DNA from: Psammoneis japonica
Taxonomy: Eukaryota
Length of the DNA stretch: 64,000 bases
Reading direction: 5' to 3'
Assembly: GCA_008632985.1 (NCBI GenBank)
Contig: QPGO01000110.1
Span: forward strand, 124,001-188,000
The translations under genes were made by a program, and so were the position numbers. Below are positions 1 through 64,000 of this stretch, piece by piece. The notes beneath the pieces are model-generated. The model searched no databases and had not been told where the DNA came from. It saw nothing but the letters and a program-made list of their open reading frames with translations. Each line of letters begins with the position of its first letter. Position 1 is the stretch's first letter.

Positions 1-396
1 CATGAGCAGTTTGCTGTGAGAGGTTTTTGTTTGCTGCTTGACATTTGGCACCACAGGGTGTTTCTGCACACACAGTGGCAAGAAGGCGCTGTCACCACAC
101 TTGGCAAAAAGTGACCCGGCTGAGCCAATGTGTTCAACACTTTCAACTTGAGTTTTTAAAATTTAAGTGTTCAAAGCCTGCCTGAAAATCCAAGGAAAAA
201 CAGCAAGTCAGAAGTGACCACTTTGGCTTCATGGTGCTTTGTTGCCAGGGTGTGTGTGCCCTGCTTGCAACTCACCTTTGAGACCCAGAATTCTTGACAA
301 AGCAACGCAGACCCAAGTCAGTGGTGCACTGACTGCAGATGTTGGCAGTGGCCACCCATTGCACCAAATTCCCACTCCTTGCTGTTGCTGCCTTTG

Positions 397-1250
397 TCAC
401 CCCCCACAGGGACAACTGCCCCTCCACACTTCTGGAGCTTCTTTGCAAAATCTGTGCAATGAGCTTGAGTGTGATCGTTCACTGCCTTGGAGCGCCACCG
501 GCAGCACTGCATCTTTGTCCTCAAGCAGCATGTTTTCTCTCATCAAAGCCAGCTTTCCCATTGAGCAGACTCTTTCTGTGTGACTCTCAGCATTGGTGGC
601 ACCAATCTGAGCTAGAGAGCAGCTTGCCATGAGAGGCAAGAACATCCAAGCTGCTTGCGCTTCTTCTCTGATGACTCCAGCTTCTTGCACAAGACACACA
701 CGTCCAGCTTCAGCAAGTCTCCAATGTCTGAGATTAGATTTCTCCAATGGCACCTTCTCACTTGGACACTCTTCATGCCACATGACCTTCAACTGAAGCC
801 AGCTTTTGTGACAACTTTCTTGAGCTCTCACAGAGCACACAGCCTTTTCTCTTTGTTGCACTGACCACAGGAGTTTTCTCTGCTGACTGGGCACAGCTGC
901 TGTGGTCATGTGAAGAGTTGGTGTCAGAGCCACCAAAGATGTCATGCTCTCATGTTGAGACCACCAGCACTTGCACAAGGTGCCAAAACAATGTCCTTGT
1001 TGGCTGCTGATCAGCTGCAGCCAGTCTCAAGCTCGTGCCTTTCTGCAGCCCAGCTGCTGTGTCAGCCTCTTCTTTCTTTCACTTCTCCTCTGCTTCTTTC
1101 TTTTTTCTCTCTTCCGCACATTGGTGTGAAAAGTGGTGGCATGCCAATGGTCTTCCGGCAGAGGCTGGGGCATGTTGGCAACTGCTTGCAGGCCCAGAAC
1201 ACAAGACATGATGGCATGGCCACCGCCACAACTGGCCATCAAACTTGATT
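397..1250 (-). mobile_element. Degenerate hAT-like transposase relic (C-terminal dimerisation region)
   Basis: ORF 397..978(-) contains FLPLMASCSLAQIGATNAESHTERVCSMGKL, resembling the hAT C-terminal motif LP.MA...IG.L.AES..ER..S. The region is TpA- and CpG-depleted. Upstream boundary is approximate. Confidence 0.55.
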
Positions 1251-1583
1251 CTTCTCCCTTGTTTTGACTCAAAAACTTCTTTTGAAATTGTCATGTTCAT
1301 CAAGCTTTGAAAGACTGCCATCCATTGGATCTTGTGGTGTGCATCACTTCACTGTAAAAGACGGCAAAAGACCGCCATGGAGCAGAAATTCGCCTTCCTC
1401 GCGAGGCACGTGCGCATGCATGATCTTGCACAGGCTCAGATATTGTGGATGGTGTGTGTGTCATCATGCCAGTGAAAATGTCTCAGTAACCTTTGACGAT
1501 TTAAGCCCCGATGTCTTTTACATTGTACGGCATGCGTTGCGATTTGTCCCCATTTTTGTTTTCAGACACGACAAGACGATGAA

Positions 1584-4519
1584 ATGTGTTGTCGAATTTC
1601 TTCTCTACTGGCTCTTGTACTTATCATTTTGATTGAGCATGCTCGATCTATTGTCCTTCATAGTTTTACAGGCATCATTAGGGACAGGAAGGATGACGCT
1701 GAAGAGTACAGAACAAACGCGGGCACAAGTTCAAAGGGTCAGGTGGAACTCGAGAGCAAACACTTGGAGTTGTGTCGAAAGGCAAGCCATGGTCAACTAC
1801 AAGACCCTCGGTATCTATATATTGGTTTGCGGTTCACAGCAGTCGCCATACCGCGAAATGCGAAGATAACTGCCGCGAAAATCATGTTCTACGTCGACAG
1901 AGAAGCCAACCTAGAGAGTGCAAATGAGTTTGGTCACAATAGAAATGTGAGCATTACGATTACAGGAGAATACGTGGGGGACGCACCACCCTTCAGCGCG
2001 AATAAGCATGACATATCCCATAGGCTAATCCCCGGGACTCCAAATAACGCAACTTGGATTGAAACACAGGATTGGAAGGGTCAAGCAATAAAGTTCACCT
2101 CGGCATGAGCCCCGTGATTCAAGATATAATCAATCGAAAGGATTGGATCCCTGGAAACGCTCTCGCTTTGATACTTTCAGGAACAATTCATGACTCAGGA
2201 ACACGTATAGCGTATGCCAGTGACTACAGTGCAACATTTGGCCCAAAGCTTCTACTGACTTATTTCATTCCAAACCCCAATGAAGATCCACTCACTTGCG
2301 TTGACGCAAATGAACCGAGGCGCGTCGTCTACAACTGTTCGTGGTATGCTGAGGGAGACCGATGCGAACGTCTTGGGGAGCAGAATGCGTATATGGGGTT
2401 GCCAACGCCGAACGATGTTTGTTGTAAGTGTCACGACGTCTCGAATGTGTATTCTAAATCGCGATTCGAGAAAAAGATAAAGCTCCGTTTTGTCTAATCG
2501 TTTTTGCTTTCCACTTGGAACAAGGCGCGTGTGGGGGAGGAAGGACTTTTTCAAATGAGTTTACAAATCCGACGTTTCAACCTAGCCCTTCTCCCTCATT
2601 AGAGCCTACCCAAACCCCCACCAAACCTCCCACGCCAAAACCAACCCGAGGCTCCACCCAATCACCAACAAGCTCTCCAACGTCCTCTTCAACAAGGACT
2701 CCAACGATGTGGCCAACCTCTGAAACAACATCCTCTCCTTCATCAGCTCCTACTACAGCTCTTACTACCGTACCGATGCCCAGGCTGACAAAATACCCGA
2801 CAACGCTTCCCACGACGAGGCCTGCCACGGAACTTCCGACATCTTTCCTGCCAACTGTCAACTCCGCACTTGATTCGACAGCAAATCCTACCAGTCCATC
2901 GTCACTGTGTTCGAAGTGTAAGCGCAATGGATGTTTTGAAAAAGTGACGGAAGCGAATCAGCAAAAGTGCACCAAGTTTTCTTGCGCGACGAGGGTAACG
3001 TGTCCGCAGCATCAGCCAGTCGATACAGGTACTACGCCCGCAACCACAGGTGCAGCTATTCCTCCGCCACCAACAGTGGACGAACTAAGTCCAATCCCAC
3101 GAGACGTTGGTGGAGTTTGCTTGTCCAATGAAGACTGCAAGTCATCTACCTGCCGTAGTGGCGTTTGCATGGCATCATCTGTTTGCTATCCAATAAAACA
3201 CAAGTTTGGCACTCCCTTTCACAAAGACAGAATCAACATTGTTTTTGTTCCCTCTGCTTTCGACTCCATTGGTCACAAAGCTTGCATGAGCAGGTGAACA
3301 AGACATACAGTGTAATGCAAAACTACAGTATGTTTGCAGACGACATTGATGTGCTCAATGTCTTCATGGTGGATCCGTTCGAGTTAGGCTCATCGTTTTG
3401 CGATTCAAATTGCCAAGGAATTGATCGATTGTTATGGTAAGACTTTACATTTCAGACACACCAAGTCCCAACGGCAAAAATCATGATCACTTCAATCTCA
3501 TTCACCTTGTTTTCAAATATGTCTGTAGCTGCGACAACCATCGTACCCACACATTGGCCAGCAAGTGCTTCCCTGTCTCTTCCAATCTTCAAACTGTTGT
3601 TATTCACAACTCGGAACAGTATGCGGGTGCTGGTTACACCAACGCCAACATTGCTGCTGTGACTACAAATCCTGAAGCCCCTTTAATTGCGGTGCATGAG
3701 CTTGGTCACTCGCTATTTGAATTGGCGGATGAATACCCTTATGGACGTGGTCACGACTCGGCTGCAAATTGTGCTAGCAAATCGTGTGACAAATGGTCCG
3801 ACCTTATGGGAAGAGAAAACCAGCCCGAAGGATACGATAGAGTCAAATGCTCCCCGGGTTGCGGAAACATGGGCTACTTTGTCGCGGGCAAGTCTTTCAT
3901 GTACGATTTAAGCTATCCCGTCGGAGCGGTCAATGAGCGATTTAGTTGCTGCACATATCTCGCCTTGACGAAAACGCTTCCGAGTTACTGCAAGATTTTT
4001 GATCCTTCCCCGGATTATCTGCTCAACTATTGCAAGAACAACGACTACCAGAATTATGGAAAAGCAAGCTACGAGCGTGAAGAGATCCTTGCTATTTCGG
4101 GTCTTTCTAACAATGACAAATCCAACTCAAAATTCGTACACGTTGCAGATCCGGTGCAGGTGACAATTGTCTCCAAGAAAAAACGATCTGGTTCTCTAGT
4201 ATTCCGATCTAAAAGCTCTCCTTTCAATCAGCCAGGAATGTTTCTTCGATCGCAGGTAGTTGGCGACTTTGCTAGTCCAAAGGCCGCTGCAAGAAAAGGA
4301 GTGCATTCCTTGTTGAAGGTTATGGTTTTTTACCGGACTGGTAAAGAGACACTCTTTGTTTCAAGAGAAGCAACCATTGAAGTACCCCCGCCTCCTCCCA
4401 GTAGCGCCCGGTCAGAAGTTATCCCTCTGAGTGATGTTTCAGATGAACCCAATATTTTCAAGCTGGTTTTGGATACCAAAGGACGTGCTCTAAGGAGGAT
4501 TCGTGTTAAGGCAATCTGA
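1584..4519 (+). CDS. Secreted multidomain protein: signal peptide, bacterial-type beta domain, Pro/Thr-rich stalk, Cys-rich module, M64-like zinc metallopeptidase
   Basis: Hydrophobic N-terminus (ISSLLALVLIILI); DDAEE...YIGLRF domain; PT-rich linker 2580-2900; VHELGHSLFELADEY (HExxH...LADEY, typical of M64). GT-AG introns about 2424-2524 and 3437-3528. Apparent frameshifts near 2100 and 3270. Confidence 0.75.
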
Positions 4520-4642
4520 ATGACTGTCGATCGCTATAGCAAACTACAAAAGATATTGCGAGTGACCAATGCATGTTTCCAATGCCATTGTTGAGGAGAT
4601 AAATCCTTGTAACTAAATACTTTAATACCCTCTCTACTCTAG

Positions 4643-4664
4643 CTACTCTCTAGCTAGAGAGTAG
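4643..4664. promoter_or_regulatory. Perfect 22-bp palindrome CTACTCTCTAGCTAGAGAGTAG (recurrent intergenic motif)
   Basis: Read directly. Related motifs at about 9581-9648, 19521-19539, 21558-21577 and 25107-25134. Function is inferred only. Confidence 0.5.
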
Positions 4665-4799
4665 AGAGAGCAATAAAGGTTGGAGCTGGAAGCGCGCGGC
4701 GTGCGGCAGAAATATAGCCGATTGTGGAAAGGCTTTCGACGAAAAAGAGCCACATTTTATGTACAGCATGGATCAAAAACGCTGCAGCACTCGTACACA

Positions 4800-7550
4800 G
4801 TTGGTCTTTTCACCATTCTCACCTTTTCTTCATAACTTTTTGGCAGATGAACATCAACAGTGTGTCATCTTCCTTGCATCTCCTGTCCCACTTGACCATC
4901 ATGGATTGTTCTGCAGACCCATCCTGCAGTCTCTCTCCTGCAAAATGCCATGATGACCCCATTCTCTAATGATCATGCACATGTTGTGTGTCACAACACG
5001 ATGAAGTTTTTGCACCAGCACCACACTGAAATGTCAACCCAGTGAAAAATCCTCACAACCTTCTGCGGCAACATCTTCTCCAAATTGTTGCCCACACAAA
5101 ACACCTGGGCCACCCCCCTTCAGAGATGTTCTTTGCTGTTCTGCTCCCCTTTTCTTTTTTTTTCTTGCTGTGCTCTTAGAACCAGATTCTTCTTTTTGAA
5201 CCCAGCCAACTGCACATGAGCTTTTCTGCCAAACAAATGAGAAGTTAGAGAGCCTGTGCAGAATTGTGAGCAGCAGCAGTCGACACACAGCATCACTCTG
5301 AAACAGACCTGTGTGGTGACTCAAAAACAACCACACAGACCAGCTTGGTTGAAGCAGATTTGATGATGTCCTTTTTGCATTTTGATTGCTTTCAGAGCAG
5401 GGGTCAAAAACTTTCTGCTTGAAAGCAGTCACACTGAAATCACCCATGAGCCTGCTGTGCTTGCGCTGAAAAAAAAAGTGAAATGGAGCCTGCAGCAGAT
5501 GGAACAGAGTGATGTGGCCCTGGCAGCATCATTTTTGTTGCTTTGAGGTCATGGCGCCATTGGGGGCATGCACTTTTCTGCAATGTTGTGGAGTGCAATG
5601 TGATGGCTGGCAGCACAATGATCTGCAGACATGAGCAATGGACAAAAAACCTTGATGCACAAATCTTGATTGTTGTTGTCACAACTCCAATGGACAATGA
5701 TGGCACTTTAGAAAAGTGGGAAAATTGTCTGTGCATGGCTCACCTGGTGCAGGACCCAGTTGGCTTGAAGCCCTGCAACTGACATGCTCTCTCCAGCTCT
5801 GCCTGGGTGAATGCACTTTTTGGACATTTGCCCTTTGGAGCTCTACATTGATGTGTGTGAGCTCTGCAGCACTTTTGCAGCCCTGTTGCACCTTTTCACA
5901 TGCAAAGTTTTGAAAAATCTGTGCACATCATGGTGGCTCCATGGCACAAACATCAGAGAATGCATCAGCTGCACAAAAAAGAGGCGAGGAATGGAGAGCA
6001 GACTGGCTTGAAACAAGTTCAAAGCCATGCAGGGACACTTGCAACCATTTTGCTGAGATGTCCAAAAATGTAAGATGTTGCAGCTCTGTGCTGCAGAAGT
6101 TGATGCTCCCACCCAGAGCTTGTCACCTGCATGATCCACAACATGGTTGCTGATGCACAGCTGGGGGGTCAAATCAATGCCCAAATGTGAGCAATCAAAG
6201 TGCAGCCACACAAATTGTGCCCAGCCAGCCAAACACTGTGGAAGCCAGAGTGGAACTCTCTGTCAAAAGAGCCACTGAGCTGCTGCTTGGCAGTGAAGGC
6301 CAAGCAAAGCAGCAGCTTGCCATGTCAACCACAGCATGTTGAGCTGTGCTTTGAAAGCACTGGACAATCTCACAATTTGGAAATGAGGCCAAATGCTCCA
6401 CTTTTTGTTGCAACTCTTCTTGCAAGGCATGGCACACCAGAGCTCTGCTCAAGCACACCTTTTTTCCCTTGCTCCAGGAGGTTGCCTCATTTCCTGCAGG
6501 TGCTGTTCTTTTCTGTTCAAAATGCAAGGTCAGCACCTTTGCTCTATCACCCATGTTCCTGGCTCTTTTAAATGATGGGCAAAACCACACTGAGACTTGC
6601 TGTTTTTCCATTCCTTGTCTCTGTGCTGTTGTCTTCCAACAAAGTGCAGTTTGTGGGTTGTGCAATGTCTGTGCTGCATGGCTTTTGTTTCAAACCAAGT
6701 GGAGATTTCAGGAGCCCAACAAGAGGCATGGGAGAGATGAGGGCAGCAGGAGGCATCAAAGCAGCCAAGTGGAAGGGGAAAAGAGGGTGGCAGAGTCATG
6801 TGAGAGAGAAAGAGCAGGCAGCAATGGGTGGCTCAACCAAAGTGACCTTGGGGGCTCCAAAAGAGTTTTCAAAGCAATTGCAAACATCATGCAGGAGAAA
6901 GTTGTCAAAGGAAAAAAGGGAGATGGGAGCTTGAAAGATGAGCGATGCGAAGGATCCGCTGCTGCGCTGGCTTTTAACCCAGCTGGTGATGGTGTGGCCA
7001 CAACAAAGAAGGAAAGCAAATGGGTGGCTGCAGAGCTTGACAGGGATTGTCAACAAAGGCCAAAGATTGTTCGAGGGTTCAGGGGTGGTGGCCATGGGGG
7101 CAGCTGCGCCGAAGAGCACGAAAGGAGGGTTGTGGAAGGAAGGGCAACGTCAAATGAGTGGGAGTGGGAGGCAGGGCAGCAATTGCATCAAAATGATCAT
7201 GGTGCAAAGGGTGCAGAAAAGGGTTGGGGGAAGGAGGAGCGAACGAAGAAGGATGGCTGGGAACTGTGCACAAAAGCAGGGCGACGATGGCAGCAGAGAA
7301 AAAAGGCCCCGCGCGAAGAAAGATTGGCCATGTGGGAGGATCAGGAGGGTCAGGGGAGGTCACTTTGGAAGGTGTGGCATGGTGCTGTTGTGCCAGAAAG
7401 GGGATGCCATCACTGCAGTCATCGTCAACAGTCCCTCAAAGTTCATGGCGATTTTCGATTCCGTGCCACGTGATCAGGGGCAAAATCAGCCAGCCAACAT
7501 TGCACTTTGCGACCAGATTGTCACAGAGTGACTGACATCTGTCTGGGTGT
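4800..7550. repeat. TpA/CpG-depleted degenerate repeat domain, family not identified
   Basis: By eye only 3 TpA in 4861-5400. Many overlapping Cys/His-rich ORFs with no recognisable domain. Confidence 0.6.
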
Positions 7551-8355
7551 GGTGTAGAATGCCTCATTCACGAATGTTCGACAAAGGCTCCTATGGGGTC
7601 ACTCCTATGACCTTTTCATACCCAAGATTTGTCAGTTACACGAAGGAAATTCATGTTTTATACTACACCTTTATGACCTTTTTGAAAATCCGTTCTGTCT
7701 TGGGGTCACAGAAATGCAAACGATTTGCAGGTCATTCGCCCAAGGCATTTGAGATGAACACAATGGACTTCTTCTCGAAATTTGTGTGGGTCTTTTCCCT
7801 CGTAGGCTACTCGTACCTTTCGATGTCCGTCATCACATTTGCGTGACCCTCCAAAAGTTCACGACACGTAGAAACCTACTTGGATTGTACTGAACTATGC
7901 AAGTCATTAGGGTAGTAAATGTAAGTTTGTGACCTCCCCAAAGAAAAGAATTAGACAAAATGGAATGTCCCATCCTAATAAATCACTCCCATAGTCATTC
8001 ATTTCGGTCTCATGAGATGTCCCTTCAATAAATATTTGGGTCTGTCCAAATGACTTGGGCCTGGCCAACTGCTTCCACGTCTGCGTAGAATTCTACGATA
8101 GTTTATACGACACCACAACACTTTGGTCTTTTCAAAACATTTATTGGTCATTCAAACGAAGTTGTTTTGTGAAGTCCTTCGCTTTTTCATGATCTGGGCC
8201 TATTTGTGTTCATTGTCAGCTTGTGACCATCCTAACAAAAACACTCTTTCCAACACTCACAAGATCTACCCAAAGAAAACTTTGTCGATTAGTGACTGCC
8301 TCTTTCGCTTTTTTTTGTTCAGGACACACAAAAAGTTCCAACCGAACAATTACAC

Positions 8356-9090
8356 ATGGTTAATCTGGTCTCACGAAACAACATTATGTTGCAATCCTCC
8401 TCCTCGAACGACAGCGGTGTCGACGCCGCATCGTGGCAATGTACGGCATGTACCTTTTTGAATCACAACCCAATGATGTTGGCTTGCGAGATGTGCGCCT
8501 CAACAAGACCCGAGTCCAAGAACGTCCACATTTCTGCCGAAGTGGATACTCGCGATGCCAAAGTTCGCCGATCAACAAGAAGTTCGCACAAGAGGTCTCA
8601 CCGCTCATCACCAGTCCCGAAAGAGAAACGTACAGATTCGAGTCGCAACACGGCCGCTGACTCTCAGCTAGAACTGTTGGAACGCTTGGTGGCTGATGGG
8701 AAAATCTCACCGATTCCTGCTCAGGCATGGAAAGACCAATTGCCCATGTTTGAAGAATGGAAGAAGGAACAGCTGCGGTCAATCAAGAAGAAGGACAAAT
8801 CCGAAAAGAAAAAGAAGAGCAAAAAGAGCAGGAAGCAAGAAAAGCGAGCAAAGCTAGAAACTGAAGTCGAGTCTTCGTCATCAAGCGACGACGATTCGGC
8901 CTTGTTGGATCGGCTAGTTGCTTCCGGTAAGATTGAAGCTCCAGCAGCTGAAGCATGGAGGAAGAAGCAACCAACTATCAAGACGTTGACGTCTGAAGAA
9001 AACGAGGTACGAAGGATGCAACTGGAAGAAATGTGTCGCTTCCAACAAGAGATATTGGAATCCATCTCGGCATCACAACATTCCAGATGA
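8356..9090 (+). CDS. RanBP2-type zinc finger protein with Lys-rich region
   Basis: WQCTACTFLNHNPMMLACEMCAS fits W-x-C-x2-C-x3-N...C-x2-C. Intact 244-aa ORF; start could be 8386. Confidence 0.8.
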   Translation: MVNLVSRNNIMLQSSSSNDSGVDAASWQCTACTFLNHNPMMLACEMCASTRPESKNVHISAEVDTRDAKVRRSTRSSHKRSHRSSPVPKEKRTDSSRNTAADSQLELLERLVADGKISPIPAQAWKDQLPMFEEWKKEQLRSIKKKDKSEKKKKSKKSRKQEKRAKLETEVESSSSSDDDSALLDRLVASGKIEAPAAEAWRKKQPTIKTLTSEENEVRRMQLEEMCRFQQEILESISASQHSR

Positions 9091-9973
9091 ATGAAGGACT
9101 GCCTGCTTCTCAATAGAATCATCCGCTAGAAAAGGACGCGTTGGCCTTTGACCTTAATAACTTAGACTCTACATGATTTTTATCGACTTTTGCCAATATT
9201 AGTATCCTTTTGTGTGCTCTGGTAGCTACAAAGTATACGCGGACCCTAATTGGACCGCATCAATTTCGTAACGTGAGAACGATGTTGTCTATCTCTAGGG
9301 AGACGTCGCAGCTCGTTTGACAACATTAGAGGCCATTACAATTTCACTGTAGGAGTTTATCGTTCTCTAAGAGTACTTTGTAAATTGCCAGTTTCTACCA
9401 AACGTCCACACAAAAGCATGTCGACTGCTATTCCTTAGTATAGAGTGTCTAGCGTTGGATTCTTTTGACCTTGCTCTCCTTTGAGAGAGCGTTTCACTGC
9501 AAGCACTTGCACACTTGATTTGATCGTTATGGCCTACCGTACTCTAGGGGCAGGTATGAATACAAGACGACCTTCTGAAGCTACTCTATAAGATTGCTAC
9601 TCTACTACCGGTACTACAATGCTACTCTCTGCCATAGAGTAGAGAGAGTGTGGCCCGTCTCAAGACCCGACGACTCATACTCTCGACTCCTCCCATCACG
9701 CGCAGTCCCGCGGAATCAATCGGAGTCTTGCGCCGCTTTCTTCAACGCGGGTCGTACGATAATTACGTGAAATTCTACGTGAACGGTTACTGTGGCGCCA
9801 AACAGCTCTCAACCACAGAGTACCGGTATTCCTCATTCCTCCCAAATTCAACAAAACAGCCATGCAGCATGCTGAAGCTTGAAAAGCTTTCTTGAAGCAC
9901 TTGTTATTTGATTGCTATCAATTTCTATTTGCCCCCTCTCGCTATTTGCAGTTATTACGCTTAATCCCACAAT

Positions 9974-12900
9974 ATGTACAACAGTGATACTGGCAGAGGC
10001 GGCGGTGGGCGTGAAAAGAAAAAATTCTTTGCAAACAACGTGTATAAACCAGGAGGTCGAAACAACAGCACCACTCAGAACAGTCATAATCAGCAGCGTG
10101 CAACCCAGATACGTCAGCAGCCGATTCCTCTGCCAAATACACGTCCCGCACCAGCGCAAAATGAGCGTCGGATCGGCCCCAACACCATGCTGTATCTAAA
10201 GGACTCGCCGTCTCAGATATCAGATCTGACGCTATTTACTTTCGCAGAAGCTGATCCACCTTATCAACCGCCCGAAAACAATTTCACTGAAGAAGCCCGC
10301 ACAACAGCCCAAGAAAGAGAAGAAACAGGCATTCATATACCGGGTGGAGCCTCCAAGTCGTTTAGCCATGCCCAGGAAGCTTTAGATACAGACATTGTCT
10401 TTTCAACAGGCAACAACAACATGAATTCGGATCCTCCTGAATCGGAACAACAGCCGCCAGGTCGATGGTCTAACACCTTATTTCGACCTGGTCAAGAGGG
10501 ACCTAGTCAAAAGGGGACCGATAGACGCTCTAACTTCAAATTGGAAACTCCTCCACCACCTCCTGAAACAGAACCACCTGCCGCCGCTCCGTCGCGTCCC
10601 ACAACAAGACACAACATTCGTCTAGATAATTCGTCGCACTTGGAGCTACCTCGACAAACGGCGACTGATAGGCGTCCTAATTTCAAGTTGGAAACTCCTC
10701 CACCACCTCCCGAAGCAGAACCACCAGGTGCCGCTCCGCCACGTCCCACAGCAAGATACAACATTCGTCCAGACAGTTCGTCCCACTTGGAGCTACCTCG
10801 ACAGACGGCAACCGATAGGCGTTCTAATTTCAGGTTGGAAACTCCTCCACCCCCTCCAGAAGCAGAACGATCTGCAGGCGCTACGCCACATCCCAAAGTA
10901 AGACACGGCATTCGATCAGACAGTTCGTCGCACTTGGAGCTACCTCGACAAACGGCGACCGATAGGCGTTCTAATTTCAAGTTGGAAACTCCTCCACCAC
11001 CTCCAGAAGCAGAACCACCAGCTGCTGCTCCGCCACGTCCCAAACCAAGACACGACATTCAATCAGACAGTTCGTCGCACTTGGAGCTACCTCGACATAC
11101 GGCGACCGATAGGCGTTCTAATTTCAAGTTGGAAACACCTCCACCACCTCCAGAAGCAGAACCACCGGCTGCTGCTCCGCCACGTCCCAAACCAAGACAC
11201 GACATTCAATCAGACAGTTCGTCGCAGTTGGAATACGCTTTCGAAAGAAGCTTTCGTTCTGTGGACGAACCTGTGTCTGCAATTCGACCGAGATATAGGC
11301 CTTCAAGGCAAGGTTCGTTTGGACGTGCTGAAAATCCTCCGCCTCCTCCTCCTTCCGGGAGAAAGCATACATCTGGCCGGGGACAGAGTCCTCCTCCGCA
11401 GCAGCAACGCAAAAAAGAGCTTAGCCCAACACGAAACAGAGTCGTAGACCAAAGTATTCCAAGTAGGCATGGAGAACCTGATGACGGCTCAGCACGTGGC
11501 CCCGATGATTTCCAGGGACGCACCGCACACGCTACCGATGCGCAAATATCTCCCGGAGGAAGACAGGGCTCAGGTAGCAGGTCCCCTTTTGGACCACACT
11601 TGTTTGCACCGGGCTCGCAACGGGGTCGCGCTGTGACCAAGGTGGATGGATTAATCACGTCTGTCGTGCGAGTGCGCGAACCAGGCGATGACACAAGCGA
11701 ATACACGCCATCTCATCATCGTCGGGTTGCTTCCGATCCTGATGCTCTGAATGTAGAACCAGGTGAATATGAGAATCAGAACTATCGTTCAGAACCGCAG
11801 CTGAGATTCAATCAATACCACGAGGAAATCGAAGTTTCTCTTGAACCAATGCCACGTGTACCCGAATCGCAGACAGATGAGACCAGCAGCGGCAGCGCAA
11901 AGTTCTATGGTGGAAAGCCAGCAGCTAGATCATTGATTAGTGATGAATCGCGTGGAAAAATTGAACAACCTCAGGAAGAAGGTGAAACGGAAGAACTAGA
12001 AGAAAAGCAAAGGCCGTCTCTTCTGTCTATACCGAGACCACCCGGGGAAGTCGCATCAGACGAGTCATCTACAGAAGCGCAAGGTTTACGTGTGGAGCCG
12101 TCCCCTCTCAAAGCTGGGATCAGCTCTTCCACAGGTGATTCTAGCTTGAATTATTCCACCGTTGGATCAGGTGATGAATTGCGCATTGTTTCGTTGCCAG
12201 CGCGCCCCACTTCCAACAGAAGTCTGCTATCCTCTCCGAGGGGAATGCGTAGATCGAGCTTTCAATCCAGCATGGACATTACGATGGACCAGTCTCGAGC
12301 TGACTGGCCCTGCAGTGAATGCGCATATGTAAATGGCGGCAGCGCCGACAAATGCGCTCTTTGCGGTGCTGATGTTCCAGATGATGTCGACGCTTTTAAT
12401 AGTTCTTCGTCATTTCGTCAATGGCGAAGCGGCGACAGTGTGTCGCGATCACCCGAAGACGCGACGGATGACGGGCCATGGTCGTGTCAAACGTGCACAT
12501 TTGTCAATCAAAATGCGCTTCATTTGTCTTGTGAAATGTGCGGAGAACCGCGTACCACGTCGTACGAAAATTCGCTTCGATTGGACGATGAAGCAGGGGC
12601 GGCCAGTGGGGAAGGCACACAATTGACTCTGGAATTGCGAGAAAAAGCCAAAGAGAAGGAACGCATTCTAGATCTCTTGGCGGAGCAGGGGAAGATTCTT
12701 ACGGAGTTGCAGGAAATGGAGGCATTCAAAACAAGCGACAATTCCAACGCGGTGGATCAATTCCAGAAAGAAGTGGCTGAACGGGGACAACAGTTGGATA
12801 AGATCCGAGAGGAATTGACACAGGCTTTAGAGAAAGAACAGGAGGAACAGAAGATGGCAGAAGCTGAACAACAAAGAAAAAGGAGTGAATTGCTGGACAA

Positions 12901-13087
12901 TGCCGGAGCGGATTCTTTGAGTGATTTGGTTGGGGAGTCGGCAGAAGCATTCGAGTGGATGGCACAACAACGAATGCTGGATGAGTGGCGGTCTCTAGTG
13001 GAGGCAAGATCGTTGCAACTCGAAGAGATGCGTCTTCAGCAGGAAGAGAGTCTCACAAGATACGGGACAGGACAATTTTCTGTCTGA
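9974..13087 (+). CDS. 1037-aa protein with Pro-rich 49-aa repeats, two RanBP2-type zinc fingers and a C-terminal coiled coil
   Basis: Long uninterrupted ORF; WPCSECAYVNGGSADKCALCG and WSCQTCTFVNQNALHLSCEMCG; E/Q/K-rich C-terminus. Confidence 0.85.
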   Translation: MYNSDTGRGGGGREKKKFFANNVYKPGGRNNSTTQNSHNQQRATQIRQQPIPLPNTRPAPAQNERRIGPNTMLYLKDSPSQISDLTLFTFAEADPPYQPPENNFTEEARTTAQEREETGIHIPGGASKSFSHAQEALDTDIVFSTGNNNMNSDPPESEQQPPGRWSNTLFRPGQEGPSQKGTDRRSNFKLETPPPPPETEPPAAAPSRPTTRHNIRLDNSSHLELPRQTATDRRPNFKLETPPPPPEAEPPGAAPPRPTARYNIRPDSSSHLELPRQTATDRRSNFRLETPPPPPEAERSAGATPHPKVRHGIRSDSSSHLELPRQTATDRRSNFKLETPPPPPEAEPPAAAPPRPKPRHDIQSDSSSHLELPRHTATDRRSNFKLETPPPPPEAEPPAAAPPRPKPRHDIQSDSSSQLEYAFERSFRSVDEPVSAIRPRYRPSRQGSFGRAENPPPPPPSGRKHTSGRGQSPPPQQQRKKELSPTRNRVVDQSIPSRHGEPDDGSARGPDDFQGRTAHATDAQISPGGRQGSGSRSPFGPHLFAPGSQRGRAVTKVDGLITSVVRVREPGDDTSEYTPSHHRRVASDPDALNVEPGEYENQNYRSEPQLRFNQYHEEIEVSLEPMPRVPESQTDETSSGSAKFYGGKPAARSLISDESRGKIEQPQEEGETEELEEKQRPSLLSIPRPPGEVASDESSTEAQGLRVEPSPLKAGISSSTGDSSLNYSTVGSGDELRIVSLPARPTSNRSLLSSPRGMRRSSFQSSMDITMDQSRADWPCSECAYVNGGSADKCALCGADVPDDVDAFNSSSSFRQWRSGDSVSRSPEDATDDGPWSCQTCTFVNQNALHLSCEMCGEPRTTSYENSLRLDDEAGAASGEGTQLTLELREKAKEKERILDLLAEQGKILTELQEMEAFKTSDNSNAVDQFQKEVAERGQQLDKIREELTQALEKEQEEQKMAEAEQQRKRSELLDNAGADSLSDLVGESAEAFEWMAQQRMLDEWRSLVEARSLQLEEMRLQQEESLTRYGTGQFSV
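10517..11232 (+). repeat. Coding tandem repeat, about 5 x 147 bp (49 aa: TDRRSNFKLETPPPPPEAEPP...SSHLELPRQTA)
   Basis: Unit starts at 10517, 10664, 10811, 10958 and 11105. Confidence 0.95.
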
Positions 13088-13183
13088 ATGTTTTCGATTT
13101 TGATTGGGAAAACAAAGAGTCGTGAATAAATTACTATACTTATAGCTCATAGCTACGCATGGAGGAGGCTTTGTTGCCATCCT

Positions 13184-14557
13184 CTATTCTTTCTCCCCCG
13201 AAGTGCGTCGAAATTCTCCCAACGCAGCCGAGAGTAGCAAGAATGCTACACCCATAACTGGGAGTGATTGAACATAGCTCTCTTGGAGGAGACAAGCAGC
13301 CGTGTTCAAAAAGATCGTCATGGGATAGGAGAGCGCAACGATATCAAACGCAAGATCCGTATCGTAGCCGTCCACTGTTTCGGAAACAGTATTCATTTGA
13401 CCAAATGCGATAATAGAGCATGCCGCTTGAGAACACAGAACCGCCGCAAGTCTTGCCTTTTCTGCCGCCCTTGGGATGCAGGTGATGAGGAAGAGTGACG
13501 TAAACAAACTTAGGAATCCGTGACGAGCCAGCAGGAGTCGCATGCAAAGTTTAACTCGTTCTCCCCCGACCTTGAGCTTGAGCCCAATGAGTAAGAATAA
13601 CACAGCCGTCTGTGCCGCAGCAAGGCTACCAACGGCATTTCCAACAAAACCTAGAGTTGCAACAGGCCGTCCCGCCGCAGCCAATCCTAGACCCGTTCCA
13701 ATGGCTAAATTAAACGGATCTTTAAACACCTTGAGCAAACGATCCAGCATGGATCCCTTGTCAACCTTTTCTTCTGCGCTGTCGGTGTCCTTCGGGACTC
13801 CGCGAAATTGCAAGTACTTTCGAATGAGAATCAAAATGTAGATTTTCCCAGGGATATCGGCCAGAGCGGCCAATCCGGGGAATTCGCCACCCACGAATTC
13901 CCTCACAAAGGAAAACACTGACAAGGCAGGAGCCATGGTTCCAAGCTGCATTGCTGCGGTCCGTCGAATGGTCCTACCCTCCTTTGTGTCTGCTTTCTTC
14001 TTGATGACGTAACGCGATGCGAGTTCTCCGGCTCCAATACAAGAAGAGGTGAGAACGAGACCCATCAAGACGACCTTGGCCATGTCTGCAGACAATGTGA
14101 GTGAGCTCAGCGAAGAAGCAATAATGGCTGGGACGAGAGCACTGAGTAAGAGGGCCGTGATGGCTTTGGGATCCAACTTGGATCGCAGAGCGGCACCGAT
14201 TCCTGCAATAACGCCTAGCTCTAGAACCTGCAACGTTGTAATAGCTCAAGGTGTCAGTAAAGCTTCTCGCTTGTCGATTTGCCGTATCAGTGGCAGAACT
14301 AGAAATACCTTTTGAACCCCGGCAGTGTGGTATGCGGTAGCAGCAATCGAGCCGATATCACCAATAGCAAGGGGAAGAGCAGTCGTAGACTGCGTTTTAC
14401 TACGTCTAGAAAAGGTCCGAGCCCCGACCAACGCGGTCGAGCCTAATCTGCTATTAAAACCATAGTGCTGGTTGTGAATGGCAGATGGTTGGAAGGCAGA
14501 TGTACCAAACGCCAAGAATAGAACCGAAAGCGCGACGGTGGCGACTCGAGAAGCCAT
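13184..14557 (-). CDS. Plastid-targeted multipass membrane transporter, AEC/auxin-efflux-carrier-like
   Basis: Signal peptide plus TSAFQP (ASAF-type motif). Intron 14228-14308 (AAG|GTATTT...TGCAG|GTT) joins to a 349-aa ORF with about 10 hydrophobic segments. Confidence 0.7.
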
Positions 14558-14847
14558 TGTCAACATTGAAATTGTGGCAAAAGCCGTGATGTCAACACTT
14601 CCCGCCAAAAAGGAAGTTCGCTGACGTACTGAATCTGGTAGAAAAGCGACGTAGCTTCTACGAGGGATTTCAAAATCAATATCCCGCCCAAATGGGCCCG
14701 ATCCAGATCAAAGGGTAAAGGGTAAAGGATAAAGCGGTGAAGTGAAGATCAAAAAAGTGAGGCGAAATAGCGGCGGAAGATCGAAGGCTCGAGAAAATAG
14801 TATGAGAAGAACGCAGGTAGGAGGAAGAGAGAATAGAATAGCGGAAG

Positions 14848-16602
14848 ATGATGAAATCAAGTGTCACGTCGAGCGGGGATGCCCCTAATGCTCCTCGCGG
14901 CAGGAACATTGTCGTGTGTTGTGATGGAACGGGAATTGGAGAAGATCACAGCGCGGGTGAAATCGTTACCCCAAGCAATGTAAGTTTTACACCTTCTTAT
15001 TAGTTTTGTTTATTACTATTGATGGTCTTACACTGTACTGTACGCCTTCATCTCTTTTTGCTCTTGTAATGTACAGATTGTTAAGATTTTTAACGCAGTT
15101 GATACGACGTCAGACTCCTTGGAACGTGAACAACTCGCCTATTATGAGCGAGGGGTTGGCTCGGTTGGAAACATTCTAACAAAGGCTGGGCAGGGGTTAA
15201 CTGGTTTCGGTATTGGAACTAAAATTACAATAATGTATCACTGGCTAGGCTTGCATTGGCGAGACCATAAAGATTCGGAAGAAGAAGATAGGCTCTTCCT
15301 CTTTGGCTTTTCTCGTGGGGCATTTGCTGTAAGAAGCTTGATGGGTATGATTTACAGGGTTGGGCTGTTGGATCTGACGGGGCTAAGTGGCGAGGAGTCA
15401 TCCAGACGTGCCACGATCGCTTTTGAAAAAGGTTACAAACTGCAAAAAGACAAGAGCACTTGGGCCAGAGGTTGGAAGTTTCACGGGGATGAGAATGGCC
15501 GTATCCCGACTCATTTCCTCGGAGCATTTGATACCGTCGGACAGTTGGGCTTGCCTCGGGAAACGTGGTGCCTTTGGACGTGCGGGGTACTTTGTTACTT
15601 CAAGCCCGGAAAGATTGCCTTCCACAGTGTTATTGTTAACGATATGGTCCGCACAGCTCGCCACGCGGTAGCCATGGACGAGATGCGCTCAACGTTTCAG
15701 CCGGTATTCTCGCGTGATCTCGCAACGACTGAAAGGGCCAAAGGACGAGACTTAAAGCAAGTTTGGTTTCCTGGTGGACATGCAAATGTTGGAGGTGGAG
15801 TTCTTGACTCGGGATTATCTGACGGAGCCTTGAAATGGATGATTGACGAAGCATCGAAAAAAGGGCTCCGGTTTCTGCCGAATATGTTGGCTCAGATCAA
15901 GCCAAACTTCCAAGGGAATATATTCTTAAAGCACGGGACGAATCTATACAAGAACCTCACATTCTATCCAAGATCTGTTCCAGCCGTAATTCAAGCGAAT
16001 TGTGAAGAGAGCATCCCTGACGCCGTTGAATCGATCCATGTTTCTGCTATTCAGCGGAGTGAAAATCCCCGAATCGAACAAGCGCCATTCTGGAATACGC
16101 ATTATCTTCAGGTTGGAGAAAAAATCGAGACGCTTCTGTTGGCAAACCAGGTCTACAATAATACTTGTGTTTATATGGAACAAGGTGCCACGTACGACAT
16201 TTCTGCAGACGGAATGTGGGTGGGCTAGGCAATAGTCCTTGTGGCCCGAATGGTTACGGAAAACTGACACTTTTGAAACGTCCAGGTGCTGCGCTTGCCG
16301 TAGGTGTTGGAAAGCTGGAACGAGGTTGGCGAAAAATGACTTGCAACGCAGAAGCACGCCTACCGTTTACTCGTCGTCATTTTGATTACCCTTGGTTTTC
16401 AGTTATGGGAATGATTTCCACTGGTGGTACTAGGAACGTAAAGTCTGAAGCGGATTTCCACACCGTCTTTGGCATTGGAGAGCACGTGGAATATCAAGTC
16501 GATAAACGCGGCGGATATCTCTATTGTTATGCAAATGACACTTGGGGACATTACGTCAAGAATAAAGGCACCATGGCCTTGGTAATTGAGAGGATCAAGT
16601 AG
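14848..16602 (+). CDS. DUF2235 / Tle1-like alpha/beta hydrolase (putative phospholipase)
   Basis: RNIVVCCDGTG...PSN, FGFSRGAFAVRSL, FLGAFDTVG, QVWFPGGHANVGGG. Intron 14980-15077. One-base frameshift near 16225. Confidence 0.85.
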
Positions 16603-16872
16603 CCTTATTCTGTCTTTCGCTTAAAAATACAAAGCACAACAGCAATTGTTGCTTTGCAGAATTCTATGTGGTCGCTGCTACACTTCATTAGTCCACTAGA
16701 GTAATGAATAATGTCATCTGGCAGCCAAGTTGCAGCCAGTAACGGAGTTCTGTTTGTCATTGTTATTGGTTTGCAGCCTTGCTATTCCGTCTGAATTTCC
16801 GTTCTTGGCGACGAAAGAAACGATTATCAAAGAGCCTTTTTCTAAAGTACAAAACAGGCATCCAAATTTTCA

Positions 16873-19184
16873 TCATTCTCTGCTGGACCTGCCGGTAAAG
16901 GCATAAGTCACAAAACGAGTGAGAAAGAGTTGACAGCGCATAGATGAGCAGATGCGTAGGCGGGAACTTACTCCGTTTTGTTCTATTGTATTTTTGGTCC
17001 ACCGTTTCGATCCACGCACATTTTTCGAAAGCTCCGAAGGAGAGGCTTTGCTGCGTCCAACACATTGTAATCTGGGCAGATCCGTCGTGACAGGCTTTCG
17101 ATACAAAGACAGTTCACGACCAGTGTTGGCGTAGTTGGCATCGATTCGGACATGGTGCTTTCGTATTAATCCAAGAACTCCACGAAGCACCTCACCAACA
17201 TCACAGAAGTACCGTATCCCTTACATCTTTCATCAAATAGAACCTCCATGTCGCTTGTAAATGCTTCACGTTGCACCCGTGTCATTGTACTGGTCTCATC
17301 CTCGAGCGAGAACCTGAGGGCAAACTCCCCTGCGGATCGTCCGTCGCCCTCTCCAATGGCAGAGAGTAACCCAATAAAATTCACACTCTCTTTCTGATTC
17401 AACTGTGCTACCATTCCGGCATCCACTAGAACAATGCCAAACTGTTCCCGCGGCGACAGCGATCTATGGTCTCTGGATCCTATTGTATCCAGCGCTCTGT
17501 AAGACGTCCTTCGTCGTGGCACTGGCGAATTGCGGTTGAGATCAATCAGCATGTTCCAGGGTGTAAATCCGCGTGCTGTGAATGGTGTGCAGCTTGAGCA
17601 AAAGCAGAAAGAAACAAAAGTATCAAGTGCATGCTTTGTTACTTACCATGAGGTTATCGACCAAGAGCATTTTGAGATATGTTGATAATCCCGTAGTAAC
17701 AATGAACTTGGCAAGGTTCGTCGGTACCAGCTGGTATCCTTCCCCTTCTTTAGGATGACTATCCGTATCGTCGTAGTCCATCACTTCCTCTACTGTATAG
17801 GTACCTTTCTCTGCTGCAAGATTTTCTGTTGCAATCGCGTCATAGTGATCCAACACGCTTGTAATGATTTTGCCGGATTCAAAGGTTTCGAAAATGACAG
17901 ACGAGCTCGCGTAAAAGGGTCTCGGAAACGAAACGTGCGGCCACTTGCGAAAGTTGTAATTCAACACTTCCAAATGATGCGCTTCAACATTTAAATGAGC
18001 CTGTGCCGCCATGGTGTGACTAAATTGCTCCACCGAATCCCGCACGTGTAGCCATCGCAAGGGGGCATGGCATCGACAAATTTTGCCAATAACGACATGA
18101 GTCGAAAGTCCATATCAATCAATTTGGCAACACGTGGATGTCGAACCTTAATTGCCACCAAGGTCCCATCATTCCCGTTGCCACTCTTGTCGCCTTTGAG
18201 AATTGCTCGATGGACTTGGCAATCGAACCAGATGCAATTGGAGTCGTATCAATGCATTCGAAAATATCTTCCATCGAGTCATAGGGCAAACCCAAACTCG
18301 ATTCAATCGATTTCTTTGTGAAAGACCACGAATGCGATGGAGCCTCACTGTGGAGTTGCGAGAGAGCATTGCATAACGTGGATGGAAACATATCTTCTCT
18401 TGTCGAGGCCCATTGACCTGAATAACAAAGGAAAAAACACGTATAAGAATCACAAAATGGTATTGCAAAAACTGATGCAAAAGCGAAAACCCTAACCCAC
18501 CCCATTTGATAAACGCGGGACCACTTGATGCTAAGCACGCCGCCATCCACTTGTACCAATAATTTTCTCGAAACTTGGGCCATATATAAGCTAACAGTAC
18601 AGTGCAGGTAATGGGTGAAAACTGAAATGTCAAACGAATCGCTCGAATCGCTAATTGAAGCGCCGTTGGATGTCCTTCGTCAATTAAATGCACCTGCTTT
18701 CCAGGATACAGCGGTGGAATAGACGGCACCAAGACCAAATCCAGATTCATGGGATCGGAAGGGAATATTTTTTCTCTGTGTCTTGCAAGGATGGAAAAGA
18801 TTCCTTCTGTCGTATCTCATCTTCGGAAAACGTCGTTGAGGATGGTGGCAATTCAACCGTTTCAGAACCATGCATGGAAAACACAACCGCATCGCCTCTC
18901 TTTCGGACCCACTTTTCAAAGTCACGAGCTCGATCTCCCGATTGCACGTGCTGCAATCGTTCATTGAGACAGTGCTTTACATACACAATTCGTTGTTGTT
19001 CTCGTCGTTGCTTTTCTGTTTCGGGATCCGCCAGCGCGGAAGCACCTCCGTTCAACACCGCAATCAGCGATTGTGTACCGCTTGCAGCGTGATGTTCAGA
19101 GGCACAAAAACAAGATCTGATTGCCTGCAAAATTATTATCCATACGAGTAGGGGCGCTGCACAGTGACTCTGATTTCTCTTCAT
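16873..19184 (-). CDS. ABC1/UbiB (ADCK) atypical kinase
   Basis: GPAFIKWGQWASTREDMFP, PIASGSIAQVHRA, VAIKVRHP, MLLVDNLM/HADLHPGNM, LVDAGMVAQL. Introns about 18419-18496 and 17577-17645. Several one-base frameshifts. Confidence 0.88.
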
Positions 19185-19548
19185 ATTATTGTGGCGCTCT
19201 CAATGCTTTCTATCTGTCGTTCCTCGTGTCGTCGCTTTTGATGATCATGGTCGCGTTCTCAAGATTTTGTGGCGCAGAGTTCGCATAAAAGATCACGCGC
19301 GCGAATGAACGCGCGCGGACTTCGCTTTCGCTGACGTCAGTCGTACAACATGAAATAAACGACGACGTGGATCGTTCACGACACATACATGTTTCGGCAT
19401 CTTCGGATAGGCACATCAACAGACAACTGCCAGGACGACACGTCAGTGGCATCATGAATCTGAATCATGAGCAAAGATCGCGATGATCAATGATCATGCA
19501 TCATTCGCTGCACTGAAAGAGTCTCTATAGCTAGAGGTAATCAAGACA

Positions 19549-20226
19549 ATGATGATTTCCACCAAGGCCGTACTATGCTTGATTGCTACAAGCGTTTGCT
19601 TGAACGGAGCTAGCGCTTATGTTGTAAGGACGCCGCCTCAAATGTCCACAACGACGAGCGACCGCCGACAGGTGATCAAAACTTCGTTTGCCGCGGCTGC
19701 TGCTTTTGTCGCTGGCGCTCCAGCGGCTCAGGCACTTGAGGCATGCCCCAAGAATTCGAAAAATTGCGTCTTTACTACATGGACACCTCCTAGCGGTACT
19801 AGCAAGGCCGACGCCGCCAAGTCACTCACGAGTGTGCTTGAAGCCTATCCGCAAGAGGGACAAGCCGACGTGGACGGTGGTGGATTTACCATTGTCGAAA
19901 ACGATCTTACTGGAAGTGGAAATGCACGAGTCGAGTACAAATCATCCGGAAAAGGAAATTTTGCCAAGTTTTTCAATGGAGGCAAGCCCTTTACGGATGA
20001 TCTGACATTGGAAATGGCAAGTGATGGTTCCGTCCAAGTCAAGTCGGCGTCCCGAGTTGGAGAATCTGACTTTGGTGTCAATGCCAAGGTGAGTTTTGAG
20101 TTTAAAAAAGAGCATGCGTCTGTTGTGCCTCTGCGTATTTCAAACGGACTGTTGCTTTGTTTCTTGTTGTTGTAGCGTGTTGACTACCTTGCGGCCGCCC
20201 TCAAAGAATTGGGATGGACTGCGTAA
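19549..20226 (+). CDS. DUF1499-family protein, probably plastid/thylakoid-lumen targeted
   Basis: Signal peptide plus ASAY, twin-Arg DRRQVI followed by AQA, ACPKNSKNCV, VKSASRVGESDFGVNAKRV. Intron 20089-20175; last exon ends TAA at 20226. Confidence 0.8.
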
Positions 20227-20336
20227 ACGGAAAACTATGAGATAGCTACTCTGCGGAATGAAACCCATACTGAATCATTATCCAATCGTCTTTAAATTCT
20301 ACGACATTTACTCTAATCTTTCAATATTCACCATCT

Positions 20337-21394
20337 TTATTCAGTATTCATATCTTCCGTCGCGTTGCTCCCGTCATACAACTCCCACGCTTTACAGGCC
20401 TTGTAGAGTAAAACAGGGTTCTTAGACGGACCACCAAACATGGTCATCAATTCGTGACTGTGAATCCGGTCCTCTACAATGACTACGCAATATGGCTTGT
20501 AGCAGCGCTCCACAATCCAATCGACGGCTTCCATGGATAGCAACTTGTCCTCCATGCTTGCATGGATATGAAACTTCCAATCATGCCCCGTCTGATACAT
20601 GCGGTACTGCGTTGCAAATTCGTCACAAACTTTTTCTTGCCATACTTTGGAAACACCAACCTGCACTTCAATGCCGGTAGCCTTGTCAACCTTTTCCATC
20701 ATGGCCAGAGCTCCTTCATACGTGTCTTGAAAGTCTTGTTCTGTCCAACCACCGTCCTCTTGTTCTTGTTCGCTTAGCAACTTTTTCAACAGAGACGGGC
20801 CCATGGATTTGAACGACAAGGGCAACATGAAGGACTTTATCGATCCCGCGACATGAAGCATCCAGTCTGGAAAATGCGATCCAAACTTGGCGACACCCCA
20901 AGCATGGGGACACGCCGTCGAAACAAAGGGTGCCAACAGCGTCAAACCGGCAAGTTGATACAGACAGTTACGCTGATCCCGTTGTTTGTCCTTTAACAAG
21001 TGACGAGCCAACTCCATAGCATACGGTGTCCAATACAGACTCCCAAAATGTAAATCTTTTTAATATCCTTTTCTGTCAGCAAAACTTCCAAAACATCATC
21101 GACGTGCGTTTTGATGCGGTGCATGACAATCTCATCCTGATGACGAGAATCAATACTCGATTCCCACGACGTGTTGGAACAGCCCGGTCGATTCACACTA
21201 ATCACTTTTGCCTTGACATTTATCAAGGCTGGAGCAAGACCCAACACTACGTCAGCGCATGCACCCAAGGGATAAAAGTAGACAATTGCCGAGTCGGTAT
21301 CCAACGATTCGTTTGAAATGCAGTATTCAATGGTTCGTGGAAGAGACTGTCCATGCTCGTCAAGCGCTGCAGTTTGTATTTCTCGTGTTGTCAT
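20337..21394 (-). CDS. Alpha/beta hydrolase fold protein
   Basis: ISVNRPGCSNTS, YILGVCIGHPYAMELA (after restoring one C near 21024), LTLLAPFV, terminal HSHE. Confidence 0.65.
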
Positions 21395-21850
21395 TGTTAA
21401 TTGTGGTAGTTGTTCGTTTTTGTTTTTGTTTTTTGTTATCAAGCAAGGTCAGTTTGTTGTTTTTGTTCTGTGATGTTCCCAGTTCCCATCTCCCGCTGTC
21501 TGCTGTCATGCGCGTCGTTGTCACCCGCTAACCACGACTGAAGACCATAGTAGGTTCCTCTACTCTCTAGCTAGAGACGATAATCAAAGTACTAATCATG
21601 GCGACAATGGAACTTCTAAACCAACTGCAAGAAGCTTCCTAGTATTTTGAAAGGTGGTGTTTCATAGTAGATGTACGATTGCATTAGTTCAAAGCACAGT
21701 TAAACAGTTAAACATACCGGTACTGCAAGCGATCGATTCATTATTACTATGACAATCACAGCTGTTGCTCATGAAGAGCACTTCAACTGCATTTTATTCG
21801 CACCAAGAAACACTCTAGTTTCATCTGCACCTCTCCAATTTCAGCTTTCG

Positions 21851-22375
21851 TTAGTTCACAACCGAACCGGGAGGAACATAGGGGTGCATTCCGTTGTAAA
21901 TGCTCACGGCCGTAAAGAACAAAAAGATAATCGCGGTTCCCTTGATCGAGTTCGTCTTTTTAAATTCTTCAATACGTTTCCTTGTTCCTTCCGGGTCGTC
22001 CGATTCGGCAATCGCTTGTTCCTCCCAATTCTTGTATCCCTTTTCCTTGCGTTGCTCTGCCGCTGCACGGAGCGCAAAGCCATCGGGATCCAAAAGAAAC
22101 TCTCCATAGCGATTTTCCGCTTGTTCTCGGGTGAGACGTTTCGTCTTCATGAGATTCTGAATCGTTGCTTCAACCTGTTTTGGGTTCTTCATCTTTTCCA
22201 TGGACAATGCCTGCTTTGGTCCAAAGAGCGCGAGAGAAGATGACGAGGAAGGTTTGTTATTGGTACCCGCGATCCTCAACGACGAAGACGTGGGTACAAA
22301 GGCATTCACAGAATGAATGTTTAGCGATGAAAACGCTACAAAGAGCGTAACGAGAAAGAAGAATGCCGTCGCCAT
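21851..22375 (-). CDS. Small plastid-targeted protein with C-terminal TM helix, unknown function
   Basis: Signal peptide plus VNAFVP motif, Ser-rich transit peptide ending LALFG, C-terminal hydrophobic segment. Confidence 0.75.
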   Translation of the reverse strand: MATAFFFLVTLFVAFSSLNIHSVNAFVPTSSSLRIAGTNNKPSSSSSLALFGPKQALSMEKMKNPKQVEATIQNLMKTKRLTREQAENRYGEFLLDPDGFALRAAAEQRKEKGYKNWEEQAIAESDDPEGTRKRIEEFKKTNSIKGTAIIFLFFTAVSIYNGMHPYVPPGSVVN

Positions 22376-22700
22376 GGTGAAGAAAGTTGCAGCTGCGGCC
22401 CAATGCGCCCGCAACGTCGCAACTGAAAAGAATGTACTGTGTATGATGTGGGATGTGAGAAAAGTGAAATCCAGAAGTTGCCGCCACGCACTCGCCTTCC
22501 ATAACGTTTAGGTGTTTGTGCTTTTTCAATTGATGACGTACTGTAAGTTGAAGCAGCACTAATAATTGATGACGTCTATTTAACCGTCGGTTTCTCGACG
22601 AAAGGTGAAGTGACAAGTGACCACATTCACATTATCAACATGCGGGCATGACCGCTGCGCTTCCGCATTGATCCCGTGCCGACAAGGCAATTGAAGCATC

Positions 22701-24852
22701 ATGCATGAACTTCCAGAACCCACATTTGTGTACAAGGTGAGTCTCAACCCTGCATGCAGTAGAATTACACGATCGAGGAAACATCTATAGAGTTAAGTTC
22801 TCTAACTGCGACAGACGAAACACATACCGTTTGTGTTTTCCATTTTTCATCATAGGCACCCCCTCTTCTTCCCCGTTTGACGACGAGAATGAAACGAATT
22901 TCCCCCCTCTGGATGGTCCTCAGGCTATTAATTTGGGCTCTTATGCGAGAGAACACGTCTCCAACGTTGCTGGTACTGGCCGTGCTTACTTTGATTTGGG
23001 ATTGCGACACATGCTTTGCTATCAACACGAGCTTGCCTCGCATTGTTTTCTTGCAGCACTTCATTTCAGTCCGGACTGCGCCTTGGCACACGGCTTGATT
23101 GCACTTTGTCATGCACCCAACTACAATTTCAAAGGCGAAGCGTACTATATAAGCACTCATCACGAGATTGCTGACGAGGAAGAATTGTTTCCCAGTCAAC
23201 AACTGGCAGACCGGCATTCCAGGCTTGCTATGGAGAAAATTGAGCAAATACGAAAACTTTATAAGGGTGGAAAGAAGGGCAAGAAGAAAAAGAAACAACA
23301 ACCGGTATCAAAATCGCAAGACCCTAAATCTCCTCAAATGATATCTGAGATTGAAACTCAAATCCTTGCAGCAATTCGTACCTTGACTTCCTGTCCTGGC
23401 ATTGACCCAGAATTGGCAGACGAAACCGTCGGACGACCGTACGCCAATTCCATGCGAAAGATATACCAAAAGTACCAGGACGATGCCGAAGTGGCGTACT
23501 TTTTTGCAGAATCGCTCTTGGTTTTGAATGCGTGGCAACTCTACGAGTACCCGACTGGAACGCCAAAGTCACCCGATGTGGATGAAACGCGAGCTGTCTT
23601 AGAGACGACCCTCCAACAACACCCAAATCATCCTGGTTTGTGTCACATGTATGTGCACCTGTCTGAAATGTCTTCGGATCCAGGAAAGGCGCTATCGGCT
23701 TGCGAAGGACTGAGAACGAGGTGAGTGCGCTGGCTCAGAATGTGTAACACTACTCAGGACATATTCTGTCGTTAGCCAGTCATAGAAGCTTACAGATACA
23801 TTTCGTCTATCCTCGCCCTATCCTTACTAAGCTTTCCACACGCGGGCCATTTGATTCACATGGCAACGCACATTGACGTCTTGGTCGGGGACTATGAAGC
23901 CACGGTGAAGTACAATCATGCTGCGATTCAGGCAGACTTGCATTGCATTAAATCGTCGGATGCGACCTGTGGTATGACGTCCTTTTACTTTGGGTACATT
24001 GTTCACAACTATCACATGCTTGTGTATGGCGCCATTTTGGGTGGAATGGAACAAATTGGTATGGACCTGGCCGCGGAGCTCAATACCAAGTTTTTGACAG
24101 AGGCCATGTTCATCGAACACCAGGATTTGGGCCTAGAGGCGTACTTGGAGGCCTACTCGGCCTTGGATGTGCATATTATGGTACGATTTGGTCGCTGGAA
24201 GGAAATACTCGAGTTGGAACTGCCACAAAACAAAAAGTTAATGTTGTTTCGGGCAGCTTCCATCTATTTTGCTCGAGGTCTAGCCCTTGCACAGCTGGGG
24301 GATATAGCTGCAGCCAAGAAGGAAGCGGATCGATACGATTCCATCCGTAATCAAAAAGAAGCAACCGAGCGCATCTTGCATAACAACCAAATAAGTGATT
24401 TACTGGCGGTTGATGCACCCATGCTTCGTGGAGAAATCGCATATGCCGAGGGGAATTATGACATTGCCTTTAAATTGCTTCGCAAAGCCGTTGCGTTGCA
24501 AGATGGACTGCACTTTGACGAGCCTTGGGGTAAAATGGTCCCGATACGCCATGCCCTTGGAGGTCTGTTACTAGAACAAAACCATGTCGAGGAAGCTACC
24601 GCCGTCTTCAAAGCTGACTTGAAGTTCCACCCTAACAATCCATGGGCCTTGGTGGGACTTATCTCTTGTTTAAAACGACAAATCAAATCATGCTGTAGTA
24701 GAACCGAAAGAAACTCGGGCAATGTGGAGTCTGAGATTTCGGAATTAGAAGACATCTTGGAGAAACAACGTCAATCCAAATGGGCGGATTACAGCGTCAA
24801 GGTTGCTTGTGCGTGCTGTCGGGCAGGTGAAACGTTAACAAATGGGCACTGA
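22701..24852 (+). CDS. TPR-domain protein of the type widespread in bacteria and fungi
   Basis: YFDLGLRHMLCYQHELA, HPGLCHMYVHLSE, GHLIHMATHID, YIVHNYHM, DLKFHPNNPWAL. Intron 23721-23830. First exon and start are uncertain. Confidence 0.8.
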
Positions 24853-25392
24853 CAGCCTCCGAAATAAAGAATTCTTTAATCTATTTTCCTTGGCAGGTAC
24901 TAGCATCTTTCTTTGGGATTTCAAAGCTCTCTAGATCTGAACTAAGTTATAAGTACAGCAGATAGCTAAACTATTGTATGAAACTGCGACCAAGACATGC
25001 CGTACACTAATGTTTATTATCCAGAGTTTTCGCTCTTTTCGTAAGCCGCTGCTGCTCTTTAGAGAGTAAGTTAGTATTGCTACATTGCTTAGTTTGTAGA
25101 ATATACCTACTACTCTCTACTCTAGTAGAGAGAGGGCGCTAATGGAAGGAACTTTGCACGACTCGCCTTCGTTTCGAATCTTCATCCTTCGTCCAAAATC
25201 GGTCTCCGTAGAAATCCTGTAGACCTCGTACAAGTTCAAGACCTACGTGGCTTTCGGTACCAGCACCCCGTAGCGCGTAAAATCACGTAGAGCCTGTACA
25301 TCAAAATGAAATTTTGAGAGACGCACTTCACAACCGGGACACAAAAAATTGCAGAATACATCGCCGTCGTTTGTTTTGCGTCTCCGTACACA

Positions 25393-27715
25393 ATGTCATC
25401 AAGCATGAACAGCAGCGAGTTCCTTGCAAAGAACTCGAACTTTGTATTGAAGCTCCGTCTTGTTGGAGTTGGAGGTAAGAACGCCGAGGCGAAACACCGC
25501 CATCGTCCGGTTGCACGAGTCAATTATTTGTTCTGTCGCGGGTTCGCGCTGGTGACACGCTGTTGTCGCGATGAGCGCGTCCTACGCGCACGAGCAACTA
25601 TCCATGACTCAAGTTTATTCACGAGTGTTGTTCTCGCTTCACTTTTTCCGTCCAGGCACGCCTCAGATTCGTCGCGTCAAACTAGACCGGATTGCGGGTT
25701 CTGGTGCGATTTCATACTTGGCGCTTCTCACTCTTGCCATCGAGTATACGTTCCCTGGTGCGCCTATCGTGTTGGAAGATTACGATGTTGCCCTGACGTA
25801 TTATGATGTGGACAATGATTGTATCACAATTGCATCAACGGAGGAGCTAGTCGATGCAATTGACCAGTTCTCTTCCATGTCTCCACCAGTGTTACGGCTT
25901 ACTACGGATGTTAAGCGTAAGAAGAGCGTCAGGTCACCACCTGCATCTCCGAGACGCGGAGCCCATGCGTCTCCTGGTCGCAATGCGCAGCGCCAACGTG
26001 GGAGCAATTCTGGACGTCAGGCTACTCAGCAGCTTCAGACTCTGATTGAATCGTTTGTGGGTATTTTGGCAACGGCCATGGTGGCTCTCCAGGCTCATAT
26101 GAATCCTGAACCTTCCTCTCGCTCGAATACGAACGGGATCGCATCTGGCTCCACAACTCCAACTTCTGTGGCTTCAGCAACGGCTACGTCCACGGAGGTG
26201 CCCAACGGCCCCGACGCTGTTGAAAGCGGCACCTCTACTGCAACCGCAACTCCCACCCCGCCCCCGGACCTGCCTCGCAAGCTAGAAGAGGCGAAGACTT
26301 TTGTCAAAGATTTTGTAGAGAAGATGAAAGTGGAGAAGGAACCTGAAGAGGACGTAAGCGAGCGTCCTTTCATTCACGGGCGCCACACGTGTGATGCGTG
26401 TCTCGTGACTCCCATTGTCGGTGTTCGTTACCATGCGATCAACCTGCCCGATTATGATTTGTGCTCTAACTGCCTCGGAAACTACAAAGGAACCGAAATT
26501 AAATTCGAACCTGCCGAGCTGGATCGCGATCGCCCGTTCCAAGATCGTTGGCACCGCCGCCGCGCTCGCTGGGCCGGTGGAAGGGGACACTGCCGTCCTA
26601 AACGCCACTTGAACCGTGGTGCTGCTGCCCGTGCGGATAATATGGATGCTGCTCTCAAGGAGGCCATTTGCCGCAGTCTACGCGACGCCAACCTCCCTGC
26701 AAAGGAACCCGCAAAGACCGAATCCAAGAAAGATGTCGCCTCGGACGACGAAGTCAAGCCCCCCGCAACGGAAAAACCTTGCAACGACAAAAGCCTTCCT
26801 GCTAAAGAATTCGTCAGTGCCCACCCGGACGAAGGAGAAACAACTGGACCGTGTGCGGAGGAACTCAAGGGCGCGAAGACGGCAGAACAGCCTACGACGG
26901 AGGACGACAAGGATGAGTCCTTCACGTCCGCGGCCGCAGGAAATGGTTCGACTGCCGAAGCTATTGGCCAAACGCTCGACAAGTGCGCTGATGTGATTGA
27001 CGCAATGATGACAGAGCTCTCCCGCGAGATGACCAGCGACGAATCCGAAGCTAAGTCCAAGAACGAGGAGAAGGCTACGACCGCGGAAGATGCCAACGAG
27101 GTGGCAGAGGACATTTCCGCCATGACCAGTTCCGTCCCCTCATTGATGTCTATTGTCGAACCGGAGGCCACCACTGACTCCATTCTTGAGCCGTCAGCAG
27201 GATGCGAAGACCCCCCTGCTGTTGGTGCGACAATCGTTGAAGCCACCGTGGCTGAGCAGGATGCTGGCAGTCAATCTTCCGAGGACGAGTGGCAGGTTGT
27301 CACCGATGATGCCCAGATTGCCGGCGACGAGGCTCTTGCTCGTGCTTTCGAACTCATCGGATCTGCGCTCTTTCAGAGTGACGTGAACGCTGCTTCAGAA
27401 GGTGCCGAAGGATCGGTCGGCAACAGCAACAACTCCACCAGTAGTGGATCATCGACAGGCAGCACGGTCGATGTTTCAGCTGCCACGTCTGTTCCGTCGA
27501 CCGTACCCTCCATTGCTGTGTCTACCAGTGTCGTCCCTCTAGCTGTCCAGGCTCGCTGGGCGACTCAGCTTGAGAAGCTCCGTGAGCTCGGCTTCGACGA
27601 CGAGGCTGCATGTGTAGAAGTTCTCGAGAGGCTTCACGCGGCCAACATGGGCTCCGGCGAAGACGAAGAGGTCAATGTCACTCAAGTTGTGAACGTGATG
27701 TTGCAGACAAAGTAA
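25393..27715 (+). CDS. p62/NBR1-like selective autophagy receptor (PB1 - ZZ finger - LIR - UBA-like)
   Basis: PB1-like (FVLKLRL...IRRVKL...YYDVDNDCITIASTEEL), ZZ (HTCDACLVTPIVGVRYH...DYDLCSNC), LIR-like SEDEWQVV, UBA-like QLEKLRELGF. Phase-1 intron 25475-25655 joins in frame. Confidence 0.85.
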
Positions 27716-27949
27716 GCGACGTCAAGTCGGAAACGGCCCAGCTGTATTCAGATTTTGTTAATCGCTGTGGCTGCTGTTCATTAGGAGAAGTAAATCAAAA
27801 TGTAGTATATAAATTTTAGGTAGAAGAGGAATTCGCAGACGTCAACCTTTTCTTTTATTTTGATACAAAAGTATGCTTTGTTGGAAACGCCCCCGCTTTC
27901 GTATGGCGGTGTTCAGCGTTTCTCTAATTCCCGGGTAACTATCATACTT

Positions 27950-29404
27950 TCATCGGGGTGTGACGCGATTGAATCCAATAGAGGTTAAGCGCGATTGAAG
28001 AAACTGTGCAACTTGAGTGGCGCTTGCCCGTTTCTCAGGATCCAAAGCAAGGCACATGTGCATTGCTGTTTTGAGAGCGACAATCACAGCATCTGGGCTT
28101 TCCTCGATTTCGTCAGGAAGCCTTGGAATGTCCCCCGCCAGTATCAGCTTCGCCGCATCGTCAGGGTCTTCGTTCCTGTACTTTCGTCTCTTCGTAAGCA
28201 TCTGGTAAAAGATGTTCCCCAAAGAATACACATCGATCTTCTCGCTGACTTCGTTCATGGTTTTCTCGCGAAACTCTTCAGGAGCTCTGTTTATATCCTC
28301 CAATCGTGGTTTTTTTACCACACATGGCTGCTTTTTCTTCATGTCCCATCTTATCATGTGACCATTATTAAAATCATTCAAAACATACCTGTCATGAAGT
28401 TTGACGAACTGTCGATCTACTATATCAGCGTGCATGTACGCCACGTGTTTGCCAACGCCAAGGCTGTGAATGTCGGCAACGCCTCCCTAAGGTTGTTGGG
28501 AAGAGCACAAGAAGGATACGCATGAGACGAACGGTAGCTGAAGTCATTCATAACAACGAATATATTATGTTGAAAAAGCAGAACTTACAGCAACATGAGT
28601 AGCGATTTGTAGGAGTTCGTCATGTTTGAGATTCTTGTAGTGATCAAACAATGTCCCTTCTTCTGCAAACTCAAAGAGGGCAGAAAATCCACACATTCCG
28701 TATATGTTTGCTACGTTGGCTTTGGATGTAGCCATTTCAGATATTATGGAGTCTTTGACATTGGCTTCATAGTGGTAGCTATTGAACTCCCTATCGTGCC
28801 GCAGAGTTTTTAGTGCCCAGTTCGTCCCACCAATGTCTCTAACTTTCCAGACGTCCCTTACCATACCAGAATTAACAAGTTGATACCCATTGAAACCATT
28901 ATTTAGCCAACTCAATTCATGCATGATGTTAGATGTTGGATGAAAATCTGTCTGCCAATTGAACATTTGAACACACTCGTCTTCCTCGCCAACTTTCTTG
29001 TCACTGTGCGAGAATTTCTTTCGAAAAACAAATTGATGAAACCTATCGCTTTGCTCTTTCAAAATTTCTTGATGAGGGACTCTTTTGACATCTCCATTCT
29101 CGGAAAGTAACAGAAGTGGTGGTCTCGCAGAATGCACGGAATGCACCAGTCTGTCGTTCGTTTCGGACATTCGTTGAGTTGTCATTACCAAATACAATGC
29201 CGCGAAAACCAAGAAAGCTACAACCAATCTGATAATTGGCAGCAAAGTCGAGTTCTCGTTTGGCATTAGCCCTTTAGTCATTTTGCTGTACAAGAAAGGT
29301 TTCACGTCGCTGCTGTTGCCATGGTGTATTCTAATAGGGGGCGCCCTTTCTCCTCCTCTACGCCGTCGTTTTCGAATTCCGCTGTTGAAATCATGCCACA
29401 ACAT
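27950..29404 (-). CDS. Type II membrane protein kinase (PKDCC/VLK-like)
   Basis: N-terminal TM (IIRLVVAFLVFAALYLV), GMVRDVWKV, WALKTL, HADIVDRQFV, LNDFNNG, RAPEE, KIDVYSLGNIFY. Intron 28487-28588. Confidence 0.8.
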
Positions 29405-29669
29405 TTTCTAGCAGGATTAAAAACTATAGTGCGGCTTGTTTAAAGTGAATGTCATTGTTATACTCCCGGCGGCGATGATTCTCAACGCATCTATCGTTCG
29501 CCGGATAGAAAAATGTGAGCGCGGGGATGTGGGGGTGCGGTGTGCGTGGGTGATGTGTGATGACATCATCACATGCGTTGAGTCGGATATATTCATATCC
29601 TTGCGAATATGTATTTGTCGTTAAGTAAAAACTCCCATCCCATAGCATATGTACAGTAAACCTACATAA

Positions 29670-31030
29670 GGAACCGAACAGCTTGCTGTACGACACTTTT
29701 TCGGCCATTTCAACACCACGAAAAAAGCACGCGTCAACTCGACTCGACCATGATGATGTCTCGCGATTCTTCCCCAACGCCTTCGCAGGACACCGTTCCT
29801 GCCGACACTGTCACAAATGACACTGGCACAACAGGTGACGTTGTTGCTTCTGTTCTGAATGGCCTGACACATGCAAAACGAGATGCCACCAACTCACACT
29901 GTCATTTCGCACAACCGCCTCCCACAGATGGATGTCATCACGAATGCCAACGCCATCCCTGCATTTCTTTCAACTGCCAGCATCATGCCCAATGCTGTTG
30001 CTCACACCCTCAGTGCAACAGGTGCTGTTGATGCTGTTGTTGACTTGTGCCAATGACACCTGCAATTAAATGGCACCAACTCACACTTTTTTGTCCACAA
30101 TCCACTGCCCCTCCAACAGATGCTGTCAGGAATGCAAACGTCGTGCCTCCATTTCATTCAACTGGCATGCCCACCAGTGTTGCTCCCACCCTTGCTGCAA
30201 CAGGTCTTGTTGTTGTTGCTGTTGTTGTCTTGTCACAAAATGCCCATTGACACAATGGCGCCAACTCACACGTTTTTCTCATGCTCCAGTGCCCCACACA
30301 GGCAAAACCACTCGGTCCACCATGCCGACATCTCCCCCATCATCTCCACCCCCTCCCAATGCTGCTGCACCCCATGCAGATGGCAACCCTCTCACTCCAG
30401 CAGTTGGCACCCAAACTCAGCTGGTGTGTGATCCAGAAGACAACCCCGTTGTTTCTCATCATGGAATGGTGGCGGACCACTGGAAGGTCAAGGATTGGAG
30501 GCACTCGAGAACAGCAACAACAAGGCCTGTTGCAGCAAGGGCAGGAGCAACACTGGCGGGCATGCCAGTCAAATGGAAATGGAGGCACAACATTTGCATT
30601 CCTGACAGCACCTGTTGGAGGCAGTGGAACGCACCATTTAATTGCAGATGTCATTGGCACAAGTCAACAACAGTGTCAACAGCACCTGTTGTGCTAAGGC
30701 CATGAGCAACAGCATCGGCCATCCCAGCCAAAAGAAATGCAGGGATGGCGTTGATGTTTGTGACAGCATCTGTGGGAGGTGGTGGAGCGTGCAAACAACA
30801 GCGTCAGTTTGCAGTGTCTCATTTTGCATGTGCCAGACCATTTGGAACAGAAGCAATGATGTCACATGTTGTGTCAGTGTCATTTGTGACAGTGCCGGTG
30901 GGAACGGTGTTCTGGCAAGGCATTGGGGAAGAATCGTGAGGCATCACCATGGTTGATCCGATGTGACGCATGTGCTTTTTTCATGGTTGTGAGAAAGGTC
31001 AAAAGTGTCTTCAGCTGTGCAGTCGGTTCA
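29670..31030. repeat. Long imperfect inverted repeat (foldback): arms about 29670-30225 and 30510-31030
   Basis: For example GATTCTTCCCCAACGCC at about 29765 vs GGCATTGGGGAAGAATC at about 30919; colinear inverted match over about 550 bp. Confidence 0.9.
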
Positions 31031-32649
31031 AGGCAACTTGAGATTTGGGGGAGAACATGGTTCAGGATTTTTCCTGTTGCTGTTGGCATTTGTGCACAAA
31101 AATGCAAAATTGAGTGACATGACAGCATGCAAAAAATTCATGACGTGAACAACGCATCACCATGACATCAAAACCACAATCTCCACTTGCGCAAAGGGGT
31201 GATCCCAATGATCGCAGATTGTCAATGAAATGGTGTCATAAAAAATGCATGCAATCGCACAGTTTGGTTGGTCTGTCCATCAAATGATTTTCAATTTTGC
31301 AGGCTTGCGTGGTCAAAACTTGCACAGATGCCCTGTAGAAATGTGCACGAAAACACACCAAAATCAAATTTTCAAAATCGCGAGGTGAAGTGAAGCTGCT
31401 CTTTCTTCCCTGCACCATCTCGGTGTGACTCCAGTGGACTGCAACAACAACAATGACAATTGAAAATGTTGCTTGCATGTGTTGAATGCACTGAGGAGCA
31501 AGAGGAGAAGTGCATCGTCACTCTGACTCCTTGTGGCTGCAAAGTTTGTCTTCACCGCATGGTTTGGTTGATGGTGGAAAAGACATCCCAGAGCTTGTTG
31601 CACTGTGATCAGCGATCAATGTGCTGCCAGCCACAAGACAGTTCATGCCATCCAAAAGAGAAATTGCAAATCAAAAAAAAGTGAAGTTGACTGTGAATGC
31701 CCAGCTCCTGTCAAGAAAAAGAAAAAGAGGAACCCCGCCAAGTCTCATGACTGTTGGAACACCTCCAAGAGAAACAAAACGATGGTGTGGTGTCAAGTGC
31801 AATTGGAGTGGATGACCCACTGCTCACAGTGCAAACAACGGTTGAAACAGACAAGGATGGCAACATCCTGCACACTCCAGTTGGATTTGCAGCAGTTGAC
31901 AGAAAAGGAGACATGGCTGCCAATGAATGACAGTCAAAAACTGAACTTGCCATCAAGAACATCTTCAAAAACATGTCATGCATGCTCTCTCACCTGCAGC
32001 TGCAACAGGAAATGGCACAGAGCAGATGCGCCAAAAAAAAAAGCATTCAATCACCTCATGTCAAAAAAAAAAAGAGCAGCCATGCTTCTGTCCATTTTTG
32101 CTTTTGCTGCCAATGGCACTGACACGGGTGCTTTTGTGGAGAAGACAAAGAAGCACGGGAGACAAGGCAACTCACATCGGTGTTGGCTGTGGGAGTGACA
32201 ATGGATTTGGTTGTAAGAGTCTCAAGTCAAAATGAGGTGGGGCCCACCATCAAATGTGTGTCCAATGTTTTTCACAACTCAAGAGATTCTGTCATTGGAG
32301 AGATGCTCTTGCCAATTTCAAAGTGACAACATCTGCATTGGCAGCTGGCATTGCAAAGGCTTCTGAAGAGTGCGTTGCACAGCCTGCCTTGAACCCAAGG
32401 TAAAATTGGCACCTGAGGATGGGGTGATGTTGACAGCCAACAATGCAGAATTGAAAATGACACATGCCAAAGACACACGGGGCTTTGATGGAATTCAAGG
32501 AAGGTGCTGCATTGAATGCTCTGGGGGGGGAGACCTCAGTTGAGAAGCACTCAGCTGAGCTGGATTGGTCATTCCATTTGACTGAAGTCAATGATGTTCC
32601 ACTCACTGGTTGTGAAAAAGAAGTGCAACAGCCACATGCCATGAAATCA

Positions 32650-34165
32650 GCTCACATCTCAAATTTTGTCACTGACAACACTGTCGCTGCAACATTCATG
32701 GCAACAAATGCACACATTGCTGCTGAAGCTGCATCTCTCATCTTCTTTGGGACAATTGCTGTTGCTGCAACATTCATGACAGCAGGCACAAACATTGCTG
32801 CTGCACTCCTCCTCCTCATCCAGGGGGCAATCACTGTTGCTGCAACACTTGTGGAGGCAGGCACAAAAATTGTTGTTTGAGCACATCTCAACATTGGAAC
32901 AGTCAGAACTGCTGCAGCACTCATGGCGACAGGCACAAGCATTGCTTGAGCAAATCTCATTGCTTCCACAATCCCCATTGCTGCAGCACTAAAAGGTGCA
33001 AACACACCCACCAGGGTCTTGACATTTGTGGTCTGGAGGGCAAAAACATTGCTCGTCACACAGACTGGAGTGCATTTGCAGTCAACACAAACATTGCTTC
33101 TGGAGCAACCATCATTGCCGTTGGGGCACTCACAATCTGCCAAACACTCATTGCTGTCTGAGCAAAACCCATTGCTTCCACAGTCACTGTCGCCACAGCA
33201 TTCATGGCAATGGACACAGCTGTTCACTGCACACATCTTGTTGTCACCACAGTCACTGTCAATGCAGCATTCGCGGGGGCAGTCCACAGTTTCCTTGACT
33301 TCTTCCTTGCCAAAGACCACAAAACTGTGGCATGCTTTGCCCCCCAAAGTCACCAGATCTGTCAACAAGCAGTTTTTTTTATCATCCATCATGTCCGGAC
33401 TGTCACAGATTTTGCACCAGCCATTGACAACTCCACTCTCCCCAGTGTCAAAGATTCTGAAGTTGCAGTCAGCTCCTCAAACTGCATCAACTTTTGCTGT
33501 GACCCAGCTGTGGGCTTTCCCAGTGTGCACTCCAGGAGGAAAGTCAAACACTGCCTTGCTGGTCTCCAACTCCCACCCGGTTTCTTCCAGTTGGTCATCC
33601 AGTTGAGCAACAACTGTCGTCGTTGTCAATGATGATTCGGTTGGCTTGCTGCTCCTCATTGTCAACAGCACAGCCACAACAGCAGCTGCTGCTGCCAGAA
33701 CAAGGACCAACAAGACTGCAACCATCTTCTTCCCAAATCACGTTGGCGTCCCTGCTGAGTTGCTGCTTGGATGACACAACATGGCATTTTTGATTGTCTG
33801 CTCCAGTGTTTTGGCAGCAGCCACAGCAGCAACCTGTTCTGCCGGGACAGCAGAATCAGCCAAGATGCGACAAATGCATTCACTCACATCAATGTCTTGA
33901 TGACCTTCAGCCAACTCTGCCACAATGGGGGGAAAAGGCATTGCTTTTGAGTGCACTTGGGGGGCACAGTCATGGCAATGGTTGCTGCAATGGCCCCTGC
34001 ATCCTCCTGGTGATCCTGGGTGCTGCTCTCTTCTTGCTCAGCAAAGGCACCGGGGTGTGTCGTGCCCTGAGCTGCCCCTGACTCTGTGTCATTGTTTGCC
34101 CTTGACAATGCTTCTCTTGTCTTCTCTGGCTCATCACAAATGTCCAAGTGCTTTTCCATTGTTGA
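32650..34165 (-). pseudogene. Decayed single-pass membrane protein gene with Cys-rich extracellular repeats
   Basis: N-terminal PGAFA motif, TM-like VAVLLVLVLAAAAAVVAVLL, repeats CHECCxxSDC. Broken over several frames and TpA-depleted. Confidence 0.55.
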
Positions 34166-35127
34166 CCCCTGTGTGTCCTTTGTGCTTTGTGGCAACAGGG
34201 TCACATTGATGTTGATTGAGAACCATCCTCAATTCTGCAACTGATTTGTCCTCACAAAGAGTTCCAAGAGCTGCAAAAGTTCATGGCTCATCTTTGAGGA
34301 CACAGCGAAGGAAGTTCAAACCTCTCACTTGGCTTTGTCTTTGATGGTCTTGCTTGCAGCTGCCTTTTTGATGAGCAACTTGTCATGACTCATCTTCAAC
34401 AATGCAGAAGAAAAACTTTCTGCATTTTGAATGGCTTTGTCTTTGTGGCATTCACTTGCAGCTGCCTTTTCCAGTTCTCTTGTTTGCGCTCTTCCTTGCA
34501 GCCAAATGGTTGGGCAAGAGTGGAGCAGAAGTGACCACATTTTTTGTTTCTTCCCAAGTTTGTCCTTGATGGAGGTGTGACATGCTCGTCTGCTTCCCTG
34601 CAAAGAACACATTGCAATTGAATGATGAGTGCTGCAACAACCGTTTGATTTTTTTAGAAAACAAGGAGAGAGGAAACGACAAAACAACTCACTCTTTGTC
34701 TGAGATGGCACACGCTGATGAGACTGCAGCTCTCTTGTGATGCAACTTGCAACAGCGACAATTGCCAAAAGCAACAGGCGTTGTTTTGCTCTGCAGTGTT
34801 TTTGTGTCAACAAACAAGAATCCCCCATCAATTTTCACAAGCCGTGTTCGCATTTTTGCTTGCATGTGCGTCTGGTTGTCAGAAATGCCAAACAACACAT
34901 TTTGCAGTGCTGGTGCTTGCAGCTTCTTCTTTCAGCCAGAATCAGCCCTGCTTGGCAAATGGGCCAATGCAGCCCGCCTCCTGCATCAACGGCTTCAGGA
35001 AAACTCCGCAATCGCACTGTCCAATCAATTCTTTGTGAGCAGCATTGGTTGAAATGAAAATGTCTGCTTGTTTCTCATTGCCAACTCTGCTGATGTCATT
35101 GCCAATTGGCCAATGTCATTGCCAGTT

Positions 35128-35588
35128 GTGCTCAAAAGTGCTCAAATGTGCTCAAATGCTGCTCATTTGCTCAAATGTGCTCAAATGCCGCTCATGTGCT
35201 CAAATGCTGCTCATTTCCTCACTGTCAAACACGAGATGCCGAACAAAGAAGAAGAGCAGAGATGGGAGCACAGCAAGGCCAAGCACATCTTAAGAGAGGG
35301 CATGCTCAATGGCACAGTGTCGCCCACTTCAGGGCCATGGCAAGTCCCTGCCAAATGCACCCCAGCCAAATTCCAGAAATGGGATGGGCGGCGGGATGGA
35401 GCACACGAAATTTTGAAGCAACCACAAGTGTGTGCTGTGCAATCATTCTACCAGCAACAGCAGGACATGGCACGTTTGGTTGATCACTTTTTCGATCATG
35501 AGCTAAAACACACTTGCTCAAATGCATGTGCTCAAATTGCTCAAAAGTGCTCAAATGTGCTCAAAAGTGTGCCAAATGTGCTCAAATG
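35128..35588 (+). repeat. Two clusters of about 10-bp TGCTCAAATG minisatellite (35128-35217 and 35514-35588) flanking a short ORF relic
   Basis: Read directly: gtgctcaaaagtgctcaaatgtgctcaaatg... Confidence 0.85.
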
Positions 35589-37364
35589 ATGCCCACTTCA
35601 ATCACCACTTGCTGTGTTGGTGATTGAAATGAGCAGGGTTGGTGATTGAAATGAGCTCTGTTGGCAAATCATTTTGACACACACATTTGTGCACAACGTG
35701 AACATGTCGTTGACAAGTGCATTTAACACACGATCAAATGTGGCCAACTGCAACGTCTGTCCTGGCTTGTTTCACATGCAATCACGGCATCTTCCCATGG
35801 CGGTTTCAATGGACCATGTGCACACCCAGCAGCATCTTTTCCACACCTGTGGATGTTTTGCATGGTGTGACATCTGAAGGACAAATTGTGCAATCTGAAG
35901 TTGGCAGTGATCTCACTCCACCAAAAAATTCAGCATGCAAAAGGATGAAGCGCACAAAACAAAAAATGCTGACAACCATGATGAGCACCATCAGACAAAA
36001 TGCAATCCCAGAGAACCAGCCAATGATCTCCAGTTGCCCCTTTCAAGGAGATGACTCAAGATGTGCCAAAGCATCAGTGGTTGAAAAGGGGCAAGTGGAG
36101 ATCAAAGATTCAAAAGCACAAAACACGGGATTGCACAACGTGAGATTTTTGCTGGACCCTGCAAACTGTCCAAGATTCTCCTTGGAAGCAAAACAACATG
36201 GCTTGTGGCCACATGGATTGAACCAATCAAAGTCACCACACTGATTCTCTGACTCAAAACCACTGTGTTCAATGGCAGGCAAGTGGACCTTCAAGGAGAC
36301 CATGCTCTCGTTGCGATGCTGACAAACAATGCAACGACACCCTGCATTGATGTTTTTTGTAAGTTGGGCAGCTGCGATTTTGCTTCTTTTCATTTCACTT
36401 GTCTTTGTTCTCATCGCTTGACCCGGTTCTTTTCAAAACAGAGACAAAAGAGGCAGCAGAGCTTGCAGCATCAAGGGAGCAAGCACAAAGATGTGAGACC
36501 CCTGCTCTCATTGAAGGACTGCAAGCCGAAATGATGAAGAACATCTTTACATTCTGCCTTTCTTCCTTTTGTTTTGATTTTACAATTGACAATGGTGCCG
36601 CGATGATTGCAGCACGAATGAAGTGCATTGGGCAGTGACTGAAAAAGCCGCGCCATTGGGTTGTTGGTCATTTGTGAGACGTCATCACTGTGTGGAAATG
36701 CACAGAGAGATTTGGTGCAAATCAGATCAGTGCCATGCCCTGCCCACAGGGTCCCCATGTGCGCGCCATGCAGTCTCGGTCAGTCATTTGGTTTGGTGCT
36801 GCTGCACTGCAATCCTGTGGAAGCGAACGTGAAAACAGTCACAATCATCATCTCAGCATGTTTGTTCCACCGGCGGGCAGGAATCACGACTCGGAAATCA
36901 CGATCCAGCACCAGGTCTCTCTCCAGCTAGAGAGAACCACGAAAAAACCGCGGAATCAAACAGCAACTGTGCAGTCATTGGTTTTGCATGTGCAGGAAGA
37001 ATCACAAGAACAGGCTCAGCGTTTACGATGTTAGGAATCTGTGCTTGTTCAGATTCTCAACCGACAGCACAGCCAGCCAACAGTGCCGGTGCAGTGGAAA
37101 GGAGTTGCAGCTTGGTGACAATCCGCCAACCATCAGTCGAGAAGAGCAACAGGACATTACCGTGAAAATGATTTGTCGGGTTCTAAGTGATGTTGTTACA
37201 GCAAGCCAGGACGAATGAGTCACTGATGAACATCTGCAATGGCAAGATGCGAGGAACTCTTGAAAAAAGTCGCACCACCAGCCAGATGCAACCATGGGGA
37301 AGTCTGCTTTCACTTAACTTTGAGACCTAGAGAAACTGAGATGTGTGCAACTGTCACTGTCGCT

Positions 37365-40300
37365 TCAGGTCTCTGCAATGATTGGGTTTCTTCCCATCGT
37401 CACCGAACTCGACAGGCTTCCCCCAGTGGCTAAAGAAGAAGACCGTGAAGAAACGTTTAAGACGCTGCTTCTGTGGCAACTGCTGTCGAGACTTGCAGTG
37501 CTTGACCGGAACGAGTCTACCATGGCATCAAAATGCGCTCTACCTCTAAGGTTGGTGCCTCGTTTTTCTGCCAAAGCAGAAGTCGATGACTCAAGAAAGG
37601 GGTGCTGCTTGACCATGAGCTCTACCTTGACGTGTGCATTGCATTCATCCCAATTTGTGATTGACCTGACCAGGTAATTCTCTGCTTCAGCAGTTCTGAG
37701 CTTGTCAAGCGTGCACTTCCCAGCAAGCTCATTCGCGACAGCACTGGATGGAATGAAAAAACGCACAATGTGTGTGTGAGCCATTTCAAGAACTGATGTC
37801 ATCGGAGCTTCGGTTTCAAGAGAAAATCCGAGACTCACCTGAAGTGGTTTAGTCCACTGCGCGAAAATTGAGCGATTGCTTCATCACAGGCCTTCCTGGC
37901 TTCTGCCGCCGAGGTCGACTTTTTCCCACCCTTTGCTTCCGCTTGCAGCAATTTCAGCAGAGAGATGCTGTTGACTGGTCGCGTCTTGGAGACATTTGCC
38001 AATTCTGTGATTGCAGCCTTGGCAACCCTTGGACCTGTTCTGCTCCTGGGCTTCACCTTGGCAAGCCACAGACCAACAAGTCCGTCCACAAATGGAAGGA
38101 AGTAATTCATCATGTGTGTTCCGCTGAAACGACGGGCTACTTTCTTCAGAGACATTATCCGTTTCAAAGTTCTGTCTGCCAATGTGACATGTTCCAATGT
38201 GCAAGCATTGTAGAGCTGCAGATGCCACAAGCAGAGGACGTCAGCTGGAACGATGCGAGTGGACTCGTCGCAAAGTAACAAATTGTCCGAGAAAAGAGCG
38301 TGAGTGCAATCGTCTCTCGAGACAGATCCAATGGATTCTTGCTGACTCCCATCAAATTCAAAGCCAGTTGATGGGTTGGCAGTGTAAAAGCAAGAGGGAC
38401 ATCTTGACGACAAATCTGGAGCTGGGAGCCGAAATTCCGCATGTCGTCACTAAAGGGCCCAAGCGGCAGCCCACAGTTAAGGTGAATGAGGCAACAGCAG
38501 CTAATGCAGATAGATCCAAAGAACAGGTCCCCCGTTTCCAAGCCGATGCGGTGGCCAGCAATAAACGGCTCCAAAGAAGCACTGAGCGGAAGCTGAAGGT
38601 GATTCAAGTTGGCATGTGTCAAGGGACAGGCAGAAGCAAATGTTTCTTTGCGGCGCCCGGTCTTCAAGGCGAGCTGACCAAATCGAAAACCTTCATTGTA
38701 GTCGCCAAAGCTAGCGCACATAAAACCATGTGCGGAGCACATGCAAGGTGTTGCCTCAGACGAGCCTTCTCTAACCGTAATTCGAATGGCTCGAAGGAAA
38801 GCCAGGCCTGCGAAATTCACGTCTCCGTTCCACCCGCAGACGGAACCAACCTGCAGGATCTTAAGAATCGTTTTGATTTGTGTCGACTTTGTGGTCGGCA
38901 ATTCCGTAAAGAATTCGTCGAGTTTATTCTTGCAAGCTTTTCGGGCTTTGACGTGCTCCATTGCCACATGGTGGATGCCAACCTTCTTTGGCATGGGTTC
39001 CCCAAGCAACTTTAACACGCGACAACCCTGTGCAATAGCTTCCTTCCATTGACATTGTAAACCACACATCTGGAATTCCACAACCAAAGCGCGGACTGCG
39101 TCAGTTTCGCGCACAGCATTCTTCAAAATGATTTCGATGGTTCTTTTTACTTGGTCGAGCATTCCCAGGGAATGTTCCACTTCCGCACACGAATTGTGGA
39201 CTTCGAGGACGAGATCATAGTGACATAGCCAAAACGAGGGTTGGACGAGCTCGACTGCTTTTTGGAGAAAGTTAGAAACTGCCTCTATCCCTGCATTTTG
39301 CTTTGCAACCTTGGAAGCCTCGTGGTTCAACCTGACAAGGGAAAGCAGTGCTTTGTCGCCATCAATCACACTGGAGCCACGATTGAGTTGGTCAACTGCG
39401 ACAAAGAGGAAGCGAACGGACTCGTCCGGTTGGGCACTGTCTTCCTTGCATTGCCAAAGGTGCTTGCCAATCATGCAGTGTAACAGATCTCGAGCATGAC
39501 CGGTCTCGATGTGGTCGTAAACGCACTGCTGGATTCGATCGTGACTGAACTTCACAACATCTCCGGTTCGTTCCACAAAACCTTCATCTTCGGCGCGTTT
39601 TAAGGCTGCCTCAAACATTTTTTCCTCAAACTTTTCTCTCGTTACCCCGTCGGATAAATCCACGCATGGCGGTTTTTCCCGTCTTGGGATTTCTGCTGAA
39701 TTCTCGCATGCGGTCTGGTGATCTGGCACGAGATCACCCAGTGCGAGGGATCTGTCGCTCCCAACGTGATCATTTACAAAGGAACCGTTGCTCCCAACGA
39801 GATCATTTACGAAGGAACCGTTGCTCCCAACGAGATCATTTACGAAGGAACCGTTGCTCCCAACGAGATTATTTGCGAAGGAATCGTTGCTCCCAACGAG
39901 ATCAGCTACGAGGGAGCCGTTGCTCCCGAAGAGATCACCCAATGAGAGGGAACTGTCCCTCCGGCGCTGGAGATCCTTTACGAGGGAACTGTCGCTCCCA
40001 AGGGCCTTTACGAGGGATTTGTCGCTCCCTGCAGGAAGGATGTTGAGCCGTCCAACATTCATGTCGACACGCTTCAATAGTCCAACATCAACAGAGTGCC
40101 CCAGGCACGCTGCCAACTTGAGGATCCGTTGCACTCGGAGGGGTTCTCCCAGGAGACGTCGAGTCACCACATCGACAACATTTTCCGAAACGTTTGTGCC
40201 CGCAATAGCGCCATCTACATCCCACTCCCATTAAGTTTCGCAAAATTGTACCTTAGAAAGTTTTGGGTGTGAAATTGCTCCAGCATCTGAGTGACAAAGT

Positions 40301-41340
40301 AAGGATTGCCGTTTGTTTTGTGGCAAACCACCTTGGCGAGTGGCAGTGTGGTCTCAAGGTCGGAAGAAAGAATGTCTGACAACAACTGATTGACACTGTC
40401 AACGTCCAACTCGCCCAAAATCACGTCTGCAACAACACCCGCATCTGTCAAGTCCTCCACGCGTCTGAGAAAGTGTGAAGTAGCCTGAGGATCATCGTCT
40501 CGATGTGCAGCAACTAAGAGAAAGTTCTGCAGATCATCATCATGCAAAATGGAGGCGACCACATAAAGAAAAACACAAATGTGAGAGAGTTACAAAAAAC
40601 AGTGCACAAGAAAAAATGATGATGCTCCATGGTCTGGACGCACTCAGGTCTTGAGAGCACCGATCACTCTATTGCAAGTCGTCTAAAAAGAACATTGTCG
40701 GCCGAACCTCAACGGTGAAGTTGCGAAGAAAGGTTCGAAATGCAATGGCCAAACGCTCACTGGCAAGCACTGGCCCTTGCCTGTTGCCGTCATCTGGCCC
40801 AAAGGAGCTCTGTTCTTCACTGCTGTAGCCTGGCGAAGCACACTTGCCAAATGATGGTGTGAGTTTAGTCAAGATGTTTCCTTCATGCTTGAGACACTGC
40901 TCCATCTGGGTGCAGAGTGATCCTCCATCCTGTTGCAACTGTTGGCCAAGCATTTCAAACGCATCAACAATTGCACTGCAAGGAGCAGTTGCAGACGCAT
41001 GAAACTGATTGTGTTTGCCCTGAATGAAGAGGAATTTGTCATCCAAGTTGTGGTGTGTCTGATGCAGTCGTTCCGACCTGACCATTGAGAGCCCGTCCCT
41101 GCAGAGCGCAGTTTTCCCCGAACCGGAGAGGCCGTGAACCAAGCAAACACGACGGGGCATGTTCTGAACCCTGCCATCATTGCCGACATGATGAGGCAAG
41201 AAGCTTGTTCGAACTTCACGCAGGGTCTTGAGCTCGGCGTCTGCCCATGCAAACGTTTGTTTGACGAAAAGTCAAGACGCATGCCGTCCTGAGAACGTTT
41301 GCAGTGGTTCACATCGAAACTTCCGCTCATCATGCTGACA
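37365..41340 (-). pseudogene. STAND-type AAA_16 ATPase with TPR-like C-terminus, partially hypermutated
   Basis: Walker A VHGLSGSGKTAL, Walker B FFLDDLQ, KTNGNPYFVTQ, FSHDRIQQ, VDQLNRG. Stops and frameshifts; probable Tyr->His/Cys changes (LHGQ, APCSAI, GHRIGLETGD). Confidence 0.8.
39745..40030 (-). repeat. 30-bp coding tandem repeat (DLVGSNGSFVN-type, about 8 degenerate units) inside the ATPase gene
   Basis: ggaaccgttgctcccaacgagatcatttacgaa repeated with period 30. Confidence 0.9.
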
Positions 41341-42668
41341 ACTTTCACTTTGTGTACGCAACAACAGCAGCAGCTCTCAGCTCAATGGGTGTGGATGGCA
41401 CCCACCATGCAATGAAACCGCCGATGACGAACACAGATGATGAATGCAGTTACGTTGACGCAGCGTAGTGGGGCACCGCACAGGGTGACATGACAGCTGC
41501 ATGGCACATGGCATGGTCCCGGAACTGCATGGTGCATGGTCCCGAAAAAATGTTGGAGCTGAGCACCTGGCTGTTCGAGAGCAGGGCGCTGTTTGTCAGA
41601 TGTGTGGACAGGGAAAAAGGAGGGGCACAGTGGATGGTGGACGGTGGAAAAAAGGGAGGGAAATGTGGGACAACACAGGATGAAAGTGAGCGCAAATGCA
41701 GGTTGAAGTTGTGGCAGGCAGACATCACATTGTGAATGTGAAAGAATGTGAGGACAAAGCCGCAGCGCAGCAAAGTTCTTGTTGGGCACAGATGAATTTG
41801 AAAATCTTCCAAGTGTCACTGCTGATCTTTGCCCAGTTGTTTTTCTTGGCAGCTGGCAGGGATTGTCAACCCCAGTTTGGGAATTGACAGTGGCACAACT
41901 TTGGGCCAACAGGTGTGGTGCAACACATTTTGTTGGCAATGTCATTTGGTCCTTTGACAAGCCGGTGGAGCGGCACCTTTGTGTGTGCACTGTTTGAGAA
42001 AGCAAGGCCACCGCCAGAAAGAGTTGCTGGCTTGTTCACAGGATGAATTTTGCTTGCAATTGTGGGCATTGTCATCTTTGCAAAGAAGCGCCATTTGAGA
42101 GGGCAAGGAGTCATCACAAGACTGCTGCCAGAAAGAACTGCTGGCTTGCTCACAGGATTCTCAGCTTGCAGCACTTTCCATTGTGACATCCCAAATGCTT
42201 TGATTTTCCCAGAGGTGAAACAGGGCACATGTGCCAGCACTTGTTCACGTCAATGAAAGACAATGTGTTGACTTGCGTTGGTCGCCACACACCAACAATC
42301 TTTTTCATCAGAAAAACGAGCACAAGGAAAGATCAGGAACACTCCGCACAAATCCGCGCACATGGTGCAAAAGTTGCTGCCATCAGAGCAGGTCTCCACA
42401 ATCCCTTCATTGGGCTTTCTTGCTCAAGGGAGGTTTTGTCAGTTTGTCAAGTGACAAAACACATCACTCAGAGAAGATTCCACAACAAGTCATTCTTGGG
42501 TCACAACAACTTTCAACTCTGACATCAGACAGGGATTCACTTGGAGGGCAGCATCACAACAAGCACTCACTTTTAAAGGGCAATGTCATCTTAAAAGTTC
42601 ATGGAATTTCACTGGTCCCACAAAGCTGTCACAGGACAACTGATGCAAGACACTTGTTTGGGAGATCA

Positions 42669-43058
42669 GACGCGTTCCAGGTCTAGGTGGGACCTCGTAC
42701 TACTGAACTGTGACATCGATAGTTTTTTGAGTCTCGTCGTATGTCGCGCACGTAGATTTCTACGTGATTTTTTCGATATTTTGTGTCATTTTACGGTACA
42801 CTTATTGAGCGATCCGTCCAACAACTTTTGACATTTTTTGTTACAGCGCGATTCTACAATGTCTTAAGAATCGCGTAGGGCAGGCGAAGTTGCAAAAACG
42901 TCGAGTGGTAAGAGGCATAATTGTACCACAAACTTGGCCGTTTATTTGATGTTGAAGATAAATATATCCATTAATTAAATTCTCGTACTACGGAGCTCGC
43001 ACGTAGAATTCTACGGGCCCAATGTCACAAGGAGTCCCACCTAGGGCTGGAACGCGTC
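42669..43058. mobile_element. 390-bp MITE with about 25-bp TIRs and 4-bp TSD ATCA
   Basis: Left GACGCGTTCCAGGTCTAGGTGGGAC; right GTCCCACCTAGGGCTGGAACGCGTC; ATCA at 42665-42668 and 43059-43062. TpA- and CpG-rich, unlike its flanks. Confidence 0.88.
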
Positions 43059-44559
43059 ATCAGGGCACCCTCTGAGGTTCCCCTGAACAACCAACATGAT
43101 GCCGTTGTGACCAGTCAGCTCTCACTTTGTCCAACGGTCAAGTGTTGACAATCAGTTGTTTGTCAGATTGTCGCCAAAACAAATTTCACTTTCATGGATA
43201 AATTGGCACACCTCCATTGAGGTCATTTGACATTGCTCTCCATTGCTCGCACATCACATCTGTTGTTGACTCATCACATGTGTGACATTGCTGTCCACAG
43301 CGGGAATGACCTTAAAAAAACTTTTCCAGAATCACCCAGTGGTTGATGTCAGCATCAACAGCACCCAAAGTGGTGTGTGATGCATTTGGCCAATTTGCAA
43401 CACACGAACACCCCATTGATTCATGCAACCAAAGTGACATCAAATTGCCACCATAAAAAACAGTCAAAAATCCCCAAAATGACAACACACCTTGAAAATG
43501 AGATCATGAAGGCATGCTTTTCTCTCCACCAAACAAACCACCATGAACCATTTGCAATGAACTGATGCTGTCATAAAAAGTCACTGGTCCATTTTTTCAT
43601 GGTAAAAAAAAAAACTGTTTTTTTGGGGGGGGGGGGGGTCAGGCACTCATGAACCCACCATTCTGGCATGTGAAGAGTTGCCATTGGATTTCAGACTGAC
43701 TCTGGGCTCCTCCCCATCATCGACCTGTCACACAGCTGACCCATGGAAGACATGCCAATGGACCAAGCAGCCATCACGCAATGTGTGCAGCAGTGGCATG
43801 CACAAACACTGGAACCTGCTTTGCCAAACCAGAAACACCAACAGTCTGACTTTTGCAGCAGTGGCAGACACATTCATCATGCTGGCAATTTGAAGTTGAT
43901 GTTGTGCGCGCTCCTGCAAAGTGCCTTTGAAAGAGTCACGCCATTGCTCCTGTTGCACTGCCGCCAACAAGATGATGAAAGCAAGCCATGTGCTTCATGA
44001 GGATGACAAGTGCATGAGGACAAACATGAGGGTGTCAATGATGAGGATGAGGAGTCAGAGTGCGGCACAGCAGAAGGTGACAACATTCTCATTGCCAAGT
44101 CAGCAACAGCACACTCTCATCTAGAGTGACCCTGGTGGTGTCAACAACGTGCAAGTCCAACAGTTTGGCAATGGCTCATGCTCTGCCTGGCTCACATCAT
44201 GGACATGAGTGTTTCATGAGTTGGGTCATGCCACTGAGACACATTTTTTGAAGAGGCAGTGATCTCACACATGCGCCAACAATCTTGGCACATCCTGAGT
44301 CCTTGCTCAAGAAGTGGTTGACACGGCCAGCCCCTGCCCCAGTGCAGCATCTACAAGGCAAAGTCAATGATGCTCCTGCAGAGCAGAGCCCAGCTCAGGA
44401 GCTGTTGACTCCCTTTCACAATTTGCTGCTCACTGCACCCAACAAATGCACCCCCCCTGTGCTGCCCTTGCTTTTGCCATCAGCTCTTGAGCTGCCCTCT
44501 CTAGAGCAACCAGAGCTGGCGCAGGTGCCCAGAGCTGAGATTTTGCTGTTTGCTTCTTT

Positions 44560-44846
44560 GAGCTGTGACAACAGCTTCTAACTCTTCTTCTTGAGTGACT
44601 TGACAGATGCAATGTGATGCTTGGGGTTTCTGGGCATTTTGTTGACACCTGGACCACATGCTGTGTGCTCATCAACAACTTTCTGCTTGCCCCCCTTGCT
44701 CAACTGGCACCAACTCTCATGGAATCTGGCGTTGATCAATCCATTTGCATTGCACGTGGCATCACCCTCTCCCCCCCCCCCCCCCCCCCCGATGCAATCA
44801 GACAGCAATGCACAATCAACTGGAAGGGTGGCAACCTTTGTGGTGA
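44560..44846 (-). mobile_element. 3' part of an older copia-like gag relic interrupted by the younger copia
   Basis: The reading ...ANHLT(51912)|TKVATLP(44846)... is continuous once the insert and one TSD copy are removed; WCQLSKGGKQKVVDE resembles a gag C-terminal motif. Confidence 0.65.
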
Positions 44847-45109
44847 TGACAGAAATTGAAGGCAAATGGCAAGAATTCAAACAACAACTCCTTGCTGCTG
44901 TCCAAACAGCAGATGAGTCTCTGCTCAGAGCCGAAAGATGTGCAAGTCGGTGCAATCGGGCTGCTGTTGTCATTCTTGTGAGCCTTGTGGCTCGAAAGCA
45001 AACCACATCGCGCGCGAACGCGCGGAACCAAAGCACACAAAACTGTGCACGGCAAACTAAACAGCGCGCGACATTTCGCGCGCACCCAAATCCTGTTCAA
45101 ATCCTGTCA
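44847..45109 (-). repeat. 3' LTR
   Basis: Direct repeat of 51635-51911 with TG...CA termini. Confidence 0.95.
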
Positions 45110-48100
45110 CTCCCCAGTTTGCTTGAGGAGTCACAGAAACAGATTCGACTTCGGATGGAATGAAGTTCCAGAACATGAGGGGGCGGAGAAGGTCCCAGAT
45201 TTGGGAGTGACCCCAATGCTTGCTGAGAATGTCAGCAGGGTTGCGGGAGCCTTCGATGAAGTGGAGCTCAAGGTGACCAGAGGCGATTGCCTCACGCACA
45301 CGGTGGAACGACAGTGCGGTGTGTCGCTTGTGTAACTTGGAGTGCGGGATGGTGGCACTGTCTACAACTGACTTGTTGTCACCAAACATGCAACTGACAT
45401 TGCGGATCGGGACGCCAAGGCAGCGCAGGGTGATGCGCAGGTCGATGGTCTGCTTGACACAAGTCCTTGCGGCAACAAATTCAGACCCGTGGGTCGCAGT
45501 CTCCACGGTGGCTTGCTTCTTAGAGAACCAATCAGCCGGGAATTTGTTGAGGAAGTGGAGCATTCCCATGACAGAGCGTCCGGTGAGCATGCAATGGCAC
45601 AAGTTTGCATCGACGTAGTGGGTGGCAGTGACGAACTTGCCAAGGGGCGGTGGAGCGTCCTTCGGGATCATCTCTTCTGCTTCGCCGCACACGGAATGCA
45701 TCCATTCACAGGCCGGAGCAGGGAGATCCGAATGGTCGGGCTCTTCCGTGTGAACGCGGAGAGCGCCGTGTCGCATCTTGGAGAGGCACCCACAGACGCG
45801 TTTGGCACGATCCAAGTGGCCATGACGGGGTGCAGCTCGGAAGCTAGAGAGTGACATGACGGCCGTGGCAATGTCAATTCGACCAAGAGACACTGCCCAT
45901 TGGAGTGAACCAACAAGGGGCTGGAACTTGTGAATGCCATCGGGCTCCAGCAGTTCGGAAGTGTCCAGTTCGGGGTGGTCACCCTTCTCCAGAGGTGACA
46001 GGGCGTTGGTGGCAGGTTTCTCCCCAAACAGTCGAGTGCAGCTGTCGACCATGCGCTCGATGTACTTGCACGGAGACAGGCACAAGGTGCCGTCAGGATC
46101 CGGGAAAAGTCGCAACCCAGATGGAACTCAATGGGTCCCGCACCCTTGAGCTTGAACTTGCACTTTTCCGTGAGAGTGTCGACGAAGGATTGAGGGTCCT
46201 TCATGGCAATGGCGAGGTCATCCACATAAACGGCAATGTGTTCACAGTGGTCGCCGTTCCCGCGCATCCAAATGTCGGGTTCGGCGCGGCAGGGGAAGAA
46301 GCCTTCAGCTCGCAGGCAGTCGGCAAAGCGCTCGTGCCAGCGGAGACCGGAGCTGCGCAGTCCATGCAGGGCCTTGTGGATGACAAGGATGTGTCCTTCG
46401 AGTTTGCCAAATTCGGGTCCGGCCACAATGTAGAGCTTCTCCTTGGTGGTGGCCTCAAGACAGGCATTGCCAATGTCGGTGGCCCATGTCTCCAACTCGT
46501 TGAGTTCGGCCAGGAAAATCATCAGCCGAAGGCCACGGAGGGAGACTGCTCCGGAGTGGACACTGTCGACAGGCATGTCCGTGAGGTGCCCATCGGCTGC
46601 GAGTCGTGCCTTGTGGCAACCGTCGTGTTTCACGTCATGCGCTGGGTGCACTCGGATCTTCTTGTGTCCCGCAGGAGGAGTGGAAGACTCGAAGGGCCCG
46701 CAGTCATGGAAGACTTCGTATTCCTCGAGTTGGTCCATCTCGAGATTAGTTGCGTCTCCCCATTTGCGGTTGCCGTTGCGCTCTTCTAGTGACATGGCGT
46801 GTTTGCAGTTCCGGGGAACTTCGCATCCGCACTTGCAGCGAGGTGCAGTGCGGAAGGAGCGAAGCTTGGCTTGGTTGGCCATGCGAGGTGGCTTCTTTTG
46901 GCGCCTCGCGATGGTGCGGAACTGCTTCCAGCCATCCGTGTCGAGAAGTCCGTTCTCTCGTGCATGGATGGCGCAGGTGACGGGGTCGTCCTTGGCGATG
47001 ATGGCAAGAGGCTCGGACGTGATCTCCCCACTTTCCCATTCAAGCATGATGTTGTAGCTTGAGCCTTTCCAGGTTGGGTCATGAGGCTTCAGAGGTCCTT
47101 CGTGTGACACGATGCGTCGGAATTTCCAAACAGCAGTGTCTTCATCTTCTTGCTCAATGTGATTCATGATGTCGTTGCAGGCAAGGACTTCCTCGCATTC
47201 GTCGTTGTTGACAGAGCAGACGAACTCAGCAAGCTCGGGATTGCTGTTCACTTTCCATTCGTGGTCTTCGACGGCCTTGACGATGCGAGCTCTGTGGCGT
47301 TGTCCGTCCTCTTGTGGCTGCATGAGGAAGGTGCGTCCGATGATGTCTGGCGGATTGAAAACTGGCATCTTGGGTGTCCTGATCTCCCCATCAGGAGAAT
47401 CGACGGGGTTGTCGTCATGGCGAGATTTGATGATGGGTTCAGGTGGCTCCCCATCAGGAGGATCAAGACGCAGGTTTCGAACGGCAGGATCGGTGGCAGC
47501 GGGGTGTACGTTGGACCGGCAGAGGATCTTCTGAGTCTCGTCAGAGAGAATCTTGAAGGTCATCTGGTGGCCGACGTGCTCAGCAATGCCAACGAAGCGT
47601 CCACGCAACTCACGGGATTCGGACGGCCAATCGGAGTCATCGAGGTGGAAGCACACGGGTTCCCACCAGTGAAAGCGAAGCAATGGGCTGATGTCCGGGG
47701 TGGAGCCAGTGAGAGTCTCGAGGGGCGTGCGCCAGTGGAGACGTGGGGACGCGGTGTGGTTGAGTGTGAAGCACACACACATGAGCGCCAGCAGCCATGT
47801 GTGGGCGGGCGAACCAAAACGATCCATGACAGTGTTCGCCATGCGCTTCACGGTCTGGTGTCGACACTCGGCAAAGTTTTGGTGTTGCTGGTGAGGCTCA
47901 CTTTGCCAGCTGGAGATGAAGAGGGCTCGCACTTTGTTGCTGATCTCAACTTGAGCACGGTCGCCAATGAGTTTGGATGGGGCACCACGCTCACGGATCT
48001 GATCCTCGAGTGTGTTGACAAACTCTTTGTCCGTCTTGGTGCCGCAGATGTCAGTGACGGTAGACTCGGTGCCAACAAACAGTTGGGCGCTGGTGCAACC

Positions 48101-50714
48101 GGAGTCAACGGCCGGGGTGTCGGCACAAACGGTGTCAGTGGCGACAGGCTCGTTGCGGCGGTGCACATTGAGGGCGGGGTTGGGTGATTTGCAGGCCTTC
48201 CTAAGGTGTGCACCGGCGGGCATGTGGGCGCACTGCGTGGTGCAGTCAAAAGTACGACGGACCGCATCGGCAGGCAAGAAGCCAAAGCAAGGCCGAAGAG
48301 ACTCGAAGGGGGGGGTCCTTGGGCTGCACAGTGCGCTCCGGGGGCGGAACGTCGTCGTCCTTGGGGTCAATCGCGTGTAGATGACACTCGTAGAACACGT
48401 CGTCGTTCGGAATGAGGTGATCATCGAGGGCGGACGCGTGATCGGCAGACAAGGAAGCGGACATGATGGTCTCGTTGACAACGACACGATGACGGTAGTT
48501 GCCGCATTCGTCAAGTGGGTTGGCAGTGGGATCGTCCTGCAGGTCAGAGATCGCGTCGCACCACTGGTCGTCGTCAGTGACAGAGTGATCGAGGACGGAA
48601 GGGTCCCATGTGTCATCACCGGTGAGGATGACATGGGGCAGGGTGTCCCACTCGGCATCAGTGTAAGGTCGCATGGCAACACAAGGCAGGCTGCCCTTGA
48701 TGTCAATGGGGATGACACAGCCATCAGGAGTGGCAACACGTTGCAAGCCGTTGGGCACCTTGACAGAGCGATCGTTGACATCCTGTTTGTGCCACTCGAG
48801 TTGGCCGCAGGAATGGATGGTCTTGCCCTTGCCCGTGCATGTGCACTGATGGAGGATGGCGATGACGGGACCACGCTGGGTCTCAATGACGGCACCAGCG
48901 GTGACAATGGGGATGTCCACCAATTGATGGTCGTCAATGCCCTGAACATCGACTTGGCGAGAGGTGCGTGCAATGACGCGAACGTCATCGCCAGCAATGC
49001 CGCCGTTGGCCCCACGATCGACCAGAGCACCAGTGCGTGTGGAGCGATGAGCAGAGGCAGAGCAAATGACATTGTGGTCATCAACGTGACGGCAAGTGCG
49101 GCCGTTGGGTTCTGTGTCATCGGCAGAAACTGGCGGGGTAGAGGGAGCGGCGGATGGCCCCGGTCGGCTGGCATTGGGGGCTTGGTTAGGAGACAACAGA
49201 CGTTGTAGATCACCGGGTGGCAGTGGCTTGCGCTTGGTGAGGTGCGCCAGGATGGGATCATCCAAAGTGGCGTCCACATTTGGAGCGGAGTCACCAGAGT
49301 CAGCAGGAGTCGTGTGGGACAAGTTGACATCACCGTCACTCCCAAGGCGTTGGTCGTGAAGGTTGGCCGTAACGGACTCATGGTGGTCACTGTCTCGCGG
49401 GTTACGGGGAGGCGGACGAGAATGCTCAAGGATGATCGCCTTGGAGGAATGGGGCAACGAATCCCAAATCCGTTGGTGGTCGGGAGGGAGACGTTTCCAT
49501 TGGTCACCGGTGAGGCTGGGACCACGGGTGCAGGCAGCATTGGCCTGAAGGACGTCAATGTCACTGTCAATGTCACAGAACACATCGTCGGACGGTTCCT
49601 CGGAGTGGACGTCGTGTGCGTGTGTGGCACATCGGGGAGCTCGAGGTGTCGTCTTGGGTTGAAACGCACTGTCGCATTGAGCTGCCGCGGAGAGGAGCAA
49701 GCCACAGTGTTGATCGCATGTGAGGCTCTTGCCACTCTGCGTACGATGCTGATCAGCTTGGTTCTTGACAGCACGGAGTTCCTCGACAGGGTGCACGGCA
49801 TTCTCGAGCATGACGCGCTTCTGTCCTTCAGAGAAGTGGTCACTGGCCGGGATGAGTGCCTTGCACTTGCACAACTGATCTTGCCAATGAAGGATGAACC
49901 CGTGGGTCAGACCTTTCCAAGTGCCATCACCAAGACGTGCGGTGGTGAGGTGCGTTGGCAAGGTGGAGGACTCGACAGATGCGCGGGTGGAGGCAAGCGC
50001 ATGCTCAGACAAGGCGCGGCAGACGGTCTGGGCATCAGAAGACCCCACATTTTCGCGGATGAGAGCCTTGCCCTTGTCGGTGAGAAGGATGCGTTTGAAG
50101 ATGGCGAACATGCACTTTTGCTGTTCAGCAAAGAGCAGTTTGTCTTCGGGGCTGGTCGGTTTGTACGACGAGTCTAGAATGCACTCGACGTCTTGGGCAC
50201 GGGCTTGTGCCACAAGTGAGGTGTGCCAAGTGTGCCACTGCTTGTCAGATTTGAGAGCCGTGAAAGCGGTGGGATCACGCTTGATGCCTCGCTTGAAGTC
50301 CTGCACCAGGTCGCGTGCCTTGGTCGGGTTGGTGACATGCGGAGGTGCGAGGGGTGAGCTGCCGATGGACACAGAAGACATGTGGTCGGGGCTGAGGCGG
50401 CAGGCAAGGAACTCGTCATGCGTGAACAGCGAGGAGTCATTGGCAACGTCAAGACCTTTGTGTGCTTTGACAATGCACAGACCAACTAGAGCTGCTCACA
50501 TGTTCTTACAACCACGGGGCAAAGGGATCACATTGGTGCCATTGTCGCACTCAAGCGAGTCGATTTGGGACGGTGTGAACGTGAACAGTTCTTGATGTGA
50601 GTCCGTGCCGTCTTGGGCCAAAGCCAAACGAAGAGGGCTCCCAGCACCTTGGGCAAGCACGGCTCCAACAACGTGCTCGAAACCATCGGTTTGTTGCTGA
50701 CGAGTGAGAACCAT
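45110..50714 (-). pseudogene. Copia gag-pol polyprotein, frameshifted and Tyr-depleted
   Basis: gag FKRGIKRDPTAF; protease LVDRGANGG; integrase VATDTVCADTP...SEPHQQHQNFAE; RT TDIGNACLEA and AVYVDDLAI; RNase H FGDNKSVV and NPADILSKHW. Confidence 0.92.
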
Positions 50715-51634
50715 GGTGGACAAAAGTGATGTCAGGACAAGCAATTCTTGTTGGGAAGTGAAGGTGGACTTGAAGCTTGGGTGAGAATGGACTTGACTTG
50801 AAATGGACTTGACTTGAAATCTTGAACTGCCTTAAAATCAGAAGTCGCTGGGCTTTGCCATCCCGTTCGTTGTCAAGTGCTAAACTTCCCATCCGGTCCG
50901 CAGAGTTGTGCCGGCACGTCCGAACCCGCAGCCAGTGGCGCTTTGGGTTGCTTGCGAGCGGAGCAGCGGGTTGCAAGCCCCTGCAGGCAAGCTGGCTAGA
51001 GGTGGACAAGACCCCCGAACCGTTCTCATTTTATGTCGGTTGGATTTCCCGATCAGGCTGGCCAGTTGACGCAGGCATTGGGCGCTGTGGACGAACGAAC
51101 AAACGCGGGAAAGCACCCTCGCCCCAACGTAGGCTGTGATCACGGCTGCTTGCTCTCACAGTCGTCCTCGTGGACCTGGCAGAACTGCAGAGCACCAGCA
51201 GTCCGGGGCAGATCAGGTGCAATGGACTCGGTGTGCTCGCAGTCCGAAGAGTGGTCACAGGTTCTTGGCCGTGAAGACATGTGTGTGTGCACATGTCTTC
51301 AGCGATGAAGATCCTTGAATGTGCAGGGTTCTTGACCGTCAACCGATGAATGGGTGTGTCAAGGGATGAGGGTCAAGGACAGACTTGGATGTGGCCGTTG
51401 AATGTGTGTCTTCAGCGATCAAAGGCAGCACAATCAATCCAGATGTCCAGCAGCAAGGAGACTTGATGGTGACGTTAACTTCCTGCTGATGCCCTGGCAT
51501 TGAATGCGCGCAGACTTGCCGATGCATGTAGAATGCATGCGGAGGTCCACGCAGAATTGAAATGGTGTTGTTGGTAAATCAACGACGACGATGGCGGTTG
51601 CTCAATGGGTTGACAATGAGCAAGACTGTCAATC

Positions 51635-51911
51635 TGACAGAAATTGAAGGCAAATGGCAAGAATTCAAACAATGGCTCCTTGCTGCTGTCTAAATGGCAG
51701 ATGAGTCTCCGCTCAGAGACCGTCACAGGAGCCAAAAGACGTGCAAGTCGGTGCAATCGGGCTGCTGTCATCACTCTTGTGAGCCTTGTGGCTCGAAAGC
51801 AAACTGCATCGCGTGCGAACGCGCGGAACCAAAGCACACAAAACTGTGCGCGGCAAACTAAACAGCAGCGCGACATTTCGCGCGCACCCAAATCCTGTTC
51901 AAATCCTGTCA
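51635..51911 (-). repeat. 5' LTR
   Basis: Direct repeat of 44847-45109. Confidence 0.95.
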
Positions 51912-51916
51912 GGTGA

Positions 51917-52736
51917 GATGATTGGCCACAATGGCAAAAGAAGCACCTCTTCCAAAATCACTCTGCACCTTCAAAGACTCAACAACATTCTAAAGTTGTT
52001 GGTGCTGTGTCTTCTCAAATGAGATTCAGAGCTTTTTTGAGCTTTGGTCTTTGGTTCATTGTTCTCCTCAAAAATGTTGAACATTTCTTGGAGCTTGTTG
52101 ATGAATGACTCAAAAGGCATGGGACACTCACTTTTGTGGTGGAGCATGTTCACCAAGCATTCAGCCTCAGAAATGCAATGGGAAGAGTTGCCTTCTCCCT
52201 GACAGTGATCACAAAGGGCTTGACAGTCCACACAACCATTCTGCTCACTCTTGTGATCCTTCAGCCATTGTTCACTCAGCACCCCCATGGCAAGAAATTT
52301 GATCAACAAATGAGTGAGACCCGTGCTCCATCTGATCCAACCTTTCAGGAGAAGCCTCTTTGTGGAGAGATTCTGCCATGTCCTTTTGCTGATGATGAGT
52401 TTTGGTGTGACTGAATGCTCTCTGCAACTGAGCATGGAAAGTTGCTTGCTCCAAACCCCCAACAGCAGGGACTTTGCTCACACGGTGGAAATCCTCAATC
52501 CAGTGGATGAGAGACTTGAGACAACCAATGCAGACTAACTCAAAATGGACGCACCCTTCAGCGACAGTCCTCCTCATGTGGGAAGGTGTGAGCAAGTCAA
52601 CAATGTTGCTTTCCCCAATGTCTTCAAAATCCTCAAATGATGCAAAGTCCACCGCAAGCAAAGCCCCATGAGCTTGATTGGCAAATCCAATCCAGTTGAG
52701 TGCTGCCTCAATTGGATCTGGAGGAACAGCCACCAT
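51917..52736 (-). mobile_element. 5' part of an older, heavily mutated copia-like gag relic
   Basis: LNWIGF...LKSLIHWIEDFHRV; QALCDHCQGEGN...LHHKSECPMPFESFINKLQEMFNIF, resembling gag AL..HY.GEGN...LHYK.ER..PF..F. Confidence 0.7.
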
Positions 52737-54068
52737 GATGACACCTGCACCAGTGGATGAGCAACATTGCATGAGAAAGAACATGTCACAAGTTGACATC
52801 CTCACATCATCATGCTCATGACAACAACACACAAAAGAAGCCATTTGAAGCACAAAGACTGGCCATGTCTCTCCATTGCTTGTGCATGCACTGATGCCAG
52901 GTGATGACAAACACTGCACACCCTTTGGTTGGCCCACACTCATCATCACAATCATGTCACAAAATGATGTGACCACATCAACAAATCATTGTTCATCATG
53001 TTTTGGTGCACTGAACTGAAGTTCTTGCATCAGAGTGCACGACATCGTAATGTCTGCATGCATGACAAAATTGTGTTGCCATGTCATAAAATTTGCTCAT
53101 CTGCACACAACGGTTTTTGTCATTTGGTTGGTTGTCAATCTCCTGCTGTTCTTCATGTTTGAACACAGGTGCTTTTTAATTTTTGTGCTCTGCCTTTTTC
53201 ACAACAACTGACGATCTTTAACGACAAGCCAAACATTGCAATCACATGCAACAAAATTTTCATCATGCAAAGTGTGCGCTGATTGTTCAATCAACAACTG
53301 TGCTCCAACCAGCCCATTCGTCCGCATCATCCTCTTCATTCCATGTGTCTTGTGCGCTCTCTTGCAAGAATTTCAAATGTGCCGCTGCCGTGTTGGATGT
53401 TTCCTCATCGCCGTTCCAAAAAAGCCACACTGCATTTCTTGCATTTGGGTGAACATCATCAAGAGGAAGAGGTCCCTCGAAATGCAGAATCGCACCACTG
53501 CTCCCCTCTTGACATCATGTCATCTGCTTCTTTTTCTCTTTCTTCATTTTGCCCGTCCCATTTTTCTCTCCCTTCTTCCTCTTGGCGCCACCTGTTTTCA
53601 CCGTCTCTGGCATCTTTCCATCCATGTCCTTCTTTTTCATCGATCCCGTCACCGTTGCCTTCATCGTGTGTCACTTTGTTTTGGATCCATGTTTCTGACT
53701 TCTCTCTGTGCTGTCTCCATTTCCAAATGTTTCTGTGTGATTGTTTGCATGCGTCACTTGAAGGCACCCACATGTTCTTCACGCACCTTAACGCGCATGT
53801 AGAAATCCATGTTGTTTTCCAGTGCACACACCCTTTCTCCTGATGCATGTTTGCACAATGTTTTCTTCCATCAACTCTGCACTCCGCATTGCCCTTTCCC
53901 GGCACAATCTCATGCAGGATTTCCCTGGGAGAAGTTGCGTGCGCGTCTGGTGGGTTTTTGTGTTTAAAACTCCAAATCCCACCAGGCGCGCATGCAACTT
54001 CTCCCACGCACCACTCTGGCACATTTCTGTGGAAACCAGAATTTTGTGACTGACGCACGACCAATCTG

Positions 54069-55088
54069 GTGAATGCAATGGCGGACCCACGACCACAACA
54101 ATCAGAGCATCAGAAGAAAACCATGTCAGATGAACTCCTTCCATCCGCTGATGAGGATTTCCATCGCCATGTGATGGAGACAGTTGATGGTTTTGTTCAC
54201 ACTGATGCTGCTCGTTGTTCGGAGGAACAGATGGCAAAGGATGCAAAGGCTGCTGTGTCAAGATCGGCAGAAGCAATGGCAGAAGCCTGTCGTGCCATTG
54301 TGGCTGCAACGACCGCACTTGAGATTGCTTTGTTAAATCAAGCAACAACCACTCATGAATTTAAGCACATCTGTGTGCAGTGCATTGAGTCATCGATTGA
54401 GACACACTGTTCAGACAACAACTGTGTTGTTGCAGTGGAAAATCACAGCAAAGCGGAAATGAATTTCCAACGCTTTCTTCACGGCAATGCATTTGACGCA
54501 AAAGAACTGGGGCTCCCAATCTCCGTTGCGGGACATCAAAAATCAGAACCAAGGCTGCACATGCTGCACAGCCATGACTCGACGTTGCTTCTGAGAAGCC
54601 TCAGGGCAAATTCTGACACAGCCGCCACAAGAGCAGAGAGGGAGCAATCTGCGATTGACAGCATCAACAAATCCATCCACCGCCGCACCGTGCCACTCCT
54701 TCGAAGGCGACATCTAACACAGCCGCTGCGCGTCCTGAAGGATGCAATCACGTTGCTCCACGAGGCCCTCAACGATTTGAGAAGGAAAGACATTGCCTTG
54801 CAGCGACTGTGGCAAGCTTTGCACGATCTGAGGCCAGGCACAGATCAAATGTGCAGAGGGATGTGGACCGCGATCCGGGCCATGGACGAAGAAGCCATGG
54901 CAAGAGAAAGGGTCCTGCAGTTGGCATTGCAAATCGAGGCACAATTGGTGGCTGTCAACCAGCCTGACCACAGCGCCGACTTTCAGCAGGTGATTGTGGC
55001 TGCCAGGGAACATTTCATGGTGCAGGATGACCAAATGGACCATGCAAGTGGACACTGCATGGAATCTGTGAGGAAGCAATTGCTCTAA
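54069..55088 (+). other. 339-aa Tyr-free ORF, probable transposon accessory gene relic
   Basis: Long helical-looking ORF convergent with the Plavaka-type transposase; no recognised domain. Confidence 0.35.
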
Positions 55089-55131
55089 ATGTGCACACAC
55101 TGTGAGTGAATGACAGATTGATGAGCGTGTC

Positions 55132-58100
55132 CTATTTTAGAAACAAATCTGACCAACACTTCCTTCTGTCCTGTGTGGCCCAAACAAGTGGGGCCTTTTC
55201 TTGCACTTCTGCTGCTCCTGGACATTCTTCACAAACCAAAACATTGTCCCCAATTGCTTTGACAGGGACAACACGCAACTCAGGTGAGTGCTGAGTCTTC
55301 TCAGGCGTTGAAAGCCAGTTGTTTCGTTTGTGATCAAGCTGCCAGCGACCAACCAAGTCTGCATGCTGGTGCCGTTGCCTCACAGTTCTCTGGTCAGCTT
55401 GACAAGCAGTTGGATGGACAACTGCAAAAATCGATCCTGTGTCTTCCTGTTTGAAGAAACATGGCAAACGGGAGGGAAACTGTTGATTGCCCTTTCGTGT
55501 GCCAAAGGTCACACAGGCAAAGTCATGCCATGGTCCTTCGCTTTTTGCAATCGGGGTGCGCACGGCACGCATCCCTCCCGTTTGCATTGTAAAACTCTGT
55601 CTCACAAGTCAGGTGTGTGTTTTCACTGTCTTCACCAACACAATCCTCCCACTTTTCCGACATGAAGTTCAGCAACACAGGATGAACTTGGCAACGAGCA
55701 TGCTCGCTGTTCCACTCAAACGTCACAGCGCTGATCCCTGGTTGCAGGTGAGAGCGAATGCACTTCCTCCCAGCATGTGATTGTCCATCCTGACTCTTGA
55801 TGATTCCTTTTTCCCAGTTGGCAAAATCCAACCATCAGCTGAAATTGCGGCGTTGAGCCTCATTTGGTCCTCCATGCGCGACACGACCTGCTTCAGAAAA
55901 CTGTCGAGGTTGCATTGTTGTGCGGCAGATGATGGCAGCTTGAAAAAGTCTTTCAAGAGACGTTCCCCCAAGCCTGCGTCAAAGTTCATTGCATGTCGGC
56001 AACAACAAAGAAAAACTGGGAGATGGAGTGTTTCATGAAGCTTTTGAAGCTTCCGCCCGCATCCTTCTGTTCGCGGGACGAGTTGCACTGTCCGGTCAAT
56101 GAGGAGACGGATTTTCTTGTTCATTTTCTGAACAGATGAACTGGGAGTTGCGCTTGCGATGGGTGGATCGCCTGGCCTGCACCATGCGTGGAAGACAAGA
56201 AGGTCCTCAAGCAATTGAATGAATTGCCGGACGCTGCAGTTGAGTCTTTTTCCCTTGCATTTTTCTTTTTTTGGTTGTCGTCACCATCCTCAGCCTCACT
56301 CTCCTCTTTCTCATCCTCATTTTCGTCCCAGTCACCCTCTTTGGACTCCTCCGACCTTTCATCGTCAGAGTCCAAGTGCTCACTGGGTTGGCAGCAACTC
56401 TCAAAGTTTGCTTTGGGTGTCTTGCGATTCTCTGGAAGAATGGGTTCATCTGTGTCCTCGTCAAGGAAGCATGACTCACATGCGTTTCGTCCCTCGCTGG
56501 TTGACAGGAGAAGGTAGAAAACAAAAGCCATTCCAGCCCAGTGGTGAGAGTTGAGGAAGGCAAGTGACGTTGCTCCTCCTTTGAAGTTTGTTCGCAAAAA
56601 GGATGCTTTGCAAGTTGACCAGTGATTGCTGAAAATCCTTTCCACTGTGCTGTCCACCTCACTTGCGACCACAGGTGTCATGCTGTCTACAAAAGAATTG
56701 ATTGCCCTTTTCAAGGTTCCGGTTTTCAAAGAGATGCATCATGTCACTTGCTGTCACAAGGGTGACGCCGTGTGGTTGTGCGCCAAAGTCTGCCTCAAAA
56801 AGACAGTTGGCAGGTGCGTTGTGTTGCTTGAGGCAATGCAAGATGCCCAGCCAGTGCTTCCTTTCTTGGTCTGATCTGTTGTCGTCGTTGGCCTTAGTTT
56901 GCACTTGGTGGAGATCCAGTCCTCGGATGAACTTGCATTCAATCCATGGGTCGTCCAGTTTGTTGAAGCCAGTGAGGCAAAAATGACAGCAACGTTGACG
57001 ACAGTTGTGACCTCCGCATCGTCCGACGAGACAGTCACCGCTTTTTGCGTCTCCTATGATCAGAACGATCAGTGGGATTGCGTGGAGGTGTCGTGTCTCA
57101 TCCCCTTGTTGCACGCATGTTTTCATGCCTCCTTTTCTCATGACTTCCAAAAGTGGCTCCAAAATGACACGCAAGCAAGTGTGGTGGTCTCTCAACGAGC
57201 GTCCCTTCTCTGCCTTGCAATTGTTTGAGAGATTCTTTGCCGCAGATGACGACATCTTTTTCAAATCCGGGAGACAACCAATTGGTTTCCAGACACTCTT
57301 GTCCGACCATTTGTTGAAGGCAACATGCGCAGAGGTCATGATCACTGGTTCCATGCAATGTGATCCCATCCCTTGTGTCCTGCCAGTCTTGTCGAGGTAA
57401 ATGACATTGCACTCAAGAAATTGTTTCTCCGGGTCAGTTGTCCATTCTTCGCAACTGCGCCTGTGCCACTCACCCGCCAAAAGGCACTTGTCATCTGCTC
57501 CCTTTGCTTTGTGCTTCCCAAAAGGATTGTCTGGATTGGCCACATTCTCTCTGCTGCACCACAGGTGAGGATCGAGCAAAAACTTTTCCCAAACCTTTGT
57601 GAAATCCCACTTTGGCACTGACACTCGTTTTGGCAAACCAGTTTTGAAATTTTTGGTTTCTAGAGTGACAGGAATGGACTCACTGGGTGGAAGAGGGAAA
57701 TGCTTGGTTGAGGTGCTCATCAACTCTTTTCTCCTTGGCAGAACTGTGCCAAGCTCAATGTTGCTGTTGCCAGTGTGCCTCTCAATGAAATCAACAATGC
57801 AATCGCACAATTCCAGGGGAGCACCATGTGTGTCCATGAGCTTCTTGCACAACTCTGCGCAAGCTCCGTCAAGATTTGTCAAAGAGGGAGCAGAAGCCAA
57901 GGCCTCTTCTGCAGGAGTGTGACACCTGATCCCCAAACGTTGATCCTCATCGTAAACGTCCTCTTCCTCCTCCATTGTCACGTCCAACACTGCAGCAAAG
58001 GATTGACCACCGCCAACATCCAAATCGTTCATTGCCAAAAGTTCAACTCCTTGCATGCTGTGGTTTGATGAAACAGAGGACATGTCGCCCATTCCGTGCG

Positions 58101-58404
58101 GTGCATCATCCGGGGAGGGGAACAAGGGGCTGCTGCTTGGATCACTCGTTGAAGATCTTGGGAATCTGCTGCGAGTTGATCGCCTCGGATGGGATTCGTC
58201 ATCATCAGAGGATGAAGAGGAAGAACTGCCGATTTCTTTGGGCGGCCCCTCTGTTGTGGCAGGAATGTCACTTTGATCTGGGATTGGATCTTGGGCCTGC
58301 AACTCTTGGGCAACTGAGTGACACGTCGGCGAGCATCTCCAATGGCAGGCCACTCGCAAAAAACTTTGGCCACAACCGGGACAGAGAAGAGGGTTTCCGT
58401 CCAT
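55132..58404 (-). mobile_element. Degenerate Plavaka-type (CMC/EnSpm-related) transposase
   Basis: VIYLDKTG, WKPIGCLPDL, DHHTCLRVILEPL, IIGDAKSGD...CHFC, SDMMHLFE, KLQKLHETLH...NFDAGLGERLLK. Several frameshifts; termini not found. Confidence 0.72.
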
Positions 58405-58899
58405 TGTAAATCAGACAATGTTGACAGGGCCTTCATCAAGACTCATGCTCGTCGTCCTTGTCTTGTGGATGAGAAGGGAAAAAAATGACAACACGCAAAA
58501 AATGGCGGGAAATTGGCAAACATTGCATTGTCTTCCAGATTGGGATGATTCTTGCAGGCATGACACACCTGCATTTTGATTTTTTATCTGGCATCCAAAA
58601 TGAACATTGTGCTTTTTATTCACTGTCAAAATGCAGGACATCATCTCCGTTGAAACGCGATGACAGCCATGTCAAAAAGCAAGTTGGGCCATTCGTTGTC
58701 ATGTGCAAATGTGTTTTCAAATTTCAATGTTGCTGACAACAATCTGTGCAATGTTGGAGAGAAAAACAGAGTGCCTGGCTGTCTCAACACGACCCAAACA
58801 ATGGTTGCACTGTCAAACAGTGCCACTCCTCTCATTGTTGCCGCGAAAAGATCAAGATGTCGTCTCCAGCACAACCGGCAAAGAAGAGAAAGAAAAATG

Positions 58900-59930
58900 A
58901 GACTGTCAAGCCAATGAGCCCGAGACTTCAGGCAGTGTTGAAGAGAACAGGTGCGCAGGCAGCGCATGGTGCATTGAAATCAGAAGTGGAGAAGGTGGCT
59001 GGAAATGATCTCTTTCCACAGGTGAAGTTTCTCAGTCCATCAGAATTGGCAAGCAATGGGAGCATCTCGATGTTTGTCAAGAAACAGATTGCCAGTGGCA
59101 ACATGGACACTTCAAATTGGTCAGGAACTTGGGAGGAATGGGCAAAAAAGGCGGTAAAAAGGCAAATTGACAATCGCAGAAACACGGGTGTTTGGCCATT
59201 GGGGCGGAGGCAATGGCCCGCAAGTTGAGTGACCAATGTGTGTGACTCGAGAGTTGCGCGCATCTCACAAGAAGATGACGGCAATGCTTTGTCCACACAG
59301 GCGTTGTCACTGAGGAAGAGGGAAAGGAAAAAGAAAAGAAACTCAAGGCGGCAGACAGGAGGAAAAAGAGGAAAAAGTCAAGCCATGACAAGAGTGAAGA
59401 GAATGACATCACGTTTGTGCCGACATGGGATCCGTTTGGCCTGGACACTGTCGCCTGCAGCAAACGAAGAAACAAGCAGGCACGCAAGTGGCTCTGTGAT
59501 CACATCCTGCCTCAAACCAAGCAAAAGCAGGCATGGAGCAGCATCGTCAAAACTGGGAACGCACAGGTCTCACAGTTGTTTACGGTGGTGACGAAGCTTT
59601 GGCGCCATCAGCCATGGAGAATTGTTGGCAGGTGTGGGCATGCAGGAACAAGGAGGAGGCGGTGGAAGAATTGGGTGAGGAAATGGAGCCTGAAGAAACA
59701 AGGCCTGCCCCTCGGTGCACGAAGCCAAAGAAACAACGAGTGTCTTGGGGAGATGACGGAATCAATCGGTTCAACGATTTGTGCAAAGAGGTGACGAAAG
59801 ACAGAGACTCCAAGGAGGGCAAGGAGTTTGAAAAGTGGCATGCGGAGATCAAGAAAAGTGAGCTGAGAAGTCCGGAGAAGCAAAAAAGAAGAAAAAGAAA
59901 GCACCGGCTGGTGATGCAGATGAGGTGAAG
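58900..59930 (+). mobile_element. Probable accessory ORF relic of the same DNA transposon, divergent from the transposase
   Basis: LFPQVKFL..., DEALA...ENCWQVW, SWGDDGINRFNDLCKEVTKDR, resembling ORFs commonly found beside diatom DNA transposases. Frameshifted. Confidence 0.5.
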
Positions 59931-59999
59931 GCAATGAACAGCCTGATGGTGGAGAGCAGCAGGGACAACAACAGTGACGACGATGAGCAGGAGGAAGGC

Positions 60000-62900
60000 G
60001 CAAAAGGCAAAACGGATGACGGAGGAGATGAGTCCGATGGAGATGAGTCCAATGATGATCGTTGGCTTGGTTTGAGAGAGTTGCAGCAAGAAAATGTGTG
60101 CACAGTTGACACAGCACTCAGTCATTGCACTGCAGATGCAACAAGGGATTGACTTGGCCAATGAAATGCTTTTCTCATTTAAAACAATGTTTGCAAAAAT
60201 TGACAAACCAAGGATTGTGTGGAAATGCAATTGCACATTGGCACATGGCAACAAGGTGGAGGCAGATGTGGCAATGTGGACACAGTGAAAAACAGCATGC
60301 ACAATTCTCAACAAGTTGTTGCAATGTTGGTGTGGCAAACTTGCAACCAGAGGTTGGCCTTTCATTGTGTGACAATGATGTTTTGCAACATTTTGACAAA
60401 TTGTCATCATGCAAATCTACACATTTTTAACATTTCGTGCACTCTGATGTGCTCAGCTCTGACAAAGCAAGTGAGTCTGGCCACTGGACAACAAGGCTCA
60501 GCCACTCACAGTCTTGGCAGGACAGCAACACAAAACAATCAACAAGATGCTTCCAGAGGCCTGTTGCAACTGAAAGAGCAACGAGTGGCCTTTTTTGGGT
60601 CATCTCCATTGTTGTCCAGGCAGTGCTTGACCCATCGGTCAAGATTTTCCTCAAATGTCAGTCTCTTTCTTGTGCTGAAAACAAATCCAATGTCAGTCAG
60701 CTTGTTCACATCAAGTTTTGATGGTTTGCCACATTGCAACCTGGTGCACTCCTTGGGTTGCATCTCAACCCAAGAGCACAAAGGGTGCTTGTCAGGTGCC
60801 TTGGTGTGATTGTTCTCTTCCTTGTGCTTTTAATTTCTTGAAAATGCTTGTCCCGCCTTGCATCAGCATTCTTTTTCTTGGCCCAAATCCATTCCTCAGT
60901 GTCATTGCAAACTGCAGCATTGGACTTTCATTTTCTCCCCCACTTGGGTGCCAACTCCAGTCCCAGATCAGCAAGCCGCTGCATGAGTTCTTGTGACATT
61001 GTCAGGTTGGGCATGTTGTGGTGGCTTTTTGAGCCATGGAGCATGGTTTGCCAACCCAAGCACCCAAACCCTTGAGCTCTTCCTCTTCCTTGAGGTTCTT
61101 GTGAATGTCGTCAAAGCAATTTGAAGTTTCTTCCCATTTGAGTTCTTTCTTTGTCAACTGAACCTCAAACACAAAGCTTGTTTCTCTTGGCAACTTCATC
61201 TTGTCTTCATTCATTGTGCTCTCACGCCCCTGCAGGCACTTGAGAATGTCAATGAGTCTTGTGTGCTCCACATGCTGCTGTTCCACCCAATTGCAAAAAA
61301 CATCAAGTGAGTGGGTGTGTTGAAATGGTCATTGACTTGCTTCAACTTGGCAAGCTCAAAGCACTTCTTCTTCCAGTCTTGCTCAATCATTCAAGAAATC
61401 ATCTGCAGTTCTGCCTTTGTGGTGGAAACATGCTCTTCTTGGCAGCAGCTTCCATTCCAGTTTTTGCTTCCTCCTTTGTCTTTGCTGCTGCTTCAGCAAC
61501 AACATGGGCCATGACAGCTTCCATGGCAATTGTGTTGGGTGTCTTTTCAGTTGACACTGCTGCAGCCATTGATGCACATGCCGGTTCAGCAGTGAGATTC
61601 GATGTTGCAGCTGTTGCTGCTGCTGTCATTTCAACTTCTTCTTCTTCTTCTTCTGTTCCAGCAGCAGAGCTGCTGGGCACAGACGTCATTGATGACATGA
61701 CCACTGAAGGGCAGGAGAGCTGGCCCTGCAGCAGTGGCAAGAGATGGTTTCAGCAAGATTGCAGGCAGAGCATCATTTTCCATTTTGTGTTGGTGCTGGT
61801 GCGTGTTGCGTTGGGTTCGTGAAAAGCATGCGGAAGTGCATGGCCAAACACGCAGTGCAAAAATGTTTGAGATGAGCCTCAGGTGTGAAGAACCAGTGTG
61901 TGAAATCTTTTGTTCTGTCATTGGATGGCATGAGTCTGAGCTTGCCAGACCAAACAAAACAAGACAATTGGAAAGGCACAAAATGAGACTCCTGATCTTT
62001 CTGCTGCCTTCCGCTCTTTGGCACTTTGAAGCAATTTCTGGTTCTTCCACTCAGCAGCACTTTTATCCTCCAGAGCATCTGGCAAATCAGCTTCTGTGTA
62101 AAATGCCTGGCGGTGTTGAGCAACCTTCAAACATTTTGGTTTGACTGGGCTTGGCAGCAGCGCATTGTCACAGACTGGCTGTTCAAGGTCTTCTCCCCCA
62201 AATGACTCCCTTTCTTCTTCATGCCCACTCACATTGATGGCTGTTGCAACAAAAAGAAGAGCTTCAACGCCAAGGATGGGCAGGGAAAGCTTCAGCATGA
62301 GGCAGGAGCAGCAGTCAACAATGCCATGGAGCATTTCTCTAAAACTGATTTGTTGGTGCAATTTCAGCATGCACTGTGCAGACGTGTGCGCAGATGCTGC
62401 CACTGCATGGGAATGAAAAGCATCAGAGCTGAAATCAAAAATTGTTTGATGGACAGACCAACAAAACTGCATGATCGTGTGCATTCATGGCACCAAAAAG
62501 CCATGTGTTAAAACTGCTCAGTTCTGGACAAACACATGCAATGCCATTGTGCCAACTTTCGTCTCCTCACTGATTCTTGCACGGTGAGAACCTTGGGCAT
62601 TTTCAACATGCTGTGCAACCTCTCAACTCCAAAGCGAGGAATGTGCAAACAGGCCCACAACAAATTGTCAGCTTTTTTGCATGTCAGAAGCTGTGGGCTC
62701 TGTGGGTGCAACTCTGCCTTTCTTGGAGGTTTGGGCTCTTTTGCAGGGTCCAGTCTGCACCTGCCTCTCCTCAACACCCTGACTTTGAAGCTGTTTGATT
62801 TGTCTTTTGAGGAAAAAAGAAACCCAAGGCTGCGCCTTTTACAGAGCCGGCGTGCTCATTGACTGTGTTTCTTTCCTTGAGTTTTGTTGTTTTCATGTGA

Positions 62901-64000
62901 TGAACACATGCTCTCTCATCTGTTGTTCCAGGCATCTGACATTTGTCAATTGGTCACCAGTGGTTTTGCACTTTCTCCCATGAACCATTGTGGCTGTGAA
63001 GAGCAGAATCTGCTCCGACTGGATGATGCTCTGTTTGGCCTTTTTGGAGGCACATGTTTGCATCAGCCTTGAGTGATGCAACAACAACATGGCCACTTTT
63101 TTCTCCATGAAATCTGGCAATGTTGGAGCATCCCCAGAAGCTGAAATCAGCCCAGTTTCCTCTTCTTTGTTTTGGTGCAATGCCTGCACTCACTCCTCAC
63201 AATCTTCTGAAAGCACACATTTCCAAGTGAGTGCACATCAATCTTCTGGTCAATCACACTGATGTTTTGGAATGTTTCTTGTTCCCAGTCATTGTTGGTG
63301 ACAGCTGTGCTTCTATCTCATCATGTGCCCAACGTGAAAGCCAGCACTTGGCTGGAGCTGGCCTTGCAATCTCACACACTGGTGCTTGGCAGTGTCAGAG
63401 TGGACAAACACTGAGCACTTGGCTCTGCCAAGACTCTGTGAATGCCTGAAAAAACTCTCTGCTCATTTGCACTTTGGCACAAAGCTGTTTGCTTCACAAC
63501 TCACAACACAGCCTTTTGCACAATTGCAGAGACTTCCATGGGTGGCAAACTCACACAAGGAAGCAGCTCTGCACACGCCACATGTGTCTGTTTGCATCCT
63601 TGACTTGGCTTTGAAAGTGGCAGCTGTTGAGCTTCCCCCATTTGTGTCAAAGAGTTTTCAACACCCACACTGTGTTGTCCCAACAAGCTTCAAAGCCCCT
63701 GACATCCTGCGCCACACTCGAGCCAACCAACCATGCACTGCTGCCTTGCTGCAGTTTGAGCCCATTGTCTTGTGAATGCTGTCACACATTGCATGGAACA
63801 AACTTTGCCAGCTGGACATTTGTGCACATTCTTGGTCAACCACGAGTGCTGCCTTGGGCCCACTTTTTTGATGCTGCCTTTGGGGCAGAGCATCAATGCC
63901 AAGGGTTTTGTCTTGCCCCATCATGTGGTGGTCATCCCAGTTGTTGCAAGGTTGTGATGTCTTGCCCCCCATTGCTGCCAGCAGCATTTTTGGATGATTG
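60000..64000. repeat. TpA/CpG-depleted degenerate repeat domain including a homolog of 31240-31330
   Basis: 62430-62490 matches the reverse complement of 31240-31300 (LMDRPTKL). Confidence 0.6.

Follow-up and report, generated by a model that had tools for sequence, protein, structure and literature searches.

TpA-specific hypermutation of transposon-derived DNA in a 64-kb genomic window with diatom-like host genes

Described hypermutation systems and the composition of the window

In fungal RIP, C-to-T transitions occur mostly at CpA and create TpA dinucleotides and stop codons. RIP is linked to DNMT4/RID-type enzymes (PMC9998398). In animals, deaminase-type hypermutation is directed against mobile or viral nucleic acid by APOBEC3 (C to U on cDNA) and ADAR (A to I on dsRNA). 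In dinoflagellates, which belong to SAR, 5hmU substitutes for T with a preference for TA and TC, is enriched in repeats and aids their silencing (PMC11572971). The closest described system is that of the chlorarachniophyte Bigelowiella natans, in which mutation-accumulation lines yielded 231 mutations in two viral inserts; 230 of them were A→G or T→C, and all 230 were located at TpA, at a rate of ∼6e-7 per site per generation (Mettrop et al., bioRxiv 10.64898/2026.01.13.699255). The measured targets are giant-virus and virophage inserts that still contain 3.3% and 9.2% TpA, respectively. RT and DDE domains are overrepresented among the TpA-poor CDS of B. natans, which are mostly unannotatable, and an ADAT2-like deaminase is proposed as the mutator by the authors (bioRxiv 10.64898/2026.01.13.699255).

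The window described here, the whole 64-kb stretch of DNA that was analyzed, resembles a RIP target in outcome, with dense dinucleotide-specific transitions in mobile or duplicated DNA and the loss of coding capacity, but the direction is reversed. TpA is destroyed, TpG and CpA are created, and TAA and TAG are removed. Instead of the TpA excess and CpA/TpG deficit of RIP, pooled depleted DNA exhibits observed/expected ratios (o/e) of 0.05 for TpA and 1.75 for TpG/CpA. A diatom host is supported by the sequences of the host genes; for the DUF1499 gene, all 10 of the matches with an organism-naming source, among the 120 matches listed, are diatoms judged by their names, some of which are truncated (two were checked in taxonomy).

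Over 34.0 kb of depleted blocks, 122 TpA dinucleotides are observed versus 2116 expected from base composition, whereas 25.5 kb of genic DNA contains 1031 versus 1747 expected. The original prediction, which described blocks nearly devoid of TpA and rich in TG/CA next to genes with normal TpA, is confirmed by these counts, and its estimate of three TA in 4861–5400 proved exact (positions 4967, 5177 and 5246). A calculation by kilobase within the 64 kb also localizes the depletion to blocks that exclude genic DNA. TpA o/e per kilobase is 0.00–0.14 in 1–1000, 5001–7000, 30001–37000 and 41001–64000, with the exception of 42001–43000 (0.37), and 0.33–0.89 across the genic region 8001–30000. TA-free gaps of at least 150 bp number 88, the longest of which spans 1275 bp (33381–34654). 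TpA accounts for 0.30–0.36% of depleted DNA, and the loss in transposon-derived and unannotatable DNA amounts to ∼88–97%. A mild TpA deficit is observed everywhere, with an o/e of 0.59 in host genes.

The total frequency of YR dinucleotides is 0.2433 in depleted and 0.2399 in genic DNA. From genic to depleted DNA, TA decreases from 0.0404 to 0.0036 and CG from 0.0573 to 0.0302, and TG+CA increases from 0.1422 to 0.2095. The gain of TpG/CpA equals the combined losses of TpA and CpG, and this mass balance fits conversion. TG and CA each reach an o/e of 1.6–2.1 in depleted blocks, are symmetric between strands (2891 TG and 2988 CA) and follow each other without clustering (runs test z = 0.7). The CpG loss, on which the original prediction laid no stress, gives an o/e of 0.17–0.47 in most (six) of the depleted blocks, where the CpG deficit combined with the TpG/CpA excess resembles the decay caused by 5mC deamination, with methylation itself being putative. 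This CpG→TpG/CpA decay is a second, slower and separable layer superimposed in the older blocks.

The other dinucleotides are essentially unchanged and bear on the nature of the mutator. At WA motifs, Pol eta is prone to A→G errors, and its error-prone repair (WA→WG), recruited to methylated chromatin, was among the candidates of the original prediction. The affected DNA is probably methylated, judged by the CpG decay, but where TA is reduced to 0.05, AA/TT shows no loss (o/e 1.25 in depleted vs. 1.17 in genic DNA) and AG/CT no gain (1.00 vs. 0.95). Moreover, neither the retention of TpA at 2–5% of expectation nor the single-step TGY/CAY codons described below fit a polymerase error spectrum. 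Pol eta is thus disfavored and very improbable as the source.

Oxidized thymine mispairs with G. A TET/JBP-type hydroxylase that oxidized the thymine of TpA in silenced repeats, to 5hmU and then 5-formyl-U, could therefore generate T→C, which at a palindromic target equals A→G in duplex DNA. The dinoflagellate mark, a TA-preferring base modification on repeats of a SAR lineage, provides a possible route of this type. However, it prefers TC as well, and no TpC loss like that at TpA is observed here (GA/TC o/e 1.01 in depleted vs. 1.12 in genic DNA), with AC/GT and GG/CC essentially unchanged. In the consulted part of its description, 5hmU is an epigenetic mark, and a mutational footprint is not mentioned there (PMC11572971). 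No report of abundant 5hmU in diatoms appeared among the papers listed in a literature search, and the B. natans authors prefer an ADAT2-like deaminase (bioRxiv 10.64898/2026.01.13.699255). Thymine oxidation is an unlikely explanation on this evidence.

Borders and contents of the depleted blocks

The depleted DNA is arranged in blocks with sharp transitions at 7554/7555, at 29689/29692 and at the ends of a MITE-like element. Block A (1–1430; 5 TA vs. 90 expected, o/e 0.056; CpG 0.22, TG 1.74, CA 1.78) continues beyond the window start, and its family is not assignable by a Pfam search, which gave no match. Block B (4834–7554; 9 TA vs. 176 expected, 0.051; CpG 0.17) lies between normal genes, with normal TA spacing resuming from 7555; neither terminal repeats nor a Pfam match were found in it. 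The following genic flank (7555–29689), whose host ORFs contain Pfam domains, is unaffected and serves as an internal control (884 TA vs. 1503 expected, 0.59; CpG 1.02).

Block C (29690–36927; 17 TA vs. 491 expected, 0.035; CpG 0.33) begins abruptly. The last normally spaced TA is located at 29689, and 3 bp further on, at 29692, an inverted repeat pair starts (29692–31009; arms 29692–30218 and 30512–31009, 78% identical over 534 bp). The arms differ by 15 TG/CA swaps, 14 CG versus TG/CA differences and 1 TA versus CA difference, in addition to 18 other transitions and 20 transversions. No Pfam match above the cutoff and no recognizable protein family were found in block C; the sole match, zf-C2H2_2 at 36046–36432 on the minus strand (E 1.6e-4), scores 22.3 bits, below the cutoff of 26.9. 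The summed read-contig depth of block C in the public run X1 ranges from approximately single-copy (79–127) up to 1003.

Block C is followed by a partly depleted segment on the minus strand (36928–40866; 69 TA vs. 249 expected, 0.28; CpG 0.81) that contains the C-terminal part of an apparently decaying STAND-type NTPase gene (ORF 38167–40230, minus strand). The ORF has a Tyr fraction of 0.006, its TA is most depleted at codon positions 1–2 (1.9/kb vs. 9.2/kb in control ORFs), and its nearest Atlas cluster is mostly Bacillariophyta. An AAA_16 ATPase ORF of the same gene (40672–41271, minus strand; AAA_16 E 3.5e-11) spans the left border of block D at 40867. Block D (40867–42573) retains 3 TA versus 107 expected (0.028). 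Block E (43059–44846; 9 TA vs. 116 expected, 0.078; CpG 0.19) is followed by the copia element, beyond which block F (51912–64000; 38 TA vs. 813 expected, 0.047; CpG 0.42) continues past the window end.

Block F carries a KDZ/Plavaka-type DNA-transposase ORF from which Tyr has been erased (56662–58410, minus strand; Pfam Plavaka E 5.2e-6, a borderline match with 26.4 bits at a cutoff of 26.3). It has 679 homologs at E ≤ 0.001 and 25 at E ≤ 1e-30. Only 2 of its 583 residues are Tyr (0.004 vs. 0.034 in homologs), Cys (0.055 vs. 0.028) and His (0.049 vs. 0.030) are elevated, and three of the four conserved Tyr columns are now His. The recognizable mobile elements, copia and KDZ, are located inside depleted DNA and the host genes (o/e 0.59) outside it; most depleted DNA lacks a family recognizable by Pfam.

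Between blocks D and E, a MITE-like element of 390 bp (42669–43058; 29 TA vs. 30 expected, 0.95; CpG 1.55) forms an undepleted island that coincides with its 25-nt terminal inverted repeats (92% complementary), with ATCA on both flanks. Its summed contig depth of 46,000–75,000, against ∼55–60 for single-copy DNA, suggests that it is probably high-copy, although summed depth does not equal copy number. Conversely, depleted DNA such as 34263–35145 and 43625–44757 is found at single-copy contig depth, although its past copy number may have differed; a contig at depth 54 matches the latter stretch, in block E, with one difference. The targeting of repeats as such, a part of the original prediction, is therefore not supported, and the dependence on duplication that characterizes RIP is not apparent here. 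The original description of 29700–64000 as mostly depleted stands overall, except for the unmutated MITE, the partial depletion of 36928–40866 and the weaker depletion of copia (0.12).

Because the high-depth MITE inside depleted DNA is untouched, the process does not act continuously on the whole domain. Its activity may be episodic, or slow enough to leave a recent MITE insertion untouched, and it may be targeted through the element or chromatin state and not simply through copy number.

The original prediction had allowed that reads might show TA at the affected sites. Miscalling of modified bases, at TpA and of 5mC at CpG, could have occurred in DNA whose true sequence is TA; if a symmetric modified site were miscalled according to strand, TG and CA would result, the depleted blocks are those expected to be heavily modified, and X1 and the assembly possibly share a sample. 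Nevertheless, X1 contigs at a k-mer depth of 51–75, which would need accurate reads, reproduce TA-free single-copy stretches of 681–2859 bp with 1–7 differences. A G call on both strands would produce a 50:50 TG/CA mix at each site, which is incompatible with long contigs at full depth. At the four TpA differences between the window and X1, all in 36928–40866, TA is in the assembly and TG or CA is in the run, and the same footprint recurs in three metagenome contigs. The TpA loss is not an assembly artifact; a miscalling origin is already largely refuted and very unlikely.

CG versus TG/CA differences are also observed between the window and X1. Among family copies in X1, 138 of 158 variable places are transitions, and 35 of the 40 variants listed are transitions within a YR dinucleotide. 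Differences between the window and X1 number 14 in 7376 bp of depleted DNA versus 1 in 2595 bp, which is not significant (Fisher p = 0.14).

A hypermutated copia element

The region 44847–51911 (minus strand; 41 TA vs. 330 expected, 0.12; CpG 0.87, GC 0.57) is a complete Ty1/copia LTR retrotransposon that is hypermutated at TpA and not at CpG. In element orientation, the 5′ LTR (51635–51911) pairs with the 3′ LTR (44847–45109) at 89% identity; the LTRs start with TG and end with CA, and an intact 5-bp target duplication (GGTGA) is present at either flank. An open frame of 1412 codons (45671–49906, minus strand; RVT_2 E 6.2e-21) has 1447 homologs, the best with 69% identity. Its residues ∼600–1300 comprise integrase and reverse transcriptase; an integrase-like DTVCADT...WQSEP segment lies upstream of the RT, and an integrase Pfam domain was not detected in the frame by the Pfam search. 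The first ∼600 residues are an out-of-frame read-through kept open solely by the loss of TAA and TAG. The summed contig depth of copia in X1 is 60,000–150,000, a value that does not equal copy number.

The direction of change was read from 19 conserved Tyr columns defined from 40 intact copia relatives. These columns now contain 9 Cys, 4 His, 3 Tyr and 3 other residues, so that 13 of 19 are TGY or CAY, compared with 4 of 29 conserved Arg columns that are now Cys, His or Gln. Where Tyr has given way to Cys or His, the codons examined, TGY or CAY, are a single step from the Tyr codon. The motifs RCKCGCEVPRNC, GNACLEA, KALHGL, AIHAREN and DTVCADT, from which a TA→TG/CA direction had originally been read, are all present in the translation, and intact relatives have a consensus Tyr at the Cys/His positions of these motifs. 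The 120 homologs listed include no Tyr-poor member.

The two LTRs date the changes. Their 263-column alignment contains 12 difference events, namely 4 TG/CA swaps, 5 CG versus TG/CA, 1 TA versus CA, 2 other transitions and no transversions; random placement of differences gives at least four adjacent difference pairs in 0.35% of cases. A crude LTR-based estimate of hits per site per copy is ∼1.9 for TA, ∼0.13 for CG and ∼0.004 for other sites. Because LTRs are identical at integration and here carry independent TG/CA outcomes, the changes postdate insertion and took place in the chromosome. They are independent between sites, affect either strand about equally and end at element borders.

These properties weigh against two further explanations. 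ADAR-like A-to-I editing of retrotransposon transcripts could be fixed through reverse transcription; retroelements pass through an RNA stage, and ADARs share the 5′ U preference, as noted in the B. natans preprint (bioRxiv 10.64898/2026.01.13.699255). Like APOBEC3, however, ADAR acts before or during reverse transcription on retroelements only and would leave identical LTRs, whereas here the LTRs differ, both strands are hit equally, and a DNA-transposase ORF, the STAND gene and non-mobile, unannotatable DNA are affected equally, with depletion stopping at the insertion borders of whole blocks that hold several element types. RNA editing is refuted for this window and can be given almost no weight. 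Alternatively, no mutator may have acted, with the elements being intrinsically TA-poor or under selection against TA (for example, through TA-targeting insertions or nucleases), as the mild scarcity of TpA everywhere might suggest. This reading is hardly credible, given that in intact relatives from this copia lineage the median TpA o/e is 0.69 and the affected positions are Tyr, that conserved residues have been destroyed, that the LTR swaps indicate post-insertion change and that the mass balance fits conversion; it is refuted by the polarized substitutions.

Deamination of 5mC, which cannot alter TpA, is likewise insufficient, as originally argued. In copia, 88% of TpA is gone, as opposed to about 13% of CpG (o/e still 0.87), and CpG decay appears here only as the slower layer, visible as CG versus TG/CA differences between the LTRs.

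A candidate TpA-specific mutator

The best explanation, which is considered probable, is post-insertion conversion of TA to TG or CA by a locally targeted, TpA-specific A:T→G:C DNA mutator. Such a mutator would be of the kind measured directly in B. natans. In its simplest chemistry, the adenine of 5′-TA-3′ in silenced or foreign DNA would be deaminated to hypoxanthine, which the following round of replication would treat as G. At this palindromic dinucleotide, the footprint is the same whether adenine is deaminated or thymine modified. ATA/TAT appears to be hit soonest, an order that rests on assumed ancestral contexts, and the metagenomic relative L038, which is partly mutated, did not show this flanking preference (p = 0.76). 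Elements would be inactivated through missense saturation, with every Tyr codon turned into one for Cys or His and with further hits in ATA, TTA, CTA and GTA codons. Unlike in RIP, TAA and TAG stops would be removed and none created, and dead elements consequently retain long open frames. A deaminase domain was not found within the window by Pfam.

The B. natans system shares several features with this locus. The changes are almost only A→G/T→C transitions (here, 0 of 12 LTR differences are transversions, 138 of 158 X1 places are transitions and 13 of 19 Tyr are converted), they are restricted to TpA with TpG or CpA as products depending on the strand (TA 0.05, other dinucleotides essentially unchanged), and they are confined to integrated or mobile foreign DNA in an otherwise normal genome (here, with sharp borders and a host o/e of 0.59). 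Long-term TpA depletion with CpA+TpG enrichment is also common to both, and activity in B. natans appears intermittent. The systems differ in host, which is rhizarian in B. natans and diatom-like here, and in targets, which here comprise LTR and DNA transposons together with a STAND gene and anonymous DNA near saturation (0.30–0.36% TpA). CpG decay is superimposed here, and the rate, measured directly in B. natans, is represented here by an indirect LTR-derived estimate (TA ∼1.9 hits/site).

The overall interpretation of the original prediction stands for the direction, the change in the chromosome, the non-5mC cause and the lack of an artifact; repeat-targeting is not supported and Pol eta is disfavored, and the other candidate of that prediction, a DNA adenine deaminase, may be correct. 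Its directed A:T→G:C mutator has since been paralleled by the measurement, in another alga, of one acting only at TpA on integrated foreign DNA. The supposition that the phenomenon was undescribed does not hold for its kind, in view of B. natans (bioRxiv 10.64898/2026.01.13.699255), but holds for diatoms as far as the literature was searched, where no report of TpA hypermutation was found. The words diatom, stramenopile, flanking and trinucleotide are absent from the B. natans preprint (bioRxiv 10.64898/2026.01.13.699255). The only earlier report of the footprint of a targeted A:T→G:C TpA mutator comes from an unrelated alga.

A broader and tentative reading, of somewhat less than even likelihood, is that TpA-specific DNA editing is not a peculiarity of one chlorarachniophyte but a widespread and perhaps older SAR genome-defense system, ADAT2/3-derived and acting after integration, that saturates the diatom transposon compartment. 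If so, saturation in the diatom would include a copia family of the order of a thousand copies, as summed depth suggests. Chromosomal DNA would be edited after integration with ATA/TAT preferred and TTAA spared, dead elements would be left with long stop-free frames, and recruitment would occur through silencing marks with intermittent activity. The tRNA A34 deaminase ADAT2/3 naturally acts on U33-A34, and a DNA-acting enzyme derived from it would be consistent with a strict 5′-T requirement.

The footprint extends beyond the window. Of 80 metagenomic copia relatives, three exhibit a TpA o/e of 0.02, 0.06 and 0.31 together with Tyr→His/Cys replacements. These contigs share ∼66% nucleotide identity with the window and, judged by this identity and their naming, appear to derive from other projects; under the broader reading, their presence would point to activity of the mutator in wild populations of several species.

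Depletion of TpA and gain of TpG and CpA

TpA is nearly absent from much of the window, in agreement with the original prediction. The pooled depleted DNA (34.0 kb) contains 122 TA dinucleotides versus 2116 expected from base composition, and the genic DNA (25.5 kb) contains 1031 versus 1747. The count of three TA given in the original prediction for positions 4861–5400 was exact on recount, and the peptide motifs quoted with it are all present in the translation. Tabulated per kb, the TpA observed/expected (o/e) ratio is 0.00–0.14 in 1–1000, 5001–7000, 30001–37000 and 41001–64000, with the exception of 42001–43000 (0.37), and 0.33–0.89 in the genic region 8001–30000. Segmentation based on TA positions yields six strongly depleted blocks (1–1430, 4834–7554, 29690–36927, 40867–42573, 43059–44846 and 51912–64000; o/e 0.028–0.078), a Ty1/copia LTR retrotransposon (copia; 44847–51911, reverse strand; o/e 0.12), a partly depleted segment (36928–40866; o/e 0.28) and an undepleted island of 390 bp (42669–43058; o/e 0.95). 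The border at 29689 is sharp, with a TA every 2–36 bp in 29588–29689 and a single TA in the next 949 bp, and one arm of an inverted repeat starts at this border, at position 29692. CpG is also low in most blocks (o/e 0.17–0.47) but not in copia (0.87), a feature understated in the original prediction.

Most of the depleted DNA has no Pfam family in scans of 136 ORFs of at least 120 residues and 99 ORFs of 70–119 residues from the depleted blocks, in which only the copia reverse transcriptase, a KDZ transposase and an AAA_16 domain were recognized above threshold. The 29690–36927 block also contains a sub-threshold zf-C2H2_2 match (22.3 versus 26.9 bits). A sub-threshold Toxin_37 match (16.7 versus 25 bits) was put down to chance. 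Neither terminal repeats nor a target duplication were found at the examined ends of the 4834–7554 block, and the window contains no tRNA genes.

The depletion is accompanied by a matching gain. The four pyrimidine-purine dinucleotides sum to 0.2433 in depleted DNA and 0.2399 in genic DNA. The TA frequency is 0.0036 in depleted versus 0.0404 in genic DNA, the CG frequency is 0.0302 versus 0.0573, and the combined TG and CA frequency is 0.2095 versus 0.1422. Because the TA and CG losses (0.0639) account for the TG and CA gain (0.0673), the pattern represents conversion. Other dinucleotides are nearly constant, with depleted versus genic o/e ratios of 1.25 and 1.17 for AA/TT, 1.00 and 0.95 for AG/CT, and 0.86 and 0.89 for GG/CC. 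A Pol eta-type error, proposed in the original prediction on the basis of its WA→WG signature, is disfavored by the AA/TT ratios, as AA is untouched.

A sequencing or assembly artefact is largely refuted by read contigs from X1, a public sequencing run that has no platform on record and possibly derives from the same sample as the assembly. A fraction of 0.88 of the sampled words of 26000–35900 is found in X1, and contigs were compared over 27000–46900. TA-free single-copy stretches of 681–2859 bp are reproduced by X1 contigs at a word depth of 51–75 with one to seven differences each, and the adjoining normal gene has a depth of 55–62. Reaching such depth at k = 31 would require accurate reads. 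If a modified base were called G from either strand, every site would show a TG/CA mixture, and no long full-depth contigs would form. Four differences concern TpA, all in the partly depleted 37–40.5 kb region; in each, the window carries TA and X1 carries TG or CA, so the depletion is not exaggerated by the assembly. Transitions within a pyrimidine-purine dinucleotide compose 35 of the 40 listed differences between the window and X1, and 138 of 158 variant places across the run are transitions. As a sign of ongoing mutation, the difference density (14 in 7376 bp of depleted DNA versus 1 in 2595 bp) is non-significant (p = 0.14). The fixed differences are scattered (27625; 36952–44757), occur at full contig depth and are almost all CpG↔TpG/CpA or TpA→TpG/CpA changes, suggesting that X1 and the assembly stem from genomes, or from points in time, that are not quite the same.

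Polarity, timing and sequence context of the transitions

The direction of change was read from the 1412-codon copia frame (45671–49906, reverse strand), which contains an RVT_2 domain and has 1447 homologues, with 43%–69% identity among the 120 matches listed. In an alignment with 40 homologues, 365 columns are conserved (at least 80%), and the window residue is unchanged in 314 and substituted in 51, most commonly from Tyr to Cys (9) or from Tyr to His (4). The 19 conserved Tyr columns now hold nine Cys, four His, three Tyr, one Phe, one Ser and one Leu, and all of the Cys and His codons are TGY or CAY; the numbers of Cys and His are too small to read a coding-strand bias. The Tyr fraction of the copia query is 0.004 versus a minimum of 0.030 among the 120 listed homologues, none of which is Tyr-poor. 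The replacement of Tyr by Cys or His at 13 of 19 conserved columns supports the direction TA→TG/CA, and the possibility that intact relatives already carried Cys or His is contradicted by the Tyr residues of the aligned homologues. Conserved Arg columns have changed to Cys, His or Gln in 4 of 29 cases, which is the CpG layer. A KDZ/Plavaka transposase ORF (56662–58410, reverse strand) belongs to an element type unrelated to copia and is similarly Tyr-erased, with two Tyr in 583 residues (fraction 0.004 versus 0.034 in 39 aligned homologues), elevated Cys and His, and His in three of four conserved Tyr columns.

An intrinsically TA-poor composition of the elements is refuted by these polarized substitutions and by a median TpA o/e of 0.69 in 80 metagenomic loci encoding copia relatives. 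Three of these loci are outliers, L044 (0.02), L057 (0.06) and L038 (0.31); the next lowest value is 0.46. Where an intact relative has Tyr, L044 contains 12 His, 10 Phe, 8 Cys and 1 Tyr, L057 contains 5 His, 4 Phe, 4 Tyr and 2 Cys, and L038 contains 14 Tyr, 9 Cys and 6 His, versus Tyr at 71 of 71 and 23 of 32 positions in the control loci L001 and L047. The three outliers are only ∼66% identical to the window copia at the nucleotide level and thus represent other families, probably in other genomes. Phe is unusually frequent at the Tyr positions of L044 (2766 bp; 10 of 33) and L057 (4 of 15); a Tyr→Phe change requires A→T and is unaccounted for by a TpA transition process.

The timing was derived from the two copia LTRs (51635–51911, 5′, 277 bp; 44847–45109, 3′, 263 bp), which start with TG and end with CA. 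GGTGA is found on both flanks, and the element is a complete insertion. The LTRs of a retrotransposon are identical at the time of integration. The pair now differs by 12 events in 263 aligned columns with no transversions: four TG|CA swaps, five CG versus TG/CA differences, one TA versus CA difference and two other transitions. A TG|CA swap is expected when one ancestral palindromic dinucleotide is hit twice independently, and when the 16 LTR differences are placed at random, only 0.35% of placements yield four adjacent pairs. Since 15 CpG but only one TA remain intact in both LTRs, the swaps derive from TA, and this many swaps imply conversion of roughly all ∼10 ancestral LTR TA sites after insertion. 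Crude estimates of hits per site per copy are ∼1.9 for TA, ∼0.13 for CpG and ∼0.004 for other sites; the TpA rate is thus some hundreds of times the background and ∼14 times the CpG rate, from small counts. The inverted repeat (29692–30218 and 30512–31009) contributes 15 further TG|CA swaps. Together, the LTR and inverted-repeat results rule out editing of the RNA ahead of reverse transcription, a rival refuted by the LTR comparison, and show that copia was normal in TpA on entry. The LTR divergence of 11%, of which ∼0.8% is background, is almost entirely hypermutation, and insertion dating from the LTRs would be misled by this inflation.

The outcomes are symmetric, with 2891 TG and 2988 CA, and a runs test detected no clustering of one versus the other (z = 0.7). 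Equal and unclustered outcomes point to independent single-site events on both strands and argue against processive one-strand editing. Relative to genic DNA, TA survival in the depleted blocks is 0.02 for TAT, 0.05 for TAC, 0.075 for TAG and 0.17 for TAA (p = 2e-9), and in the partly depleted segment 0.18, 0.37, 0.47 and 0.77, respectively (p = 0.001). No ATAT or ATAC/GTAT is left, and TTAA has persisted best of all contexts. Against 77 intact copia relatives, a better survival baseline than genic DNA, the window copia has kept 1.5% of TAT and 14–19% of TAC, TAG and TAA (p = 0.003). A preference of the process for ATA/TAT is reported as tentative, because it is significant in the window but was not reproduced in the partly mutated L038 (p = 0.76). 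Inference from N-TG-N gains of the strand whose base is hit is confounded by CpG decay and ancestral composition, and yielded only an NTGC excess. GpC o/e is 1.23 versus 1.05 (depleted blocks, pooled), and the N-TG-C gain exceeds that of unbiased TA/CG conversion; this excess may reflect a TAC→TGC outcome bias or native element composition.

Targeting within the locus

A MITE-like element (42669–43058) accounts for the undepleted island; its terminal inverted repeats are 25 nt long, and ATCA flanks it on each side. It contains 29 TA versus 30 expected, and both its TpA and its CpG are normal. Its summed X1 contig depth is 46,000–75,000, a value not equivalent to copy number. The element lies within depleted DNA, is itself unmutated and is probably a high-copy repeat. 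It apparently represents a young and abundant family that inserted into sequence hypermutated beforehand. Conversely, several depleted stretches, 34263–35145 and 43625–44757 among them, have single-copy depth. The repeat-targeting proposed in the original prediction is therefore unsupported in its strict form: a probably high-copy MITE is unmutated and single-copy DNA is depleted. A better fit would be targeting that depends on the element or on chromatin state and is either episodic or slow.

A STAND-type NTPase gene on the reverse strand (AAA_16 part by Pfam, 40672–41271; C-terminal part, 38167–40230) has its nearest Atlas cluster mostly in Bacillariophyta. Among its TA classes, Tyr codons are lost first (1.9 per kb versus 9.2 in control ORFs; ORF Tyr fraction 0.006), and the gene thus exhibits no sign of shielding by selection. 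The two parts are unequally depleted: TA o/e is 0.03 in the fully depleted DNA that holds most of the AAA_16 end and 0.28 around the C-terminal part, and the depletion step lies near 40867, within the gene.

Among the 120 listed homologues of the host DUF1499 gene, 10 have an organism-naming source, all diatoms as far as the names are readable (including Asterionellopsis, Eucampia, Cylindrotheca, Nitzschia, Seminavis and Craspedostauros; lineages of two checked), and the best identity is only ∼57–69% among the matches listed, so the window derives from none of these species. A 1040-codon host ORF (9965–13084, forward strand) contains RanBP2-type zinc fingers and, at 10501–11232, a 147-bp unit that occurs five times in tandem (81–89% identity) and encodes a proline-rich 49-residue repeat. 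Another forward-strand host ORF (15023–16225) encodes a DUF2235/Tle1-like phospholipase domain (E 8e-55) and has ∼14 unnamed relatives at 54–70% identity; the next named matches (∼40%) are bacterial, which hints at an old bacterial origin of the family.

Candidate chemistry, known systems and consequences

The transitions are TpA-specific, strand-symmetric, post-integration and element-bounded. The core of the original prediction, a TpA→TpG/CpA mutator, is supported; its repeat-targeting and Pol eta components are not. Such a mutator would be enzyme-driven and locally recruited, and adenine deamination in 5′-TA-3′ would be its simplest chemistry. The A34 target of the tRNA adenine deaminase is always preceded by U33, and this would explain a strict requirement for a 5′ T. 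The main rival is thymine oxidation at TpA. Dinoflagellate 5hmU prefers TA and TC and marks repeats, according to the consulted part of the source (PMC11572971), and because the site is palindromic, oxidation of T and deamination of A leave an identical footprint. The window shows no TpC effect, which weakly favors the adenine route.

Adenine deamination has also been proposed, by an ADAT2-like enzyme, for the chlorarachniophyte Bigelowiella natans. In the consulted portions of that preprint, 231 of 302 nuclear mutations in mutation-accumulation lines fall in two integrated viral regions, 230 of these 231 are A→G or T→C, all 230 at TpA, and TpA-poor, CpA/TpG-rich coding sequences and clusters are enriched in RT and DDE domains; the preprint does not mention diatoms, stramenopiles or flanking context (10.64898/2026.01.13.699255). 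The window shows what such a process leaves in the long term, a near-saturated footprint, and does so for a second SAR lineage; the kind was first described in 2026, in a lineage different from that of the window's host. The targets are transposons in the window versus viral inserts in B. natans, and CpG decay is superimposed in the window, unlike in B. natans. Full-text literature searches found no description of TpA hypermutation in diatoms, and term searches of three diatom papers returned nothing on TpA loss (Maumus et al. 2009, PMC2806351; Veluchamy et al. 2015, PMC4504042; Hoguin et al. 2023, PMC9998398).

A targeted A:T→G:C DNA mutator, so far reported only from B. natans in a preprint, would be a fourth nucleic-acid-editing defence beside RIP, APOBEC and ADAR. 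That the saturated footprint occurs both in a diatom and in metagenomic relatives speaks for generality; the window extends the B. natans finding, contributes evidence on in-situ change and on sequence context, and points to a lineage in which the search for the enzyme may be easier. Some diatom species are genetically manipulable, and the enzyme could be identified there by knocking out ADAT-like deaminases, TET/JBP homologues or inosine repair. A natural TA-specific adenine editor of double-stranded DNA would interest the base-editing field.

The process shifts the transposable-element compartment to higher GC and also affects annotation. TAA and TAG occur at 1.5 and 1.0 per kb in depleted DNA versus 8.9 and 9.3, and as a result long open frames overlap one another throughout TA-free DNA. 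Spurious long ORFs, Tyr-free 'proteins' and failed domain detection follow, and gene callers would report such frames; the first ∼600 codons of the 1412-codon copia frame are read-through. Overlapping open frames of 1412, 749, 359, 356 and 322 codons are observed on both strands in 45000–50600 and other depleted blocks.
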